The translations under genes were made by a program, and so were the position numbers. Positions 1 through 39,243 of a stretch of 39,243 nt of DNA are shown here, one piece after another. Position 1 is the first letter of the stretch. Each line of letters opens with the position of its first letter. Source of the stretch: Eubacteriales bacterium (GTDB lineage: Bacteria > Bacillota > Clostridia > Oscillospirales > CAG-272); the NCBI GenBank assembly GCA_045655025.1, contig JAZOOM010000235.1:1-39243 (forward strand). Direction: 5' to 3'. The notes beneath the pieces are model-generated. The model saw only the letters and a program-made list of their open reading frames with translations. It made no database searches and was not told the origin of the DNA.

Positions 1-1
1 G

Positions 2-1342
2 TACGAGGATCAACTGGAAAGCCAAAAGGAAGCCGAATCCCTTGATGCCATCCCCGAGACCAACGGCAACATCACGGGTAATAGCGCCCCCGATTATCAG
101 ACCCCCATCATCCTCAAAACCGGTGATACGCCCTTCTACGAGGGGAAAACCGTGGAAGAGCTGAAGGCCGTATTCCGCAGTTCCTCTACGAGGAGCGATC
201 CAACCGTGACCCCCACGGGGCGAATGTACCGCACGTACGACGAAAATATGTGGTACTACAACAAGCTCACGGGGAATTTCAGCGCGTGGTGCGCCGACCC
301 CCTCTGCAACGTGGTCGAAAACGAGAACTGTATCTGGTATGATTTCCTGTGGATCCTGTATATCAGCGACGAATACATCTACTTTCAAGCCACGGATCAC
401 CGAACCAACGACACCAAGGTGTACCGCTGCGACCACCAGAGGAACAACATTGAGGAGGTCATCGACATCGGGGAATACTACGAGCAACTGTACAAGCCCG
501 ACGGAACCTCCGGCGGGACCAGCGGAACCTACGACGATGTGGAAATACTCTCCGAGCAGGACGGTACCCTGTACTATTTTACCACGCGGATACTGACGAA
601 CGGCGACAGCGCCGGCTCTCTCTACGCCATGGATATCAAAACCAAGGAGGCTACCCTTCTGTCGGGAGAGCGGGATATCGATCTGGTGCAAATGGTGGGG
701 GACACCGTGTACTATACTCAGTCTCCCATGACCTATACCTGGTACAAGACCGACCTGTCCTTTGCTGACTCCACCCTCATGTGGGAAAACGTGAGCATTA
801 CCCAGAAAAATGACAGGTATTTCATTATTGGCAGATGGAAGGACGGATTCCTCGACACGTCCTTTTCCTATAATCTGCAAACGGGTGAGAGCCATGAGCT
901 GAGCCGAGGGGGCGGCTGTCTGTCGGGGAACTATCTCTACTATACACGAAAGCTCACCGACGAGGAGGTGGAAGGTGACCCCCACAAGGAATACTATACC
1001 TACACCTGGGAGGAGGAAAGCCCCCGCCCCGGCGGGAAGCCCATCACCAAAGAGAGCGACACCCGCGGCGCGGGAAAGATCTACCGCGTCTACGTGGGTG
1101 CCGACTACGCCCCCGAGGAATGCGTGTGCCAGCTTACCTACAAGGGAGTACCCGTCCGCCTGAAGAATATCGAGGCCGACGGCGAGGTGATCTATATCTC
1201 CTTCAACAACTATGAGGGATTTACCAATTTCTATAACCCCGACATTGACGACGGGGACGGGTACACCGCCCTCTGCTACGGCGCTGTGGATCTGCAAAAC
1301 GGAAGCGTGACCATATTGGAGCTGCCCGAAAATATGGAATAA
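2..1342 (+). CDS. Cell-surface propeller-like lipoprotein, subfamily A (paralog A1); 5' end outside window
   Basis: Frame 2 is open from base 2 to TAA at 1340-1342, so the track start at 152 is an internal GTG. Bases 2-150 translate to YEDQLESQKEAESLDAIPETNGNITGNSAPDY, colinear with the region just after the lipobox of paralog A3 (11596..12987). Family motifs: YYNKLTGNFSAWCADPLC...CIW, YRCDHQRNN, DPHKEYYTYTW, GKIYRVY, FNNYEGFTNFYNPD. About six [ILV]Y[YF]...Yxx(D) repeats. Confidence 0.9.
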   Translation, partial: YEDQLESQKEAESLDAIPETNGNITGNSAPDYQTPIILKTGDTPFYEGKTVEELKAVFRSSSTRSDPTVTPTGRMYRTYDENMWYYNKLTGNFSAWCADPLCNVVENENCIWYDFLWILYISDEYIYFQATDHRTNDTKVYRCDHQRNNIEEVIDIGEYYEQLYKPDGTSGGTSGTYDDVEILSEQDGTLYYFTTRILTNGDSAGSLYAMDIKTKEATLLSGERDIDLVQMVGDTVYYTQSPMTYTWYKTDLSFADSTLMWENVSITQKNDRYFIIGRWKDGFLDTSFSYNLQTGESHELSRGGGCLSGNYLYYTRKLTDEEVEGDPHKEYYTYTWEEESPRPGGKPITKESDTRGAGKIYRVYVGADYAPEECVCQLTYKGVPVRLKNIEADGEVIYISFNNYEGFTNFYNPDIDDGDGYTALCYGAVDLQNGSVTILELPENME

Positions 1343-1346
1343 TTGT

Positions 1347-1375
1347 AAAAACAGTCGCTTTTGGCGGCTGTTTTT
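1347..1375 (+). terminator. Rho-independent terminator after A1
   Basis: A-tract, then stem ACAGTCGC / GCGGCTGT (one G-U pair) with a 5-nt loop, followed by TTTTT. It starts 5 nt after the stop codon. The same hairpin sequence recurs at 2956..2986. Confidence 0.75.
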
Positions 1376-1386
1376 CACGCCCGCGC

Positions 1387-1466
1387 AAAAATCGTGCCAC
1401 TCGGATATTTCGCGAAATCGGATTGTATGGTACAATAGGGCTGTACGATCCGTTTTTTTCGTACAG
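1387..1466 (+). promoter_or_regulatory. Conserved promoter cassette (palindromic operator candidate + extended -10 + leader hairpin) for A2
   Basis: 1387..1452 is base-for-base identical to 11500..11565 (66 bp). It contains a perfect palindrome ATTTCGCGAAAT (1407..1418) over the -35 position and an extended -10 TGgTACAAT (1428..1436). A leader hairpin CTGTACG/CGTACAG follows (1441..1447 / 1460..1466), then an AAAGGAAA RBS before ATG 1481. Confidence 0.6.
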
Positions 1467-1480
1467 AAAGGAAAGCGATT

Positions 1481-2932
1481 ATGAAAAAGGCCTTATTGCT
1501 TATATTGACAGCCATGCTGCTGTCCTCGTTTGCTTCATGCTCGTCCTGTTCCCGCAGGGATCAGTATGAGGACCAATTGGAAAGCCAAAAGGAAGCCGAA
1601 TCGGGGGCGCTGATCCCGCAGCCGGGAGCCGATGGCGTGGCGAATATCATTGGAACAAACGCGAGTGATTACGCGCTTGCCGTCATCAAAAAGACCTCCG
1701 ACAAGGGGTATTTTGCGGGAAATACCGAGGCACAGCTCATTGAAAAATATCAAGAAAACGCCTATCAGTTTGCGGGTAACCGCTATCTGCCCACGGGACG
1801 GGTGATTGGAGCCGGAAACGGACAGAATTACTTTTATAATAAGCTGACGGGAAACATCAGTGAGTGGTGTCCCGATCCGCTGTGTGAGCATGGAGAGGAA
1901 TGCATCTGGAATCACGGATGGACGGCAGACCCTATGCTGTATGTGGGAGAAAGTCACATCTATTTCCTGTCGACCTACAACGATTTCACTCTTCGCCTCT
2001 ACCGATGCGATTTTCAGCGTAACAACGTGGAGATGATTTTAGATAACGCCTTGGATATCTACAACATCTGGTACGAGAAGGACAACGTTTTGTACTACGA
2101 GCAGTTCGTATATGCCTCGGAGGGCGCGGCCGCCGTCAATACTCTGATGGCATTGGATATGCAAACGGGAGAGACAAAAGCCGTTTCCGATCCCAAGAAG
2201 GATATGTTCATTCAAGCCATCATACGGGATGCCGTTTATTTCAGCTACGAGTCTGATCCCAAGACTGTTTATAAAACTGATCTTTCCTTCTCGAATCCGC
2301 AAAAACTCTGGGAAAACGCGGGCTTTGAATCCTACAACGACAAGTACATTCTCACAAGGGGCAACAAGGACGAAAATGGGAAATACGCCTTTTCCGTCTG
2401 CCACATCGACAGCGGGAAAATCTATAGTCTGGGAAGTCTGACCGGAAGCCCTGTGCTTTCGGGAGATTACGTATACTACACTGAGGAGCTGAGTGATGAG
2501 GAGATTGCCGATGATCCTCACAAGGACTACTATACTTGGACGTGGGATAATGAGGATGTCTTTATCGATCAAGGAGGAGGATATGGAATCATTGAAAAAG
2601 GAGAAAAGGGATTAACAGCCCGAACACGCCCCGCCGGTCGTATTTTCCGTATGAAAACAGACGGCACCGAAAAGGAGTGTGTGCTACAGCTCACCTACAA
2701 GGGCGTTCCTGTCCGTATTGATTCCTGGAGCGTGGACGGCGAGTGTATCTGGTTTACCTACAACCATTATGATGAATTCAAAAACTATTACAACCAAGAC
2801 TACGGTTCCGACAAGCAAACACAGATCAAGCCCTCGGATGCGGAGCCGCGTCATTTGGCTATGGCCGATCTGCAGAGCGGTATTCTGCGGGTCATAGAGC
2901 TTGAGGAAGAGAGCTGTGAGGGACTGTGGTAG
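1481..2932 (+). CDS. Cell-surface propeller-like lipoprotein, subfamily A (A2)
   Basis: ATG with an upstream GGA-rich RBS. Signal peptide + lipobox (LLSSFASC). Motifs FYNKLTGNISEWCPDPLCEHGEECIW, YRCDFQRNN, DPHKDYYTWTW, GRIFRMKTDG, QLTYKGVPVR, YNHYDEFKNYYNQD. Confidence 0.9.
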   Translation: MKKALLLILTAMLLSSFASCSSCSRRDQYEDQLESQKEAESGALIPQPGADGVANIIGTNASDYALAVIKKTSDKGYFAGNTEAQLIEKYQENAYQFAGNRYLPTGRVIGAGNGQNYFYNKLTGNISEWCPDPLCEHGEECIWNHGWTADPMLYVGESHIYFLSTYNDFTLRLYRCDFQRNNVEMILDNALDIYNIWYEKDNVLYYEQFVYASEGAAAVNTLMALDMQTGETKAVSDPKKDMFIQAIIRDAVYFSYESDPKTVYKTDLSFSNPQKLWENAGFESYNDKYILTRGNKDENGKYAFSVCHIDSGKIYSLGSLTGSPVLSGDYVYYTEELSDEEIADDPHKDYYTWTWDNEDVFIDQGGGYGIIEKGEKGLTARTRPAGRIFRMKTDGTEKECVLQLTYKGVPVRIDSWSVDGECIWFTYNHYDEFKNYYNQDYGSDKQTQIKPSDAEPRHLAMADLQSGILRVIELEEESCEGLW

Positions 2933-2955
2933 GTCGCTCATTCGTAACAGTAAAG

Positions 2956-2986
2956 GAACAGTCGCTTTTTGCGGCTGTTCTTTTTT
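2956..2986 (+). terminator. Rho-independent terminator after A2
   Basis: 10-bp stem GAACAGTCGC / GCGGCTGTTC (one G-U), 5-nt loop TTTTT, followed by TTTTTT. Confidence 0.8.
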
Positions 2987-2993
2987 GCGCATC

Positions 2994-3042
2994 AAAATCG
3001 TGCCGATGGGGTATTTTATCACCCCGAGGATTATGCTACAAT
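2994..3042 (+). promoter_or_regulatory. Degenerate copy of the cassette promoter, upstream of sigma factor 1
   Basis: AAAATCGTGCC is conserved with the cassettes at 1387 and 11500. The ATTTCGCGAAAT palindrome is replaced by GGGGT-N8-ACCCC. Extended -10 TGcTACAAT at 3034..3042. Confidence 0.5.
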
Positions 3043-3156
3043 AAAGCCAAACCTAAAAAGGCGGAGAATTTTTGCGACCTTCCTAAAAAGTTCCACACTT
3101 TCTTCGTCATAATAAGTAGAGGGGTCTTTACACTACGCAAGGGAAGGAGCATAGCC

Positions 3157-3735
3157 ATGGCCGAGCATATCATCACCGACGATGACATTATAGCCCTACT
3201 GTTCGCCCGCCGCGAGGACGGTCTGGAACAGGTAGCCAAGCGGTACGGCAGGGACTGTCACCGCATCGCCCGCAATGTTTTGGGGAGTGAGCAGGACGCG
3301 GAGGAATGTGTCAACGATATGTACATGAAGGTTTGGGATTCTATTCCACCCGCCCGTCCAAAATCCCTGCGCTCCTTCGTCTTGACCTTGACACGAAACT
3401 TAGCCATTGATAAGCTCCGCGTCAACCGTGCGGGGCGGCGCATACCCGCTGATATTTGCATCCCTCTCTCCGAGCTGGAGGAGCATCTGGAGGGCATCGC
3501 CGTCAGCGACGAACGCATGACCGAGGATCTGCGCCGTATCATCAACGAATTTTTGGATTCACTATCCAAAAAGGACGCCGCCCTGTTCGTTCGTCGTTAC
3601 TGGTATCTGGACTCGGTGCGCCGTTTGTCCGAGATCAGCGGTTACAGCGAAAACAACGTCTACCAACGCCTGTTCGTCATGCGGCAAAAGCTTCGTGACA
3701 GACTGATTAAGGAGGGTTACGAATATGAAGTATAA
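3157..3735 (+). CDS. ECF-sized sigma-70 family RNA polymerase sigma factor (sigma 1)
   Basis: The track start at 2926 would read through the terminator and promoter. ATG 3157 has the RBS GGGAAGGAG (3141..3149). 192 aa. Region 2-like DAEECVNDMYMKVWDSIPPARP...RNLAIDKLR and region 4 HTH-like RRLSEISGYSENNVYQRLFVMRQKLR. Paralog of 35571..36137. Confidence 0.85.
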   Translation: MAEHIITDDDIIALLFARREDGLEQVAKRYGRDCHRIARNVLGSEQDAEECVNDMYMKVWDSIPPARPKSLRSFVLTLTRNLAIDKLRVNRAGRRIPADICIPLSELEEHLEGIAVSDERMTEDLRRIINEFLDSLSKKDAALFVRRYWYLDSVRRLSEISGYSENNVYQRLFVMRQKLRDRLIKEGYEYEV

Positions 3736-5041
3736 AAAATCCGTAAAGCTGACGAGCCTGATAAACGATGAATACATCCTGTTGGGCGCTGAGGCCGAGG
3801 GGCTGTTCCGCCGTCGTGAGCGTGGCGTGTGGATCAAGCGCGCCTTGGTCATCGCCGCCTGCCTGTCTCTGCTGACCGTTGGCGTGGCGGCGATCCTGCT
3901 TCCGGCCTTGCGGAGGGATGAACCTCCCCAGATCGAAACCGAGACTGCGGAGGAAGAAGATCCGTCTGTGTTCTACCTCTCGGAAAAGAGCTACGTGACG
4001 GTGCAGTACCTCGTCGCGGGGAAGGAGCCGGACAGAGATGGCACCGAGACCGCAATCCCCGACAGCGATACCGTGCAGATCGACGAGGTGAACGCACGGA
4101 TCGGGCAACGCCTGATTTTGATTCACTTCATCTGCGCCGAGGGGGAGACGATTACCGTGACACCCACCGACCACTCCCGCTTGTTACCCGCCTACCGTTT
4201 CCTCTCCTCGGACGGGTACGTGCGGTGGAAGGTATGGAACGAGGCGCATCAGGCGTATGACCACGCCGAGGCCTATTGCTCGGATTGGGGAGGCAAGCCC
4301 TTGGAGGATATCGGGCAGAGCGTGACACTCACCGAGGACACCACCCTTCTGTGGCAGTACGAGATACGGGAGGCGAAGTATGAGAACAGTCCTACCCTCA
4401 TCCTTCCCTGCATCGAGGATAATTTCGTAGATTTCAAAGTAACGGATGCCCAAGGCAACATCACGGGCGGAGGAAGTATCTATATTGGTGGGCTGGATAT
4501 CGCCGCTATGACCGAAGATCATACCTATTATCGTAATGATTGGGTGGTTTATAATTCTATCTACCGTCCGCTTGTACTGGGTTCTTATCAGTATGGTTCT
4601 GATAATGGCAGTCCTGTCACCGAGGCATTCCATGATGAAACACTGGAGAGCCTCCATGCCCAGGCCCGAGAAAAACGAGACGAGACATTTGAGGATCTGT
4701 CCCCCGACAGCCCCCTGTTCTCCATGCGGAAGTTCGACCCCGACCACCACGAGACCTTCAGCAAGCATGATGAAAACGGCTATTCATGGAATATGAGTAA
4801 CTGGATCCATCACAGTCAAACCATGCCTTATGATCTGATTCTATTGGAATCCTCTAACTCGGAGCGTCGCTTCCTGCTCTACGATTTCGGCTATAACGAG
4901 ATTGCTGAAACCACCATTGAGATAGACAACGGGTTTGGCCGTATGGTCAAGGGCTGCTATGTCATGGTAGATGGCACTCACGTCTATGTGGACGAATCCA
5001 CCCCCGAGGGCTTTGTGATCGTACCGCCCACGGAGCAATAA
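3725..5041 (+). CDS. Putative membrane-anchored anti-sigma factor (anti-sigma 1), unrecognised extracytoplasmic domain
   Basis: ATG overlaps the sigma gene by 11 nt, with AAGGAGG about 10 nt upstream. Short cytoplasmic N-terminus, one TM (ALVIAACLSLLTVGVAAILLP), then about 375 aa outside. No zf-HC2 motif, so the anti-sigma role is inferred from position and topology only. Confidence 0.6.
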   Translation: MKYKKSVKLTSLINDEYILLGAEAEGLFRRRERGVWIKRALVIAACLSLLTVGVAAILLPALRRDEPPQIETETAEEEDPSVFYLSEKSYVTVQYLVAGKEPDRDGTETAIPDSDTVQIDEVNARIGQRLILIHFICAEGETITVTPTDHSRLLPAYRFLSSDGYVRWKVWNEAHQAYDHAEAYCSDWGGKPLEDIGQSVTLTEDTTLLWQYEIREAKYENSPTLILPCIEDNFVDFKVTDAQGNITGGGSIYIGGLDIAAMTEDHTYYRNDWVVYNSIYRPLVLGSYQYGSDNGSPVTEAFHDETLESLHAQAREKRDETFEDLSPDSPLFSMRKFDPDHHETFSKHDENGYSWNMSNWIHHSQTMPYDLILLESSNSERRFLLYDFGYNEIAETTIEIDNGFGRMVKGCYVMVDGTHVYVDESTPEGFVIVPPTEQ

Positions 5042-5060
5042 ACAGCAAAGGAGAAGAATC

Positions 5061-6386
5061 ATGTCAAAACGTAAACTTATCCCCATCGCTATCACCCTTG
5101 CCGCTCTGCTGGCGGTGGCTTTGTTTGCCGTCTCGCTGGCCTCCCGCCGCGCCCATGTCATCGGTAACGAGACCTATACCGAGGCTCCAAGTGAAACCCT
5201 ATCCCCTGACGAGCAATATCCTGCGGAGATAGATTGGATCGCCCTGTTTGAGGAATACGGAAATCTACGAAGTGAATCGGGTGCTACCAATAGTAACACG
5301 CCGTTCTTTTACTACTGGGAAAGTAATCAGTACAGCGAAACGCCCATTTTCAGCAAGACTGCGCGAACGCTGGATATACTCTGCAAGGAAGCCTTCTGCA
5401 CCCACGAGACCTGCATATTCAGCGACGCCGATGAGTGGTTTCTGTGTGGAGTCGCGTATTTGAACGGCCGCATCTATTTCCTTCAAGATCAAATTACCGA
5501 CCTGCAAGCCCGTCGCCTGTGCTCCACAGACCTCCACCTGAACGACCCGAGGATCGAGTGGGAGCAGTCTAAGGGGCTGGAATCCATGCAGGCGGACGGG
5601 GAACGGCTGTATTTCGAGGAAACGGTCTATGATGAAAACGGAACGCCGATCTACAACACGGTATCCTGGTATGACCCCGCGAGCCGGGAATCCGGTTTTG
5701 TTTCCGAAACACTTCACGTCAAGAATTATATCGTCAGAAACGACCGGGTGTATGTGTTGCAAGGCCGCAACAAGGTCGTATGCTGCCGGGTGGATGATCT
5801 GACGATCAGCACCCTGCTCGAACTGGAATTGAAGGATACCCAACAGATCATTTTGGAATATGTGGATGACCAATATCTGGTGTATACCGTCATGTTCGGC
5901 TACCAAATCGGCGAGCCCCAAAGATGTCAGCTGGACACGGGAGAGGTATCCTCCTACTATGATATGCTTCCGCAGGGGTACACCTATCTGCTCGGCGAAA
6001 ATTTCGGAGATCAGGCCTTTCTGTGCATCGACCACAGCGGAGAAGCGTATGCGGAGGATCCCTACCACGATTTTTACACGGATATGTACACGGCAGAAAT
6101 CACGTCGAATAAGTCTTTGATGGCGGGGCGTATCTATACGCTTACGAACGAGGGTACACTCCGTGAGCTTGTACAGCTCACGACCGACGGGATTCCCGAC
6201 TTGATCTGGGGTATTGTGGACTACGACGGCCGCTATCTGTACGTAGACTATCAGACCTACAAGGATTACAGAAACGAGTACAATCCCGAGGGAGATCGCC
6301 GTAATTCGGATTGGCATTTGGCGGTCATTGATACCCAGACAGGGCAGGTCGTAAAGCCCTGCGAAACCGAAACGACTCAAGAATAA
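5061..6386 (+). CDS. Membrane-tethered or secreted propeller-like protein, subfamily B (B1)
   Basis: RBS AAAGGAG. N-terminal hydrophobic anchor without a lipobox Cys (LFAVSLASRRAH). Motifs LCKEAFCTHETCIF, DPYHDFYTDMY, GRIYTLTNEG, QLTTDGIPD, YQTYKDYRNEYNP. Confidence 0.88.
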   Translation: MSKRKLIPIAITLAALLAVALFAVSLASRRAHVIGNETYTEAPSETLSPDEQYPAEIDWIALFEEYGNLRSESGATNSNTPFFYYWESNQYSETPIFSKTARTLDILCKEAFCTHETCIFSDADEWFLCGVAYLNGRIYFLQDQITDLQARRLCSTDLHLNDPRIEWEQSKGLESMQADGERLYFEETVYDENGTPIYNTVSWYDPASRESGFVSETLHVKNYIVRNDRVYVLQGRNKVVCCRVDDLTISTLLELELKDTQQIILEYVDDQYLVYTVMFGYQIGEPQRCQLDTGEVSSYYDMLPQGYTYLLGENFGDQAFLCIDHSGEAYAEDPYHDFYTDMYTAEITSNKSLMAGRIYTLTNEGTLRELVQLTTDGIPDLIWGIVDYDGRYLYVDYQTYKDYRNEYNPEGDRRNSDWHLAVIDTQTGQVVKPCETETTQE

Positions 6387-6395
6387 GGTGAAACC

Positions 6396-8786
6396 ATGCT
6401 GAAATACGAACTGAAAAAGCTCATCGGTAACAAATTCCTCTGCATCACCTTCGCATTCCTGTTCCTGCTCAACGCTCTCCTGTCCTTCTATGAGGCTCGT
6501 GATACCGCTCTGAACCGTGACTACTTCTGCCCCGAGGACGAGTGGCACGGCGAGCTTCTGGCCATGTACGAGCGGTATGAGGCAGACCCCGAGGCCTTCA
6601 TGAAGGAATATGAGGCGGAGATGGAGTACCGCGAGCTGGCCGATGAAATGTCGGATTACTACTTCAATTACGCGAGGGAAAACGGTCTGCTCATTAACGG
6701 CACCTTCGACCCCGCCGACTACTGGGACGAATACGACGGAGACCGATTGAACCGCATATACTTCACCTACCGCCGCTTCGGGAATACCATGGAGCGCATT
6801 GAGGAGTATCCCGGGCAGATGCAGGCGGTACTGACCCAGGCACAGCAGACCCGCGCCGAATACCTGGCCCAGGGTATGTCGGAGAACGACTACGCCTACC
6901 GCTTCCAGAGCGATATCATGGATATCTACTGGGCGAATCAGTACATACCTCTTGAAAACGAGTATATCCGCGGTTGGGAGCCCTACTTCGCTTATGACCA
7001 CGGGGGGCTTTGCTTACTCCTGTTTTTGTTGGTGCTGGTAACGGGCATGATCCTGGACGAGAAAAAGAGCGGCATTTTCCCCCTCATCCACGCTACGCGT
7101 GAAGGGCACACCACCCTGATCCTCACCAAATTCGCCGCCCTGCTGACCGCCGTCACGGTAGCCGTTATCGCCTTTTCGGGCACCACGCTCCTGTTCTACG
7201 GCCTCCGCTACCACGGCTTTTCCTCCCTTGGCGGCTATGTTCAGCTCATGGAGGATTACCTCTACTGTCCCCAGATGCTCAAGGTAGGCGAGCTGCTGGT
7301 GCTGACCGTCCTCATGAAGATCCTTGCCATGACCGCCCTGGGTATGCTCATTCTCATGCTCTCCGCCCTCCTGCGGAGCCATGCCTTTACCTACATGAGC
7401 GGCCTTGTGCTGGTGGCGGGGAATTTCGTCCTGTACCTGACCGAATATCTGGATCCCAATCACCCCTTGCGCCTCATGAACGCCTTTGCGGTCATGGACA
7501 CGGATCTCCTGTTCGGACAATATTACGCTATCAATTTCTTTGGCTTTGCCATCCCCGCGCTCCCCTGTATCATCGGAGCTCTGCTCGCCCTCATAGCCGT
7601 CTGCGGCGGCATTACCGTGTATCTTTTTAACCGCGCCGACGGGAAAGCCACCCTTCGTCTGCCCGAGAAGCTGACCCGTATGTTCAGCCGCAAGCGGTTC
7701 CGTCTCCCCACCATCCCCTGCCTCATCCGCACCCGTTCGGGATATGAGTGCCACAAGCTTTTGGTGGCCGGGAAATACATCATTCTCATCCTTGTCGTGC
7801 TGTTCCTTAAGGTCGAAATTACAGACCGTACCGTGACGCCCCACCTCGCCCCCTCGGATGCACGCTACCGCAGCTACATGACCCTTTTGGAGGGAGAAGC
7901 CACCGACGAGAAGCTGACCTACATCCAAGAGGAGCGGGACATGGTGGACGAGATCATCTACAGCGAAAAGCCCATGCAGAACAAGTACTTCAAGGCGGAG
8001 ATCAGCTACGAGGAATACGTGGAGTATCAGGACGCGCTGGAGGACGCCAAGGTGCGGGATAAGGCGCTGTTACAGGTGGAGGCCCGCCGCGACCATATCC
8101 TTGCCCTCCGCGCCGAGGGACAGGAGGCCTACTTCCTGTACGACACGGGCTGGAATCACCTGCTGACCCTGGGCTTTGATTACTTGCTCTACGCCGCCGT
8201 TCTGCTCCTGTTCGCGGGGCTGTTCGCCTCGGAGTACCGTGCAGGCATGACTGCCATCCTCCGCGCCACCAAGGGCGGACGGGGACACACCTTTGCGGTA
8301 AAGTTTGCCTTGGCCGTCATCCTCGCTTTGGGGCTGGGTATCACTTTTGCCGCTATTGACTACAACGCGGTTATCCCCCTTTACCGTTTTCCTGCCTCGG
8401 ATGCCCCTGCCGCCAGCCTGATCCTTTTCGGCAGCGTACGCGGGAGTTTGACCATCGAGCAGCTTTTCTGGGTCTACGAAACCTTGCGCACGCTGGGTTT
8501 TGTCCTTTTGGCAGTCGCCACCGTATCCCTGTCGGCGCTGTTTGAGAAGACGGTATCCTGTATGTCCACCGTGGCGGCGGTCACGCTGATCCCCTACGCC
8601 ATCACCGCCTTTGGCCTGGATGCGGCCAAGTACGCCGATTTCACCGCCCTGCTCAGCGGCCATGAGTATATCACCCTGCTGACGGCATCCCCCCTCTACG
8701 GCATCCTGTTCACGGTGACCGTACTCACGCTTACGGTGGGTTTGTTCGCCCTCTGCCACCGCAAATGGGTCAGAAGTACGTCGTGA
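6396..8786 (+). CDS. Fused (internally duplicated) ABC-2-type transporter permease (Perm1)
   Basis: 796 aa with an MLKYELKKLIGNKF N-terminus. Two homologous halves: YELKKLIGNKF / YECHKLLVAGKY and EKKSGIFPLIHATREG / EYRAGMTAILRATKGG. Each half has TM1, a soluble acidic loop of about 170-190 aa, and about 5 hydrophobic segments. Confidence 0.85.
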   Translation: MLKYELKKLIGNKFLCITFAFLFLLNALLSFYEARDTALNRDYFCPEDEWHGELLAMYERYEADPEAFMKEYEAEMEYRELADEMSDYYFNYARENGLLINGTFDPADYWDEYDGDRLNRIYFTYRRFGNTMERIEEYPGQMQAVLTQAQQTRAEYLAQGMSENDYAYRFQSDIMDIYWANQYIPLENEYIRGWEPYFAYDHGGLCLLLFLLVLVTGMILDEKKSGIFPLIHATREGHTTLILTKFAALLTAVTVAVIAFSGTTLLFYGLRYHGFSSLGGYVQLMEDYLYCPQMLKVGELLVLTVLMKILAMTALGMLILMLSALLRSHAFTYMSGLVLVAGNFVLYLTEYLDPNHPLRLMNAFAVMDTDLLFGQYYAINFFGFAIPALPCIIGALLALIAVCGGITVYLFNRADGKATLRLPEKLTRMFSRKRFRLPTIPCLIRTRSGYECHKLLVAGKYIILILVVLFLKVEITDRTVTPHLAPSDARYRSYMTLLEGEATDEKLTYIQEERDMVDEIIYSEKPMQNKYFKAEISYEEYVEYQDALEDAKVRDKALLQVEARRDHILALRAEGQEAYFLYDTGWNHLLTLGFDYLLYAAVLLLFAGLFASEYRAGMTAILRATKGGRGHTFAVKFALAVILALGLGITFAAIDYNAVIPLYRFPASDAPAASLILFGSVRGSLTIEQLFWVYETLRTLGFVLLAVATVSLSALFEKTVSCMSTVAAVTLIPYAITAFGLDAAKYADFTALLSGHEYITLLTASPLYGILFTVTVLTLTVGLFALCHRKWVRSTS

Positions 8787-8808
8787 CCGGCCAAGAAAGG
8801 AATTCCAT

Positions 8809-10017
8809 ATGAAACGTATCTCGATTCTCCTGCTGTCTCTGCTTGCCCTTTCCATGACCGCCTGCTCCTTTGGCGGCGACGGAAACGACGATACCACGCA
8901 AGGCACCTTCGTCAATCCCCACTACGAGACCGAAGCTGAGGTCTGCCGTGTTCACGACCTTGTGGACGGTATCTGTCAAATCTGCGGCGCGGATATGCCC
9001 GAGAGCCAAGGCCTCCAATATGAGCTGACCGAGGACGGAGCGGGCTACGCGGTCACGGGGCTTGGCACCTGTACCGATACCCAAATTCTCATTCCCGCCA
9101 AGCACGACGGTCTCCCCGTGGTGAGCGTCACCACCATGGGCGAGAGCGTGGACGTAACCAATGTGGTCATCGGAGAGAACGTCACATCGATTCAGAGCTA
9201 TTCTTTGAGCGGCTTGACCTCCCTCAAGGGGCTGACCGTCCCACCCTCCTTGACCACCCTGCCCGTCAACGCCTTTGCGGGGCTTCCCATTCAGTCTGTC
9301 ATCCTCCCCGAGGGTCTGACCGAGATTTCCTACGGGATGTTCCAGAATTGCGGCTCCCTGCGGAGTATTCATATCCCCTCTACCGTCACCGTGATCGGAG
9401 ATATGGCCTTCAGCGATTGCCGTCTCTTGCGGGAGGTCAATTTTCCCGATGGACTTGTCAGCATTGGAAGCTCCGCCTTCAAGGGCATTGTAAACCTCCC
9501 CGAGATCACCCTGCCTGCCACCCTGCAAGTCGTCGGCAACGGTGCCTTTGACAAGTGCGAGAACCTCAAAACCGTCCGCTACAGCGGGAATATCGCCGCC
9601 TGGTGTACCATCCAATTCGAGATGAACGGTAATCCTCTGGTCAACGGCGCGGATTTCTACGTGGGCGGTGAAAAGGTGGTTGACCTCATCATCCCAGAGG
9701 GAGTCAACAAGCCCGGAGAGTTCACCTTCCAAGGGTGCGGAAGCATTGAGAGGGTAGTTTGTCCCGCCTCCATGACCGAGCTGACCGTGGGTATGTTCAT
9801 GTCCTGTAAGAATATCAAGGAAGCTGTGTTCCTTGGGGAGATCACCGTCCCCGGCGTCCTGCATTTCGCGGGGTGTGAAGCCCTTACCGATATCTACGTC
9901 AGCAACCCCGAGGGAGACGGCGTGCTGATGGTCGGGGCCCAGTTCAGCACGAATGCCACGGCTCACTATCAGGGGTCGTGGGAGCTGGATGAGAACGGGA
10001 ATATCATTCAAAAATGA
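8809..10017 (+). CDS. BspA-type leucine-rich-repeat lipoprotein (LRR1)
   Basis: Lipobox LSMTAC. C-x2-H-x6-C-x2-C cluster (CRVHDLVDGICQIC). Repeats of about 23-25 aa of the form IPxxVxxIGxxAFxxCxxL, e.g. IHIPSTVTVIGDMAFSDCRLLREVNFPDGLVSIGSSAFKG. Confidence 0.88.
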   Translation: MKRISILLLSLLALSMTACSFGGDGNDDTTQGTFVNPHYETEAEVCRVHDLVDGICQICGADMPESQGLQYELTEDGAGYAVTGLGTCTDTQILIPAKHDGLPVVSVTTMGESVDVTNVVIGENVTSIQSYSLSGLTSLKGLTVPPSLTTLPVNAFAGLPIQSVILPEGLTEISYGMFQNCGSLRSIHIPSTVTVIGDMAFSDCRLLREVNFPDGLVSIGSSAFKGIVNLPEITLPATLQVVGNGAFDKCENLKTVRYSGNIAAWCTIQFEMNGNPLVNGADFYVGGEKVVDLIIPEGVNKPGEFTFQGCGSIERVVCPASMTELTVGMFMSCKNIKEAVFLGEITVPGVLHFAGCEALTDIYVSNPEGDGVLMVGAQFSTNATAHYQGSWELDENGNIIQK

Positions 10018-10036
10018 GTAAAAAGGAGAATTTACC

Positions 10037-11464
10037 ATGTCCAAAAAACGCATCATTGCCATCATTTCGGTCGCCCTTATCCTCGTTGCGGCCATTGCCA
10101 TATCCATCCCCCTCATCACCCGCCGCGCAAGCATCGTAGGCGACGAGACCTATACCGAGGCTCCTGCGGAGACCCTGTCCCCCGACGAGTGCTACCCCAT
10201 CTCCGAGGCGGACTGGGAGGCTATTTTCGAGCAGTACGGAGCTCCGGCCAGCACGACCAATTATAACTTGGTTAACACCCCTTATTATACCTTCCTGTCC
10301 CATACCTACGGCAGTAGTAAGGCCTACAGCAAGGTCTCCCAGACCTATGTTGAGCTTTGCCCCGATCCCTTCTGCACTCATGAGGAGAGGAGTGATTGCC
10401 AGTTTTCGACCGGTCGTTCCTTCGAGGGTGCCGTCTACCTGAACGGACGGATCTACGTGCAAACCTCCGACTTCGATCAAAGAGACGTCCGTCTGCTGTC
10501 TTTCGATGAGCATCTGGCCGATCTGCGGGTGGAGCTGGATCCCATGCCCACCGTCTCCTATAAAGGCACGGTCGGCGGGGCAATCATCTCGGGTGGTGAT
10601 CGCATCGAGATAAATAAAGAGACCCTGATGTTCAGCTCCTGGTCGGATATGCAGGCCGACGGAGACCGTCTGTATTTTTCCACCGAGATCTATGATCTCG
10701 ACGGCAAGAAGCTCCGCAGTACGGTGATCTGGTACGACCCCGCAACGGGAGAGTACAAGCACGTAAACGAGTCTGTGGCCATGTCGGGCTTTATCGTGCG
10801 AAATGGCGTCGTATACGCCACTCAGGATCGCTATCGCCTCATTGCTTGCAACGTGGCTACGGGCGAGGTCAAGACCCTTCTGGAGGTGGAAAAGCATCTG
10901 TCTGTAAGCCTTTCCTCGGTAAGCGATGTGTGCGTAGAATACCATACCACGGATTGGGCGACCCAAAACCTGGATACGGTGGAATACATGTACGACCTGA
11001 CGACCGGGCAGAGTAAGCTGCGGAGTGAGCTGAATCCAATGGACAAGAACGTGGTAGCCAGCTACTTCTATGGGGACACTACCTTCTGCATAGTGGATCA
11101 CAGCGGAGAGGCCTACAAGGACGACCCGGGCTATGACTTTTACACGGCCGAGGATACCGCCAAAAGCTCAAGCGGCCGCGCCGCCTGGGCAGGGCGTATC
11201 TACCGTCTGGAGACCGACGGGAGTCTTACCGAAGTGGCACAGCTCACCACCAAGGGTATCCCCGACATGATCTGGTGGCTTATGGGCTTTGACGGACGGA
11301 TGCTGTACGTGAGCTATCAGACCTATCTGGACTACCCCAACAGCCTGTGTGACCAGCCCTCGTACAGCGCTACGGTGTTCCGTAACGCCGCCATTGACAC
11401 TCTGACGGGTAAGGTCTACAAGCTTCCCTCCTTCCCGGAGCTGGATCTGGAGAAAGAGGACTGA
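10037..11464 (+). CDS. Membrane-tethered or secreted propeller-like protein, subfamily B (B2)
   Basis: RBS AAAAGGAG. Anchor AIAISIPLITRRAS. Motifs LCPDPFCTHEERSDCQF, DDPGYDFYTAED, GRIYRLETDG, QLTTKGIPD, YQTYLDYPN. N-terminal ETYTEAPxETLSPDE is shared with B1. Confidence 0.88.
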   Translation: MSKKRIIAIISVALILVAAIAISIPLITRRASIVGDETYTEAPAETLSPDECYPISEADWEAIFEQYGAPASTTNYNLVNTPYYTFLSHTYGSSKAYSKVSQTYVELCPDPFCTHEERSDCQFSTGRSFEGAVYLNGRIYVQTSDFDQRDVRLLSFDEHLADLRVELDPMPTVSYKGTVGGAIISGGDRIEINKETLMFSSWSDMQADGDRLYFSTEIYDLDGKKLRSTVIWYDPATGEYKHVNESVAMSGFIVRNGVVYATQDRYRLIACNVATGEVKTLLEVEKHLSVSLSSVSDVCVEYHTTDWATQNLDTVEYMYDLTTGQSKLRSELNPMDKNVVASYFYGDTTFCIVDHSGEAYKDDPGYDFYTAEDTAKSSSGRAAWAGRIYRLETDGSLTEVAQLTTKGIPDMIWWLMGFDGRMLYVSYQTYLDYPNSLCDQPSYSATVFRNAAIDTLTGKVYKLPSFPELDLEKED

Positions 11465-11499
11465 TACAGAAAGTTTTTTTCAAAAAACAGGGCTTTTAG

Positions 11500-11581
11500 A
11501 AAAATCGTGCCACTCGGATATTTCGCGAAATCGGATTGTATGGTACAATAGGGCTGTACGATCCGATCTCATTCCGTACAG
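11500..11581 (+). promoter_or_regulatory. Conserved promoter cassette (palindrome + extended -10 + leader hairpin) for A3
   Basis: 11500..11565 is identical to 1387..1452. Palindrome ATTTCGCGAAAT at 11520..11531. TGgTACAAT at 11541..11549. Hairpin arms CTGTACG (11554..11560) and CGTACAG (11575..11581) are conserved while the loop differs from copy 1. Confidence 0.6.
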
Positions 11582-11595
11582 AAAGGAAAACGATT

Positions 11596-12987
11596 ATGAA
11601 AAAGCCATTATTGCTCGTATTGACAGCCATGCTGCTGCTGTCCTCGTTTGCTTCGTGCTCCCGCCGCGGGCAGTACGAGGACATTCTGGAAAGCCAAAAG
11701 GAAGCCGAATCCCTTGATGCCATCCCCGAAACAAATGGGAACATCACGGGTGAAAGTGCTCCCGATTATGAAACTCCCATCATGCTAAAAACAGGAGACG
11801 CTCCCTATTGGGAAGGAAAAACCATGGAGGAGCTGCAGGCCATCTACAGAAGCACGGCTACCAAGAGGAATTCCGGTCAAACCGTAATGCCTACGGGAAA
11901 GCTATACTCCATGAACAACGGAGAAATGTTCTTCTACAACAAGCTCACGGGCAATATCAGCAACTGGTGCAGCGATCCTCTGTGTAATCTCGCAGAAAAC
12001 GATCAGTGTATCTGGTGGGACTTCAAGGAGATCGTTTACGTCAGTGATGCATACATCTACTTTCAGACGGCGGATTTTTACAACGACTATAAAATGTACC
12101 GATGCGATCTGCAAAGGAACAACGTAGAGGAGGTCTTTGACATACTGGAATACATCGACCACGAGAGCTCCCCGGACGGCTTGGCAGGTACGACCGACGT
12201 ATCCGTGGATGACGCGGACGTGATCTATGAAAAGGACGGTGTGCTGTACTATCTGCAAGCCCATCTCGTCGATACCAAGAGCGTCAGCTCCGTGTACGCC
12301 ATGGATCTCAAGTCCAAGGAGATCACGGCCCTTTCGGGAGATCAGGATATCCATTTCATAAAGATCGCCGCCGATCAGGTGTTCTATACTCTTTCCTCTG
12401 CGCCTTATACCTGGTATCAGACCGATCCGGCCTTTACTGCATCCAAGAAGATATTTGACGACACCGTCATTCACCATGTTAACGATCAGTATCTGATCCT
12501 TGGCAGAATGGTGGGGGGACAGGTGACGGACGCCCTGTTTTCCTATGATCTGAAAACGGGAGAGACCTATGAGCTGAACGACCAGCGCGGGAATACCTAT
12601 CTGTCGGGCGTGTACCTGTATTACACCAGAAATCTCACCGAGGAGGAAATGGAAAACGATCCCCTAAAGGACTATTATACCTATAAGGCCTCCGGTAAGA
12701 ATCCCTCGACAACACAAGGAGCGGGGAAAATCTACCGCGTCTACGTTGGCGAGGATAAAGCCCCCGAGGAATGTGTGTTTCAGCTTACCTATAAGGGTAT
12801 TCCTGTCCGCCTCAAGGATATCGAAATGGACGGCGAGACCATCTATATCTCCTTCAACAACCACGAGGGCTTCAAGAATTTCTACAATCAGGACTTCCGT
12901 GGGAGCGATAGAGATACCTGCGTTTACGGCATTGTTGATCTGCAAAGCGGGAGCGTGAGCTTCCTAGAGATTCCCAAGGAGGAGTAA
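11596..12987 (+). CDS. Cell-surface propeller-like lipoprotein, subfamily A (A3)
   Basis: The track start at 11536 lies inside the promoter -10 and leader. ATG 11596 has the RBS GAAAGGAAAA and begins MKKPLLLVLTAMLLLSSFASC (lipobox). Motifs FYNKLTGNISNWCSDPLC...CIW, YRCDLQRNN, DPLKDYYTYKA, GKIYRVY, FNNHEGFKNFYNQD. Closest relative is A1. Confidence 0.9.
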   Translation: MKKPLLLVLTAMLLLSSFASCSRRGQYEDILESQKEAESLDAIPETNGNITGESAPDYETPIMLKTGDAPYWEGKTMEELQAIYRSTATKRNSGQTVMPTGKLYSMNNGEMFFYNKLTGNISNWCSDPLCNLAENDQCIWWDFKEIVYVSDAYIYFQTADFYNDYKMYRCDLQRNNVEEVFDILEYIDHESSPDGLAGTTDVSVDDADVIYEKDGVLYYLQAHLVDTKSVSSVYAMDLKSKEITALSGDQDIHFIKIAADQVFYTLSSAPYTWYQTDPAFTASKKIFDDTVIHHVNDQYLILGRMVGGQVTDALFSYDLKTGETYELNDQRGNTYLSGVYLYYTRNLTEEEMENDPLKDYYTYKASGKNPSTTQGAGKIYRVYVGEDKAPEECVFQLTYKGIPVRLKDIEMDGETIYISFNNHEGFKNFYNQDFRGSDRDTCVYGIVDLQSGSVSFLEIPKEE

Positions 12988-12990
12988 ACC

Positions 12991-15312
12991 ATGTTCAGAT
13001 ACGAATGTAAAAAACTCATCAGCAACAAATTCATCCTCGGCCTGTTCATCCTCCTGTTCCTCCTGAATGCCCTTCTATCCTACTCCGAGGCCAAGCATGA
13101 CCCCGCAACCGATCTGTCAGAGGATGTGTTGGTTGCTCTGGAGGCCTACAACGACGACCCCGAGGCGTGGAAGGTTGAGTATGCGCGCCTGGAGACCTAC
13201 TATAACGAGGTCTTTTACCCCAAGGTACAGCAGGAAATGCAGGAATTCCTTGAGAAGAATCCTAATGCGAACGGTTATACTTGGGAGCTGGACGAGGATG
13301 CTCAAAAATATCAGAATTATTTTTGGGCAGAGCGATTCATGGCCGAGATCGACTCCTACCCCAAGGACTTGAAGCGCGTTGTTAAAGCCGCCATCATTGC
13401 CAAGGAGGACTACCTCGCCTCGGGCGTGACCGAGAACGACTACGAATACAAATATCAGTCCGATATCGAGCGCATCTACGAGATCAACTCCCTCATTCCC
13501 ATCGACTACGAATACGCCGTGGGCTGGGATGAATACCACGCCTACACCAGCGGCAACGTCCTCTTGGTCATGCTCATGCTGGTGCTGGCTCCCGGTCTGT
13601 GCATCGAGGAATTCTCCTCGGGGATGTACCCCATCCTCCACGCCACCAAGAAGGGGCGTTTGCACACCTTCCTCAACAAACTGGGCGCGCTGGCTCTGTT
13701 CACCACCCTTGCCGTGGTGCTGTTCACCGCCACCACGTTGGTATTCTACGGCGCAAGCTACGGATTCTCCTCCCTCGGCAACTTCGTCCAGGTATTTGAG
13801 GACTTCAAGTTCTGCCCCGAGATCATCACCGTGGGCGAGCTACTGGCTGTGTCGGTGCTGACCAAGATTCTGGTGCTGTTCGCGCTGGGCACCCTTATCA
13901 TGCTGCTTTCGGTGTTCATCAAGAAGTACGCCCTGACCTTTGTGGCCTCCCTTGGCGCGGTGGCGGTCAACTTCGTGTTGTACTTCTTCATCTCCCTGGA
14001 ACAGACGGGCTCTTTTGATATGCTCAACCTGTTCACGGTCATGGACACCAAGACCGCCTACACGCGGTACTACTCCCTCAACGTGTTTGAGGAATCCGTG
14101 CCCTATATTCCGCTGTCCATCGGCCTGTTCGCTGTCCTTGCCGTAGTCTTCGCCGCCCTGTCTGCTTTCGCCTTCTGCCGTACCCAAGGCGCAGTCAAAA
14201 TCAAGACCAAGAAGCCCATCAAGCTCCCCGCAAGAGCCATCCCCATGCCCTGTCGCACCCTGTTCGGCGCGGAGATGGGTAAGCTCCTGTTGGCCATTAA
14301 GTTCATCATCATCGTGGCTATCGTCCTGCTGGCCAAGGGCTTTATCGCCACAGAGACCTTTACTTATACCGAATCCTTTACGGACAGCGTGTACAAGGAA
14401 TACATGACCACCCTCTCTGGCGAGCTGACCGAGGAAAAGCTGGCTTACATGGAGGCGGAACGCAACCGCATCGACACCGCCAAGAACGGCTTCAATCAAG
14501 CCGTGGCCGATTACCACCAGGGCAAGATCACCCAGCAGGAATACCTCGCCTTCGTGGACGAATACGACTACGCCAAGGATCGCGACAGCCATTTCGCCCG
14601 CATTGAAAACCGCCGCGACTACATCCTGTCCGTCCAAGCCGCCGGAAAGGACGCCTACTTCGTATACGATACAGGCTGGAACACCCTGTTCTCCCAAGGC
14701 TTTGACTACCTGCTCTACGGGCTCGTCCTGCTCCTGTTTGCGGGCGTGTTCGCCAATGAGATCCGCGGCGGTATCCACAATATCCTCAAAGCCACGGGCA
14801 AGGGCAGATGGCGTCTGTTCCTCACCAAGTATGCGGCTGTGCTGACTTTGGCAACCATTCTGTTTGCCGCATTTACGGCTATTAATCTGAACGCCGCCAT
14901 GAAATCCTTTGAGTTCCCCGCGTGGGATGCGCCTGTTCAGAGCCTCACCATGTTCGGAAGTCAGCCGAGCATGACCGTGGCGCAGTTCGTCGCCCTCTGG
15001 ATCGCCGTCAAGTGGCTGGCTGTCGTTCTGCTCGTCACCGCTCTCACGGGAATCTCTCTCCTGTCTGGTAAGGTGCTCAACACCATGGCTATCGTCGCCA
15101 CCGTCACTCTCATGCCCTTCCTGCTCCGCCGCTTCGGTCTGGTAGTGGCGCAGTATTTCGACTTTACCTATCTGCTGGAGGGTACGAGCTTCCTCACAAC
15201 GGCGGCAAGTTCCAGACTTTATCTCACGCTCACGGTTGCAGTTCTCGCCGCCGCTATCACGATCCTCACATGGCTTGCCAAACAGATGTGGGTGGGCCGT
15301 AAACACCATTAA
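12991..15312 (+). CDS. Fused ABC-2-type transporter permease (Perm2)
   Basis: 773 aa, MFRYECKKLISNKF. Starts 3 nt after the A3 stop, with AAGGAGGAG upstream. Same two-half architecture as Perm1 (EEFSSGMYPILHATKKG / NEIRGGIHNILKATGKG). Confidence 0.85.
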   Translation: MFRYECKKLISNKFILGLFILLFLLNALLSYSEAKHDPATDLSEDVLVALEAYNDDPEAWKVEYARLETYYNEVFYPKVQQEMQEFLEKNPNANGYTWELDEDAQKYQNYFWAERFMAEIDSYPKDLKRVVKAAIIAKEDYLASGVTENDYEYKYQSDIERIYEINSLIPIDYEYAVGWDEYHAYTSGNVLLVMLMLVLAPGLCIEEFSSGMYPILHATKKGRLHTFLNKLGALALFTTLAVVLFTATTLVFYGASYGFSSLGNFVQVFEDFKFCPEIITVGELLAVSVLTKILVLFALGTLIMLLSVFIKKYALTFVASLGAVAVNFVLYFFISLEQTGSFDMLNLFTVMDTKTAYTRYYSLNVFEESVPYIPLSIGLFAVLAVVFAALSAFAFCRTQGAVKIKTKKPIKLPARAIPMPCRTLFGAEMGKLLLAIKFIIIVAIVLLAKGFIATETFTYTESFTDSVYKEYMTTLSGELTEEKLAYMEAERNRIDTAKNGFNQAVADYHQGKITQQEYLAFVDEYDYAKDRDSHFARIENRRDYILSVQAAGKDAYFVYDTGWNTLFSQGFDYLLYGLVLLLFAGVFANEIRGGIHNILKATGKGRWRLFLTKYAAVLTLATILFAAFTAINLNAAMKSFEFPAWDAPVQSLTMFGSQPSMTVAQFVALWIAVKWLAVVLLVTALTGISLLSGKVLNTMAIVATVTLMPFLLRRFGLVVAQYFDFTYLLEGTSFLTTAASSRLYLTLTVAVLAAAITILTWLAKQMWVGRKHH

Positions 15313-15329
15313 GAAAGAAGGAAAATACC

Positions 15330-16193
15330 ATGCTCACCATCAACAATCTTTCCAAATCCTACGGCTCCAACCTCGCCCTCAATCAGTTCACCTACACCTT
15401 CGACCACGGCATCTACGCCCTGTTGGGCCCCAACGGCTCGGGCAAGTCTACGCTTATGAACATCGTCACCCAGAACCTCAAATCCGACAACGGTGAGATT
15501 CTGTTGGACGATACCCCCATCGGCAAGCTGGGTGCATCCTACCGCGAAAAGCTGGGTTTTATGCCCCAGTATCCCGGTATGTACCCCTCTTTCTCGGCTC
15601 TCGACTTCCTCCGCTATATGGCCGTGCTGAAGGGGCTGAACAAAAAGAAAGCCGATGAGCAGATCGACGAGCTTTTGCACGCCGTGGAGCTTCACGACGT
15701 GAGAACCCACCGTATCGGTTCTTTCTCGGGCGGTATGAAGCAACGCCTTGCCCTGGCTCAATCTCTGCTCGGTGACCCCGAAATCGTCATTCTTGACGAA
15801 CCCACAGCCGGTCTTGACCCCAAGCAGAGAATCGCCATCCGTAATTACATAGCCAGCGTAGCCCTCAATAAGACTGTCATTATTGCCACTCACGTAGTTT
15901 CCGATGTGGAGTTTATCGCCCGTGAGGCCATCATGCTCAAAAAAGGCGTGATCTCGGACAGCGGAAGTCCCTACGAGCTGACTCAGAAGATCGAGGGCCA
16001 GGTCTGGCAGACCGTGGTAGCCGCCGAGGAGGTACAGGCTATGCAGGAAAAGTTCCGCGTGGTCAACATCCAGAACGGTGAGCAGGGGGTGATTCTGCGC
16101 ATTTTGTCCGATGTGAAGCCCACCGAGGATTCCGTGACCGTGGTGCCGTCCTTGGAGGATTACTATCTCTACGTGTTCGGGGATATCCTCTGA
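15330..16193 (+). CDS. ABC transporter ATP-binding protein (ATPase1)
   Basis: Walker A GPNGSGKST, Q-loop MPQ, signature FSGGMKQRLALA, Walker B IVILDEPTAGLD, H-loop IATH. By my alignment it has 6 amino-acid differences from 21797..22660. Confidence 0.95.
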   Translation: MLTINNLSKSYGSNLALNQFTYTFDHGIYALLGPNGSGKSTLMNIVTQNLKSDNGEILLDDTPIGKLGASYREKLGFMPQYPGMYPSFSALDFLRYMAVLKGLNKKKADEQIDELLHAVELHDVRTHRIGSFSGGMKQRLALAQSLLGDPEIVILDEPTAGLDPKQRIAIRNYIASVALNKTVIIATHVVSDVEFIAREAIMLKKGVISDSGSPYELTQKIEGQVWQTVVAAEEVQAMQEKFRVVNIQNGEQGVILRILSDVKPTEDSVTVVPSLEDYYLYVFGDIL

Positions 16194-16205
16194 TTCTATA
16201 AACAA

Positions 16206-16241
16206 AAAGGAGTGTTGCGGTTTTGCCCGCAGCACTCCTTT
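16206..16241. terminator. Bidirectional hairpin terminator between convergent ATPase1 and the kinase gene
   Basis: 15-bp stem AAAGGAGTGTTGCGG / CCGCAGCACTCCTTT (one G-U), 6-nt loop. The T-run is on the minus-strand side (TTTTTGTTTAT) and a shorter TTTGGTT lies on the plus side. Confidence 0.65.
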
Positions 16242-16243
16242 GG

Positions 16244-17014
16244 TTAGGAATGGTTATCCAAGTTTTTCAGCACCATCAGGGTGGTAAAGACCCGATCCTC
16301 GCAGGAAAATACCAGCTCTCCCTTGTACTTACGCACTAAAGCACGCATGGTGGGGATTCCCAATCCGTGCCGTTCGGGGGAGCCCTTGGCGGTCTCCAGA
16401 CGTTGAATATCCACGTCCCGCAACACCGCGTTTTTCACTAGGATCACCAACGTCTCGTGCTTGACCGTCACCGTCACCGATACCCACCGCGCTCCCTCGT
16501 TCGGGATCCTTGCCGCCGCCTCAATGGCGTTGTCCAGGGCGTTTCCCAGCAGGATGGCCAGATCCACGTAAGGCACCGTCACCGAGGGGAGCTTGTGGGC
16601 GTGATACTCCCACCCGATGCCCTTGTCCCGTGCTAACGCCGCTTTGGTGTTGATGAGGGTGGTGATAAGATCGTTTTCCCCCGTCACCAGACGGATCTCC
16701 CCCAGCCGTTCCAGCTCGGCCTCCACCGAGGCGATCGCCTCGGCTGTGTTTCCCTGCGAGAGGGTCGCCAGCAGCCCCATAAGGAAATGCCGCTGATCGT
16801 GCTGCATTTTCAGAAGATCCCGATGGTTGTCCATGATGAGGCGGTACTGCTCGGCCTGGGTGGCCGCCGTCTCCCGCGCTTTTTTATCTCGCGCATCCCT
16901 GAGCCGTTCCCGCTCCTTCCGTAAACGGAGGGTGGACACCAGCACCCATGAAAGAAGCAGCAGGAGCAACAGCGACAGTCCCGCCGCCAAGATCCAGAAT
17001 ATGGGCTTTTCCAT
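16244..17014 (-). CDS. Single-TM GHKL sensor histidine kinase (AgrC/LytS-like HPK10 core, no obvious sensor domain)
   Basis: One N-terminal TM (IFWILAAGLSLLLLLLLSWVLV), a charged helical linker, H-box QHDQRHFLMGL, N-box LLGNALDNAIEA, G-box GLGIPTMRALV. ATG 17014 overlaps the RR stop (TGATG). GTG 17017 is the alternative start. Confidence 0.85.
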   Translation of the reverse strand: MEKPIFWILAAGLSLLLLLLLSWVLVSTLRLRKERERLRDARDKKARETAATQAEQYRLIMDNHRDLLKMQHDQRHFLMGLLATLSQGNTAEAIASVEAELERLGEIRLVTGENDLITTLINTKAALARDKGIGWEYHAHKLPSVTVPYVDLAILLGNALDNAIEAAARIPNEGARWVSVTVTVKHETLVILVKNAVLRDVDIQRLETAKGSPERHGLGIPTMRALVRKYKGELVFSCEDRVFTTLMVLKNLDNHS

Positions 17015-17718
17015 CACGAATACCTCTCCACGTAGCCGGCATAGGCCAGAAGCACCTCGGATTTCTTCCGTACGCTCATCATGACCCGCTCGCCGTTCTG
17101 TAGGATCACATCGTAGCCATCGAACTCGGATACCTTGTCCAGATTGACAATATACCCTTGATGCACCTGATAAAAGCCGTAATCCCGCAGAGCCTCCATG
17201 GCATCGGATAGCCGCCCCAGGGTATCATAGACCCGATCGGCGGTGTGGTACAGGATGTGCTTGCGGTTGCATTCCACGTAGAAAATATCGTGGACGGGCA
17301 GACGGATGGACTGTCCCCCCACGCGGATGACGTGGTAGCGGTGGAGCATACGGTACTTGTCGGAAGCCCGCTCCAGAATGCGGTGCACCTTCTCCAGGGT
17401 ACAGGGCTTCAGTATGTAGTGAAAGGCCTCGCAGTCGTAGGCCTCGATGGCATACTGTGGAAATCCCGTGGCGAAAATGAGGATGGCGGCCGCATCCAAC
17501 TCACGGATGCGCTGTCCCACCTCCAGCCCCGTGAGCCCGGGCATTTCCACGTCCAAAAACAGAATATCGAAGCGCTCGCCCCGATCGTAGGCGTCCAATA
17601 GGGATCGACCCGAGGTGAACACGGCGACCTCGGGGGACAGCTCGGGGTCAAAGCGTCGGCACAGCCCCGCCAGCATCTCCCCGTCGGTAGAAGCGTCGTC
17701 ACATACAGCAATTCTCAT
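17014..17718 (-). CDS. LytTR-family response regulator
   Basis: REC domain (IAVCDD, FLDVEMPG, ILKP) plus a C-terminal LytTR domain (IFYVE...FYQVHQGYIVNLDKV). I moved the start to ATG 17718, which has GGGAGAG 7 nt upstream. The track start at 17760 sits on the predicted -10 element. Confidence 0.88.
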   Translation of the reverse strand: MRIAVCDDASTDGEMLAGLCRRFDPELSPEVAVFTSGRSLLDAYDRGERFDILFLDVEMPGLTGLEVGQRIRELDAAAILIFATGFPQYAIEAYDCEAFHYILKPCTLEKVHRILERASDKYRMLHRYHVIRVGGQSIRLPVHDIFYVECNRKHILYHTADRVYDTLGRLSDAMEALRDYGFYQVHQGYIVNLDKVSEFDGYDVILQNGERVMMSVRKKSEVLLAYAGYVERYS

Positions 17719-17748
17719 GGTCATACTCTCCCATTTTAAGATAACACC

Positions 17749-17777
17749 ATTATACCACATTCCGTGGCTTTTGTAAA
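17749..17777 (-). promoter_or_regulatory. Sigma-A-type promoter of the LytTR RR-kinase operon
   Basis: Read on the minus strand: TTTACA (17777..17772), a 17-nt spacer, then extended -10 TGgTATAAT (17757..17749). Confidence 0.65.
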
Positions 17778-17801
17778 TACGTCAAGACTTCCCAAGGGAC
17801 A

Positions 17802-17829
17802 ACGAATGGGGCGGAAAAAACGACGAATG
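17802..17829 (+). promoter_or_regulatory. Direct repeats ACGAATG spaced 21 bp; candidate LytTR-regulator binding site
   Basis: cAACGAATGG (17802..17808 core) and cGACGAATGC (17823..17829 core). The starts are 21 bp apart. The second repeat ends 11 nt upstream of the + strand -35 and lies about 25 nt upstream of the minus-strand -35. Confidence 0.4.
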
Positions 17830-17840
17830 CGAAACCCGCC

Positions 17841-17869
17841 TTGACCGCTCCCTTCCCTTATCTTATAAT
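17841..17869 (+). promoter_or_regulatory. Sigma-A-type promoter of the C-subfamily / ABC operon
   Basis: TTGACC (17841..17846), a 17-nt spacer, TATAAT (17864..17869). AAAGGAG RBS before ATG 17915. Confidence 0.65.
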
Positions 17870-17914
17870 GAGAGCGTATGAAACTATATTTCAAATGGCT
17901 GAAAGGAGTTTTTT

Positions 17915-19381
17915 ATGGAAACCAAACGAATTTTTACTGCTGTTCTGGCCGCCTTTATGCTGGCCACGACCTTGGCGTCCTGCTCCCGCCGCGATCAGTT
18001 CCGTCCCGATGAAACCGATGCGCCTACGGGGGAGCAGACCACGGCGGCAGGTCAACCGGATGGAAGTAATCCCAACGAAAGCAATCCCACCGATACCAAC
18101 CCCAACGGTGGTGAAGTAACCGACCCCAATACTACCACCACCCTCGATATTCCCATTGGAGACCCCTCCACGGGCGATGCGGAAAACGGTAAGATCACCG
18201 GCAACCCCTACGAAGGTTGGACAGCCGAGGAGCTGTATGCGTCCTTTATGGAGGATCAGGAGCGGTCGGTTTCCAACAACCAAGACTATGGATTTGGTAA
18301 CACTCCGTATTATGTGATTCTTGATGTCCAGTACGGCGGTTCCATGTTCAGCAAGCTCACGGGGCAGGTGGTGCAGATCTGTAAAGACCCTATCTGTGAC
18401 CATAATAGATGCATATTCAGTCATCTAACGACACGGATGAGAGCTTGTCAAGTTGTGAATGATCGCTGTTATTTGGCGGTGGAAGGGTACAAGGGGGATG
18501 TATATACGTGCAGCTTGTATTCTTTCGATTTGCTTATGAATGATCCGCAGTTGGTTTGTGAATGGGAAGAAATGGATCGTCCCGATACCATATATGTGTA
18601 TCAGGGTAAGATTTACTACGACGCAGATATTAAGTTTGATGACGGCCAATACAGTAACGTGACAATGGTGTACGATATAAACAAGAAAACAACGGCACCT
18701 TTGCACAACGATCCCGTTCGTTGTAGCATGATCGTGTATGAAGGAGCCTACGAGTGGTACACGGCTTGGGAGGACGGCTCTCTGCGGCGGTATAATTTGG
18801 ATACAGACGTGGATGAGGTGATCCTTACGGCAAGCCATTTGGATCGCGAAGCAGGTGAAACGGAGTTTATTTTTTGGGCGGAATCGAATCAACTGGTTTA
18901 CGTACAGAAACGTTTGGCGAATCAAGATTTCTCGAACATTTTGAAATATGACATGAGCACCGGCGAAATGCTGGATACGGGATTTGGCAATTTCATTTTA
19001 TACGGTGATCGTGTATACATAAGCATCAATCATTACGTTGAGGAAAACAAATACGATCCGCACTATGAGTACTATGCTCATGATAGTTTTTCTACGAGAG
19101 ATGGCGGAAAAATCTATCAAAAAGAAACGAATACGGGAGAGTTGAAGGCTTTAGTCCGGCTTTGTACCGACGGAATCCCCGATGCTATGAAAAGTCGTCT
19201 GTTCATGGACGGTCATTTTTTGATGATCCAATATCAAACCTATAAGGATTTCAATAATTGCTACAGCCCCACACTTCCCGGATGGGCAACGAGTAAGCGC
19301 TATGTTGTCGTGAATCTGGAAACAGGGGGAGCGTATGACTTAGGGGTTGATCTTTCAACTCAATCTGTGCACAAACAGTAA
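17915..19381 (+). CDS. Cell-surface propeller-like lipoprotein, subfamily C (C1)
   Basis: Lipobox TTLASC, followed by CSRRDQFRPDETDAPTGEQTT and a Pro/Thr/Asn/Asp linker. Motifs GNPYEGWTAEELYASF, FSKLTGQVVQICKDPICDHNRCIF, LYSFDLLMND, DPHYEYY, GGKIYQ, CTDGIPD, YQTYKDFNNCYSP, VVVNLETG. Confidence 0.9.
   Translation: METKRIFTAVLAAFMLATTLASCSRRDQFRPDETDAPTGEQTTAAGQPDGSNPNESNPTDTNPNGGEVTDPNTTTTLDIPIGDPSTGDAENGKITGNPYEGWTAEELYASFMEDQERSVSNNQDYGFGNTPYYVILDVQYGGSMFSKLTGQVVQICKDPICDHNRCIFSHLTTRMRACQVVNDRCYLAVEGYKGDVYTCSLYSFDLLMNDPQLVCEWEEMDRPDTIYVYQGKIYYDADIKFDDGQYSNVTMVYDINKKTTAPLHNDPVRCSMIVYEGAYEWYTAWEDGSLRRYNLDTDVDEVILTASHLDREAGETEFIFWAESNQLVYVQKRLANQDFSNILKYDMSTGEMLDTGFGNFILYGDRVYISINHYVEENKYDPHYEYYAHDSFSTRDGGKIYQKETNTGELKALVRLCTDGIPDAMKSRLFMDGHFLMIQYQTYKDFNNCYSPTLPGWATSKRYVVVNLETGGAYDLGVDLSTQSVHKQ
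18464..18529 (+). repeat. Near-perfect tract shared with C6 (31408..31473)
   Basis: 36 identical nt, one mismatch, then 29 identical nt. A further 40-nt perfect run is 18588..18627 = 31532..31571. Confidence 0.85.
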
Positions 19382-19406
19382 GGTGTATATTAAGAAGGAG
19401 TTTTAC

Positions 19407-20891
19407 ATGAAAACCAATCGAACATTAACTACCGTTCTGGCCGCCCTTCTTCTGGCCACTACCTTTGCCTCCTGCTCCCGCCGCGATCAGTTCCGCCCCG
19501 ATGAAACCGACGCGCCTACGGGGGAGCAGACCACGGTTGCGGGACAGCCCGATGTAAGTAATCCCGGCGAAGGCGACCCTGTCGAAACCGATCATGGCGA
19601 AAACAACACAAGCGGCGGAAATGACTCCTCGCCTACCACTCCGCCCGAAACAACCCCTACTGATCCCAACACCCCCACCCCCAAGCCTCCCGTGGGCGAT
19701 GGCTCCGAGACGCCCAAGATCACGGGCAATCCCTACGAGGGCTGGACGGCGGAGGAGCTGTATGCGTCCTTCTATCAGCATGATCCCGAACCGAACCATA
19801 ACACGTGGTATGGAAACACACCGTATTACGTGCTTTTAGATATGCAAGACGGTGGAAAGATGTTCAGTAAACTGACGGGACAGGTCGTTTCGATATGCAA
19901 GGATCCGCTTTGCGATCATGAATCCTGCATTTTCAGTAGCTTGACGGGTCCGTTGGAAACCTGTCAGGTTGTGGATGACCGTATTTATCTGGTCATGGAT
20001 CGGGCTCTCGAGGGATATACGATGTATTCCTTTGATCTGCTCATGGACGATCCAAAGGTGATCGGTAAATGGAGCGATCCACCTGAATTGATGTATATTT
20101 GCGGGGAAAAAGCTTACTATATGACCAACATGAAATTGAGCGGCGGGCGTGTTGGACACACCATTATGGTGTACGATCTTGAAAAAAAGACGGCGGCACC
20201 TCTTATGGATAATGCCGAGCCTTGCAGATGGGTATTTTATCAGGATGCGTATATATGGTACACAAACACCGAGGACGGCTCCATCCGCCGATACAATCTG
20301 GAAAATGATACGGAGGAGATCATCCTGTCGGGGGACCTATTGAATCGCGAGAACGGAGAACTGTGGTTTAAGGTGGAAACCGTCTCGAAAAACCTTGTAT
20401 ATTACGAAATCGTCATGCCGAACAGCGTCACATCCAATATGATGTGCCTGAACATGGAGACCGGCGAGAGGCGTGACATGGGCGCAACACGTTATTCCGA
20501 GTATAACGGCACCTTCTACACCCTTCTTCTGCACAATAACGAAGCATACAAGGATGACCCGCACTACGAATACTATCAAAACACGTCCCACGGAACCCGC
20601 TTTGGAGGAAAGCTGTTCCGCATAGATCCGGAAACAGGAGAGACCGAAACGGCGGTCTACCTTTACACCGACGGGATCCCCGATGCATTGACCACGCTGA
20701 TATACCTGGACGGTACCTTTGTGATGATCGAGTACCAGACCTATAAGGATTTCAGAAATACCTACAGTCCGAATCTTCCCGAATGGGTAAAGAGCAGACG
20801 TTACGTTGTCGTCAATCTCGAATCGGGTCAGATTTTTGATCTGGGCGTGGATCTCTCCAAGCAGACCGCCGAGAATCCCTTTGGACGATAA
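19407..20891 (+). CDS. Cell-surface propeller-like lipoprotein, subfamily C (C2)
   Basis: The track start at 19347 overlaps the C1 3' end. ATG 19407 has AAGAAGGAG upstream and begins MKTNRTLTTVLAALLLATTFASC. Longer Pro/Thr linker. Motifs SICKDPLCDHESCIF, MYSFDLLMDD, DPHYEYY, YQTYKDFRNTYSP. Confidence 0.9.
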   Translation: MKTNRTLTTVLAALLLATTFASCSRRDQFRPDETDAPTGEQTTVAGQPDVSNPGEGDPVETDHGENNTSGGNDSSPTTPPETTPTDPNTPTPKPPVGDGSETPKITGNPYEGWTAEELYASFYQHDPEPNHNTWYGNTPYYVLLDMQDGGKMFSKLTGQVVSICKDPLCDHESCIFSSLTGPLETCQVVDDRIYLVMDRALEGYTMYSFDLLMDDPKVIGKWSDPPELMYICGEKAYYMTNMKLSGGRVGHTIMVYDLEKKTAAPLMDNAEPCRWVFYQDAYIWYTNTEDGSIRRYNLENDTEEIILSGDLLNRENGELWFKVETVSKNLVYYEIVMPNSVTSNMMCLNMETGERRDMGATRYSEYNGTFYTLLLHNNEAYKDDPHYEYYQNTSHGTRFGGKLFRIDPETGETETAVYLYTDGIPDALTTLIYLDGTFVMIEYQTYKDFRNTYSPNLPEWVKSRRYVVVNLESGQIFDLGVDLSKQTAENPFGR

Positions 20892-20905
20892 GAAAAGGAG
20901 CCCCC

Positions 20906-21781
20906 ATGCTCACCGTAAAAAAGATCATAAAATCCTACCGCCGCTTCCGCCGTATCACTCCTGCCCTGGAGCCCTTCTCCTATACCTTTGACCACGGCCT
21001 GTACGGGATCCTGGGCCCCAACGGGGCGGGAAAATCTACCCTCCTGTCGATTCTCGCCCGCAATCTGCGTCCAGACGATGGGCAGGTGCTTCTGGATGGG
21101 AAGGACGTGCGATCACGCAAGACCTGCTACCCCGCTCGATTGGGCTATCTGCCCCAGAACGGCGGAGGCTACCCCGACGTCTCGGCGGAGGATTTTCTGC
21201 GCTACGTCGCCGTCTCCAAGGGCGCGAGCCGCACCGAGGCAGAAGCCCAGAGCCACGCCATCCTGCGGGATATTGACCTGTATGACTGCCGTCATGACCG
21301 CGTCGCCTCCTTTTCGGGGGGCACCGTGAGTCGCCTTTTGCTGGCGCAGGCCTTTATGGGCAACCCCGAGGTGGTCATTTTAGACGAGCCCACCGCCTCC
21401 ATGGACCCCGCCTGGCGTGCCTGCGCCCGCAAGCTCATGGCCAGAGAAGCCCAAAACCGCACCGTTCTGCTGGCGACCCACATCGTATCCGACGTGGAAT
21501 CCGCCGCCCGTGAGGTACTGCTGCTCCGCCGCGGACGGCTGGTGGATTCGGGGACACCCTTCGAGCTGACCGAAAAGGTACGGGGACGGGTCTGGGGGAT
21601 CACGGTCTACCCCGAGGAGGTGCCAACCTTCACGGCACGCTTCCGTATCGCCGCCATGACCAACACGAAAGAGGGGGTTACCCTCCGCATCCTCTCCAAC
21701 CGTCGTCCCGCCCCCGAGGCCGTGGCGGTTGACCCCAATCTGGAGGACTACTACCTGTGCTTCACAGGGGAACTCTTGTAA
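20906..21781 (+). CDS. ABC transporter ATP-binding protein with degenerate signature motif (ATPase2)
   Basis: Walker A GPNGAGKST, Q-loop LPQ, Walker B VVILDEPTASMD, H-loop LATH. The signature region reads FSGGTVSRLLLA, where the paralogs have FSGGMKQRLALA. Confidence 0.9.
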   Translation: MLTVKKIIKSYRRFRRITPALEPFSYTFDHGLYGILGPNGAGKSTLLSILARNLRPDDGQVLLDGKDVRSRKTCYPARLGYLPQNGGGYPDVSAEDFLRYVAVSKGASRTEAEAQSHAILRDIDLYDCRHDRVASFSGGTVSRLLLAQAFMGNPEVVILDEPTASMDPAWRACARKLMAREAQNRTVLLATHIVSDVESAAREVLLLRRGRLVDSGTPFELTEKVRGRVWGITVYPEEVPTFTARFRIAAMTNTKEGVTLRILSNRRPAPEAVAVDPNLEDYYLCFTGELL

Positions 21782-21796
21782 AAGGAGATACACATC

Positions 21797-22660
21797 ATGC
21801 TCACCATCCGCGATCTATCCAAATCCTATGGCTCCAATCTCGCCCTCAACCGGTTCACCTACAGCTTTGACCACGGCATCTACGCCCTCCTGGGCCCCAA
21901 TGGCTCGGGAAAATCCACTCTCATGAACATCGTCACCCAGAACCTCAAATCCGACAACGGTGAGATTCTGTTGGACGATACCCCCATTGGCAAGCTGGGC
22001 GCGTCCTACCGCGAAAAGCTGGGGTTCATGCCTCAGTACCCCGGTATGTACCCCTCCTTTTCGGCTCTGGATTTCCTCCGTTACATGGCCGTATTGAAGG
22101 GGCTGAACAAAAAGAAAGCGGATGAGCAGATCGACGAGCTTCTGCACGCCGTGGAGCTTCACGACGTCCGCACCCACCGTATCGGCTCATTTTCGGGCGG
22201 TATGAAGCAGCGTCTTGCCCTTGCCCAAGCTCTGCTCGGTGACCCCGAGATCGTCATTCTTGACGAACCCACCGCCGGTCTTGACCCCAAACAGAGAATT
22301 GCTATCCGTAATTACATAGCCAGCGTAGCCCTCAATAAGACTGTCATTATTGCCACTCACGTAGTTTCCGATGTGGAGTTTATCGCACGCGAGGCCATCA
22401 TGCTCAAAAAGGGCGTGATCTCGGACAGCGGAAGTCCCTACGAGCTGACTCAGAAGATCGAGGGTCAGGTGTGGCAGACGGTCGTAGCCGCCGAGGAAGT
22501 CCAGGCCATGCAGGAAAAGTTCCGCGTGGTTAACATCCAGAACGGCGAGCAGGGTGTGATTCTGCGTATCCTGTCCGACGTGAAGCCCACCGAGGATTCC
22601 GTGACGGTGGTGCCTTCTCTGGAGGATTACTACCTCCACGTGTTCGGAGATATTCTGTAA
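21797..22660 (+). CDS. ABC transporter ATP-binding protein (ATPase3), near-identical paralog of ATPase1
   Basis: Canonical Walker A/B, signature, Q- and H-loops. 287 aa. Differs from 15330..16193 at 6 residues but at many synonymous sites. Confidence 0.95.
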   Translation: MLTIRDLSKSYGSNLALNRFTYSFDHGIYALLGPNGSGKSTLMNIVTQNLKSDNGEILLDDTPIGKLGASYREKLGFMPQYPGMYPSFSALDFLRYMAVLKGLNKKKADEQIDELLHAVELHDVRTHRIGSFSGGMKQRLALAQALLGDPEIVILDEPTAGLDPKQRIAIRNYIASVALNKTVIIATHVVSDVEFIAREAIMLKKGVISDSGSPYELTQKIEGQVWQTVVAAEEVQAMQEKFRVVNIQNGEQGVILRILSDVKPTEDSVTVVPSLEDYYLHVFGDIL

Positions 22661-22679
22661 GAAGCAAAGGAGTACATAT

Positions 22680-24167
22680 ATGAAAACCAAACAGATCATA
22701 ACCGCCATTCTGGCCGCCCTCATGCTGGCCACTACCTTCGTGTCCTGTAGCCGCCGCGACCAATTCCGGCCTCCCGAGACCGATGCCCCCACGGGGGAGC
22801 AGACAACGGTGACGGGACAGCCCGATGTCAATCATCCTACCGAAACGAATCCCACCGAAACCAACCCGAATGAAACCACCCTCGGCGGCGAAGAAGTCAC
22901 CAAGCCCAATAGCCCCAATAACCCCGACGATCCCCCCACCTTCGCGCCCCCCTTGAGCGATGGCTCCGAGACTCCCAAGATCACAGGCAACCCCTACGAG
23001 GGCTGGACGGCCGAGGAGCTGTATGCCTCCTTCATGAAGGAGGAGGAGCGGTCGGAAACCTATGAATCTGCGTATTACTTCTACAATACGCCTTACTACG
23101 TGCTCCTTGACGTGCAGTACGGCGGCCATATGTTCAGTAAGCTCACGGGACAGGTGATCCCGATCTGTAAGGATCCCATCTGTGACCATAAAGACTGTAT
23201 TTTCAGTAAGCTTACATCACAATTGTGCATGTGTCAGGTTGTGGACGACCGGATTTATATCACCACTGACGGAAAAGAGGAAGGATACATCATGTATTCC
23301 TTTGATCTGCTCATGAACGACGCGAAGGTGGTTGGTGAATGGAGCGATTATATCCAAAATATGTACGTATATCGGGATAAGGTCTACTATATCACGGGCG
23401 TAGATTTAGACAACGGACTAACCGGCTACGGTGCTATGACTTACGATATGAAGGAAAAAACCACGGCACCTCTATGGGAACAGTCAGAGCTTTGCTATAC
23501 GATCTGTTTCGACGGAGGATATGCATGGTATTCCCCCAGAGAGAGCGGCTCGCTCCGTCGGTATAATCTGGATACTGGGGAGGATGAACTGATCATTTCG
23601 GGCGACCTCCTTGACCGCGAAAAGGGAGAAAGCGGGTTCGTATACGATTCCGGAGGAGAAAAGATCGCATACGTTGAAAAATGGATCTTCGGCGGTTATT
23701 TCGAGTATTACGTGCTGGATATGGAAACCGGTGAGCTGCGCGAAAGAAATATAGACGCATTGGAATATGACGGGAATACGTACGTTGAGATCCGTTTTGA
23801 CAGAGAGGAATACAAGGACGATCCCCATTACGAGTATTACTTCAACAATACCACCGATGGGATCGGAGTCCGCAATGGCGGAAAGCTGTACAGAAAGGAT
23901 GCTGCGACGGGAGAATTGCAAATGGTATATAACTTCCAAACCGACGGGATCCCCGATTGTATTCAAGGCACCCAGTTTATGGACGGCAAGTTTATCCTTG
24001 TCCAGTACCAGACCTATAAGGACTTCCGCAATCCCTATAACGAGTCTGCTCCCGAGTGGGCCGACAGCTATCGGTTCATTGTTTTCAATATGGAGACCGG
24101 GCAGGCCTATGAGCTTGGCGTGGATATATCACGAATGTCTATGCACAACCACACCGGCCGGTATTGA
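22680..24167 (+). CDS. Cell-surface propeller-like lipoprotein, subfamily C (C3)
   Basis: RBS AAAGGAG. Lipobox TTFVSC. Motifs CSRRDQFRPPETDAPTGEQTT, GNPYEGWTAEELYASF, PICKDPICDHKDCIF, MYSFDLLMND, DPHYEYY, YQTYKDFRNPYNE. Confidence 0.9.
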   Translation: MKTKQIITAILAALMLATTFVSCSRRDQFRPPETDAPTGEQTTVTGQPDVNHPTETNPTETNPNETTLGGEEVTKPNSPNNPDDPPTFAPPLSDGSETPKITGNPYEGWTAEELYASFMKEEERSETYESAYYFYNTPYYVLLDVQYGGHMFSKLTGQVIPICKDPICDHKDCIFSKLTSQLCMCQVVDDRIYITTDGKEEGYIMYSFDLLMNDAKVVGEWSDYIQNMYVYRDKVYYITGVDLDNGLTGYGAMTYDMKEKTTAPLWEQSELCYTICFDGGYAWYSPRESGSLRRYNLDTGEDELIISGDLLDREKGESGFVYDSGGEKIAYVEKWIFGGYFEYYVLDMETGELRERNIDALEYDGNTYVEIRFDREEYKDDPHYEYYFNNTTDGIGVRNGGKLYRKDAATGELQMVYNFQTDGIPDCIQGTQFMDGKFILVQYQTYKDFRNPYNESAPEWADSYRFIVFNMETGQAYELGVDISRMSMHNHTGRY

Positions 24168-24227
24168 TGCACAAAAGCTCCATGATACCCATGCTTATAA
24201 AGTCACATCCACGAAAGGGGATTTCCC

Positions 24228-26633
24228 ATGCTCCGCTATGAAATCAAAAAGATCCTCGGCAACCGCTTCGTCGTATTCTTCTTCCTCCTCATGTTTGCCG
24301 TCAATGCCGTCCTGTCGGCGGTCTCGGTCATGAGCATTCCGGCCTCCCCCGAGACAGACCTGTCCGCCGAGGAGCTGGCCGCCATTGAGGAGATCTTTGC
24401 CCGCTACGAGGAGGATCCCGAGGCATTTCTCACCGAAATGGACACTCTGTACGCCTACTCCCAAAGGCTGACTGAGGTGCAGGTGCAGATGACCATGGAT
24501 GCCATGATGAACGGGGTGGATCTGTCCACCCTGTCCATTCAGGACTACTGGCCTGAGTACAACGATGAAATTTGGGAGAAGATCCAGGAATACAACGGTA
24601 CCTACCGCTACTTCCGCAACGTCAAGAACTACATAGACGTCACCCGCATCGAAAAGTACGATGAGGTCATCGCCCGCGCCGAGGCCGCCAAGATCGAGTA
24701 CGTGGCCTTCGGCATGAGCGAGAACAGCTACGACTACCGCTATCAGGATGACGTCATCGACATTTACACCGTGGGCAAATACGTCCCCTTGGAGATCGAA
24801 CGGGACATTGGCTGGAACCACTATTTCGCCTACGCCGACGGCAATATCTGTCTGATTCTGTTCCTGCTTGTCCTCGTCCCGGGACTTTTGTTGGACGAAA
24901 AGAAGAACGGCACCTACCCTATCATCCGCGCCACCAAGTTGGGACGGCTCTCCACCATGCTGGCCAAGCTCGCGGCCATGCTGTCGGTGATCGTCATCGC
25001 CGTGCTGACCTTCTCGGTCACCACCCTGATCCTGTTCGGTGCAGAGTTCGGCTACTCGTCTCTGTCCAACTACATTCAGATCTTTGACGATTACCTGTTC
25101 TGCCCCTACATCGTCACCGTAGGTGAGTATCTGGGTCTGTCCCTGCTCATCAAGATCCTGACCCTGTTCGCGTTGGGGACAGTCATCCTCACCGCCTCCT
25201 TCTTGCTCCGCAACTACGCCCTGACCTACCTTACGGGGCTTGTCATCGGCGGCGTAAACTTCTTTGTCTACTTCACCGACTATCTGGATATCAACAGCCC
25301 CCTGCGCCTGCTCAATATCTTCACCATCATGGACGCCGAGGTCTGCTTCTCCCGCTACTACGCCATCAACGTCTTCGGCCGCTGTCTGCCCTACCTCACC
25401 GCCATTTTCCTGTTCATGGGGCTGATCGCGGTGATCTTCGGTGTCTGGGCGACCCTGCTCTACTGCCGCTCGGCGGGTGGACGCTCGTTGCGGAAGGGCA
25501 AAAAGCTCTTTAAGATCCCCAACGTGGCTCTGCCCTGCTTCATCCCCGGCTTTGCGGGCTTTGAACTGCACAAGGTGCTGTTCGCGGGCAAGTATATCCT
25601 GCTCATTCTCGCCATTCTGCTGGTCAAGGGCTACCAGATCCGCACCACCGATCCCGTCAACTACTCCTTCTCGGATACCCTCTACAAGGAGTACATGGCC
25701 ATGCTGGAGGGTGAAGTTACTCAGGAAAAGCTGGACTTCATCACCGACGAGCGTGCCGAGATCGACACCATCCGAGGCATGGAGAAGGAGATGGAGGCCA
25801 ACTACCGCGACGGCCTCATTACCTACGACGAGTACGTGGAGTACCAAGGACAGCTGGAGGACGCCAAGGCCAGAGACGAGGTGTTCAAGGTCGTGGAAGC
25901 CCGCAGAGATTACCTGCTGGAACAGATCGAGGCGGGTCACGATGCCCATTTCGTATATTCCACGGGCTGGAACCAGATGTTCGGGCGGGGCTTTGACTAC
26001 CTGCTTTACATCTTCGCCTTGGTGTTCGGCGCTATGCTCTTTACCACCGAGTACAGCGCTGGGGTATCGGGCATCCTCCGCGCCACCAAGCGGGGACGGG
26101 GGGAACTGTTCGCTACCAAGTATGTTATCGCCGTGGTCGCCTGCGCGCTTATGGCCATTGTTTGCGGCTATCTTGATCACACCAAGCTTACCGAGCTGTA
26201 CACCTTCGCCTCGGCTACGTCTCCTGTCCAGAGCCTCCCCATCCTTGGCGGCATCGGCTGGGATATGACCATCCACCAGTATCTCATGCTCTTTGAGACC
26301 CTCCGCGTGGTGGGTGTGGTGCTACTGGGCTTCATCACCGTGGCGGTGTCCGTCCTCTCCAAGAAGTCTGTCAACACCATGGCCACCGTCGCCCTTGTGA
26401 CGGTTGTCCCCTTCGTGTTCCGCCGCTTCGGGCTGGACTTCGCCCGCTATTTCGATTTCACCACCCTCCTGTCGGGTCACGAATACCTCACCCAATCGGC
26501 GGGCTCGGCTCTCTATTTCGTTCTGTTCACCGCCGTCGTCCTCGCGGTCTGTGCCGTACTGTTTGCGGTCAGCTTGGGACAATGGGTGGGATTCCGCCGA
26601 AGAGTACCCGGAAAGGAAAGGAGGATGCACTGA
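24228..26633 (+). CDS. Fused ABC-2-type transporter permease (Perm3)
   Basis: 801 aa, MLRYEIKKILGNRF. Two-half architecture (LLDEKKNGTYPIIRATKLG / TTEYSAGVSGILRATKRG), with about 6 hydrophobic segments per half. Confidence 0.85.
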   Translation: MLRYEIKKILGNRFVVFFFLLMFAVNAVLSAVSVMSIPASPETDLSAEELAAIEEIFARYEEDPEAFLTEMDTLYAYSQRLTEVQVQMTMDAMMNGVDLSTLSIQDYWPEYNDEIWEKIQEYNGTYRYFRNVKNYIDVTRIEKYDEVIARAEAAKIEYVAFGMSENSYDYRYQDDVIDIYTVGKYVPLEIERDIGWNHYFAYADGNICLILFLLVLVPGLLLDEKKNGTYPIIRATKLGRLSTMLAKLAAMLSVIVIAVLTFSVTTLILFGAEFGYSSLSNYIQIFDDYLFCPYIVTVGEYLGLSLLIKILTLFALGTVILTASFLLRNYALTYLTGLVIGGVNFFVYFTDYLDINSPLRLLNIFTIMDAEVCFSRYYAINVFGRCLPYLTAIFLFMGLIAVIFGVWATLLYCRSAGGRSLRKGKKLFKIPNVALPCFIPGFAGFELHKVLFAGKYILLILAILLVKGYQIRTTDPVNYSFSDTLYKEYMAMLEGEVTQEKLDFITDERAEIDTIRGMEKEMEANYRDGLITYDEYVEYQGQLEDAKARDEVFKVVEARRDYLLEQIEAGHDAHFVYSTGWNQMFGRGFDYLLYIFALVFGAMLFTTEYSAGVSGILRATKRGRGELFATKYVIAVVACALMAIVCGYLDHTKLTELYTFASATSPVQSLPILGGIGWDMTIHQYLMLFETLRVVGVVLLGFITVAVSVLSKKSVNTMATVALVTVVPFVFRRFGLDFARYFDFTTLLSGHEYLTQSAGSALYFVLFTAVVLAVCAVLFAVSLGQWVGFRRRVPGKERRMH

Positions 26634-26634
26634 T

Positions 26635-27876
26635 ATGAAACACTACATGAAACTAATCGCTATTCTTGCGGTTCTGTTCACCATGCTCGCCCTTACCGCT
26701 TGCCAAACGGGTATGCCCACAGAGGGCGAGACCAAGCCCGCCTTTGTCAATCCCCACGCCATCGAGCAAAGCGATTGCCTCGTTCACACCTTGGAAAATG
26801 AGGTTTGCACTACCTGCGGCTGGGAATACCAAGTCTCCGATGGCTTGGAGATCGGCATCGACGAGTACAGCGGTCAATACCTCGTCCTTGGCCGCGGGGA
26901 ATGCACCGACACCCAGATCTATCTCCCCACCACCCACGAGGGAAACACCGTCATGGGTGTCGCCATCGGGGCGTTTACGGGGGACGAGACCCTGACCCAC
27001 GTGGTGATCCCCGAGGGCATGACCGTTCTGGGAGACTCCGCTTTCAGCCGTTGCTCCAAGCTGGTTTCGGTAGAGCTTCCGTCAACCGTCCAGACCCTCA
27101 ACCGCGCCTTGTTTGAGGGCTGCTTCCGCCTCACGGACGTTGAACTCCCCGAAGGCATCACGTCCATTCCCGATTCCTTGTTCTCGGGCTGTTCCTCCCT
27201 CAAAAGCATCACCATCCCCTCCACCGTCACGAATCTCCACGGATGGGCCTTCAAAAAATGCCTGCGCCTTACCGAGATCACCATCCCCGAGGGGGTGACC
27301 GAGATCGGCAACGGTGCCTTTGAGGGCTGCCGTGACCTGACCACCCTGTACCTTCCCAAGACCCTCACCACCCTCAACGGATCCACCTTCAAGGACTGCG
27401 AATCCTTGACGGACGTTCACTACAGCGGCACCCTTGCCCAGTGGTGTAGCGTGCGGATCGACTTCCAGGATGCCAGCCCCACCATGCTCGCGGAGAATTT
27501 CTACGTGGACGGCGCACGGATCGAAGGAGACATTACCCTCCCCGAGGGTATCATTACCATTGGCAGTTACACGCTGGCAGGACTCCGCAACGTCACTTCC
27601 GTGACCGTCCCCGCCTCGGTGGCTTCTATTGGCGACAACGCCTTCAAGAACTGCGAAAAGCTTGCCTACCTCGTCTTGCAGGGCTCCACCCACGCGGGCA
27701 GTAACCCCTTCCCGAACACGGCGGTCAAGCACATCTACCTCACCGACACCCGCGAGGACGCCCTTTCCTACATCGCCTACTGGGCGGGTGCCTGCAAGTC
27801 GGCAGGGGCGGAGTTCCATTACGGCGATGCTTGGGAGTATGACGAGAACGGTGTGCCGCGGCTGAAAGAAGAATGA
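26635..27876 (+). CDS. BspA-type leucine-rich-repeat lipoprotein (LRR2)
   Basis: The track start at 26404 lies inside Perm3 in another frame. ATG 26635 follows GGAAAGGAGG and begins MKHYMKLIAILAVLFTMLALTAC (lipobox). C-x2-H-x6-C-x2-C cluster (CLVHTLENEVCTTC). LRR_5-like repeats (ITIPSTVTNLHGWAFKKCLRLTEITIPEGVTEIGNGAFEGC). Confidence 0.88.
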   Translation: MKHYMKLIAILAVLFTMLALTACQTGMPTEGETKPAFVNPHAIEQSDCLVHTLENEVCTTCGWEYQVSDGLEIGIDEYSGQYLVLGRGECTDTQIYLPTTHEGNTVMGVAIGAFTGDETLTHVVIPEGMTVLGDSAFSRCSKLVSVELPSTVQTLNRALFEGCFRLTDVELPEGITSIPDSLFSGCSSLKSITIPSTVTNLHGWAFKKCLRLTEITIPEGVTEIGNGAFEGCRDLTTLYLPKTLTTLNGSTFKDCESLTDVHYSGTLAQWCSVRIDFQDASPTMLAENFYVDGARIEGDITLPEGIITIGSYTLAGLRNVTSVTVPASVASIGDNAFKNCEKLAYLVLQGSTHAGSNPFPNTAVKHIYLTDTREDALSYIAYWAGACKSAGAEFHYGDAWEYDENGVPRLKEE

Positions 27877-27890
27877 AAGGAATCACGAAT

Positions 27891-29372
27891 ATGAAACGAA
27901 TCATAGCTATTTTGTTAGCCTTTATGACTGTCACGGCGGTATTTGCCTCCTGCAACCGCCGCGACAAATTTCGCCCCCCCGAGACCGACGTGCCCACGGG
28001 AGAGCAGACCACGGTCGCGGGACAGCCCGATATAAGTAATCCCGCCGAAACCAAACCTACCGACACCAACCAAAGCGGCGGGGATGTGACCGATCCGGGT
28101 ACCACAACTCCCGACATTCCCATTGGAGACCCCTCCACAGGTGATGCCGAAAACGACAAGATCGCCGGCAACCCTTACGAGGGATGGACAGCCGAGCAGC
28201 TGTATGCGTCCTTTATGGAGGATCAGGAGCGGTCGATTTATAACAACATAAACGAGAAGTTCGGAAATACCCCATATTACGTGATTCTGGGTGTCCAACA
28301 GGGTGGCACCATGTTCAGTAAGCTGACAGGACAGGTGGTGCAGATCTGCAAAGACCCTATCTGTGACCATGAAAATTGTATATTTAGTATGTTACAGCTA
28401 CTGTCATGTCTGGTTGTGGATGACCGTTGTTATCTGCTCATGTCGGGGTTCAAGGGGGATGTTTATGTCACCGGCCTGTATTCTTTCGATCTGCTCATGA
28501 ATGACGCAAAACTGGTTTGTGAGTGGAGCGGTGCCGATGCCCCCAGAAAAGCACACATACACAACGATAAGCTTTACTATTCTACGGAGATGAAGTTTGA
28601 TGACGGACAATACGACAGAGTCACAATGGTCTACGATATGAAGGAGAAAACAACCTCCCCTCTCCACCAAGAGCCGATTCGTTCCGGCGTAATTTGGTAT
28701 GAAGGTGCTTACGAATGGTACACGTTGCAGTCGGATGGTTCTCTCCGACGCTACAATATGGATACGGGAGAGGACGAGGAGATCCTTGCCGGAAGTCTCT
28801 TGAATCATGAGGAAGGCGAAACGGGCTTCTATTATATGGGTTCGGTCGGTCAGAAGGTATACGTTATGAAATATTTAACCGTAGGAGGGAACACAAATTG
28901 CAAGGAGTATGACCTGGAAACTGGTAATATGCAGGACATAGGGGATACGACCGTGTTGCTATACGACGATATGATCTACCAGGGAGTGAGGCACAATGTC
29001 ACGGAATACAAGAACGATCCGCACTATGAGTACTATTCTACGAAGGATAACGCAGGCTGCATCTACGGAGGCAAATTTTTTCAAAGAGACTCGAAAACAG
29101 GAGAGCTGCACGAGGTTGTGAGCCTTTCTACCGACGGAATTCCCGATTGCTTAATGGATTTTTGTATTCTTGACGGAAATTTCTTGATGATTAAATATCA
29201 AACCTATAAGGATTTTCAGAACCCCTACAGTCCCTCAATCCTCGAATGGGCAAGGAGTGATCGTTACGTTGTCGTCAATATGGAAACAGGAACGGTGTAC
29301 GAGCTGGGTGTCGATCTGTCCGACCAATCCTACCACAAATGGCTGGAAAAGCATGAAAAACATGAGAGGTAA
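27891..29372 (+). CDS. Cell-surface propeller-like lipoprotein, subfamily C (C4)
   Basis: ATG 27891 (MKRIIAILLAFMTVTAVFASC) with an AAAGGAA RBS. The track start at 27873 overlaps the LRR2 stop. Motifs CNRRDKFRPPETDVPTGEQTT, ICKDPICDHENCIF, LYSFDLLMND, DPHYEYY, YQTYKDFQNPYSP. Confidence 0.9.
   Translation: MKRIIAILLAFMTVTAVFASCNRRDKFRPPETDVPTGEQTTVAGQPDISNPAETKPTDTNQSGGDVTDPGTTTPDIPIGDPSTGDAENDKIAGNPYEGWTAEQLYASFMEDQERSIYNNINEKFGNTPYYVILGVQQGGTMFSKLTGQVVQICKDPICDHENCIFSMLQLLSCLVVDDRCYLLMSGFKGDVYVTGLYSFDLLMNDAKLVCEWSGADAPRKAHIHNDKLYYSTEMKFDDGQYDRVTMVYDMKEKTTSPLHQEPIRSGVIWYEGAYEWYTLQSDGSLRRYNMDTGEDEEILAGSLLNHEEGETGFYYMGSVGQKVYVMKYLTVGGNTNCKEYDLETGNMQDIGDTTVLLYDDMIYQGVRHNVTEYKNDPHYEYYSTKDNAGCIYGGKFFQRDSKTGELHEVVSLSTDGIPDCLMDFCILDGNFLMIKYQTYKDFQNPYSPSILEWARSDRYVVVNMETGTVYELGVDLSDQSYHKWLEKHEKHER
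27975..28099 (+). repeat. 125-nt tract 100% identical to 30952..31076 (C4 vs C6 5' regions)
   Basis: Base-by-base comparison from CCCCCCGAGACCGACGTGCCC through GTGACCGATCCGGG found no mismatch. The flanks and the rest of the genes are clearly diverged. Confidence 0.9.
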
Positions 29373-29379
29373 ATCAAGC

Positions 29380-30849
29380 ATGAAAAACAATCGGATTCTA
29401 ACCGCTATTTTGGCCACTCTTCTGCTGGCCTCCTCTCTCGCCTCCTGCTCCCGCCGCGACCAATTCCGTCCCGACGAAACGGATGCACCCACGGGGGAGC
29501 AGACCACGGTTGCGGGGCAGCCTGATGTGAATCATCCCACCGATACCAACCCCAACGGCGGAGATGTAACTGGTCCCAACACCTCCATCCCCGACATTCC
29601 CGTCGGAGACCCCTCCACGGGTGACGCCGAAAACGGCAAGATTACGGGTAACCCCTACGAGGGCTGGACGGCGGAGGAGCTGTATGCGTCCTTTATGGAG
29701 GATCAAGCACGGTCGTCGGTTGGCAATAACACAAACGGTGTTTTTGGGAACACGCCTTATTACATAATTCTTGATGTCCAGTATGGCGGGGCTATGTTCA
29801 GTAAGCTGACCGGGCAGGTGGTGAAGATCTGTAAAGACCCCCTCTGCGATCATGAAGCCTGTATATTCAGTAATGTAACCTTAATGATGCGTTCAGCATG
29901 TCAGGTCATAAATGACCGTATTTACCTGACATTGGATAAAGCCAACGACAAAACCGTCATGTATTCCTTTGATCTGCTCATGAACGACGCGGAGGTGATT
30001 TATGAATGGAACGGTGCAGACCAGCCCACGAAGGTGTATGTATATCGAAATAAGATTTACTATAACGCGAACATGAAGTTTGATGACGGACAATACGATA
30101 GGGTCACCATGGTGTACGATATGAAGGAGAAAACAACGTGTCCGCTCCGTGAAAAGCCTGTTCATCTCATAACATGGCACCAAGGATTCTATGAATGGTA
30201 CACGAATAAAGAAAACGGTACGCTTGGACGGTACAATCTGGATACGGGCAAGGACGAGATCATCCTTGACGAAAGCTGGCTGGATCGTGAAGCGGGCGAA
30301 ATTGACATTCGTTTTGCGGGGGTATCGGATCAAACGGTTTACGTGTGGAAAAACATCAATCACATCTTCTCGAACTGGCTGAAATACGATATGAGTACCG
30401 GTGAAATGCATGATATGGGAAGCCCAACATTGCTTATATACGATGAAAACATATATACAAGAATCAATCATTACGTAGAAGAAAACAAAAATGACCCTCA
30501 TTATGATTATTATCAAACTTATAACAATAACACTTCAAGCAACGGGACGAAATGGGGCGGAAAATTATACCGTTACAATGCCCAAACGGGAGAGTATGAG
30601 ATTCTCTTCCAGTTATGTACCGACGGTATTCCCGATAACTTAGAGCAGATTTTGATTATGGATGGGAAATATGCCTTGATCCAATATCAGACCTACAAGG
30701 ACTTCACTAACGTCTATAACACCAATATTCCCGAATGGGCAAACAGCCGCCGCTATGTTGTGGTGAATTTGGAAACAGGAACGGTGTATGAATTAGGTGT
30801 CGATCTGGATGACTCATCCTACCACAAATGGCTGGAAAGCCATAGATAA
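29380..30849 (+). CDS. Cell-surface propeller-like lipoprotein, subfamily C (C5)
   Basis: ATG 29380 (MKNNRILTAILATLLLASSLASC). The track start at 29257 is inside C4. Motifs ICKDPLCDHEACIF, MYSFDLLMND, DPHYDYY, YQTYKDFTNVYNT. Confidence 0.9.
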   Translation: MKNNRILTAILATLLLASSLASCSRRDQFRPDETDAPTGEQTTVAGQPDVNHPTDTNPNGGDVTGPNTSIPDIPVGDPSTGDAENGKITGNPYEGWTAEELYASFMEDQARSSVGNNTNGVFGNTPYYIILDVQYGGAMFSKLTGQVVKICKDPLCDHEACIFSNVTLMMRSACQVINDRIYLTLDKANDKTVMYSFDLLMNDAEVIYEWNGADQPTKVYVYRNKIYYNANMKFDDGQYDRVTMVYDMKEKTTCPLREKPVHLITWHQGFYEWYTNKENGTLGRYNLDTGKDEIILDESWLDREAGEIDIRFAGVSDQTVYVWKNINHIFSNWLKYDMSTGEMHDMGSPTLLIYDENIYTRINHYVEENKNDPHYDYYQTYNNNTSSNGTKWGGKLYRYNAQTGEYEILFQLCTDGIPDNLEQILIMDGKYALIQYQTYKDFTNVYNTNIPEWANSRRYVVVNLETGTVYELGVDLDDSSYHKWLESHR

Positions 30850-30861
30850 GGAGGCTTTCTC

Positions 30862-32337
30862 ATGAAACCCAATCGAATCATAACCGCTATTCTGTCCGCT
30901 CTTTTGCTGGCCTCGACTCTCGCCTCCTGCAACCGCCGTGACCAATTCCGTCCCCCCGAGACCGACGTGCCCACGGGAGAGCAGACCACGGTCGCGGGAC
31001 AGCCCGATATAAGTAATCCCGCCGAAACCAAACCTACCGACACCAACCAAAGCGGCGGGGATGTGACCGATCCGGGCACCACAACACCCGATATTCCCAT
31101 TGGAGACCCCTCCACAGGCGATGCCGAAAACGGCAAGATCACCGGCAACCCCTACGAGGGGTGGACAGCCGAGGAACTGTATGCGTCCTTTATGGCGGAT
31201 CAGGAGCGATCGGTTTATAATAACGTAAACGATATGTTTGGTAATACCCCCTATTATGTGATTCTGGACGTCCAGTACGGCGGTTACATGTTCAGTAAGC
31301 TGACGGGACAGGTGGTGCAGATCTGCAAAGACCCTATCTGTGACCATAAGACTTGTATATTCAATCACCGTACATCATGGATGAGATCGTGTCAGGTCGT
31401 GGATGACCGCTGTTATTTGGCGGTGGAAGGGTACAAGGGGGATATATATACGTGCAGCTTGTATTCTTTCGATCTGCTCATGAACGATGCGCGGTTAATT
31501 TGTGAGTGGAAGGATATGGATTGTCCCGACTCCATATATGTGTATCAGGGTAAGATTTACTACGACGCAGAGATAAAGTTTGATGACGGCCAATATGGTA
31601 ACGTTACCATGGTGTACGACATGAAAGAGCAAACAATGTATCCACTCCGTGAACAGCCTGTTCGTTGTACAGCAATCTGGTATGTAGGCGCCTATGAATG
31701 GTACACAAATGCAGAGATCGGCGCGCTTGGACGGTGCAATCTGGACACGGGTAAGGATGAGGTAATCGTATCGTCAAGCCTTTTGGATGCCGAGGCGGGA
31801 GACCTGGATTTCCGTTTTGTGGGGGTATCGGGTCAATCGGTATACGTGAGAAAAAACATTATCGACTATAACCATTTATATCTATGTTATGATATGGAAA
31901 CAGGTGAATTGCAGGAGATAGGAGGAATCACACCGTTCATATACGACGGTACATACTATCAAGTAGTGCTTCATAATGTTGATGAATATAAGGACGATCC
32001 GCACTATGAATACTATTGCAATAGTACCGCTGGACAAACTCGCTTTGGAGGTAAGTTTTATCGGACAGATGAGAAAACGGGGGAACTACACGAGGTTGTG
32101 AATCTTCGTACCGATGATATTCCCGATTCCTTAACAGACTTTTTGCTCCTTGACGGAAAGTTCTTGATGATCGAATATCAAACCTATAAGGATTTTAAAA
32201 ATCCCTACAGCCCCTCTATTCCCGAATGGGCGCGTAGCGAGCGTTATGTTGTCGTGAATCTGGAGACCGGGACGGTGTATGAATTGGGCGTTGATCTGTC
32301 CACCCAATCCTATCATAACCGCCCGGGCAGATCATAA
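30862..32337 (+). CDS. Cell-surface propeller-like lipoprotein, subfamily C (C6), mosaic of C4-like and C1-like segments
   Basis: RBS AAGGAGG. Lipobox STLASC. The N-terminal ~100 aa are nearly identical to C4. The middle (CQVVDDRCYLAVEGYKGDIYTCSLYSFDLLMND...IYVYQGKIYYDAEIKFDDGQY) is nearly identical to C1. Confidence 0.9.
   Translation: MKPNRIITAILSALLLASTLASCNRRDQFRPPETDVPTGEQTTVAGQPDISNPAETKPTDTNQSGGDVTDPGTTTPDIPIGDPSTGDAENGKITGNPYEGWTAEELYASFMADQERSVYNNVNDMFGNTPYYVILDVQYGGYMFSKLTGQVVQICKDPICDHKTCIFNHRTSWMRSCQVVDDRCYLAVEGYKGDIYTCSLYSFDLLMNDARLICEWKDMDCPDSIYVYQGKIYYDAEIKFDDGQYGNVTMVYDMKEQTMYPLREQPVRCTAIWYVGAYEWYTNAEIGALGRCNLDTGKDEVIVSSSLLDAEAGDLDFRFVGVSGQSVYVRKNIIDYNHLYLCYDMETGELQEIGGITPFIYDGTYYQVVLHNVDEYKDDPHYEYYCNSTAGQTRFGGKFYRTDEKTGELHEVVNLRTDDIPDSLTDFLLLDGKFLMIEYQTYKDFKNPYSPSIPEWARSERYVVVNLETGTVYELGVDLSTQSYHNRPGRS
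30952..31076 (+). repeat. 125-nt tract 100% identical to 27975..28099
   Basis: See the partner entry at 27975..28099. Confidence 0.9.
31408..31473 (+). repeat. Near-perfect tract shared with C1 (18464..18529)
   Basis: 36 + 29 identical nt separated by a single mismatch. Confidence 0.85.
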
Positions 32338-32350
32338 AAGGAGTTCGAGC

Positions 32351-33823
32351 ATGAAAACCAAACGAATTTTAGCTACTACGCTGGCCGCCCTTATGCTGGC
32401 ATCTACCCTCGCCTCCTGCTCCCGCCGCGACAAATTCCGCCCCGACGAGACCGATGCCTCCACAGGAGAACAGACCACGGTCGCGGGACAGACCAACGTA
32501 AGTAATCCCGCCGAAAGTAACCCCACCGACACCAACCAAAGCGGTGGGGATGTAACCGACTCGGATGCCACCGCTCCGCCTAATAATCCTATCATTACGC
32601 CTCCTCTCGTTGGTGGCGTAACCGAGAAGATCACCGGCAACCCCTACGAGGGCTGGACAATCGAAGAGTTATATGCGTCCTTTCAGCAGGAATCCGAGCG
32701 CTCGGTCTACAACAATGAATACGGCTTTTTCGGGAATACGCCCTACTACGTGATCCTCGACGTGCAGCATGGCGGCTATATGTTCAGTAAGCTGACGGGT
32801 GAGGTAGTGCCCCTGTGCAAGGATCCGCTTTGCGAACACAACTCCTGCATTTTCAGCCACAACACCCTCTTTCATCGGACGTGTCAGGTGGTTAATGATC
32901 GCATTTATCTGGTTGTGCTGGATGCCATCGGAATGCGGTACGTCCTGTATTCCTTTGACCTGCTCATGAATGACCCCAAGCTGATCTGCGAGTGGAAGGA
33001 TGCTCCCGATAACGCCACGATCTATGAGGGAAAGGTTTACTACAACACGCGCCTGAAAACCGATGACGGTAAGACCGTCTACAGCGGCATGGTTTACGAC
33101 ATCAAGGAAAAAACCACAACTCCCCTGTGGGAGGATCGCAGAGACTGCAACGCGATCCGCTACGATGGGGACTCTATATGGTATACGCCACGCAATGACG
33201 GCTCTCTCAGACGGTTTGATCGCGTTACAGGGGAGGATTCCGTTATCCTTTCGGGAAGCCTTTTGAACCGCGAGGCGGGGGAAACCACATTCGTGTTTCT
33301 GGCTGCCTCAGATCGGGAGGTGTACGTGCGGAAACGGTTGGCAGACGGCAATACCACAAACATTCTGCGGTACCATACCGAAACGGGTGAACTGACCGAC
33401 ACAGGATGGGGACAGGCTGTTTTGTACGGAGATCACGTCTACCTGAACATCTCCCATGCCGTGGAAGAGAATCGGGACGATCCCCATTATGAGTATTATT
33501 TCAACAGCAATACCTACGGCATCGGCACCCGCTGGGGTGGGAAATGGTATATGCACGATCCTGAGACTAGTGAGCCCCGCGTTATCGTGAATCTCCAAAC
33601 CGACGGTATTCCCGATTGCTTTGTCAATTCTCTGTTTATGGATGGCCGATTCGTTTTGATCGAATACCAGACCTACAAGGATTTCACCAATCCCTACAGT
33701 CCCACGGTTCCCGAGTGGGTCAGGAGCAGGCGGTACGTAGTGGTGGATCTTATTACAGGACAGGCATTTGATGCAGGCGTGGATCTGTCCAGGCAGACGG
33801 CGGAGAATCCCTATGGACGGTGA
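32351..33823 (+). CDS. Cell-surface propeller-like lipoprotein, subfamily C (C7)
   Basis: ATG 32351 (MKTKRILATTLAALMLASTLASC) with an AAAGGAG RBS. The track start at 32279 is inside C6. Motifs LCKDPLCEHNSCIF, LYSFDLLMND, DPHYEYY, YQTYKDFTNPYSP. Confidence 0.9.
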   Translation: MKTKRILATTLAALMLASTLASCSRRDKFRPDETDASTGEQTTVAGQTNVSNPAESNPTDTNQSGGDVTDSDATAPPNNPIITPPLVGGVTEKITGNPYEGWTIEELYASFQQESERSVYNNEYGFFGNTPYYVILDVQHGGYMFSKLTGEVVPLCKDPLCEHNSCIFSHNTLFHRTCQVVNDRIYLVVLDAIGMRYVLYSFDLLMNDPKLICEWKDAPDNATIYEGKVYYNTRLKTDDGKTVYSGMVYDIKEKTTTPLWEDRRDCNAIRYDGDSIWYTPRNDGSLRRFDRVTGEDSVILSGSLLNREAGETTFVFLAASDREVYVRKRLADGNTTNILRYHTETGELTDTGWGQAVLYGDHVYLNISHAVEENRDDPHYEYYFNSNTYGIGTRWGGKWYMHDPETSEPRVIVNLQTDGIPDCFVNSLFMDGRFVLIEYQTYKDFTNPYSPTVPEWVRSRRYVVVDLITGQAFDAGVDLSRQTAENPYGR

Positions 33824-33859
33824 CATGTAGGTAAATCCTATATTCCTTGACATTCGGTA

Positions 33860-33907
33860 AATTCGTGCCGATAAGGTATTTCGCGAAATCGCATCGTATG
33901 GTATAAT
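33860..33907 (+). promoter_or_regulatory. Third, diverged copy of the palindrome-containing promoter cassette, upstream of A4
   Basis: AAATTCGTGCC, then the perfect palindrome ATTTCGCGAAAT (33878..33889), then extended -10 TGgTATAAT (33899..33907). The palindrome-to--10 spacing matches copies 1 and 2. The leader hairpin is not conserved here. Confidence 0.55.
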
Positions 33908-33952
33908 GAAGCCGTACGATCCGATTTTGCATATAAAGAAAGGATACCGATT

Positions 33953-35374
33953 ATGAAAAAGCTGCTTCTGCTCGCGCTGGCCACCACGATTCTGCTTGCT
34001 TCTTTTGCCTCCTGCTCCCGCCGCGGGGCTTATGAGGATCAATTGGAAAGCCAAAAGGAAGCCGCATCCATGGATGCAGCTATGGACACAGGTCCTGTCC
34101 GCGGTGAGAATCACGAGGACTACGATGTGACCATGGAGATCGACACCGAAGCCAAAACAGAGGGGAATACCTCGGGTAATGTGCAAGATCCGCCCGCCGA
34201 CGAGCCCCCAAGCTCCACATTCTACCGTGGTGGCACGCTCCTGCCCACGGGTAAGAAATACTACGTGAATTCGGTGGCATACTTCTACAACAACTTGACA
34301 GGCAACATCAGCCATTGGTGCAGCGATCCTCTGTGTCCCCACGACGAGAGCTGTATCTGGTCGAGTAATCTGTACGCCAAGCTGGAATACGTCAGCGACA
34401 AGCATATCTATTTCATATCCGACTACGGCGATATGGTGCCTAAGCTGTACCGTTGCGACCTACAGCGGAACAACATTGAGCTTTTGTACGAGCTGCCCGG
34501 CGTGGCCGAGGACAAGGCTACCTACTACGACCATGTTGAGGTGGTCTACGAGAAGGGGGACAAGGTCTATTTCGTCCAGAGCGAATACAAGTCCCAGGGA
34601 AAGAGCGTGACCGCCTTCAAGGTGTTGGACGCGGTTTCCAAGGAGATCACGGTTTTGTCGGGAGACAAGAGCGTACAGATCGAGGCCGTTGTTCGGGACA
34701 TGGTCTACTATTCTCTGCGCGGTGTTGCCTCGGCGGAGGATACGGTGATCTACAAAACCGATCTGTCCTTTGCGAATGCGGAGGAAGCCTTCAAGGCCTG
34801 TACCATCCGTGACTACAACAACGAATATATGCTGATAGAAAAATACGAAAACGGCTACGGCTGGACAACACTCAATCCCGTCTATGCTTACTGCATGAAC
34901 ACGGGCACCTATATCCCCCTGCCCACAGGTGACGGAGCCGTGAACTTCAAGCTGTCGGGGGACTGCGTTTTCTTTGAAAAGCCCCTTTCGGCGGAGGAGA
35001 TCCAAGGCTCCCCCTTGAAGGATTACTATGAATACACCTGGCAGACTCGGGAGGAGATGCCCGACGGCACGGTCATCACCAGCGGGATCAAGAACGCCTC
35101 CACCACCCGCGCGGGGAAAATCTACCGCATGAAGCTTGGGAGTGAGAAAATCGAATGCGTGGTGAGCTTTGCCTACAAGGATATCCCTGTTCGCATTGAG
35201 GACTTTGAGGTAAATGGTGACAAGGTTTACTTCACCTTCAAAAACCACGAGGAGTTCAAGAATTTCTACAATCAGGATTTTGACGAAATGAGTCAATATG
35301 TATTCCCTCATTACGCCGTAGCGGATCTGAAGGGACAGAATGTGACCATTTTGAGCTTTGACGGGCTGGATTAA
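33953..35374 (+). CDS. Cell-surface propeller-like lipoprotein, subfamily A (A4)
   Basis: Lipobox LLASFASC. Motifs CSRRGAYEDQLESQKEA, FYNNLTGNISHWCSDPLCPHDESCIW, YRCDLQRNN, SPLKDYYEYTW, GKIYRMKLG, FKNHEEFKNFYNQD. Confidence 0.9.
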   Translation: MKKLLLLALATTILLASFASCSRRGAYEDQLESQKEAASMDAAMDTGPVRGENHEDYDVTMEIDTEAKTEGNTSGNVQDPPADEPPSSTFYRGGTLLPTGKKYYVNSVAYFYNNLTGNISHWCSDPLCPHDESCIWSSNLYAKLEYVSDKHIYFISDYGDMVPKLYRCDLQRNNIELLYELPGVAEDKATYYDHVEVVYEKGDKVYFVQSEYKSQGKSVTAFKVLDAVSKEITVLSGDKSVQIEAVVRDMVYYSLRGVASAEDTVIYKTDLSFANAEEAFKACTIRDYNNEYMLIEKYENGYGWTTLNPVYAYCMNTGTYIPLPTGDGAVNFKLSGDCVFFEKPLSAEEIQGSPLKDYYEYTWQTREEMPDGTVITSGIKNASTTRAGKIYRMKLGSEKIECVVSFAYKDIPVRIEDFEVNGDKVYFTFKNHEEFKNFYNQDFDEMSQYVFPHYAVADLKGQNVTILSFDGLD

Positions 35375-35397
35375 GAGGATTTGGCCCTGTGATAAAA

Positions 35398-35449
35398 AGA
35401 GCCGACTTGAGGTAGGCCATCCTACTGACAAGCCGGCTCTGTCGTTTTT
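35398..35449 (+). terminator. Probable terminator after A4
   Basis: 12-bp stem AGAGCCGACTTG / CAAGCCGGCTCT (one mismatch) around a 19-nt loop. TTTTT starts 4 nt after the stem. It is less canonical than the other terminators. Confidence 0.5.
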
Positions 35450-35570
35450 CGTGATCCATGCCCCTTTTTACGAAAAAAATGAGAAATATTTTTCAAAAAC
35501 GACGGTTTCCCGTTTTCGGTTCCGTCTTTATCAGTGAAGGGGGCGGTAACAGGAAGGGAGGCGCGGTCAA

Positions 35571-36137
35571 TTGAAGGATGATGGGATCATCGAGCTGTTG
35601 CAAAGCCGTGATGAGAAGGCCATCGAAATGACGGCGGAACGGTACGGACGTTACTGTATGCAGATCGCCATGAATATTCTGCACAATGAATGGGACGCGG
35701 AGGAATGTGTGAACGATGCCTATCTTCGCTTGTGGAACAGCATCCCGCCCGCGCGCCCGAAAGTCCTGCGGGCATTTCTCGGGCGGATCGTGCGGAATCT
35801 GTCCATTGACCGCCACCGCTCTATCCACCGCGCGGGCTACAACAGCGATCTGGAGGTGTCTCTGGAGGGCTTGATGGAGGAGCTGGGGGACTGTATTCCG
35901 AGCGATGATGAGGTCCCCGGCTCGGTGCTGGAGGCATTACCCGGGCTGTTTGACGGTTTTCTGGAGAAGGAGACCGAGCTGAACCGCAAGCTGTTCGTGG
36001 GCCGGTATTGGCATGGCTACAGCATGGTTGTACTGGCGGAGGGCTATGGGATTTCCGAGGATGCGGTAGACGGACGGTTGCGGCGGATTCGGGAGCGGTT
36101 GCGGAATTATCTGGAAGAGAGGGGGATTCGAATATGA
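35571..36137 (+). CDS. ECF-sized sigma-70 family sigma factor (sigma 2)
   Basis: TTG start with GGGAGG about 9 nt upstream. Region 2-like DAEECVNDAYLRLWNSIPPARP...RNLSIDRHR. Region 4-like VVLAEGYGISEDAVDGRLRRIRERLR. Paralog of 3157..3735. Confidence 0.8.
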   Translation: MKDDGIIELLQSRDEKAIEMTAERYGRYCMQIAMNILHNEWDAEECVNDAYLRLWNSIPPARPKVLRAFLGRIVRNLSIDRHRSIHRAGYNSDLEVSLEGLMEELGDCIPSDDEVPGSVLEALPGLFDGFLEKETELNRKLFVGRYWHGYSMVVLAEGYGISEDAVDGRLRRIRERLRNYLEERGIRI

Positions 36138-37495
36138 GGAGAACCAACTATGAGGCTTATAAGCAGCTCAGCGGTATACGGGACGATTACATCACCGAAG
36201 CCGAGCTGCCCATGGCATATGTGAAAAGAAGCATGAGGCGCAGGCGGCTGAAAAACAGACTCAGCCGTGTGGTGCAAAGCAACTGGTTTGTTGCCGCTGT
36301 ATGCACCATTGTATCCTTGAGCACGGTCTCTTGGATCGCATATATGGGGCAGAGGATACCCACGGAGGTTCCCCCGCCTTATGGCAGTATGCAGGAGAGC
36401 ACCGCCACGCAGTATGGCGATCAGGATCCTATGATCTTGTATGCCAATCCCTACGAGGGCATGAGCCGGGAGGAGCTGTATGAGCTCTACGCAAGACAGG
36501 AGACCGCCATTTCCCGGGCCGTGACGGATCATGCCAACAGACAGTACCAAACCCCGTACTACGTGTTTGTGAGCGACACGGAAAAAGAAGCCCGTGTATT
36601 TAATAAGCTGACGGGAAAATATGAGAGCATTTGCAAGATAGAGGGGTGTGAACACACCAATCCGGAGGACTGTCCCGCCACGTATACGAAAGGCCTTGTT
36701 CCGGGTTCATTACGGGTGGCGAACGACTGCGTCTACGCGATTCTGGACACCGGGCAAGGTGAGCAGGCTCTGTTTACCTTCGATTTGGATCTGACTAATC
36801 CGCAGATGCGGGGAGCGTACACATCACCGTCTCCCTTGGTTATGGCCTATCGGAATCTCCTTGTGGCTAACGGCACCATCTACGATGTGTGTATGAGCAT
36901 TACCCCTAAAGACGGCCGATTCCATTTTGATTCGGCGCGCTTCATCGTTGAAAATGGGGATATACAGGAGTTTGCGAGCATGATCTCCCACATACGGGAC
37001 GGGGCGCTTTTGTACTTTTCTACCCATGAAGGAATTATGCAAGCGAACCTGCAAACGGGAGAGATCGTCACTCTGCTCTCTGCCGCAGAGCTGGGGTATG
37101 AGGTCTACGATCTCCCGGAACGGGACAGCAGCAGCGGATATCCACTGCTCACCGCCTTGAAAAACGGCCGATTGTATATCGAAACCGTCACGGTCACGGG
37201 AGAGAGCCGTTACTGTACCTTGACGCTGGACACCATGACTCTTGATCCGTATATACCCGCTTGGGAGGAGACCGCGCCCGAATCGTTCCTTGTTTACGAC
37301 GGGACTGCCTACATGGTGAAGCAGGGCGTTGTTTATGCCACACCGTTGGATGGGGCTGACACCAAAATGGTCGCCCGCCTCCCCGATGGGCGGGCGTGTA
37401 TCCTTGTTTCCTGTGATGGCAGGATCCTGTATGCGGAAACCGAAACTCATATTCTGATGATTGAGTTGGAAACAGGAAAGATTTATATTCCATAA
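36134..37495 (+). CDS. Putative anti-sigma factor whose extracytoplasmic domain belongs to the propeller-lipoprotein family (anti-sigma 2)
   Basis: ATG 36134 overlaps the sigma 2 stop (ATGA). The track start at 36008 is inside sigma 2. About 50-aa cytoplasmic part, then a TM (WFVAAVCTIVSLSTVSWIAYMG). Family motifs follow: ANPYEGMSREELYELY, TPYYVFV, FNKLTGKYESICKIEGCEHTNPEDC, FTFDLDLTNP, C-terminal DGRILYAE...IELETGKIY. Confidence 0.75.
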   Translation: MRRTNYEAYKQLSGIRDDYITEAELPMAYVKRSMRRRRLKNRLSRVVQSNWFVAAVCTIVSLSTVSWIAYMGQRIPTEVPPPYGSMQESTATQYGDQDPMILYANPYEGMSREELYELYARQETAISRAVTDHANRQYQTPYYVFVSDTEKEARVFNKLTGKYESICKIEGCEHTNPEDCPATYTKGLVPGSLRVANDCVYAILDTGQGEQALFTFDLDLTNPQMRGAYTSPSPLVMAYRNLLVANGTIYDVCMSITPKDGRFHFDSARFIVENGDIQEFASMISHIRDGALLYFSTHEGIMQANLQTGEIVTLLSAAELGYEVYDLPERDSSSGYPLLTALKNGRLYIETVTVTGESRYCTLTLDTMTLDPYIPAWEETAPESFLVYDGTAYMVKQGVVYATPLDGADTKMVARLPDGRACILVSCDGRILYAETETHILMIELETGKIYIP

Positions 37496-37522
37496 TGAAA
37501 TAACCGCGAAAGGGGCGATCTC

Positions 37523-39243
37523 ATGATCCGATACGAAATCAAAAAGCTGTTTGGCAACAAATTCATCCCCATTTTCTTTGTCATCATGTTCGCCTTGAAC
37601 CTACTGCTATCCTACTACGCCGCCCCTCGCTCACGGGGTGAGCTGAACCTGCATTCCGAGCTGGATGCGGAGACCCAGGCCATTGTGGATGAAATGTACG
37701 CACGCTACGAGGCGAATCCCGAGACGTTCATGGAAGAATTCTCAAGCTGTCGGGCGTACTATCTGACATCCATCGAAATGACCTCTCTGGTGACCGAGAA
37801 GAACATGGAAGCCATGATGCGGGGCGAGGAGGGCAACTACACCATACAGGATTTTTGGCCAGAATATAACGAGGAAATTCAAGCCAAGGTGGATCTTTAT
37901 TTCAATACCTATCGGTATTTCTACCGCGTCAGTGGATACGTCACGGAGGAGTACCCCGCGCTTCTGAAGAGTGTGATCGACAACGCCAAGCTGTTTCAGG
38001 AGGAATACCTGGCCTACGGCATGAGCGCGGACAGCTACGAATACCACTACCAGAGCGACGTGATCGACGTTTACTCCGTAAACAAGAATCTGCCCATTCG
38101 CTTTGAGGATCGCAAGGGGTGGGATATGTATTTCACCTATACCGACGGCAATATCTGTATGCTGCTATTCATCCTCGTCCTCATCCCGGGACTTCTGCTG
38201 GATGAGAAAAAGAACGGCACCTTTCCCATTCTCCGCGCCACGAAACAAGGACAGTTGGCTCTGATCGTCACCAAATACATAGCCCTGCTGCTGGTCTCTG
38301 CCGCTTCCGTCCTGCTGTTCAGCGGAGCCACGTGGATCATTTTCGGATTGGAAAGCGGCGGGTATTCCTCTCTCTCCAACTTCGCGCAGATCTTTGAGGT
38401 GAACGTGTACTGCCCGTACATCGTCACGGTGGGTGAATATCTCGGTTTGACCCTGCTCATCAAAATACTCTCCCTGTTCTCGGTGGGCTCTCTGCTCATG
38501 ACGGTTTCCTTGTTGGTCAAGAATCACGCTCTCAGCTACCTTGCGGGGCTGATCTTCGGAGGGGCAAACTTCGCCGTCCACTTCACGGATTTTCTGGACA
38601 CGGATCATCCTCTCCGCCTACTCAACATCTTCACCGTCATGGATACCGAGGTGTGCTTCACCCGTTACCATGCCATCAATATGTTCGGGCGGTGTCTGCC
38701 CTATTTGTCCGCTATTTTCCTCTTTTTCGGTCTGCTTTTGGCCTGTACCGCCGTGGCGACGGGACTGCTTTACTGTCGTACCCCCGGTGTTCATAAGGTA
38801 CGGCGGAGGAAGTCGCGGAGCAAGCGGGCGATATTCACCAAGGCCATCCCGTGCCCCGTGCGTCTCATGGGCGTGTACGAGCTGCACAAGCATTTGGTGG
38901 CGGGAAAATGGCTACTCCTGATCCTGGCCGTCCTGCTGGTCAAGGGCTATACGGTGTACACCACCGAATCGGTGGCGTACTCCTTTTCGGACGCGGTCTA
39001 CCGGGACTACATGGAGCTTTTGGCGGGAGAAGTCACCGACGCCAAGCTTGCCTACATGGAGGACGAGCGCGCCTATCTGGACAGCATCCTTTCCTCCGAG
39101 GAAATCATGAAGGAGGAGTACGCGAGCAAGGAGATCTCCTTTGCCGAATACATGGAATACCAGGACGAGCTGGATACGGCAAAGGCCAAAGACCCCATTT
39201 TCGTGTCCGTGGAAGCCCAGCGGGATCACCTGCTTGCCTTGCG
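37523..39243 (+). CDS. Fused ABC-2-type transporter permease (Perm4); 3' end outside window
   Basis: Absent from the supplied ORF track because there is no stop codon in the window. ATG 37523 has GAAAGGGG upstream. My translation MIRYEIKKLFGNKFIPIFF... stays open to the window end and is colinear with Perm3 (LLDEKKNGTFPILRATKQG vs LLDEKKNGTYPIIRATKLG; second half begins YELHKHLVAGKW). Confidence 0.85.
   Translation, partial: MIRYEIKKLFGNKFIPIFFVIMFALNLLLSYYAAPRSRGELNLHSELDAETQAIVDEMYARYEANPETFMEEFSSCRAYYLTSIEMTSLVTEKNMEAMMRGEEGNYTIQDFWPEYNEEIQAKVDLYFNTYRYFYRVSGYVTEEYPALLKSVIDNAKLFQEEYLAYGMSADSYEYHYQSDVIDVYSVNKNLPIRFEDRKGWDMYFTYTDGNICMLLFILVLIPGLLLDEKKNGTFPILRATKQGQLALIVTKYIALLLVSAASVLLFSGATWIIFGLESGGYSSLSNFAQIFEVNVYCPYIVTVGEYLGLTLLIKILSLFSVGSLLMTVSLLVKNHALSYLAGLIFGGANFAVHFTDFLDTDHPLRLLNIFTVMDTEVCFTRYHAINMFGRCLPYLSAIFLFFGLLLACTAVATGLLYCRTPGVHKVRRRKSRSKRAIFTKAIPCPVRLMGVYELHKHLVAGKWLLLILAVLLVKGYTVYTTESVAYSFSDAVYRDYMELLAGEVTDAKLAYMEDERAYLDSILSSEEIMKEEYASKEISFAEYMEYQDELDTAKAKDPIFVSVEAQRDHLLAL

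Follow-up and report, generated by a model that had tools for sequence, protein, structure and literature searches.

In a ruminant-gut member of the Clostridia that has yet to be cultured, fourteen paralogous exported proteins share operons with four unusual ABC exporters and with sigma/anti-sigma genes, which suggests that they are outward-facing partners or sensors of these pumps. This operon coupling is the strongest functional clue available for the family. The reading that we favour, and to which we give an even chance, is that the proteins are non-enzymatic, surface-tethered propellers acting as binding partners or sensors of the exporters. All 14 would be co-transcribed with the rest of the multi-operon cluster: the four exporters, three DrrA/GldA-type ATPases, BspA-type LRR lipoproteins, two ECF sigma/anti-sigma pairs and one LytTR two-component system.

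DUF5050-type propeller lipoproteins are common in gut Firmicutes and none has an assigned function. The cluster offers a concrete, testable handle on them: a conserved three-gene module of propeller, fused ABC-2 permease and ATPase; a natural sensor version in which the propeller is fused to an anti-sigma-like anchor; and an expansion to 14 or more copies that pairs a conserved, docking-like part with a variable middle part. If the propellers are exporter specificity subunits, they would make sense of a sizeable set of genes listed as hypothetical in Clostridia from ruminant and human guts and would constitute a new type of accessory protein for type V ABC transporters.

One family in a single gene cluster

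The window, that is, the whole 39,243-nt stretch of DNA analysed, is one entire MAG contig. Its features are as follows.

2..1342, +: A1, subfamily A, 5' end cut by the contig start; 57% identical to A3
1385..1480, +: terminator/promoter-like conserved element upstream of A2, with further copies preceding A3 (11498-11595) and A4 (33856-33952)
1481..2932, +: A2, subfamily A lipoprotein
3154..3735, +: o1, ECF-type sigma factor (TIGR02937, 76.9 bits, cut-off 42.9); likely start at the Met that aligns with o13
3725..5041, +: o2, single-pass membrane protein, putative anti-sigma with an unrelated extracytoplasmic domain; overlaps sigma gene o1
5061..6386, +: B1, subfamily B, signal anchor without a lipobox Cys; stops 9 nt before permease o3
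6396..8786, +: o3, fused double-TMD ABC-2 (type V) permease paralog, 796 aa
8809..10017, +: o4, BspA-type LRR_5 lipoprotein
10037..11464, +: B2, subfamily B
11596..12987, +: A3, subfamily A lipoprotein; stops 3 nt before permease o5
12991..15312, +: o5, fused ABC-2 permease paralog, 773 aa
15330..16193, +: o6, ABC ATPase (DrrA/GldA/PmtC-like NBD)
16244..17017, -: GHKL histidine kinase with a single TM segment and no sensor domain
17014..17760, -: LytTR response regulator
17915..19381, +: C1, subfamily C lipoprotein, the modelled member
19407..20891, +: C2, subfamily C
20906..21781, +: o9, ABC ATPase
21797..22660, +: o10, ABC ATPase, 98% (aa) and 91% (nt) identical to o6
22680..24167, +: C3, subfamily C; 60 nt upstream of permease o11
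24228..26633, +: o11, fused ABC-2 permease paralog, 801 aa, the modelled permease
26635..27876, +: o12, BspA-type LRR_5 lipoprotein
27891..29372, +: C4, subfamily C
29380..30849, +: C5, subfamily C
30862..32337, +: C6, subfamily C
32351..33823, +: C7, subfamily C
33953..35374, +: A4, subfamily A lipoprotein
35571..36137, +: o13, ECF-type sigma factor
36134..37495, +: F, cytoplasmic N-terminus, one TM segment and family propeller, putative anti-sigma; 27 nt upstream of permease o14
37523..39243, +: o14, the fourth of the fused ABC-2 permease paralogs, truncated where the contig ends

An earlier, sequence-only reading of this DNA overlooked the tight operon coupling that ties the family to BspA-type LRR lipoproteins, three ATPases and the four fused ABC-2 permeases. 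The conserved element upstream of A2, A3 and A4 has no match in Rfam.

The 14 homologous ORFs lie at the positions that the sequence-only reading had assigned to them, all on the + strand; 13 are complete and one is cut by the contig start. They total 20,064 nt, or 51% of the window, so its count of fourteen paralogs filling about half of the sequence holds. In all-vs-all BLASTP, identity within subfamilies is 49-68% for C, 36-57% for A and ~40% between B1 and B2, and E-values between them run from 1e-5 to 1e-20 (A-C), 1e-14 to 1e-25 (B-C) and 1e-12 to 1e-15 (F-C). Profile-profile comparison with hhalign gives E-values of 1.4e-30 over 425 columns for A-C, 1.9e-34 for B-C, 1.3e-18 for A-B and 6.4e-12 for F-C. 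Judged by these alignments, subfamilies A, B, C and the fusion protein F are one family, as had been proposed: the similarity among A, B and C is significant throughout (1.3e-18 to 1.9e-34), and with the sigma-linked fusion included the hhalign values span 1e-12 to 1e-34. The membrane protein o2, considered as a possible fifteenth member, has no homology to the family and was rejected. A related 143-kb contig carries three further members past the 3' end of the window, and paralog copy number and content vary between related MAGs and strains.

Seven ordered motifs had been ascribed to all 14 proteins. All seven classes occur in identical order in 13 members; F lacks the DPHxxYY, DGIP and YQTYKDF motifs, and its C-terminal half has diverged. 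The proposed Cys/His cluster stands in part: its three Cys are invariant and form a Cys-x4-Cys-x4-7-Cys knuckle N-terminal to the propeller, a candidate metal site or disulfide, while the His is missing in A1 and A3. Export by three modes of tethering was also read correctly. A lipobox, (F/L)(A/V)SC, can be read from the sequence at residues ~18-24 in A2-A4 and C1-C7, which thus carry both the signal peptide and the lipobox Cys of bacterial lipoproteins; B1 and B2 have a long hydrophobic N-terminus with neither Cys nor lipobox, and in F, which again has no lipobox, a single TM segment follows an Arg-rich stretch. The contig begins within A1, whose first ~26 residues are therefore missing.

Propeller fold and relationship to DUF5050

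Each paralog consists of a disordered linker, a short helix, the three-Cys knuckle and a roughly 7-bladed beta-propeller. The propeller fold is predicted with high confidence, in line with the sequence-only reading: the AF2 model of C1 has a pLDDT of 81 overall and >90 across most of residues 91-488, and Foldseek searches with it returned only propellers among the matches listed. The highest TM-score among these belongs to 3S25 (E 4.6e-8, TMt 0.65). Six blades had been suggested, which did not survive the analysis; the sequence contains seven repeats and the C1 model 27 strands, and the best structural match, 3S25, is 7-bladed, so that seven blades are probably the right number. Membership in the 6-bladed YWTD/LDL-receptor class B propellers was rejected on the same repeat and strand counts and on profile matches that are marginal: against the PDB, the family profile finds only nidogen and LRP6 (E 0.13-0.39) and, also marginally, peptidase propellers, and the profile of a wider set of Cys-knuckle lipoproteins reaches E 6e-4 against nidogen/LRP6. 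A Kelch propeller was likewise rejected, the sole HMM match being at E 0.25 in B2 and the Foldseek Kelch matches having a TMq of about 0.3.

The relationship to DUF5050 (PF16472, renamed LRP1-like_beta_prop in newer Pfam) is an indirect one. Direct Pfam and NCBIfam scans of family members recognise no family, and the PF16472 HMM (gathering score 27 bits) has no match at E<=1 in seven members that include A, B, C and F. The family profile, however, aligns end to end with the wider Cys-knuckle lipoprotein set (hhalign probability 100%, E 4.6e-52, 406 columns), in which 15 of 32 members match PF16472 (best E 8.9e-16) and whose profile matches 3s25_A at 1.2e-13. Together with the structural match to 3S25 (EUBREC_1955 of Eubacterium rectale), the structural representative of DUF5050, this end-to-end alignment places the family, by profile comparison, as a divergent branch of the DUF5050/PF16472 superfamily that current models miss. 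The DUF5050-style character suggested earlier is thus upheld transitively, through the wider profile and 3S25, and fails as a direct Pfam assignment. As in DUF5050 proteins, the repeats are of the YY...Y-D-x-x-G type, in exported Firmicutes proteins, and full-length homology runs through intermediate sequences. Unlike 3S25, the window members add an N-terminal helix and the Cys knuckle upstream of the part that 3S25 matches in the profile alignment, and, as a further difference from DUF5050, the family has grown to at least 14 copies that sit within operons of ABC exporters.

A literature search on DUF5050, PF16472 and 3S25 found no functional study, and the earlier reading, which recognised no characterised function, is sustained; the search returned only the BtuG paper (PMC6143338), where 3S25 serves as an electrostatics control, and TsgL, a DUF5050 propeller component of the type VII secretion variant T7SSg (bioRxiv 10.1101/2024.01.30.577966). 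TsgL resembles the window family as a DUF5050-type propeller that is an accessory of a membrane ATPase-driven export machine, and a more distant DUF5050 protein (P0233) does lie inside a type VII secretion locus (L015). T7SSg differs in using an FtsK/EssC ATPase, WXG100 substrates and a single-copy TsgL; the window holds no T7SS genes.

Coupling to ABC-2 exporters

A family member stands immediately before each of the four paralogous permeases (B1-o3, A3-o5, C3-o11 and F-o14, with spacings of 3-60 nt), and each of these members comes from a different subfamily. The coupling is conserved in distant genomes. The member-permease-ATPase module recurs there, and the member-permease pairing is seen in L009 (as member-permease-ATPase-member), L010, L011 and L017, the order in L011 being ATPase, permease, DUF5050 lipoprotein (permease HMM E 8.6e-82), and the permease is present in four or five of nine independent contexts examined. 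Members occur with no permease in L012, L013 and L016, and one adjoins a MoxR/VWA operon in L014. The permease tree, (o11,o14)|(o3,o5) at 99%, is congruent with the family tree, {C,F}|{A,B} at 57% support, an agreement expected by chance in 1 of 3 cases for four pairs. The propellers, at least 14 of them, outnumber the 4 permeases so far that 1:1 complexes are impossible for most copies.

The transporters belong to the type V (ABC-2) class, which combines an ABC-2-type NBD with a 6-TM membrane domain of the ABCG/ABCA/NosY/PmtD fold. The permeases carry both membrane domains in one 770-800-aa chain with helical extracytoplasmic domains; the o11 model matches the membrane domains of PmtD, NosY and ABCG (TMt about 0.55 per half, probability about 1.0, with E only 0.02-0.2), permease orthologs carry PF12698, and the ATPase NBD is closest to ABCA3/4/7/1, NosF and PmtC. 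NosF and NosY are among the best bacterial matches in both structure and sequence, and NosDFY-NosL is a precedent for an ABC-2 machine that acts on extracytoplasmic partner proteins rather than solute pumping alone. The window differs in lacking NosD, NosL and NosZ homologs, in its Gram-positive-type Clostridia host and in having no copper-related evidence.

Could the clusters instead be immunity modules against bacteriocins or antimicrobial peptides, like LanFEG with LanI or PmtCD? The exporter would expel a membrane-active peptide that the propellers sequester at the surface, and the paralogs would cover many competitor toxins. In the classical LanI/LanFEG layout an immunity lipoprotein stands beside an ABC-2 exporter, and the window resembles it, down to a LytTR two-component regulator nearby. 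The ABC-2 NBD and type V membrane-domain fold are shared as well, the permease fold being closest to PmtD, and the ATPases score against lantibiotic-protection (TIGR03740, 2.8e-43), bacteriocin-export and PmtC models. Differences in paralog content between strains and the faster evolution of propellers than of transporter genes would also fit. All ATPase scores, however, fall far under the family cut-offs (148 vs 309.75 bits for TIGR03740), no member has LanI-type homology or an immunity-family match in Pfam and NCBIfam scans, and genes for bacteriocins or their modification are absent from the window. Here the two permease halves form one chain and bear large helical extracytoplasmic domains, and the lipoprotein is an unrelated propeller of 360 residues, far larger than known immunity lipoproteins. 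We consider immunity unlikely.

Surface capture of a nutrient or cofactor that feeds an importer is very unlikely. Its precedent is BtuG, the Bacteroides surface lipoprotein that captures vitamin B12 (PMC6143338), a 7-bladed propeller genetically tied to a transporter and a very tight small-molecule receptor; a surface-tethered propeller lipoprotein linked to a transporter in a gut-dwelling organism fits that pattern. But the ATPase and permease are of a class typical of exporters, there is no substrate-binding-protein family, riboswitch or Rfam match, the window is devoid of metabolic genes, and BtuG (3DSM) is outside the best 50 Foldseek matches. BtuG also belongs to another phylum, works with a TonB-dependent importer, is not expanded and has no detectable homology to the window family.

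Under the exporter-partner reading, propellers tethered to the membrane's outer face would dock on the extracytoplasmic domains of their cognate exporter, or pass ligand to or from them. A narrower proposal is tentative, and we put it well short of even chances: that the family is the extracytoplasmic partner subunit of an undescribed Clostridia ABC machine, in which a BspA-type LRR lipoprotein and a Cys-knuckle DUF5050 propeller join a fused double-TMD type V permease whose outer domains are helical, with the anti-sigma::propeller fusion as a transporter-coupled sensor, the ECF-sigma counterpart of Bce-type flux sensing. If true, this would be the first functional assignment for DUF5050 proteins.

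Sequence variation and the fusion protein F

The gene-wide dN/dS of family orthologs is 0.14-0.37, which indicates purifying selection looser than that on the transporter genes (3-5 times the permease and ATPase values), and the gene-wide test found no positive selection. In C-type proteins variability peaks at residues 260-370, with N- and C-terminal parts conserved; the conserved parts may form the common interface with the exporters and the variable middle blades may set specificity. A comparison of alternate propeller loops, a proxy for the two faces, gave no face-specific hypervariability (p=0.13), a search for invertible promoters, inverted repeats, simple-sequence tracts and silent cassettes found no phase-variation signals, and the paralogs are older than the divergence of the related MAGs. 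As a main message, the diversifying ligand or antigen recognition suggested by the sequence-only reading is not borne out by this record. As a rival explanation it would make the members independently acting, diversifying surface adhesins or antigens with an incidental ABC adjacency, which we regard as quite unlikely, below even the immunity modules. Dense expansion, differences in copy number and content between related MAGs, the raised dN/dS, operons shared with BspA-type LRR adhesin-like lipoproteins and the members with no ABC neighbours in other genomes speak for it; the overall purifying selection, the lack of a preferentially variable face or of switching elements, and a member-permease pair kept across distant genomes speak against it.

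Across 40 sequences, invariance is confined to Cys, Tyr, Gly, Pro and Asp residues and extends to no His, Ser or Glu of catalytic type, which argues for binding rather than catalysis. Secreted or surface enzymes, whether lactonase/SGL-type hydrolases, lyases or peptidase-associated propellers, are for this reason extremely improbable. The wider family does weakly match oligogalacturonate lyase, tricorn and peptidase propeller profiles, and SGL in one distant relative, but these matches span generic blade repeats only and no catalytic domain is associated.

Both sigma factors, o1 and o13, score above the ECF model cut-off (TIGR02937). F is a putative anti-sigma factor with a propeller sensor, on the positional basis of a start that overlaps the o13 stop codon (ATGA), its one TM segment and an N-terminal motif, IRDDxIxEA, common to o2 and to anti-sigma-like fusions in other lineages (P0115, P0129, P0158); its N-terminus has no Pfam match at E<=10, anti-sigma domain models included. 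F joins the propeller module to an anti-sigma-like N-terminus that spans the membrane; through it the ECF sigma factor could be informed of ligand binding or of the state of the transporter, and would then drive expression. The two sigma upstream regions, when aligned, have suggestive shared blocks and no clean ECF promoter consensus. RsgI-type anti-sigma factors of Clostridium thermocellum have extracellular sensor domains that are paralogs of the binding modules of the regulated proteins, and F similarly carries as its sensor a copy of the module abundant in the regulated gene set. Unlike in RsgI, the sigma factor is a generic ECF (TIGR02937) rather than SigI, RsgI_N has no match, and the sensor is a propeller rather than a carbohydrate-binding module.

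A recent duplication of the ATPases o6 and o10 was considered and rejected, as 64 of the 78 differences behind their 91% nucleotide identity fall at third codon positions.

Layout and unity of the family

The window takes in a whole contig (39,243 bp) from an NCBI metagenome-assembled genome (MAG), and its closest relatives are the Clostridia MAGs RGIG8947, 8736, 1996 and 4611 from the hindgut of water deer, goat and roe deer, which are syntenic with it at 91-95% DNA identity. All genes except two lie on the + strand, with intergenic spacing mostly of 3-27 nt, in the following order (A1-A4, B1-B2, C1-C7 and the fusion F are the family members):

+ strand: A1 (cut), A2
+ strand: ECF sigma o1, putative anti-sigma o2 (3725-5041), B1, permease o3, LRR lipoprotein o4, B2
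+ strand: A3, permease o5, ATPase o6 (15330-16193)
minus strand: short GHKL histidine kinase (within 16244-17760), LytTR response regulator
+ strand: C1, C2, ATPase o9, ATPase o10 (21797-22660), C3, permease o11, LRR lipoprotein o12, C4-C7 (C1 to C7 spanning 17915-33823)
+ strand: A4, then ECF sigma o13, F, permease o14 (cut)

In a close relative, the cluster runs on beyond the position matching the 3' end of the window (11390-19295 of the 143-kb contig L017): after F come a permease of full length (PF12698), a lipoprotein of LRR_5 type and three more family members, so the complete cluster holds at least 17.

The fourteen ORFs fall exactly where the sequence-only reading had placed them and cover 51% of the window. 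Pairwise BLASTP identity is 49-68% within C, 36-57% within A and about 40% between B1 and B2, and alignments across subfamilies have significant E-values and are mostly full-length. The grouping of A, B and C as one family is borne out by their profiles, which resemble one another significantly (A vs C, E 1.4e-30 over 425 columns; B vs C, E 1.9e-34; A vs B, E 1.3e-18); F also matches C (E 6.4e-12). The ordered set of seven motif classes attributed to all members is complete in 13; F lacks DPHxxYY, DGIP and YQTYKDF but retains the N-terminal motifs and the final (L/V)ETG. Among 40 family sequences the invariant residues are C156, C161 and C166 (C1 numbering), P131, Y186, G398 and P422. The proposed Cys/His cluster thus stands for its three cysteines only, the histidine being absent from A1, A3 and many A-type relatives. 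There are no conserved catalytic-type residues, and it is highly improbable that the propellers are enzymes.

Members are exported and membrane-tethered by the signals already described from sequence: a lipobox in A2-A4 and C1-C7, and a long hydrophobic anchor without cysteine in B1 and B2. F begins with a cytoplasmic stretch rich in Arg, after which comes a single TM segment. Within the linker-coding region of C1, a 15-nt tandem repeat (18064-18107, 2.9 copies) encodes a low-complexity linker of NP(N/T)ES/D type.

A divergent branch of DUF5050 propellers

An AlphaFold2 model of C1, built on a 40-sequence alignment, has a mean pLDDT of 81, exceeding 90 across most of residues 91-488. A disordered linker rich in Pro, Thr and Asp (residues 19-90) is followed by a short helix (NPYEGWTAEELYASF) and an all-beta domain of 27 strands. 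Foldseek searches of the PDB with this model return only beta-propellers, as had been predicted. By E-value, six-bladed Kelch and designer propellers come first; by TM-score, it is 3S25 from Eubacterium rectale (TMt 0.65, 370 columns), described as a '7-bladed beta-propeller-like protein'. The blade number had been put at six, and the sequence instead holds seven 'YY ... Y-D-x-x-(T)G' repeats. YYV...FSKLTG, the first of the family motifs, also counts as a blade repeat; the Cys knuckle comes in as an insertion behind it.

The suspected relationship to DUF5050 (PF16472) is invisible to a direct scan but can be reached indirectly. No member matches Pfam or NCBIfam, nor PF16472 when explicitly sought at E<=1 in seven members, A, B, C and F among them. 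When 1.84 billion cluster representatives were searched exhaustively with the profile, 516 clusters passed E<=1e-3 and 80 passed E<=1e-30, the more distant matches being lipoproteins of 370-530 residues that also carry a CxDPxCxHx(2-6)C motif. PF16472 matches 15 of the 32 sampled distant lipoproteins (best E 8.9e-16), this wider set aligns with the window family end to end by hhalign (E 4.6e-52, 406 columns), and its profile finds 3s25_A (E 1.2e-13). By these profile comparisons, the family is evidently a divergent lineage within the DUF5050 superfamily, one that escapes current models. The fold and the superfamily, a domain of unknown function, are already known; the clade in the window lies outside existing models, and NCBI labels all close relatives 'hypothetical protein [Clostridia bacterium]'.

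The searchable literature holds no functional study of DUF5050, and the sole assignment concerns TsgL, which belongs to the T7SSg secretion locus (bioRxiv 10.1101/2024.01.30.577966). Distant DUF5050 relatives in another genome (locus L015, 1183-2301 and 10831-11613) sit within a Tad-pilus / YukD / FtsK-EssC locus that matches this published system, and at least two different kinds of export machine therefore appear to use the superfamily as an accessory.

An ABC exporter and its putative regulators

The other machine is an ABC exporter. The permeases o3, o5, o11 and o14 are large ORFs without a Pfam match, paralogous (36-52% identity) and each internally duplicated; some of their orthologs carry PF12698 (ABC2_membrane_3). 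The AF2 model of o11 (pLDDT 79) is all-helical and consists of two units, in each of which TM1 is joined by long helical hairpins on the extracytoplasmic side and another five TM helices. Either half can be superposed on PmtD, NosY and ABCG membrane domains (TMt ~0.55, Foldseek probability ~1.0), a modest match given E-values of just 0.02-0.2. The three ATPases are nearest to the nucleotide-binding domains of ABCA, NosF and PmtC and to DrrA, GldA and lantibiotic-protection models, and none reaches the curated cut-offs. Together, these matches describe an ABC-2 (type V) exporter whose membrane domains are fused and whose outer domains are of considerable size. ATPases o6 and o10 share 98% protein identity at only 91% DNA identity, with 64 of 78 differences at third codon positions; this rules out a recent copy and marks them as old duplicates under very strong purifying selection.

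The family is co-transcribed with this distinctive exporter and evolutionarily tied to it. Directly upstream of every permease in the window lies one family member, of a different subfamily each time (B1-o3, 9 nt apart; A3-o5, 3 nt; C3-o11, 60 nt; F-o14, 27 nt). The same pairing occurs in L017. Elsewhere, locus L009 reads member, permease, ATPase, member; L010 holds six members, a sigma/anti-sigma pair and a permease; and in L011 a genuine PF16472 lipoprotein comes after an ATPase and a permease homolog of 761 aa (HMM E 8.6e-82). The permease tree, (o11,o14)/(o3,o5) with 99% bootstrap, agrees with the {C,F}/{A,B} split of the family (57% support), which fits co-duplication of the pairs, although four pairs would agree by chance with a probability of 1/3. 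The link to a permease is common but does not always hold: members lack one in three contexts, and in another they adjoin a MoxR/DUF58/BatA/VWA operon. A family member directly 3' of such an operon (L009 1-5311 and L014 3504-9929) makes this a second recurrent neighbourhood, found in two more distant genomes and absent from the window.

The F start codon overlaps the ECF sigma o13 gene (ATGA), giving a translationally coupled membrane anchor with a family propeller, and F-like fusions sharing an N-terminal IRDDxIxEA motif occur in other lineages. At the head of the B1-o3 operon, o2 begins within the o1 gene (11-nt overlap) and has the N-terminal motif and single TM segment in common with F; its unrelated 370-residue outer domain has no family match. 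It is a second, putative anti-sigma-like sensor.

What could a propeller do for an exporter? It would be the extracytoplasmic partner, as a ligand-binding, acceptor or specificity subunit, with F relaying ligand or transporter state to sigma o13; taken jointly, these proposals are an even call. Nutrient capture as in BtuG is improbable. In its most specific form, the partner role would be immunity to bacteriocins or AMPs, along the lines of LanFEG/LanI or PmtCD. This reading suits the class of ATPase and permease and the presence of a LytTR system nearby; it has no direct support and is thus rated unlikely. The kinase of that system (257 aa) has one TM segment and no extracytoplasmic domain, and strong divergent promoter-like sites (17749-17869, 11/12 matches each) point toward the LytTR regulator and C1. 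A kinase of this kind, lacking a sensor and adjacent to ABC operons, is reminiscent of sensing that depends on a transporter, as in Bce-like systems.

A conserved element of about 95 nt precedes A2, A3 and A4 (1385-1480, 11498-11595 and 33856-33952) and is partly present at 2990-3045. Its 29-nt core has exactly three copies in the window against 0 expected. It combines a terminator-like 13-bp hairpin and U-run (z=-2.8) with an overlapping extended -10-like TGGTACAAT, and its AAATCGTGCC...TACAAT part recurs upstream of sigma o1. Rfam has no match for it. The element looks like a duplicated terminator/promoter unit that would make the A genes separate transcription units.

To our knowledge, and within a limited literature search, three things lack an earlier description: a four-part module made up of propeller, fused ABC-2 permease, LRR lipoprotein and ATPase; the fourfold duplication of this module, each permease having its own subfamily; and the putative anti-sigma::propeller fusion.

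Variation among paralogs and relatives

The expansion is real and large and offers a testable handle on DUF5050, its function being a matter of inference. Paralogs are 50-68% identical and orthologs 89-99%, and thus the duplications predate the split of these MAGs. Between the window and related MAGs, ortholog dN/dS is 0.14-0.37 for family members, 0.05-0.10 for permeases and 0.01-0.06 for ATPases o6 and o10, and therefore selection is purifying and 3-5 times looser on the propellers. The tandem C array varies in number and content, some positions in related MAGs holding copies just 45-82% identical to any window paralog. Across 48 C-type sequences, the middle blades (residues 260-370) vary most, and conservation marks the N-terminal helix, first blade, Cys knuckle and C-terminal YQTYKDF...LETG part. 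For a partner of the exporter, the conserved part may be the docking surface and the middle blades the variable one.

The suggestion of a diversifying antigen finds no backing in this purifying selection. With alternate loops of the 48 sequences as a proxy, the propeller faces do not differ significantly in variability (p=0.13), and a search for inverted repeats bracketing promoters and for simple-sequence tracts found none. That the propellers are free-standing adhesins or antigens is doubtful, a shade more so than immunity.

Among C1-C7, identity at third codon positions lies between 0.59 and 0.67 for most of the first ~125 codons, which encode the signal peptide, linker and first helix; downstream it drops to 0.34-0.59, mostly below 0.50, a pattern suggestive of 5' parts subject to gene conversion or homogenisation.

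Follow-up and report, generated by a model that had tools for sequence, protein, structure and literature searches.

Several known bacterial systems resemble parts of the locus described here. In Bacillus subtilis, an ECF sigma factor, a membrane anti-sigma factor and an ABC-2 transporter share the sigY-yxlCDEFG operon, and in NatKR-NatAB, a LytTR-type two-component system adjoins the operon of an ABC-2 (ABC2_membrane_3) transporter. LanFEG with LanI, and the related CprABC and PmtABCD systems, combine, like the present locus, a DrrA-type ATPase and ABC-2 permeases with a lipoprotein that cooperates with the transporter or occurs alongside it; a further likeness is their induction via envelope- or peptide-sensing regulators. 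In NosDFY-NosL, a solved ABC-2 transporter with extracytoplasmic partners that is among the PDB matches of our permease structure search, the permease and the ATPase act through these partners, including a lipoprotein, in the maturation of NosZ. The cell-envelope module analyzed here is previously undescribed and is conserved in other genomes.

The window, that is, the whole 39-kb stretch of DNA analyzed (39,243 nucleotides, from an uncultured ruminant-gut Clostridia bacterium), contains 28 genes, which fall into 8 classes: 13 paralogous propeller proteins (four A, two B and seven C) and one propeller-anti-sigma fusion, four fused 12-TM ABC-2 permeases, three ABC ATPases, two BspA-type leucine-rich repeat (LRR) lipoproteins, two ECF sigma/anti-sigma pairs and one LytTR two-component system. 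All genes except those of the two-component system are on the forward strand, and both edges cut genes, A1 at the 5' end and Perm4 at the 3' end. The gene classes and the local order given in the original prediction are all present, and Pfam and NCBIfam back the sigma factor, ATPase, LRR and two-component assignments. The system does not, however, begin at position 3157 as proposed: A1 (1..1342) and A2 (1481..2932) are also members. The predicted intergenic gaps of 3-25 nt, or overlaps, hold within modules (1-27 nt or overlap) but not between C3 and Perm3 (60 nt) or between modules (129-221 nt). An amplified operon array of one uncharacterized envelope system is the best explanation of the window.

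The A, B and C proteins form one superfamily, with 21-27% identity between classes (E-values of 1e-7 to 1e-25) and 36-57%, 40% and 49-68% identity within A, B and C, respectively (all-vs-all BLAST). This paralogy identifies as propeller lipoproteins A2 (lipobox FASC; no Pfam match), A3 (11596..12987), A4 (33953..35374), C1 (17915..19381), C2 (19407..20891), C3 (22680..24167), C4 (27873..29372), C5 (29380..30849), C6 (30862..32337) and C7 (32351..33823), along with A1, which is translated in frame 2 from base 2 and is 57% identical to A3. B1 (5061..6386) and B2 (10037..11464), assigned from paralogy and topology, had been taken for lipoproteins as well; they are not, because their N-terminal membrane anchor has no lipobox cysteine. 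AlphaFold2 models C1 (pLDDT 78.9) as a disordered linker followed by an all-beta propeller, for which the Foldseek matches (TM 0.3-0.5) are unspecific, Kelch-like and other propellers. No Pfam or NCBIfam match was obtained for the propellers or for three of the four permeases, the exception being a sub-threshold match of Perm4 to ABC2_membrane_3 (4.5e-7), and therefore the labels 'propeller' and 'ABC-2' rest on profiles, structure and relatives. Judged by profile comparison, the propellers do have relatives and form a divergent clade of DUF5050/LRP1-like (PF16472) proteins: the distant propeller-profile matches belong to PF16472, and many carry the Cys/His motif of the propellers. The PF16472 model itself is reached by none of the 13 propellers, nor by the fusion, even at E<=10. 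DUF5050 has no assigned function, and no link to transporters is apparent from the titles and abstracts of three papers that mention it.

The assignment of Perm1 (6396..8786) as a fused 12-TM ABC-2 permease is based on its topology, its AlphaFold2 model (pLDDT 80.8), which contains two helical extracytoplasmic domains, the homology between its halves (hhalign 99.5%, E 4e-23) and the matches of its relatives to ABC2_membrane Pfam models. Perm2 (12991..15312; 773 aa) and Perm3 (24228..26633; 801 aa) are assigned by BLAST paralogy and topology, and Perm4 (37523..39243) by its Pfam match and its relatives at loci L019 and L026, which carry LRR-C-C-C past the point where Perm4 is cut. The mutual identity of the four permeases is 37-52% (all-vs-all BLAST); among their folded parts, the first ectodomain diverges most (mean identity of 34% vs 43-48% elsewhere). 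The best Foldseek probabilities were obtained for PmtD (0.96) and NosY (0.89), in statistically weak matches, all with E > 0.1. ATPase1 (15330..16193) and ATPase2 (20906..21781) were identified through Pfam, and ATPase3 (21797..22660) by BLAST; the ABC_tran matches have E-values of 1e-28 to 1e-30, and in NCBIfam ATPase1 resembles the DrrA, GldA, lantibiotic-protection (2.8e-43) and PmtC (1.5e-32) families, with all scores far below the family cutoffs. ATPase1 and ATPase3 are 98% identical in amino acid and 92% in nucleotide sequence, with mostly synonymous differences, and both are 48% identical to ATPase2; neither Perm1 nor Perm4 has an adjacent ATPase. Across loci, the ATPases are 93-99% identical while the permeases are only 43-58% identical, and a single, strongly conserved type of ATPase seems to work with every permease. 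LRR1 (8809..10017) and LRR2 (26635..27876) match LRR_5 in Pfam with E-values of 1e-53 and 5e-67; LRR1 has the N-terminal motif C-x2-H-x6-C-x2-C, which is found in 21 of 24 LRR lipoproteins.

The ECF sigma factors, sigma1 (3157..3735; Sigma70_r2, 8e-14; TIGR02937, 1.4e-21) and sigma2 (35571..36137), are supported by Sigma70_r2 in Pfam and by TIGR02937 in NCBIfam (76.9 bits, cutoff 42.9). The putative anti-sigma1 (3725..5041), which overlaps sigma1 by 11 nt, is a single-pass membrane protein (TM residues 41-59) with a ~380-aa ectodomain and no match in Pfam, NCBIfam or PDB; its homologs sit 3' of sigma genes in L008, L011, L020, L030 and L040. This ectodomain bears no relation to the propellers. 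The putative anti-sigma2 (36134..37495), identified by BLAST, motif and topology, has a C-family propeller ectodomain that includes the Cys/His motif and is homologous to the C propellers (E 1e-12 to 1e-15 in all-vs-all BLAST). The histidine kinase (16244..17017, reverse strand; Pfam GHKL/HATPase_c_5), with one TM segment and no sensor domain, and the LytTR response regulator (17014..17760, reverse strand; Pfam) are transcribed away from the C1 operon, with predicted divergent sigma-70-like promoters for both (17749..17869; 11/12 matches each). LytTR/GHKL regulators are found next to transporters of this family three times independently, in the clade of the window, in L041 and in Clostridium tagluense. 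The conserved cis-element TCGTGCC-N2-T-N2-G-N-TATTT occurs four times in the window, where 0.01 sites would be expected, always on the forward strand: upstream of A2 (1392..1410, followed by an extended -10, TGGTACAAT), the sigma1 operon (2998..3016), A3 (11505..11523) and A4 (33863..33881). Proximal motifs on the same strand are GTCATAATAAGTAGAGG in the sigma1 leader (3106..3122), a candidate autoregulated ECF promoter, and GTCTTTATCAGTGAAGG in the sigma2 leader (35524..35540).

Co-occurrence of these genes outside this genome, on which the original prediction had been staked, was detected in about 9 species-level ruminant-gut MAGs and in distant lineages, with the same module order in assemblies that come independently from different studies and animals. 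The window together with about 25 related loci supplies 35 distinct permease genes. An A propeller precedes the permease in 11 of 11 cases of the Perm2 type, an LRR gene and then C genes follow it in 15 of 15 cases of the Perm3/4 type, and Perm1-type permeases are flanked by B, with B upstream in all four. The distances between permeases co-vary with those between the nearest propellers (Mantel r=0.67, reached in 0 of 2000 permutations). The conserved modules with cognate, co-diversifying subtypes therefore argue for a functional partnership between the transporter and the tethered proteins, which supports in part the partnership originally proposed. As to composition, the permease, the ATPase and the propeller make up the conserved core, whereas the LRR proteins and ECF sigma factors, initially counted as parts of the module, are lineage- or subtype-specific additions; LRR is absent from L001, L006, L041, L043, L044 and L045. 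Distant relatives with the core triad were picked solely by propeller or permease homology: L043 encodes a permease (E 2e-195), three propeller lipoproteins and one ATPase; L044, an ATPase, a permease (E 8e-96) and a propeller; L006, a permease 25% identical to Perm1 with four propellers around it; L041, a LytTR two-component system, a Cys-motif protein, an ATPase and a permease; and a finished plasmid of a cultured C. tagluense strain, an ATPase, two half-permeases (E 1e-41 and 4e-55) and a DUF5050-annotated protein. The half-size ABC-2 loci L032-L037 contain neither propeller nor LRR, and the distant propeller of L002 adjoins a MoxR-DUF58-BatA-VWA operon, with no transporter.

We tentatively favor an inducible exporter or detoxification system, with the propellers and LRR proteins as its exchangeable ligand-binding partners. 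The core, conserved far outside this genome, combines an ABC ATPase resembling DrrA and GldA, a 12-TM ABC-2 (type V-like) permease that is internally duplicated and bears two alpha-helical domains on its extracytoplasmic side, and one or more membrane-tethered beta-propellers with the invariant knuckle C-x4-C-x-H-x2-3-C; in this lineage, it has radiated into combinations of A with Perm2, B and LRR with Perm1, and LRR and a C array with Perm3 and Perm4. The propellers, joined in some modules by the BspA-type LRR lipoproteins, would interact with the permease ectodomains and capture an envelope-active ligand, for which analogy makes amphipathic peptides or compounds resembling bacteriocins the most plausible candidates; the ABC-2 pump would then expel this ligand from the membrane, as in self-protection of the LanFEG+LanI or Pmt type. 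Against this reading, the window yielded neither a bacteriocin gene nor a peptide gene, its small leader ORFs being unconvincing, and no homolog of LanI or of any known immunity or defense protein was found in searches that included Pfam and NCBIfam. Each ECF sigma/anti-sigma pair would drive the operon that it heads, anti-sigma2 would sense via the propeller fold that it has in common with the effectors, and the sensor-less kinase, partner of the LytTR regulator, probably responds to a peptide signal or to the activity of the transporter.

Alternatively, the propeller and LRR genes could encode a fast-evolving surface repertoire that serves in adhesion, in the masking of phage receptors or in antigenic variation, with a merely co-regulated exporter of an unrelated substrate. 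Such an arrangement, which we consider unlikely, would fit the shifts in propeller content and copy number between close relatives with 97-99% identical transporters (in L003 and L010, the neighboring C genes share only 45-70% identity with those of the window), the lower third-position GC of the C genes (0.53-0.65, vs 0.72-0.81 in the permease, ATPase and LRR genes) and the nature of LRR_5, the 'BspA type' leucine-rich repeat family of Pfam. BspA is a known adhesin. Independence of exporter and propellers is, however, hard to reconcile with the strict subtype pairing and co-diversification, the core triad in distant lineages and the tightly spaced or overlapping genes.

It is rather improbable that the tethered proteins are clients, matured, loaded or released with energy or a cofactor from the transporter, for instance by metal delivery into Cys3His sites, as NosDFY-NosL does for NosZ, or by lipoprotein extraction, as in LolCDE. 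The motif C-x4-C-x-H-x2-3-C is invariant in every propeller of the window and present in 71 of 143 propeller-profile matches, R25 and R26 are nearly invariant right behind the lipobox or membrane anchor, and these features, with the LRR Cys/His motif and the NosY match, speak for such a role; but the Cys motif is missing from the DUF5050 partner of C. tagluense, no NosD or NosL homolog or Lol-type FtsX domain was found in Pfam and NCBIfam searches, and the anti-sigma2 fusion suggests that the propeller is a sensor rather than a client.

Still more doubtful is a role in uptake, in which the paralogs would bring ligands of different kinds, for example glycans or peptides, to one common transporter. 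That each permease has several tethered and diversified binders recalls the multiple SBPs of some importers, glycoside hydrolase genes lie near the distant loci L001, L006 and L043, and an anti-sigma factor sharing the binder fold resembles the RsgI/SigI type, which senses polysaccharides. Yet the hydrolase neighbors are not conserved between loci, the window encodes no catabolic enzymes, a canonical SBP fold and an importer permease are both absent by Pfam and NCBIfam, and the known role of ABC-2/DrrA-type systems is export or extraction. Finally, a chance cluster or assembly artifact, that is, a paralog island with no functional link, has negligible probability and is refuted by the same order in independent assemblies and the C. 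tagluense plasmid, by the subtype pairing, and by the cis-element counts and Mantel permutations, which reject the chance level.

Against this background, the favored exporter system resembles FtsEX, MacB and BceAB in concept only, in that an ABC transporter acts through its ectodomain on or with a partner outside the cell and signals to a kinase that has no sensor domain; the window permeases have no FtsX domain and a 6+6 TM ABC-2 topology, not 4 or 10 TM. NatKR-NatAB is, we presume, the closer precedent for the LytTR part of the window, but the NatAB and sigY-yxlCDEFG permeases are single 6-TM proteins without propeller or LRR partners, and, unlike sigY-yxlCDEFG, the sigma operons of the window have no ATPase of their own. 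PmtABCD, a phenol-soluble-modulin exporter, includes the best-probability structural match of the window permease, PmtD. Compared with LanFEG and Pmt, however, the permease here is fused, with 12 TM segments, and carries two large helical ectodomains, lantibiotic genes are lacking, the regulators are ECF sigma factors and LytTR instead of LanRK, and the partner role falls to beta-propeller and LRR proteins that are not LanI-like. NosDFY-NosL, in turn, is a Gram-negative system whose NosD beta-helix, NosL and NosZ have no homologs in the window, where each transporter has many paralogous partners.

The transporter, propeller and LRR genes of the window form a real, conserved and co-diversifying gene partnership. 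Six-frame listing of open reading frames combined with domain scans yields 28 genes, all located on the + strand except for the two-component system. The propeller gene A1, which is cut by the start of the window and ends at 1342, is followed by A2 and then by a block consisting of sigma1 (an ECF sigma factor), anti-sigma1, the propeller gene B1, the fused permease gene Perm1, the LRR_5 lipoprotein gene LRR1 and B2. The next block comprises A3, Perm2 and ATPase1, an ABC ATPase gene; the histidine kinase and LytTR response regulator genes, on the - strand, separate it from a block containing C1, C2, ATPase2, ATPase3, C3, Perm3, LRR2 and C4, C5, C6 and C7. A4 lies between C7 and sigma2, which begins a block with anti-sigma2 and Perm4, the latter cut by the end of the window. 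The 39 kb hold 14 propeller domains and four permeases. Neither Pfam nor NCBIfam gave a significant match, even at a permissive E-value, for any A, B or C protein, for Perm1-Perm3 or for the ectodomain of either anti-sigma protein. PADLOC yielded no significant match for the propellers, permeases or anti-sigma ectodomains and only generic similarity for the ATPases; the Rfam scan of the window identified no RNA family.

Third-position GC ranges from 0.72 to 0.81 in the permease, ATPase, LRR and two-component genes and from 0.53 to 0.65 in C1-C7, with values of 0.59 for A2 and 0.65 for A3; this heterogeneity in codon usage could stem from more rapid turnover, from recombination with donors of lower GC content or from differences in expression. 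Long antisense ORFs (454-693 aa; - strand 5265-7001, 8770-10134, 13840-15309 and 24195-26276) overlap the permease and LRR genes and probably are by-products of GC-rich third positions rather than genes. ATPase1 and the kinase gene converge on a GC-rich hairpin at 16194-16243 (AAGGAGTGTTGCGG...CCGCAGCACTCCTT), which probably terminates transcription in both directions.

The A, B and C proteins belong to a single superfamily. In all-against-all BLAST comparisons, identity is 36-57% among A1-A4, 40% between B1 and B2, 49-68% among C1-C7, and 21-27% between the classes (E 1e-7 to 1e-25). The alignments contain a C-x4-C-x-H-x2-3-C motif with three invariant cysteines and a near-invariant histidine; in C1, this motif is ICKDPICDHNRC (residues 156-166), and equivalents are present in all A, B and C proteins. 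The original prediction that the propeller proteins are lipoproteins stands for the A and C proteins, which carry an L/F-A-S-C lipobox, but not for B1 and B2, which have only an N-terminal membrane anchor. In the C family, the lipobox is followed by approximately 70 disordered residues. An Arg-Arg pair located after the lipobox cysteine or the B-type anchor (R25/R26 of C1, in the context 'SRR') is nearly invariant across the three classes and may be a signal, at the surface of the membrane, for sorting or docking.

The AlphaFold2 model of C1 (pLDDT 78.9, pTM 0.75) is an all-beta propeller for which Foldseek retrieved generic Kelch-like and other propellers at TM-scores of 0.3-0.5; the PDB search by sequence with the propeller profile gave no significant match. 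Among 1.84 billion representatives, the same profile matched 862 proteins at E<1e-3, 162 at E<1e-10 and 82 at E<1e-30, and the Cys/His motif is also present in 71 of 143 proteins among the profile matches listed. The distant matches belong to Pfam family DUF5050 (PF16472, alias LRP1-like_beta_prop), recovered at E 1e-15 to 1e-28, whereas the window propellers do not match PF16472 even at a maximum E-value of 10. Given that the profile reaches PF16472 but the Pfam model misses the window proteins, the latter are a divergent DUF5050 branch lying beyond the Pfam model, remotely homologous to DUF5050 and with a modelled beta-propeller fold. To our knowledge, DUF5050 has no known function.

Both LRR proteins match LRR_5 (PF13306, BspA-type) strongly (1e-53 and 5e-67; 181 and 224 bits against a cutoff of 27.7) and are 35% identical to each other. 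Approximately 28 residues past the lipobox, 21 of 24 distinct LRR lipoprotein sequences contain a C-x2-H-x6-C-x2-C motif, which occupies residues 46-59 in LRR1 and is found also in LRR2. The Cys3His-type motifs of the propeller and LRR proteins, both located just after a flexible linker, might form zinc knuckles or serve in docking.

The ECF sigma factors, 44% identical to each other, match Sigma70_r2 and TIGR02937 (76.9 bits against a cutoff of 42.9) and contain regions 2 and 4 only. The anti-sigma proteins have no match to zf-HC2, RskA or any other anti-sigma Pfam domain, and their assignment rests on overlapping gene position, a single TM segment and conserved synteny. One of them carries a propeller sensor domain: over residues ~76-451, anti-sigma2 aligns with the C family at E 1e-12 to 1e-15. 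Anti-sigma1 has no such match and no significant match in the PDB by sequence. The two-component system consists of a regulator with Response_reg and LytTR domains and a GHKL (HATPase_c_5) kinase with one TM segment and no sensor domain, in agreement with the LytTR/HPK10-like-kinase type.

The four permeases share 37-52% identity in all-against-all BLAST comparisons. Hydropathy and the AlphaFold2 model give the same layout, namely, TM1, a loop of ~170 aa, five TM segments, a linker, TM7, a loop of ~115 aa and five further TM segments; in the Perm1 model (pLDDT 80.8), both loops are alpha-helical. The two halves are homologous (hhalign probability 99.5%, E 4e-23), and ABC_tran ATPases are encoded separately alongside the permeases. 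The predicted topology is type V-like ABC-2, with six TM segments per half, the N-terminus inside, a large TM1-TM2 loop and a separate NBD subunit. Perm4 matches ABC2_membrane_3 at 4.5e-7 (29.7 bits, slightly under the 31.6-bit cutoff), and Perm1-Perm3 have no ABC2_membrane match in Pfam; among 16 aligned family members, ABC2_membrane_3 was matched in three, _2 in one and _4 in one (best 9e-10). The layout, the homologous halves and these matches of relatives together make the assignment as fused ABC-2 permeases, in a very divergent family, well supported. By sequence, Perm1 has no significant match in the PDB. The best Foldseek matches of the permease model, PmtD, NosY, ABCG25, Pdr5 and ABCA7, are weak (all E > 0.1; TM-scores of 0.46-0.55, normalised to target length), PmtD and NosY having the highest structural probabilities. 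The window contains no FtsX domain, and the 6+6 TM permeases differ from the 4-TM unit of the FtsX/MacB type VII transporters. The first ectodomain, ECD1, is the most divergent folded region (mean identity 34% vs 43-48% for the membrane domains and ECD2), which fits ECD1 having a part in the specificity for partners or ligands. The N-terminal helix of each half contains an invariant glutamate and an invariant lysine (E5/K8 and E451/K454).

The ATPases match ABC_tran at 1e-28 to 1e-30, and their best NCBIfam similarities, all scoring under the cutoff, are to GldA, DrrA, lantibiotic-protection proteins, NodI and PmtC. ATPase2 is 48% identical to both ATPase1 and ATPase3, which, in turn, are 98% identical to each other in protein and 92% in DNA sequence (15330-16193 and 21797-22660), with mostly synonymous differences pointing to purifying selection. 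Recent gene conversion as the source of this likeness was considered and ruled out because 8% of the nucleotides differ, mostly synonymously. In related loci, ATPases with 93-99% identity accompany permeases with 43-58% identity, and Perm1 and Perm4 have no adjoining ATPase gene; together with the invariant E and K residues, these observations suggest that one ATPase type serves every permease paralogue.

Word-indexed searches recovered 57 propeller clusters and 15 permease clusters, all from 'Clostridia bacterium' MAGs, and a word-indexed homology search with a profile added almost nothing further. Scanning 185,579 species-representative genomes with a permease alignment identified 22 true loci in about nine species-level MAGs; those with a stated source are from the hindgut of ruminants (roe deer, water deer, goat and sheep), and the closest is RGIG8947, at about 97% identity. 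The contexts around the word-indexed clusters repeat the order of the window: L038 and L039 reproduce nearly all of it, with both the LytTR system and the ATPase pair, L003-L005 and L011 have the order sigma, anti-sigma, A, Perm773, ATPase, Perm801, LRR, C, C, C, and L008 and L009 the order B, B, Perm796, LRR, A, ATPase, Perm796, LRR, four C genes, sigma, anti-sigma, permease.

After every ORF of all loci was annotated against the window proteins and duplicates were removed, 35 distinct fused permeases remained. An A propeller gene precedes the Perm2-type permease in all 11 cases, usually with an ATPase gene after it; an LRR gene and then C propellers follow the Perm3/4-type permease in 15 of 15; and the Perm1-type permeases (at least 77% identity) are followed by an LRR gene in 5/5 and preceded by a B gene in 4/4. 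A 787-aa permease subtype has an order of its own (LRR, C, permease, A, ATPase), and six loci with half-size ABC-2 permeases contain neither propeller nor LRR genes. The distances between permeases correlate with those between their nearest propellers (Mantel r=0.67, with none of 2000 permutations above 0.16), the points being not independent given that the loci include orthologues from related genomes. With subtype pairing of 11/11 and 15/15 among 35 permeases, the fixed local gene order noted originally exceeds chance, and conserved co-occurrence outside this genome is borne out by recurrence of the modules in about nine species-level MAGs and in distant loci.

The distant members were chosen solely by homology and the length of their contigs, with about 10 contexts sampled of the 862 profile matches. 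In L006, a permease 25% identical to Perm1 is flanked by four propeller lipoproteins. L043 encodes two propeller lipoproteins, an 800-aa permease (E 2e-195 against the permease profile), a third propeller and an ATPase; L044 encodes an ATPase, a 721-aa permease (E 8e-96) and a propeller; and L041 combines a LytTR regulator and kinase with a 419-aa anchored protein containing CNRPDCPHNGTDC, an ATPase and a 786-aa permease. The sole match in the plasmid database, where B1 as the query found none, is the Clostridium tagluense CM022 plasmid pCM022-183 (NZ_CP086156.1, record 168159-177719). Besides two further envelope proteins, this locus (168159-174756) encodes an ATPase, two half-permeases corresponding to the N-terminal (1.5e-41) and C-terminal (3.9e-55) halves of the profile, and a lipoprotein annotated as 'DUF5050 domain-containing protein'; agrB, agrD and a GHKL kinase gene adjoin it. 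These loci point to a conserved core that consists of an ATPase, a fused or split permease and a DUF5050-type propeller, the LRR proteins and ECF sigma factors being additions in the clade of the window. In L001 (1-9980) and L002 (3504-9929), propeller genes are located directly downstream of a MoxR-DUF58-BatA-VWA (Bat-like) operon; the L002 propeller, with no transporter nearby, is an exception to the core linkage. The minimal version in C. tagluense CM022, a cultured strain with a finished plasmid sequence, could serve as an experimental model.

The conserved box TCGTGCC-N2-T-N2-G-N-TATTT occurs four times in the window (0.01 expected), ahead of A2 (1392-1410), sigma1 (2998-3016), A3 (11505-11523) and A4 (33863-33881), in each case directly past the hairpin and T-run that terminate the gene before it and ~22-25 nt upstream of an extended -10 element (TGnTACAAT or TATAAT). 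It is present also in 12 related loci, nearly always before a sigma or A gene, and looks like a binding site for a regulator common to the A genes and the sigma operons. The A-gene leaders (~1405-1455, 11518-11568 and 33876-33925) contain the palindrome ATTTCGCGAAAT and, across the -10 element, the inverted repeat ATCGGATTGTA-N16-TACGATCCGAT, which has no Rfam match, scored as terminator-like in its A2 copy (1419-1452) and might act as an operator or form a hairpin in the 5' leader. The sequence GTCnTnATnAGTRRAGG is confined in the window to the two sigma leaders (3106-3122 and 35524-35540), and similar sequences precede sigma genes in seven related loci (L008, L011, L020, L023, L030, L038 and L040), consistent with a candidate autoregulated ECF promoter through which each sigma factor would control the operon that it heads. 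Its spacing from an upstream AAC-rich element is non-canonical, and no canonical ECF -35/-10 promoter could be defined in the sigma leaders. Divergent sigma-70-like promoters, with 11/12 matches each, lie between the response regulator gene and C1; the search of two leaders for small ORFs encoding peptides gave no convincing candidate.

Taken together, these observations leave little doubt that the system exists. As for its mechanism, the tethered propellers and LRR proteins would be ligand-binding partners working physically with the permease ectodomains, and an envelope-active ligand would be exported or expelled. Peptides or bacteriocin-like compounds would be the most likely ligand class, given the DrrA-, lantibiotic-protection- and Pmt-like ATPases, the repeated association with LytTR/GHKL (agr-type) systems, control by ECF sigma factors and the rapid turnover of the binders. 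As a whole, we consider this mechanism plausible but a little short of probable. Among the alternatives, each considered clearly less likely, the lipoproteins might be clients of a NosDFY- or Lol-like machine that matures or releases them: NosY is one of the two leading structural matches of the permease model, the other being PmtD. SBP-like uptake through the propellers would accommodate the several tethered binders per permease; against it, the ABC components are of the exporter type. The propeller and LRR genes might, alternatively, be an independent variable surface repertoire; the propeller content does vary between close relatives in which the transporters are still 97-99% identical, but against independence, each permease subtype keeps its own propeller class. 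Clustering by chance is rejected by the conserved pairing.

Beyond the export of a ligand with the help of tethered partners, one can envisage a new class of Gram-positive envelope machines, in which swappable tethered Cys3His propellers (and BspA-type LRR proteins) would be the docking specificity subunits of a 12-TM ABC-2 transporter and an anti-sigma factor with the same propeller would be the matched sensor. We view this broader reading as rather unlikely; if true, it would provide the first functional context for DUF5050 and a new logic of partner-dependent ABC-2 transport. In any case, DUF5050, a divergent family of fused permeases and the BspA-like LRR proteins of Firmicutes are tied into one testable system, amplified in ruminant-gut Clostridia, of which the unusually clear partner specificity and the partner fold common to an anti-sigma factor are of particular interest. 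A real partnership would add one more to the ABC systems known to work through extracytoplasmic partners and might explain how these gut anaerobes sense and resist envelope-active molecules.

The literature search found no description of this system. Accessory proteins are known for ABC-2 transporters, but we know of none whose partners are beta-propeller and LRR proteins that diversify along with it. The regulation recalls sigY-yxlCDEFG and NatKR-NatAB. In contrast to LanFEG/LanI, the window contains, according to the Pfam and NCBIfam scans, no LanI-type lipoprotein, lantibiotic biosynthesis or LanRK genes, its regulators being instead ECF sigma factors and a LytTR system, and the window ATPase scores 148 bits against the cutoff of 309.75 for the lantibiotic-protection model TIGR03740. 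The system belongs to none of the LanFEG+LanI, Pmt, NosDFY-NosL, sigY-yxlCDEFG and NatKR-NatAB families; the closest to it in working are the first three of these, ABC-2 immunity or extraction systems with accessory extracytoplasmic proteins.

Follow-up and report, generated by a model that had tools for sequence, protein, structure and literature searches.

Seven paralogous C-type genes (C1–C7) lie on the same strand of a contig from an uncultured Clostridia lineage of the ruminant gut, and some of them share tracts of perfect nucleotide identity. Has this tandem array only diverged after duplication, or have its members exchanged segments with one another? The window, that is, the entire 39,243-nt MAG contig of a short-read assembly, was compared with related assemblies. 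An initial annotation had interpreted the patchwork of similarities as repeated segmental exchange among tandem paralogs. That interpretation is supported by PHI and GENECONV-like tests, segment trees, synonymous sites and related strains, and we consider it highly probable that the array has been diversified by segment exchange between its copies, including homologous recombination mediated by conserved blocks.

All features described here are on the forward strand. The paralogs are C1 (17915–19381, 488 aa), C2 (19407–20891, 494 aa), C3 (22680–24167, 495 aa), C4 (27891–29372, 493 aa from ATG 27891), C5 (29380–30849, 489 aa), C6 (30862–32337, 491 aa) and C7 (32351–33823, 490 aa). The C4 protein starting at 27891 is on record exactly; a second possible in-frame ATG is located at 27873. 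All seven copies are full-length, each with a start codon, a signal peptide and a lipobox. Adjacent C genes are separated by 7–25 nt, and C4–C7 are contiguous with spacers of 7–13 nt. The best promoter-like match (TTGACC-17-TATAAT, 11/12) is at 17841–17869, 5′ of C1, and the promoter-motif scan found no comparable site within the array. This layout suggests that C1–C7 are probably co-transcribed. The locus contains at least 14 paralogs of the β-propeller lipoprotein family. Interspersed with them are genes for ABC-2 exporters, BspA-type LRR lipoproteins, two pairs of ECF sigma and anti-sigma factors, and a LytTR two-component system. A near-identical pair of ABC ATPase genes was considered as a case of recent conversion and rejected (91% nucleotide identity, 6 amino-acid differences).

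The C1–C7 products are predicted to be membrane-anchored lipoproteins consisting of a signal peptide, a LASC lipobox, a linker and a β-propeller. In all seven, a hydrophobic N-terminus is followed by L/F-A/V-S-C; the lipobox criterion was the pattern [LVI][ASTVI][GAS]C ending an N-terminal signal peptide. For C6, the signal peptide comprises residues 1–24, the disordered linker extends to residue ∼89 and the β-propeller spans residues 90–487. The AF2 model of C6 places an N-terminal helix at residues 4–24 and predicts residues 16–89 to be disordered (pLDDT < 50). The linker, of ∼65 residues, is rich in Pro/Thr/Asp/Asn. Scans of the paralogs against Pfam-A (even at E ≤ 10) and NCBIfam matched no family, and a sequence profile search of the PDB gave no match below E = 0.3. 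The PDB structures matched by Foldseek were all propellers of a generic kind (kelch, designer propellers and 3s25). The family is previously unnamed and uncharacterized.

The most conspicuous tract joins C4 (27975–28099, in linker codons) and C6 (30952–31076), which are identical over 125 nt with no mismatches, as first reported. It forms the core of a larger block in which C4 27945–28370 resembles C6 30922–31347 with 35 mismatches in 426 nt (91.8% identity). The mismatch map bears out the further statement that identity stays very high for about 150 nt past the tract (about 94–95%); at both edges of the 426-nt block, the two genes diverge abruptly. Inside the similar region, identity falls gradually from 100% to ∼95% and ∼90%. 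The closest counterpart of the 125-nt tract in any related locus retrieved is 94.4% identical, and most counterparts are 79–93% identical; thus, perfect identity inside one genome stands out. Searching the JGI metagenome contigs for an exact 42-nt match to the tract, and scanning them with protein guidance, both came back empty. The tract encodes residues 31–72, which refines the earlier reading of it: these residues are predicted to form part of the disordered linker, not a folded domain, and the recent C4/C6 event would thus make no new folded surface.

The best evidence for conversion comes from related assemblies, by comparison with which C6 30955–31269 is a clean converted patch. In the allele of a roe-deer MAG (L006), the flanks at 30544–30954 (411 nt) and 31270–31562 (293 nt) are 100% identical to the window, and the sequence between them is ∼77% identical to the window C6 (72 mismatches or gaps). 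The 411-nt flank covers the 3′ end of C5, the spacer and the C6 signal peptide. Consistent with this, C6 and its orthologue a6 are ∼100% identical from nt ∼290 to ∼1250 and 71–83% identical in nt 79–290, and the same pattern is observed for C4 against a4 and b4.

Could the tract have been produced by the assembler, either by threading C4 or C6 through the linker of the other or by merging coexisting strains? If so, no single genome would carry the identical tract or some of the module combinations. As a MAG contig, the window was assembled from short reads; at 125 nt, the tract would fit inside one read or a large k-mer, and the blocks on either side of it are conserved among the paralogs. The C1, C4, C5 and C6 protein alleles of the window are each on record from one contig only, so that the private 125-nt identity has no independent replicate. 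L005, in which the 5′ part of C4 is fused to a C6 body, is a short contig that could itself be a repeat-jump artefact. However, the C4 and C6 copies share one contig and have different flanks, and their identity declines gradually rather than ending as a sharply pasted block. A mis-join at a repeat exchanges the flanks; it does not make the repeat. L006, moreover, matches the window exactly over 411 nt and ∼290 nt on either side of the patch, and related arrays recur in independent samples and under different assemblers (P0054 on 12 contigs, P0001 in 4 samples, P0064 in 2 samples). An assembly artefact behind the C4/C6 tract is therefore unlikely, though it is the strongest of the alternatives.

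As to which of C4 and C6 was the donor in the private 125-nt event, the signals conflict. Over positions 31077–31269, a4 (orthologous to C4) resembles C6 more closely than a6 (orthologous to C6) does, which favors transfer from C4 to C6. From 31020 onward, C6 is 100% common to the C6 alleles of L011, L012 and L005, which favors transfer from C6 to C4 for the perfect core. Past that core, the C6 patch is only ∼94% identical to the C4 of the window, and a single simple recent event from C4 to C6 thus does not explain the whole patch; two or more layers are needed, or else patchy heteroduplex repair.

From one assembly to the next, propeller bodies are conserved at 90–100%; what is reshuffled is the order of the array, together with the signal peptides, linkers and C-terminal tails. 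A megablast comparison (≥ 95% identity) gave no useful information, as paralogs align collinearly, and the arrays were compared by module typing and global alignments. The order C4-C5-C6-C7 of the window is replaced by C4-C6-X-Y-C7 in L001 and by Y-C1-X-C7 in L008, where X and Y are additional body types. Three assemblies (L007, L013 and L014) share the six-gene order C4-C6-C5-Y-X-C7, as does L016 as far as its contig reaches; the C6 allele of this order is P0054, one of whose 12 contigs is 143 kb long. In 9 of 10 distinct combinations, the type of signal peptide goes with the body upstream, a comparison drawn from a small sample of ∼8 non-redundant arrays, yet a type can occur with up to six different bodies of its own gene. 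In module typing, S3 comes after Y and precedes C7, X or C1 bodies; S2 comes after C5 and precedes C6 or Y bodies; and S5 comes after C1 and precedes C2 or X bodies. Cluster look-ups of ∼100 alleles likewise gave combinatorial associations of signal peptides, linkers and tails. Unequal crossover, by which whole bodies are deleted, duplicated or re-ordered, is as prominent as patch conversion, and the C4/C6 fusion of L005 also speaks for exchange.

A 30-nt window profile of the seven genes identified conserved blocks at 30910–31050, 31135–31195, 31252–31340, 31459–31489, ∼31996 and ∼32164 in C6 coordinates, with mean identities of 0.75–0.90. The nucleotide blocks conserved in every copy are those of the lipobox, GNPYEGW...CKDPxCDH, YSFDLLMND, DPHYEYY and YQTYKDF. 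Block 1 (30910–31050; lipobox, RRDQFRP..GEQTTVAGQPD; mean pairwise identity 0.75–0.86 among the seven genes) is a probable crossover site. Block 2 (31135–31340; GNPYEGWTAEELYASF ... FSKLTGQVV.ICKDP.CDH) is probably both a crossover site and the 3′ limit of the patches. We propose that such blocks serve as substrates for ordinary homologous recombination between copies, which would presumably depend on RecA. A double exchange would leave a non-reciprocal patch (gene conversion), such as the 125-nt C4/C6 tract or the ∼315-nt C6 patch at 30955–31269, and a single unequal exchange would delete, duplicate or re-order whole bodies. With time, each gene would become a mosaic. Three modules reassort across strains: the upstream unit (body and tail of the preceding gene, plus the intergenic spacer and the signal peptide that follows it), the linker and the body.

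Module combinations vary among MAGs of different hosts, and the linker type of the window C6 is found on C6 and C5 bodies elsewhere (P0064, P0082). Both observations would also fit modules moving mainly between strains, by horizontal transfer or allelic recombination, a route that Tsuru and Kobayashi give as possible for lpl (PMC2568036). However, the 125/125 match joins two genes of one contig, and the closest sequence elsewhere reaches only 94.4%. Import alone cannot account for the identity of two paralogous positions in one genome, and as the main route it is improbable, slightly more so than an artefact.

Exchange between the copies of one array is also indicated by recombination tests, which were our own implementations, not GENECONV or RDP. 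The PHI test on C1–C7 gave z = −10.1 (p < 0.0005) and was also significant for third codon positions alone (p = 0.008) and for the propeller body alone (p = 0.001). A GENECONV-style permutation of polymorphic sites identified significant runs between paralogs, with global p ≤ 0.001 for C4-C6 (56 consecutive polymorphic sites), C1-C6 (31 sites) and C1-C4. The C4-C5 run of 21 polymorphic sites had a global p of 0.02, or 0.003 allowing mismatches. Neighbor-joining trees of successive segments, whose boundaries were picked after the similarity plot was inspected, are incongruent at 94–100% bootstrap, grouping (C4,C6) at 100%, (C1,C6) at 100%, (C5,C6) at 94% and (C4,C6) at 99%. Segment trees of nine types agree with the C1–C7 trees. 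In the similarity plot, the nearest neighbor of C6 changes along the gene from C4 to C1, C5 and again C4.

The similarity of the middle of C6 to C1 was found as described, with one mismatch in 66 nt between C6 31408–31473 and C1 18464–18529 and 40 of 40 positions identical between 31532–31571 and 18588–18627. These segments belong to a core (31408–31571 against 18464–18627) within an extended high-similarity fragment that spans 31089–31604 in C6 and 18142–18660 in C1. The similarity thus stands, but C6 does not appear to be its recipient, since with body types X and Y added, C6 remains sister to X from nt ∼570 through the 3′ end, and C1 is the gene that switches partners. C1 is itself a mosaic of a C2-like signal peptide, a Y-like linker, a C6/X-like middle and a C5-like distal part, and was probably the recipient of a C6/X-type segment. 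The C1/C6 middle similarity is old, being common to all C6 alleles. C4 and C5 share a further tract (28590–28654 and 30073–30137, respectively), which includes the reported 26-mer ATGAAGTTTGATGACGGACAATACGA at 28590 and 30073; the peptide block MKFDDGQYDRVTMVYDMKEKTT is also common to both in the alignment.

Purifying selection or a nucleotide-level constraint could in principle have kept such tracts after duplication and divergence, with no exchange. Some blocks are conserved in 7/7 copies, and 28100–28370 is ∼90% alike among C1, C4, C5 and C6. Between C4 and C6, however, synonymous divergence (pS) is 0.10 inside the tract and 0.64–0.76 across the saturated gene body, which excludes protein-level constraint as the cause. 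Furthermore, the linker is predicted to be disordered and is among the most variable parts across alleles and paralogs (79–94% elsewhere), the nearest neighbor switches along the gene with 94–100% bootstrap, and orthologues of other strains lack the C4 = C6 identity. Conservation by selection only is contradicted by pS, the switching neighbors and the orthologues; we rejected it, and regard it as very improbable.

The exchange in the C-array is of a kind already known from other bacterial tandem surface-protein clusters. The closest parallel is the recombination model of tandem paralogs for the S. aureus nuSa-α lpl (DUF576) cluster (Tsuru & Kobayashi 2008, PMC2568036), of which five of five tested features are found in the C-array. 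Both systems consist of tandem co-oriented lipoprotein genes with conserved nucleotide blocks inside each ORF at which recombination occurs or, in the C-array, probably occurs. In both, the 5′ part of an ORF gives a tree incongruent with that of its 3′ part; the 3′ part moves together with the spacer and the 5′ part of the next ORF; and gene number and order vary by strain through deletion, apparent conversion and translocation. The proteins, in contrast, are unrelated: without a Pfam-A or NCBIfam match and with a predicted β-propeller fold, C1–C7 do not belong to the DUF576 tandem lipoprotein family. The main crossover zone of the C-array is near the 5′ end, with two blocks around a separately assorting linker, whereas lpl has one central block; thus, three modules are shuffled here and two in lpl. 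The host (an uncultured ruminant-gut lineage of Clostridia) and the neighboring exporter, BspA-LRR and sigma-factor genes also differ.

Block recombination that leads to gain, loss and chimeric genes has likewise been described for the esaG and tipC type VII immunity arrays of Firmicutes (Garrett et al. 2022, PMC9484751). These too are non-identical tandem paralogs with shared homology blocks, although they encode cytoplasmic or membrane immunity proteins of another family whose toxin system is known; for the C-array, neither a toxin nor a secretion system was identified. Gene accordions of csa1 in S. aureus USA300, with changes demonstrated in clonal isolates by long reads (Belikova et al. 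2020, PMC7360770), resemble the C-array in that the copy number of tandem lipoprotein genes changes by paralog recombination among close strains. They differ in that the C-array is known from metagenome assemblies only.

Cassette-based antigenic variation, in which non-reciprocal segment transfer alters a surface protein, operates in Neisseria pilE/pilS, Borrelia vlsE and Treponema tprK. The C-array shares with these systems a surface-anchored multigene family with conversion tracts and non-reciprocal segmental transfer, but has neither silent or truncated cassettes nor one dedicated expression site; its copies are apparently all expressed together, and its recent tract affects a disordered linker. 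A programmed system is hardly credible here: silent cassettes were rejected given 7/7 complete copies with start codons and signal peptides, gaps of 7–25 nt and a sole strong promoter-like site 5′ of C1, and a diversity-generating retroelement was rejected for this contig, nearly all of which is filled by identified genes, since the scanned proteins include no recombinase or reverse-transcriptase domain and tract-adjacent mismatches in the mismatch map involve more than one base, unlike the adenine-specific differences of a template-repeat/variable-repeat pair.

The C-array thus reveals no new mechanism. Short-read MAGs of such loci need long-read confirmation, and gene-by-gene orthology, trees and dN/dS for C-type genes would mislead. 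The finding provides cross-strain evidence that tandem-paralog recombination shapes a large, unnamed family of surface lipoproteins in uncultured gut Clostridia. It is plausible, as the initial annotation had suggested, that exchange in the array generates surface-protein variants, and this may be of adaptive value. That the locus is a dedicated, selected repertoire system of these ruminant-gut bacteria is a doubtful proposition. If true, the repertoire would parallel those of lpl and esaG, with a new protein family and an exporter as a new partner, and shuffling of the three modules would continually supply each strain with its own set of surface receptors or immunity proteins.

The patchwork similarity among the tandem lipoprotein paralogs C1–C7 is confirmed, and its ascription to segmental exchange in the initial annotation is backed, with refinements, by recombination tests, segment trees, synonymous differences (pS) and orthologues. 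The seven genes (17915–19381, 19407–20891, 22680–24167, 27891–29372, 29380–30849, 30862–32337 and 32351–33823, all on the forward strand) encode proteins of 488–495 aa. Their N-termini are hydrophobic and close in an L/F-A/V-S-C lipobox, followed by a Pro/Thr/Asp/Asn-rich stretch. The remainder forms an all-beta domain in which the motifs Cys-x4-Cys-x4-Cys, DPHYEYY and YQTYKDF are invariant. An AlphaFold2 model, built with 50 homologues as input (mean pLDDT 78.8), has a signal helix at residues 4–24, disorder at residues 16–89 (pLDDT < 50) and a beta-propeller from residue ~90, for which Foldseek returned only generic propellers. The paralogs have no match in scans against Pfam or NCBIfam and no relative in the PDB by sequence search, and when 1.84 billion representative proteins were searched with a profile, just 503 reached E ≤ 0.001; the family is narrow and unnamed. 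Neighboring C genes are separated by gaps of 7–25 nt, and the coding strand has a single strong promoter-like site, at 17841–17869, from which we infer that the C copies are transcribed together, with no silent cassette among them.

The window spans a complete NCBI contig of 39,243 nt. Among public sequences, it is most closely related to ‘Clostridia bacterium’ MAGs from the gut of goat, roe deer and water deer. Nearly all of it (1–39243) is one super-locus of at least 14 paralogs of the family in three subfamilies: the C-type and two sets of more distant members, type B (152–1342, 1481–2932, 11536–12987 and 33953–35374) and TM-anchored (5061–6386 and 10037–11464). Interspersed with these are genes for three ~800-aa permeases, three ABC ATPases, two BspA-type LRR (LRR_5) lipoproteins and two ECF sigma factors, each with putative anti-sigma genes downstream. 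The type-B ORF at 152–1342 has a GTG start, lacks a signal peptide and aligns with the later part of its relatives, and may be 5′-truncated or frameshifted close to the contig start. Two of the ABC ATPase genes (15330–16193 and 21797–22660) are 91% identical in DNA and differ at 6 of 287 residues, with similarity ending at the gene ends; the pair is a duplicate under strong constraint and does not reflect recent conversion. A GHKL histidine kinase and a LytTR response regulator (16244–17760, reverse strand) lie just upstream of C1 and divergent from it. The 150-nt spacer between them and C1 contains two promoter-like sites back to back (11/12 each; 17749–17869), an arrangement that suggests quorum- or peptide-type two-component control of the array.

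C4 and C6 are identical at all 125 positions of 27975–28099 and 30952–31076. This tract is the perfect core of a similar block on the same diagonal (27945–28370, 35 mismatches in 426 nt), whose edges are abrupt, in the signal-peptide codons upstream and past the CKDPICDH codons downstream. The shorter tracts reported between C6 and C1 (31408–31473 against 18464–18529, one mismatch in 66 nt; 31532–31571 against 18588–18627, 40 of 40) were reproduced, as was a 26-mer with a single occurrence each in C4 (28590) and C5 (30073). Overall, C1–C7 share 59–73% pairwise nucleotide identity, and the nearest paralog of C6 switches along the gene, from C4 (30910–31087, 95–100%) to C1 and C4 about equally (31087–31350, ~90%), C1 (31370–31580, 87–93%), C5 (31580–31850, 70–80%) and again C4 (31876–32250, 75–83%).

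Recombination was tested on a codon alignment of C1–C7 with our own scripts. The PHI test gave z = −10.1 (p < 0.0005), with p = 0.008 for third codon positions and p = 0.001 for both the propeller body and the 5′ part. A GENECONV-style test, based on permutation of polymorphic sites, yielded global p ≤ 0.001 for C4–C6 (27977–28255/30954–31232), C1–C6 (18142–18660/31089–31604) and C1–C4, and p = 0.003 for C4–C5 (28590–28654/30073–30137). Neighbor-joining trees of successive segments, the limits of which were picked after the similarity plot was seen, conflict strongly with one another, supporting in order (C4,C6) at 100%, (C1,C6) at 100%, (C5,C6) at 94% and (C4,C6) at 99%.

The database protein closest to C6, P0001 (93%), is found on four contigs from four samples. 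At the nucleotide level, C6 and its orthologue a6 share ~100% identity between nt ~290 and ~1250 and only 71–83% at nt 79–290, which is exactly where C6 matches its neighbor C4; the comparison of C4 with its orthologues a4 and b4 is the mirror image. The sharpest case is L006 (JAFULU010000270.1), a MAG contig from roe-deer rectum, which matches the window at 100% over 411 nt (30544–30954; C5 3′ end, spacer and C6 signal peptide), with no mismatches in 31270–31562, only 8 in 31270–32100, and 72 mismatches or gaps in 30955–31269. The left edge of this ~315-nt patch coincides with the start of the perfect C4/C6 tract, and such a patch between identical flanks is the signature of a non-reciprocal double exchange. 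From 31020 on, C6 is identical to the C6 alleles of three other loci (L011, L012 and L005) and is C4-type as judged against a4, so that an older C4-type 5′ segment is common to a subset of C6 alleles. The best match to the 125-nt tract in any other fetched locus is 94.4%, so the perfect identity is confined to this genome and very recent. The 5′ history of C6 is thus layered, the private 125-nt identity being superimposed on the older shared segment.

The middle of C6 had been attributed to C1; the similarity stands, and the opposite origin is more probable. In trees that include two further body types, X and Y, the (C6,X) pair is stable from approximately column 570 to the 3′ end (bootstrap 96–100% as far as column 1310 and 71% over the final segment), and C1 joins it in columns 570–800 only (100%), pairing elsewhere with Y (linker) or C5 (columns 1100–1310). 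Since C1 changes partner while (C6,X) stays paired, the region is better read as a C6/X-type segment within C1. It is old, as shown by the identity of a6 and C6 across it.

Signal peptide, linker, body and tail were typed at 90% identity in the window and ten related loci. Each of the nine main body types (C1–C7, X and Y) is 90–100% conserved, and array order differs: C4-C5-C6-C7 in the window, C4-C6-X-Y-C7 in L001, C4-C6-Y in L003, Y-C1-X-C7 in L008, and C4-C6-C5-Y-X-C7 in L007, L013, L014 and, over its extent, L016. The C6 allele of the last order (P0054) occurs on 12 contigs, one of 143 kb, and the fetched loci come from different samples and assemblers. Signal-peptide type goes with the gene upstream: after Y it is always S3 (next body C7, X or C1) and after C4 always S1; after C5 it is S2 (C6 or Y) and after C1 it is S5 (C2 or X). 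Signal peptides pair promiscuously with the body of their own gene (23 distinct combinations, S1 occurring with six different bodies). Linker types assort independently of both, and in ~100 protein alleles from cluster look-ups, signal peptides, linkers and C-terminal tails are reassorted in the same combinatorial manner. Import between strains probably adds to this module diversity; it leaves unexplained the identity of two positions in one genome.

Two goat colon MAG contigs carry further rearrangements. L005 (JAFQOC010000352.1, 1–3347) contains a permease 3′ end, an LRR lipoprotein and a C4 signal peptide fused directly to a C6 body. Compared with the window, it lacks the body of C4, all of C5 and the 5′ end of C6, and is either the product of a natural deletion/fusion at the C4/C6 repeat or a jump by the assembler. 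In L008 (JAFQOC010000613.1, 1–5808), a C1-type body 97–100% identical to window C1, which adjoins the LytTR system, sits between Y and X in the downstream array; whole bodies thus move between sub-arrays. Alternative tails, STQSYHNRPGRS and SDQSYHKWLEKHEKHER, are exchanged among C6 and C4 alleles. The C4-type tail (..HKWLEKHEKHER; window 29330–29400 and P0056/L007) overlaps, in another frame, an in-frame upstream extension of the next gene (MKNMRGKSSMKNNRIL...), and some database gene calls use this longer start. The last ~200 nt of C1–C7 (alignment columns 1300–1500; for instance, 32150–32337 in C6) have unusually low pS (0.12–0.38) with pN as high or higher (0.23–0.37), which might reflect homogenization of the unit formed by the 3′ end and the spacer, or signals for the following gene that overlap this region.

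An assembly artefact as the source of the identical tract, a concern in that the window's own alleles are found in one contig only, is unlikely: the C4 and C6 copies lie in one contig with different flanks, their identity decays gradually, unlike a sharp pasted block, a mis-join via a repeat does not make the repeat, and both the flanks and the phenomenon are reproduced in independent assemblies. There is no support for a cassette-type or retroelement system. The orthologues contradict constraint without exchange, and so do synonymous sites: for C6 and C4, pS is 0.10 in the tract against 0.64–0.76 in the body, and for C6 and C1 it is 0.37 in the middle segment against 0.57–0.76 farther downstream, a pattern that excludes protein-level constraint.

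The mechanism supported is ordinary homologous recombination among tandem paralogs. Tsuru and Kobayashi published this recombination pattern and model for the lpl lipoprotein cluster of S. aureus (PMC2568036), which the C array shares, and the array also resembles those of esaG and tipC (PMC9484751); novelty here lies in the protein family and in the lineage. As the perfect tract encodes residues 31–72, within the predicted disordered linker, the recent C4/C6 event gives no new folded surface; such a surface could arise only from the older exchanges, those inside the propeller.

Follow-up and report, generated by a model that had tools for sequence, protein, structure and literature searches.

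The locus raises the question of whether a fold otherwise displayed as free lipoproteins has been wired to a transcription factor, and what the resulting protein would respond to. The window (the whole stretch of DNA analysed, 39,243 nt) comes from an uncultured ruminant-gut Clostridia bacterium. An earlier note on this DNA had proposed that the anti-sigma-like protein of gene 36134-37495 (453 aa plus stop codon; hereafter anti2) uses a member of the locus lipoprotein family as its extracytoplasmic domain. Our preferred answer, to which we give a probability of roughly two in three, is that anti2 is the cognate membrane-bound regulator of the adjacent ECF sigma factor (sigma 2), probably an anti-sigma factor, with a propeller sensor and within an autoregulated operon.

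The sigma 2-anti2 gene pair

The product of the gene upstream of anti2 was identified as an ECF-type sigma factor by matches to TIGR02937 (2e-17; 63.2 bits against a cut-off of 42.9), Sigma70_r2 (6.8e-12) and Sigma70_r4 (4e-4), i.e., regions 2 and 4 only. Its best PDB matches were SigW, SigL and SigE, with SigW as the nearest solved structure (1e-5), and it is 43% identical to sigma 1, the other sigma factor considered here. The translational coupling of anti2 to sigma 2 that had been described earlier was read directly in the sequence (36129-36140, cgaatATGAgg), where the anti2 ATG at 36134 overlaps the TGA of the sigma 2 ORF. The same stop-codon overlap, with the sigma gene directly 5', was also present in the orthologs. 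Coordinates of all features are collected in Table 1.

Table 1 Features of the sigma 2-anti2 locus and of the paralogous pair 1 in the window.
Feature	Position	Strand	Remarks
Sigma 1 / anti-sigma-like 1, paralogous pair	3157-3735 / 3725-5041 (3157..5041)	+	I-x-D-x-Y-I N-terminal motif common to both anti-sigma-like proteins
Terminator-like hairpin and U-tract	35391..35448 (hairpin 35391-35443)	+	3' of the A3 lipoprotein gene
Putative ECF-type promoter-like box, CGGTTT-N14-CGTCT	35503..35527	+	~45-68 nt upstream of the sigma 2 start
ECF sigma factor 2	35571..36137	+	188 aa, TTG start; TIGR02937, Sigma70_r2, Sigma70_r4
anti2 cytoplasmic N-module, aa 1-49	36134..36280	+	I-R-D-x-Y-I-x-E-A motif (aa 15-24), basic RRRRLKNR
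anti2 single TM helix, aa 50-72	36281..36349	+	Hydropathy 51-71; AF2 helix 50-72
anti2 juxtamembrane linker, aa 73-104	36350..36445	+	Pro-rich, acidic, disordered
anti2 family N-terminal subdomain, aa 105-185	36446..36688	+	NPYEG, TPYY, NKLTG, C167-x4-C172-x-H174-x5-C180
anti2 predicted beta-propeller part, aa 186-453 and stop codon	36689..37495	+	~6 blades (AF2); without DPHYEYY and YQTYKDF motifs
Double ABC-2-type permease, first gene 3' of anti2	37523..39243	+	Runs off the window end

Transcription unit and likely output

The sigma 2 unit is bounded on its 5' side by a terminator-like hairpin (dG -25.7 kcal/mol, z -4.47; 0 of 200 shuffles folded as well), which was confirmed by RNA folding after a generic sigma-70 promoter/terminator scan had missed this long-loop terminator. 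Between the hairpin and sigma 2 lies the only match in the window to the promoter-like box, a pattern of low information content for which 0.38 matches per window are expected by chance. The pattern CGGTTT-N13/14-CGTCT was found once in each of 10 loci; its offset from the sigma 2 start was kept in orthologous loci (verified for L001), and in L009 the box lies upstream of the sigma that partners P0033 and is 68% identical to sigma 2. The idea that one promoter consensus serves the whole sigma subgroup was rejected: upstream of sigma 2 and of the P0033-partner sigma the -35 part reads CGGTTT, whereas sigma 1 and L012 have (A)GTTCC or GATTCC, and only the CGTC(T/A) -10 part is common. A loose GTTyC-N-CGTCW pattern was used as a pointer only, because it also occurs inside genes.

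Gene spacing downstream of anti2 is tight. The permease gene begins after a 27-nt gap, and the 573 aa of its product that the window covers have about 10 hydrophobic segments; the orthologous permease (796 aa) carries ABC2_membrane_3, and downstream of its gene lie those for an LRR_5 lipoprotein and for three members of the lipoprotein family. The paralog array itself had been put forward as a possible regulated output, which for the upstream C array is unlikely because the terminator and the separate promoter-like box isolate the sigma 2 unit from it. The downstream operon (ABC-2 permease, LRR lipoprotein, three family lipoproteins) is the likely output of sigma 2.

The anti2 ectodomain and the locus lipoprotein family

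The count of 13 free family copies in the window was right (four A, two B and seven C types), with the correction that the two B copies are TM-anchored and have no lipobox. The window opens inside the first A copy, which is therefore incomplete. Scans of the A, B and C proteins against Pfam and NCBIfam gave nothing significant. The family comprises 62 clusters from uncultured gut and rumen Clostridia only, all annotated as hypothetical and without a Pfam entry, and as it has no characterised member, no ligand can be named for anti2.

Pairwise and profile alignments of the ectodomain to the paralogs, which had been suggested as a check of the proposal, were significant for the C and B types. 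BLASTP of anti2 against the seven C paralogs gave E values of 1e-11 to 2e-15 at 23-33% identity, with the alignment to C1 running across aa 76-451, and hhalign of the ortholog profile gave a probability of 99.1 (E 1e-18, 264 columns) against the C profile and of 95.6 (E 1e-8) against the B profile. An HMM built from the lipoproteins only scored the anti2 ectodomain at 101 bits, compared to 9.5 bits for the best of 1000 shuffles, and aligned to aa 96-395 only. All of the family motifs listed in the earlier note were present, namely NPYEGMSREELYELY (aa 105-119), TPYYVFV (aa 140-146), FNKLTGKYESICKIEGCEHTNPEDC (aa 156-180), FTFDLDLTNP (aa 214-223), DGRILYAE (aa 428-435) and IELETG (aa 443-448), but the C-terminal resemblance of the last two is weak, because the HMM match spans positions 63-339 of 465 and DPHYEYY and YQTYKDFxNxYN are absent.

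Conservation between anti2 and the lipoproteins is highest in the columns of the N-terminal subdomain, where the hhalign identities cluster. Residues P106, Y107, T140, P141, Y142, Y143, K158, L159 and T160 occupy invariant or at least 90%-conserved family columns, as do C167, C172, H174 and C180, so that anti2 matches all of the N-terminal motifs (NPYEG, TPYY, (N/S)KLTG and C-x4-C-x-H-x(2-5)-C). The family C-terminal motifs DDPHYEYY, TDGIPD and YQTYKDFxNxYN were absent from anti2 in the alignment, as was a lipobox Cys followed by (S/N)RRD; anti2 has instead an internal TM helix after its 49-aa cytoplasmic segment. By sequence comparison the anti2 ectodomain is thus homologous to the locus lipoprotein family, and the original proposal stands in the form of a diverged and truncated member, not a full copy.

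The search for the same fusion elsewhere, also suggested in the note, required an exhaustive HMMER search of 1.84 billion representatives, as a word-indexed search with the anti2 protein returned orthologs of at least 55% identity only. The 52 HMMER matches comprised the ortholog P0032, P0041, two long multi-stretch proteins (P0068 and P0077), 17 lipoprotein-family members and 31 proteins matched through the N-terminal module of anti2. Beyond the ortholog, P0041 was the sole further fusion of this module to a propeller of the family.

The homology lends itself to a second reading, in which the ectodomain reports on the locus machinery and not on an external ligand: it would dock as the free lipoproteins do (onto permease loops or lipoprotein oligomers), and sigma 2 would track occupancy or stoichiometry, with feedback by competition. 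Consistent with this reading, the ectodomain is a relative of no fewer than 13 free copies in the window and of three more in the operon, the permease gene lies directly downstream of anti2, and P0041 adjoins an ABC ATPase of the same type. The retained N-terminal subdomain motifs would suit a shared partner, whereas anti2 has lost the C-terminal motifs that are best conserved in the family and P0041 lacks the Cys motif, so that shared binding surfaces are not obviously kept. The other ectodomains of the module family, moreover, are unlike their neighbours and have no adjacent ABC permease. On balance we consider this reading unlikely. It would be comparable to flux sensing by transporter-coupled regulators. 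As a rule for the module family, an ectodomain that is a paralog of its neighbours was rejected, as the neighbours in L009, L014, L015 and L008 are dissimilar to the partner ectodomain.

A recurrent N-terminal module paired with one sigma subgroup

The preferred reading, a cognate regulator of sigma 2, draws in part on the segment of anti2 that would face the cytoplasm. The architecture noted earlier, a short cytoplasmic segment, one TM helix and then the ectodomain, was borne out by hydropathy, charge count and the AF2 helix. Only one hydrophobic segment (aa 51-71) was found, and the charge distribution (13 K/R vs 5 D/E in the 49 residues before the TM helix; 1 K/R vs 4 D/E in the 32 after it) fits the positive-inside rule and therefore an N-in topology. 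AF2 placed helices at aa 5-11, 18-23 and 27-48 of the N-module at low pLDDT (< 50 for aa 1-22); pLDDT was also < 50 for aa 73-97 of the linker, the least conserved region of anti2 among orthologs. The best-conserved parts among orthologs were the cytoplasmic and TM segments, with the N-module (aa 1-49) highest; between anti2 and P0032, which are 55% identical overall, the TM helix was 83% and the propeller 52% identical. Across the module family, the TM consensus is SGWxVAAVCAxVSLSVLxxIxWAG, with W51, A54, V60 and G72 (anti2 numbering) invariant or nearly so among 25 members.

The 31 module matches from the HMMER search cover only aa ~1-95 of anti2 and carry unrelated ectodomains, at least seven of which are BspA-LRR domains, with unknown folds among the rest. 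In each of the nine pairs that were examined, from 8 loci or ortholog sets, the start of the module gene overlaps the sigma stop codon, and the sigma is 42-68% identical to sigma 2; in the L009 pair the overlap reads GTGATG. The N-module is thus an independent evolutionary unit with interchangeable ectodomains, strictly paired to one ECF sigma subgroup.

None of the reference libraries assigned the module to a known class. Family library scans of anti2 gave no Pfam or NCBIfam match, a profile of 25 N-modules had no PDB sequence match below E 0.3, and a word-indexed search with an N-module profile returned 2 matches only and was uninformative. Per-member Pfam scans of the 25 N-modules showed no consistent family, and zf-HC2, RskA, DUF4179 and RsgI_N were absent apart from one marginal DUF4179 match (E 0.088). 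None of the established anti-sigma domains (class I ASD, zf-HC2, RskA, DUF4179 or FecR) was recognisable in anti2, whose N-module of 49 aa could not accommodate a four-helix class I ASD. Neither a recognisable site-1 cleavage motif nor an autoproteolytic juxtamembrane domain was seen in anti2, and a literature search for anti-sigma factors with beta-propeller or BspA-LRR ectodomains found nothing.

The lack of a match to a known anti-sigma domain would fit a protein that does not regulate sigma 2 at all, but is a TM-anchored structural paralog that shares the operon, much as the B-type members are TM-anchored and not lipidated, or else a positive co-factor or tether of sigma 2. However, the cytoplasmic tails of the B-type members are only 2-4 residues long, compared to the conserved 49-aa module of anti2. 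The recurrence of this module with unrelated ectodomains, its stop/start overlap with one sigma subgroup in 9/9 pairs and its conservation above that of the ectodomain form the pattern expected of a cognate partner, not of a passive anchor. We give these alternatives, the structural paralog and the positive co-factor or tether, a low probability.

Predicted fold of the ectodomain

For anti2 as a cognate regulator, the ectodomain would be the sensor, and it is predicted to adopt a beta-propeller fold. In the AF2 model the blades have pLDDT values mostly of 72-95, but these fall as low as 58 near aa 231-240 and 271-280. Foldseek matched this model to beta-propellers (tetrathionate hydrolase, 5e-9; 3s25; LDLR YWTD), and the matches of the C1 lipoprotein model resembled those of anti2; for both models these were generic beta-propellers only, without a functional lead. 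The idea that anti2 and the lipoproteins share just such a generic resemblance through convergent repeats and not common ancestry, which the Foldseek matches and the low pairwise identity might suggest, is effectively refuted by hhalign, the lipoprotein HMM with its shuffles and the HMMER search, as anti2 and the lipoproteins are most alike in the N-terminal subdomain, which is not made of repeats (NPYEG, TPYY, NKLTG, C-x4-C-x-H-x(2-5)-C), the HMM score far exceeds that of any shuffle and no recognisable members of other propeller families occur among the 52 matches from 1.84 billion representatives.

Proposed role and its implications

We infer the binding and inhibition of sigma 2 by anti2, the mode of its release, the use of the promoter, and the existence and nature of a ligand as follows. 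The basic N-module (aa 1-49) would hold sigma 2 at the membrane, while the TM helix and a flexible linker would join it to an extracytoplasmic beta-propeller that may have been recruited from the locus lipoprotein family and has since diverged. On sensing a ligand or a change at the cell surface, the propeller would cause sigma 2 to be released. On the model of other single-pass anti-sigma factors, regulated proteolysis through the TM helix, which is conserved and rich in small residues, would bring this about. Free sigma 2 would then transcribe its own operon from the CGGTTT-N14-CGTCT promoter, thereby producing sigma 2, the sensor, the ABC-2 permease, the BspA-LRR lipoprotein and three further members of the lipoprotein family.

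A bolder proposal, which we regard as a long shot, casts the anti2 ectodomain as a 'dummy subunit' of the lipoprotein/ABC-2 system that competes with at least 16 free paralogs for a partner or ligand, so that the output of sigma 2 would gauge the unoccupied partner, and the N-module as a part that captures the surface folds of its neighbours. If true, the locus would contain a self-referential feedback circuit tuning the size and composition of the paralog array, and the N-module would be a plug-and-play anti-sigma scaffold of gut Clostridia, with a beta-propeller here and BspA-LRR domains elsewhere.

Under the preferred reading of anti2 as the cognate sigma 2 regulator, the function of the lipoprotein family could be read out through the copy that is linked to a transcription factor, and any activator of sigma 2 would point to a candidate ligand or condition for all of the paralogs and for their ABC-2 exporters. 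The analysis also defines an undescribed cytoplasmic and TM module of about 75 aa that goes with one ECF sigma subgroup and swappable ectodomains (beta-propeller, BspA-LRR and others), and would carry the 'modular sensor' logic of SigI/RsgI over to the ECF sigmas of gut Clostridia that are not cellulolytic. Current concepts are not overturned by this; the gain is a new family and a testable circuit.

Comparison with known systems

The nearest precedents for anti2 are Tt-RpoE1/Tt-TolB and the SigI/RsgI sensors. Tt-RpoE1/Tt-TolB (TTE0323/TTE0322) of Thermoanaerobacter tengcongensis is likewise a Clostridia ECF sigma with its partner gene immediately downstream, and Tt-TolB has a similar architecture, with a 39-aa N-terminus (49 aa in anti2), one TM helix and a large, TolB-type ectodomain (PMC3397946). 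It was shown experimentally that Tt-TolB binds and inhibits its ECF sigma through the short N-terminus and that Tt-RpoE1 drives its own expression from a promoter whose -10 element is CGTC (PMC3397946); the spacing is N16 there and, at N13-14, shorter in the promoter-like box described here. The Tt-TolB ectodomain was annotated from the TolB conserved domain, whereas that of anti2 is an AF2-predicted beta-propeller that is not TolB/PD40 by sequence (no Pfam match, E up to 0.1) and belongs to an uncharacterised lipoprotein family with many copies alongside.

SigI/RsgI of Clostridium thermocellum and relatives (PMC10328401, PMC6582324, PMC6056542) share with the present locus the multiple paralogous sigma/anti-sigma cassettes. 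Like RsgI, anti2 combines a short N-terminal part, here inferred to bind the sigma, with one TM helix and interchangeable extracellular sensor modules, and the same logic of drawing the sensor domain from an effector family applies. The sensor modules of RsgI (CBM3, PA14, GH-like) belong to types that also occur in the cellulosomal proteins under the control of this system. In contrast to SigI, sigma 2 is of the ECF type (regions 2 and 4), and unlike RsgI, anti2 has no RsgI_N match (Pfam, E up to 0.1-1), a disordered linker in place of a juxtamembrane autoproteolytic (SEAL-like) domain, and a beta-propeller instead of a carbohydrate-binding module as its sensor.

Firmicutes ECF groups with DUF4179-type anti-sigma factors (e.g., ECF258; RsiV-type; PMC7826278) resemble the locus in their ECF sigma, single-pass anti-sigma and ABC transporter association, but differ in that DUF4179 was not detected in the N-modules beyond the marginal match given above. 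With regard to fold, the EUBREC_1955-type structure (PDB 3s25) gave target-normalised Foldseek TM-scores of 0.55 for anti2 and 0.62 for C1; for this type and for BT4663/BT4673 the similarity is of fold class only (8-14% identity, no shared motif) and carries no functional inference. BT4663 and BT4673 are Bacteroides hybrid two-component sensors with propeller domains, and the BT4663 propeller is an extracytoplasmic ligand sensor.

The paralogous pair 1

The ectodomain of anti-sigma-like protein 1 had been described as unrelated to the lipoprotein family, and indeed no similarity was detectable; within the window, the fusion is therefore specific to the sigma 2 pair, as had been claimed. The anti-sigma 1 gene is followed by B1, a TM-anchored family member (5061-6386), and by a permease gene. 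This synteny (sigma1-anti1-B1-permease vs sigma2-anti2-permease) hints that anti2 may have arisen from an anti1-like gene that fused with the adjacent B-type gene, which is speculation since the ectodomain resembles the C and D types more closely than the B type. Near sigma 1, a GTTCC-N10-CGTCA promoter-like box was found at 3090-3109.

Pairing of the putative sensor protein with an ECF sigma factor

The putative sensor anti2, a membrane protein of 453 aa whose ATG overlaps the TGA of the sigma 2 gene (cgaatATGAgg), is best described as combining a new anti-sigma-like module family with a divergent representative of a likewise new family of beta-propellers, since sequence tests found neither any described anti-sigma domain nor RsgI_N in it, and the lipobox and C-terminal motifs of the lipoprotein family are absent. 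The best-supported reading is that anti2 would be the membrane-bound regulator cognate to sigma 2, and most probably an anti-sigma factor. Its cytoplasmic and TM segments, together termed the N-module, are the best-conserved parts among orthologs, and searches of Pfam, NCBIfam and PDB sequences gave no match to them. The N-module consensus starts with M-x(8-12)-I-(R/S)-D-x-Y-I-x-E-A and a basic stretch, and its TM part reads S-G-W-x-V-A-A-V-C-A-x-V-S-L-S-V-L-x-x-I-x-W-A-G-x(3)-P.

Searched exhaustively with HMMER, a set of 1.84 billion representative proteins gave 52 matches to the ortholog profile, 48 of which were covered by two classes: 17 were confined to the ectodomain, all of them lipoproteins of the family, and 31 were confined to aa ~1-95, in proteins that are 102-708 aa long and continue differently towards the C-terminus. 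The other four were the ortholog P0032, the long multi-stretch proteins P0068 and P0077, and P0041 (502 aa), the sole other protein in this search to join the N-module to a family propeller. At least seven N-module proteins carry BspA-type LRR ectodomains resembling the free LRR lipoproteins of the window, so the module recurs with ectodomains of either type of surface protein that the cluster encodes, beta-propeller or LRR. The ectodomain might also compete with the free paralogs and in this way report on the locus's own lipoprotein/permease machinery, which we consider unlikely.

Coupling to a sigma gene was strict: in all nine sigma/N-module pairs examined (the window with its orthologs L001-L007, two in L012, and one each in L008, L009, L013, L014, L015 and L016), the N-module gene overlaps the stop codon of its upstream neighbour, in every case an ECF-type sigma gene whose product shares 42-68% identity with sigma 2. 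TM-anchored family members do occur in the window, namely the two B-type proteins, which have no lipobox; that anti2 is likewise a mere TM-anchored paralog, or else a positive co-factor, seems less probable still. The N-module, modular and previously uncatalogued, is now defined as a module that pairs with an ECF sigma gene.

N-module-LRR_5 fusions were seen in other gut Clostridia (P0052, P0054, P0060, P0062, P0070, P0073, P0075). Locus L012 holds tandem sigma/N-module cassettes, one with an LRR ectodomain and the other with a 736-aa protein without a recorded Pfam domain, which shows local cassette duplication together with ectodomain replacement. In L008, P0041 is preceded by an ABC ATPase fragment whose readable stretch, by inspection, is closely like the window's ABC ATPase atp1, and is followed by genes for a 388-aa membrane protein, a MoxR-type AAA ATPase and a DUF58 protein, a downstream context unlike that of the window.

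Proposed mechanism

In working principle, anti2 and sigma 2 resemble single-pass ECF anti-sigma factors, and in modular design anti2 is like the polysaccharide sensors (SigI/RsgI) of cellulolytic clostridia. The extracellular modules of RsgI proteins are the same in kind as modules of the cellulosomal proteins that they regulate. The key precedent for the mechanism is Tt-TolB of T. tengcongensis, in which an N-terminus of 39 aa precedes one TM helix and a TolB-type ectodomain, and whose short N-terminus binds and inhibits the adjacent ECF sigma (PMC3397946); beyond Tt-TolB, we found no literature on anti-sigma factors with propeller or BspA-LRR ectodomains. If anti2 is an anti-sigma factor, its short basic N-module would sequester sigma 2 and its propeller would serve as the sensor; perception of a signal, presumably a ligand, would release sigma 2, which would then transcribe its own operon. 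Analogy suggests release via regulated intramembrane proteolysis, as does the TM helix, which has many small residues and is conserved whatever the genomic context. The finding leaves existing concepts unchallenged and gives experiments a concrete way into a paralog family that is otherwise opaque.

Homology and fold of the ectodomain

The earlier note had read the ectodomain as a member of the lipoprotein family, and the motifs it quoted were all found in anti2 (aa 105-119, 140-146, 156-180, 214-223, 428-435 and 443-448). BLASTP of anti2 against the seven C paralogs gave E values of 1e-11 to 2e-15, and profile-profile alignment of the orthologs matched the C paralogs with 99.1% probability (E 1e-18, 264 columns) and the B paralogs with 95.6% probability (E 1e-8); the A profile matched directly only weakly, and one common HMM was strongly matched by A, B, C and the downstream D types of orthologous contigs. 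A lipoprotein-only HMM, built with the query lineage left out, scored the ectodomain at 101 bits, compared to 9.5 bits for the best of 1000 residue shuffles, and its match spans aa 96-395 (HMM positions 63-339 of 465). The similarity is thus genuine homology, and a generic propeller resemblance is effectively refuted.

Conservation is good in the N-terminal subdomain (NPYEG, TPYY, NKLTG, C167-x4-C172-x-H174-x5-C180), and the C-terminal signatures DDPHYEYY and YQTYKDFxNxYN are missing from anti2 in the alignment with the family; judged by sequence, the ectodomain is therefore a shortened, diverged member. It is about equidistant from the C and D types (23-33% identity) and so no recent copy of any single paralog. 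As the earlier note claimed, anti-sigma-like protein 1 (anti1) showed no similarity to the lipoprotein family. In module 2, anti2 sits where anti1 and B1 sit in module 1, which hints that anti2 arose by fusion, although its ectodomain is nearer the C and D types than B.

The AlphaFold2 model of anti2 (mean pLDDT 75, pTM 0.69) comprises short helices of low confidence on the cytoplasmic side, the TM helix at aa 50-72, a linker at aa 73-97 that is disordered, and an ectodomain with a helical and small-sheet subdomain followed by about six four-stranded blades. Foldseek returned generic beta-propellers only: tetrathionate hydrolase (5e-9), LDLR/LRP YWTD and prolyl-oligopeptidase propellers, EUBREC_1955 (3s25) and Bacteroides HTCS sensor propellers. 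The model of the C1 lipoprotein (pLDDT mostly >90 at aa ~130-330 and 83-89 over most of the rest) gave similar kinds of match, including tetrathionate hydrolase and 3s25. The motif C-x4-C-x-H-x(2-5)-C directly after NKLTG is nearly invariant across the family and in anti2, with C156/C161/H163/C166 as the C1 counterparts of C167..C180, and has been lost from P0041; from its sequence, it may serve as a metal site outside the cytoplasm or form a disulfide knot.

Transcription unit and regulated output

A stable hairpin with a U-tract (dG -25.7 kcal/mol, z -4.5) lies 3' of the A3 lipoprotein gene, and the box CGGTTTcccgttttcggttcCGTCT follows ~45-68 nt 5' of the sigma 2 start. CGGTTT-N12-15-CGTC has a single match in the window and, with CGTCT, one per locus in 10 of the 16 fetched loci. 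In L001 and L009 this match is found 40-70 nt before the sigma gene, with corresponding positions in the other orthologous loci; L009-L011 encode a 68%-identical sigma, partner of P0033. Sigma 1 has a related box, GTTCC-N10-CGTCA, at equal distance to the start codon. The CGTC -10 element is the experimentally defined determinant for one Clostridia ECF sigma (PMC3397946). Downstream, the permease starts 27 nt after anti2, and the order in L001 is sigma 2, sensor, a 796-aa ABC2_membrane_3 permease, an LRR_5 lipoprotein and three family lipoproteins (475, 467 and 471 aa). Given the terminator-like hairpin, the promoter-like box of sigma 2 and the tight downstream spacing, the downstream operon is the probable output. 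The architecture and sigma 2 pairing proposed in the earlier note are well supported, whereas the upstream C array, as part of the paralog array it had considered as output, is not favoured. Of the note's further ideas, the fold may bind a signal and the free lipoproteins may be decoys or co-receptors; overall, its interpretation is supported in part.

Inventory of the gene cluster

The cluster is dense and on the plus strand, and comes from an uncultured ruminant-gut 'Clostridia bacterium'; the orthologous contigs derive from RGIG MAGs of roe deer, goat and water deer. It holds 13 members of the uncharacterised family (four A-type, two B-type and seven C-type, the last being lipoproteins), and each of the two ECF-type sigma genes is followed by a gene for a single-pass membrane protein. 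The window start truncates the first A-type gene: from base 2 onwards, frame 2 stays open and can be aligned to the A2 N-terminal region, so the GTG ORF 152..1342 does not mark its true start.

Features of the window and of comparison loci
Feature	Locus	Position	Strand	Remark
First A-type gene	window	1-1342	plus	cut by window start
Module 1	window	3157-8786	plus	sigma 1, anti1 (unrelated ectodomain), B1 (TM-anchored family member), permease
Sigma 1	window	3157-3735	plus
anti1	window	3725-5041	plus
Double ABC-2-type permease	window	6396-8786	plus
BspA-type LRR lipoprotein	window	8809-10017	plus
Double ABC-2-type permease	window	12991-15312	plus
ABC ATPase	window	15330-16193	plus
LytTR two-component pair	window	16244-17760	minus
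LytTR-type response regulator	window	17014-17760	minus
C1	window	17915-19381	plus
ABC ATPase	window	20906-21781	plus
ABC ATPase	window	21797-22660	plus
Double ABC-2-type permease	window	24228-26633	plus
BspA-type LRR lipoprotein	window	26635-27876	plus
Hairpin and U-tract	window	35391-35448
Box upstream of sigma 2	window	35503-35527
Module 2	window	35571-39243	plus	sigma 2, anti2 (family ectodomain), permease
Sigma 2	window	35571-36137	plus
anti2	window	36134-37495	plus
Cys/His motif of anti2	window	36632-36673	plus
Double ABC-2-type permease	window	37523-39243	plus	cut by window end
ABC ATPase fragment	L008	1-564
Genes after P0041	L008	2934-5968
Tandem cassettes	L012	6010-11592
N-module-LRR_5 fusion	L012	6546-8672
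N-module-LRR_5 fusion	L016	4420-5961

Three permeases of ~800 aa are complete. From hydropathy, each permease would consist of two ABC-2 halves in tandem, both with a large loop behind the first TM helix; the third permease, the sole one scanned directly against Pfam, gave no match, and an ABC2_membrane_3 match is precomputed for an ortholog of the fourth. The first and last of the three ABC ATPases by position are 98% identical as proteins (281/287) and the middle one is clearly more divergent by inspection of translations, a sequence pattern that suggests a recent duplication or gene conversion within the cluster. In the LytTR pair, the regulator is partnered by a short kinase-like protein (257 aa) with one N-terminal TM helix; lying mid-cluster on the opposite strand, immediately upstream of the C-paralog array, the pair may be a second, independent regulator of that array.
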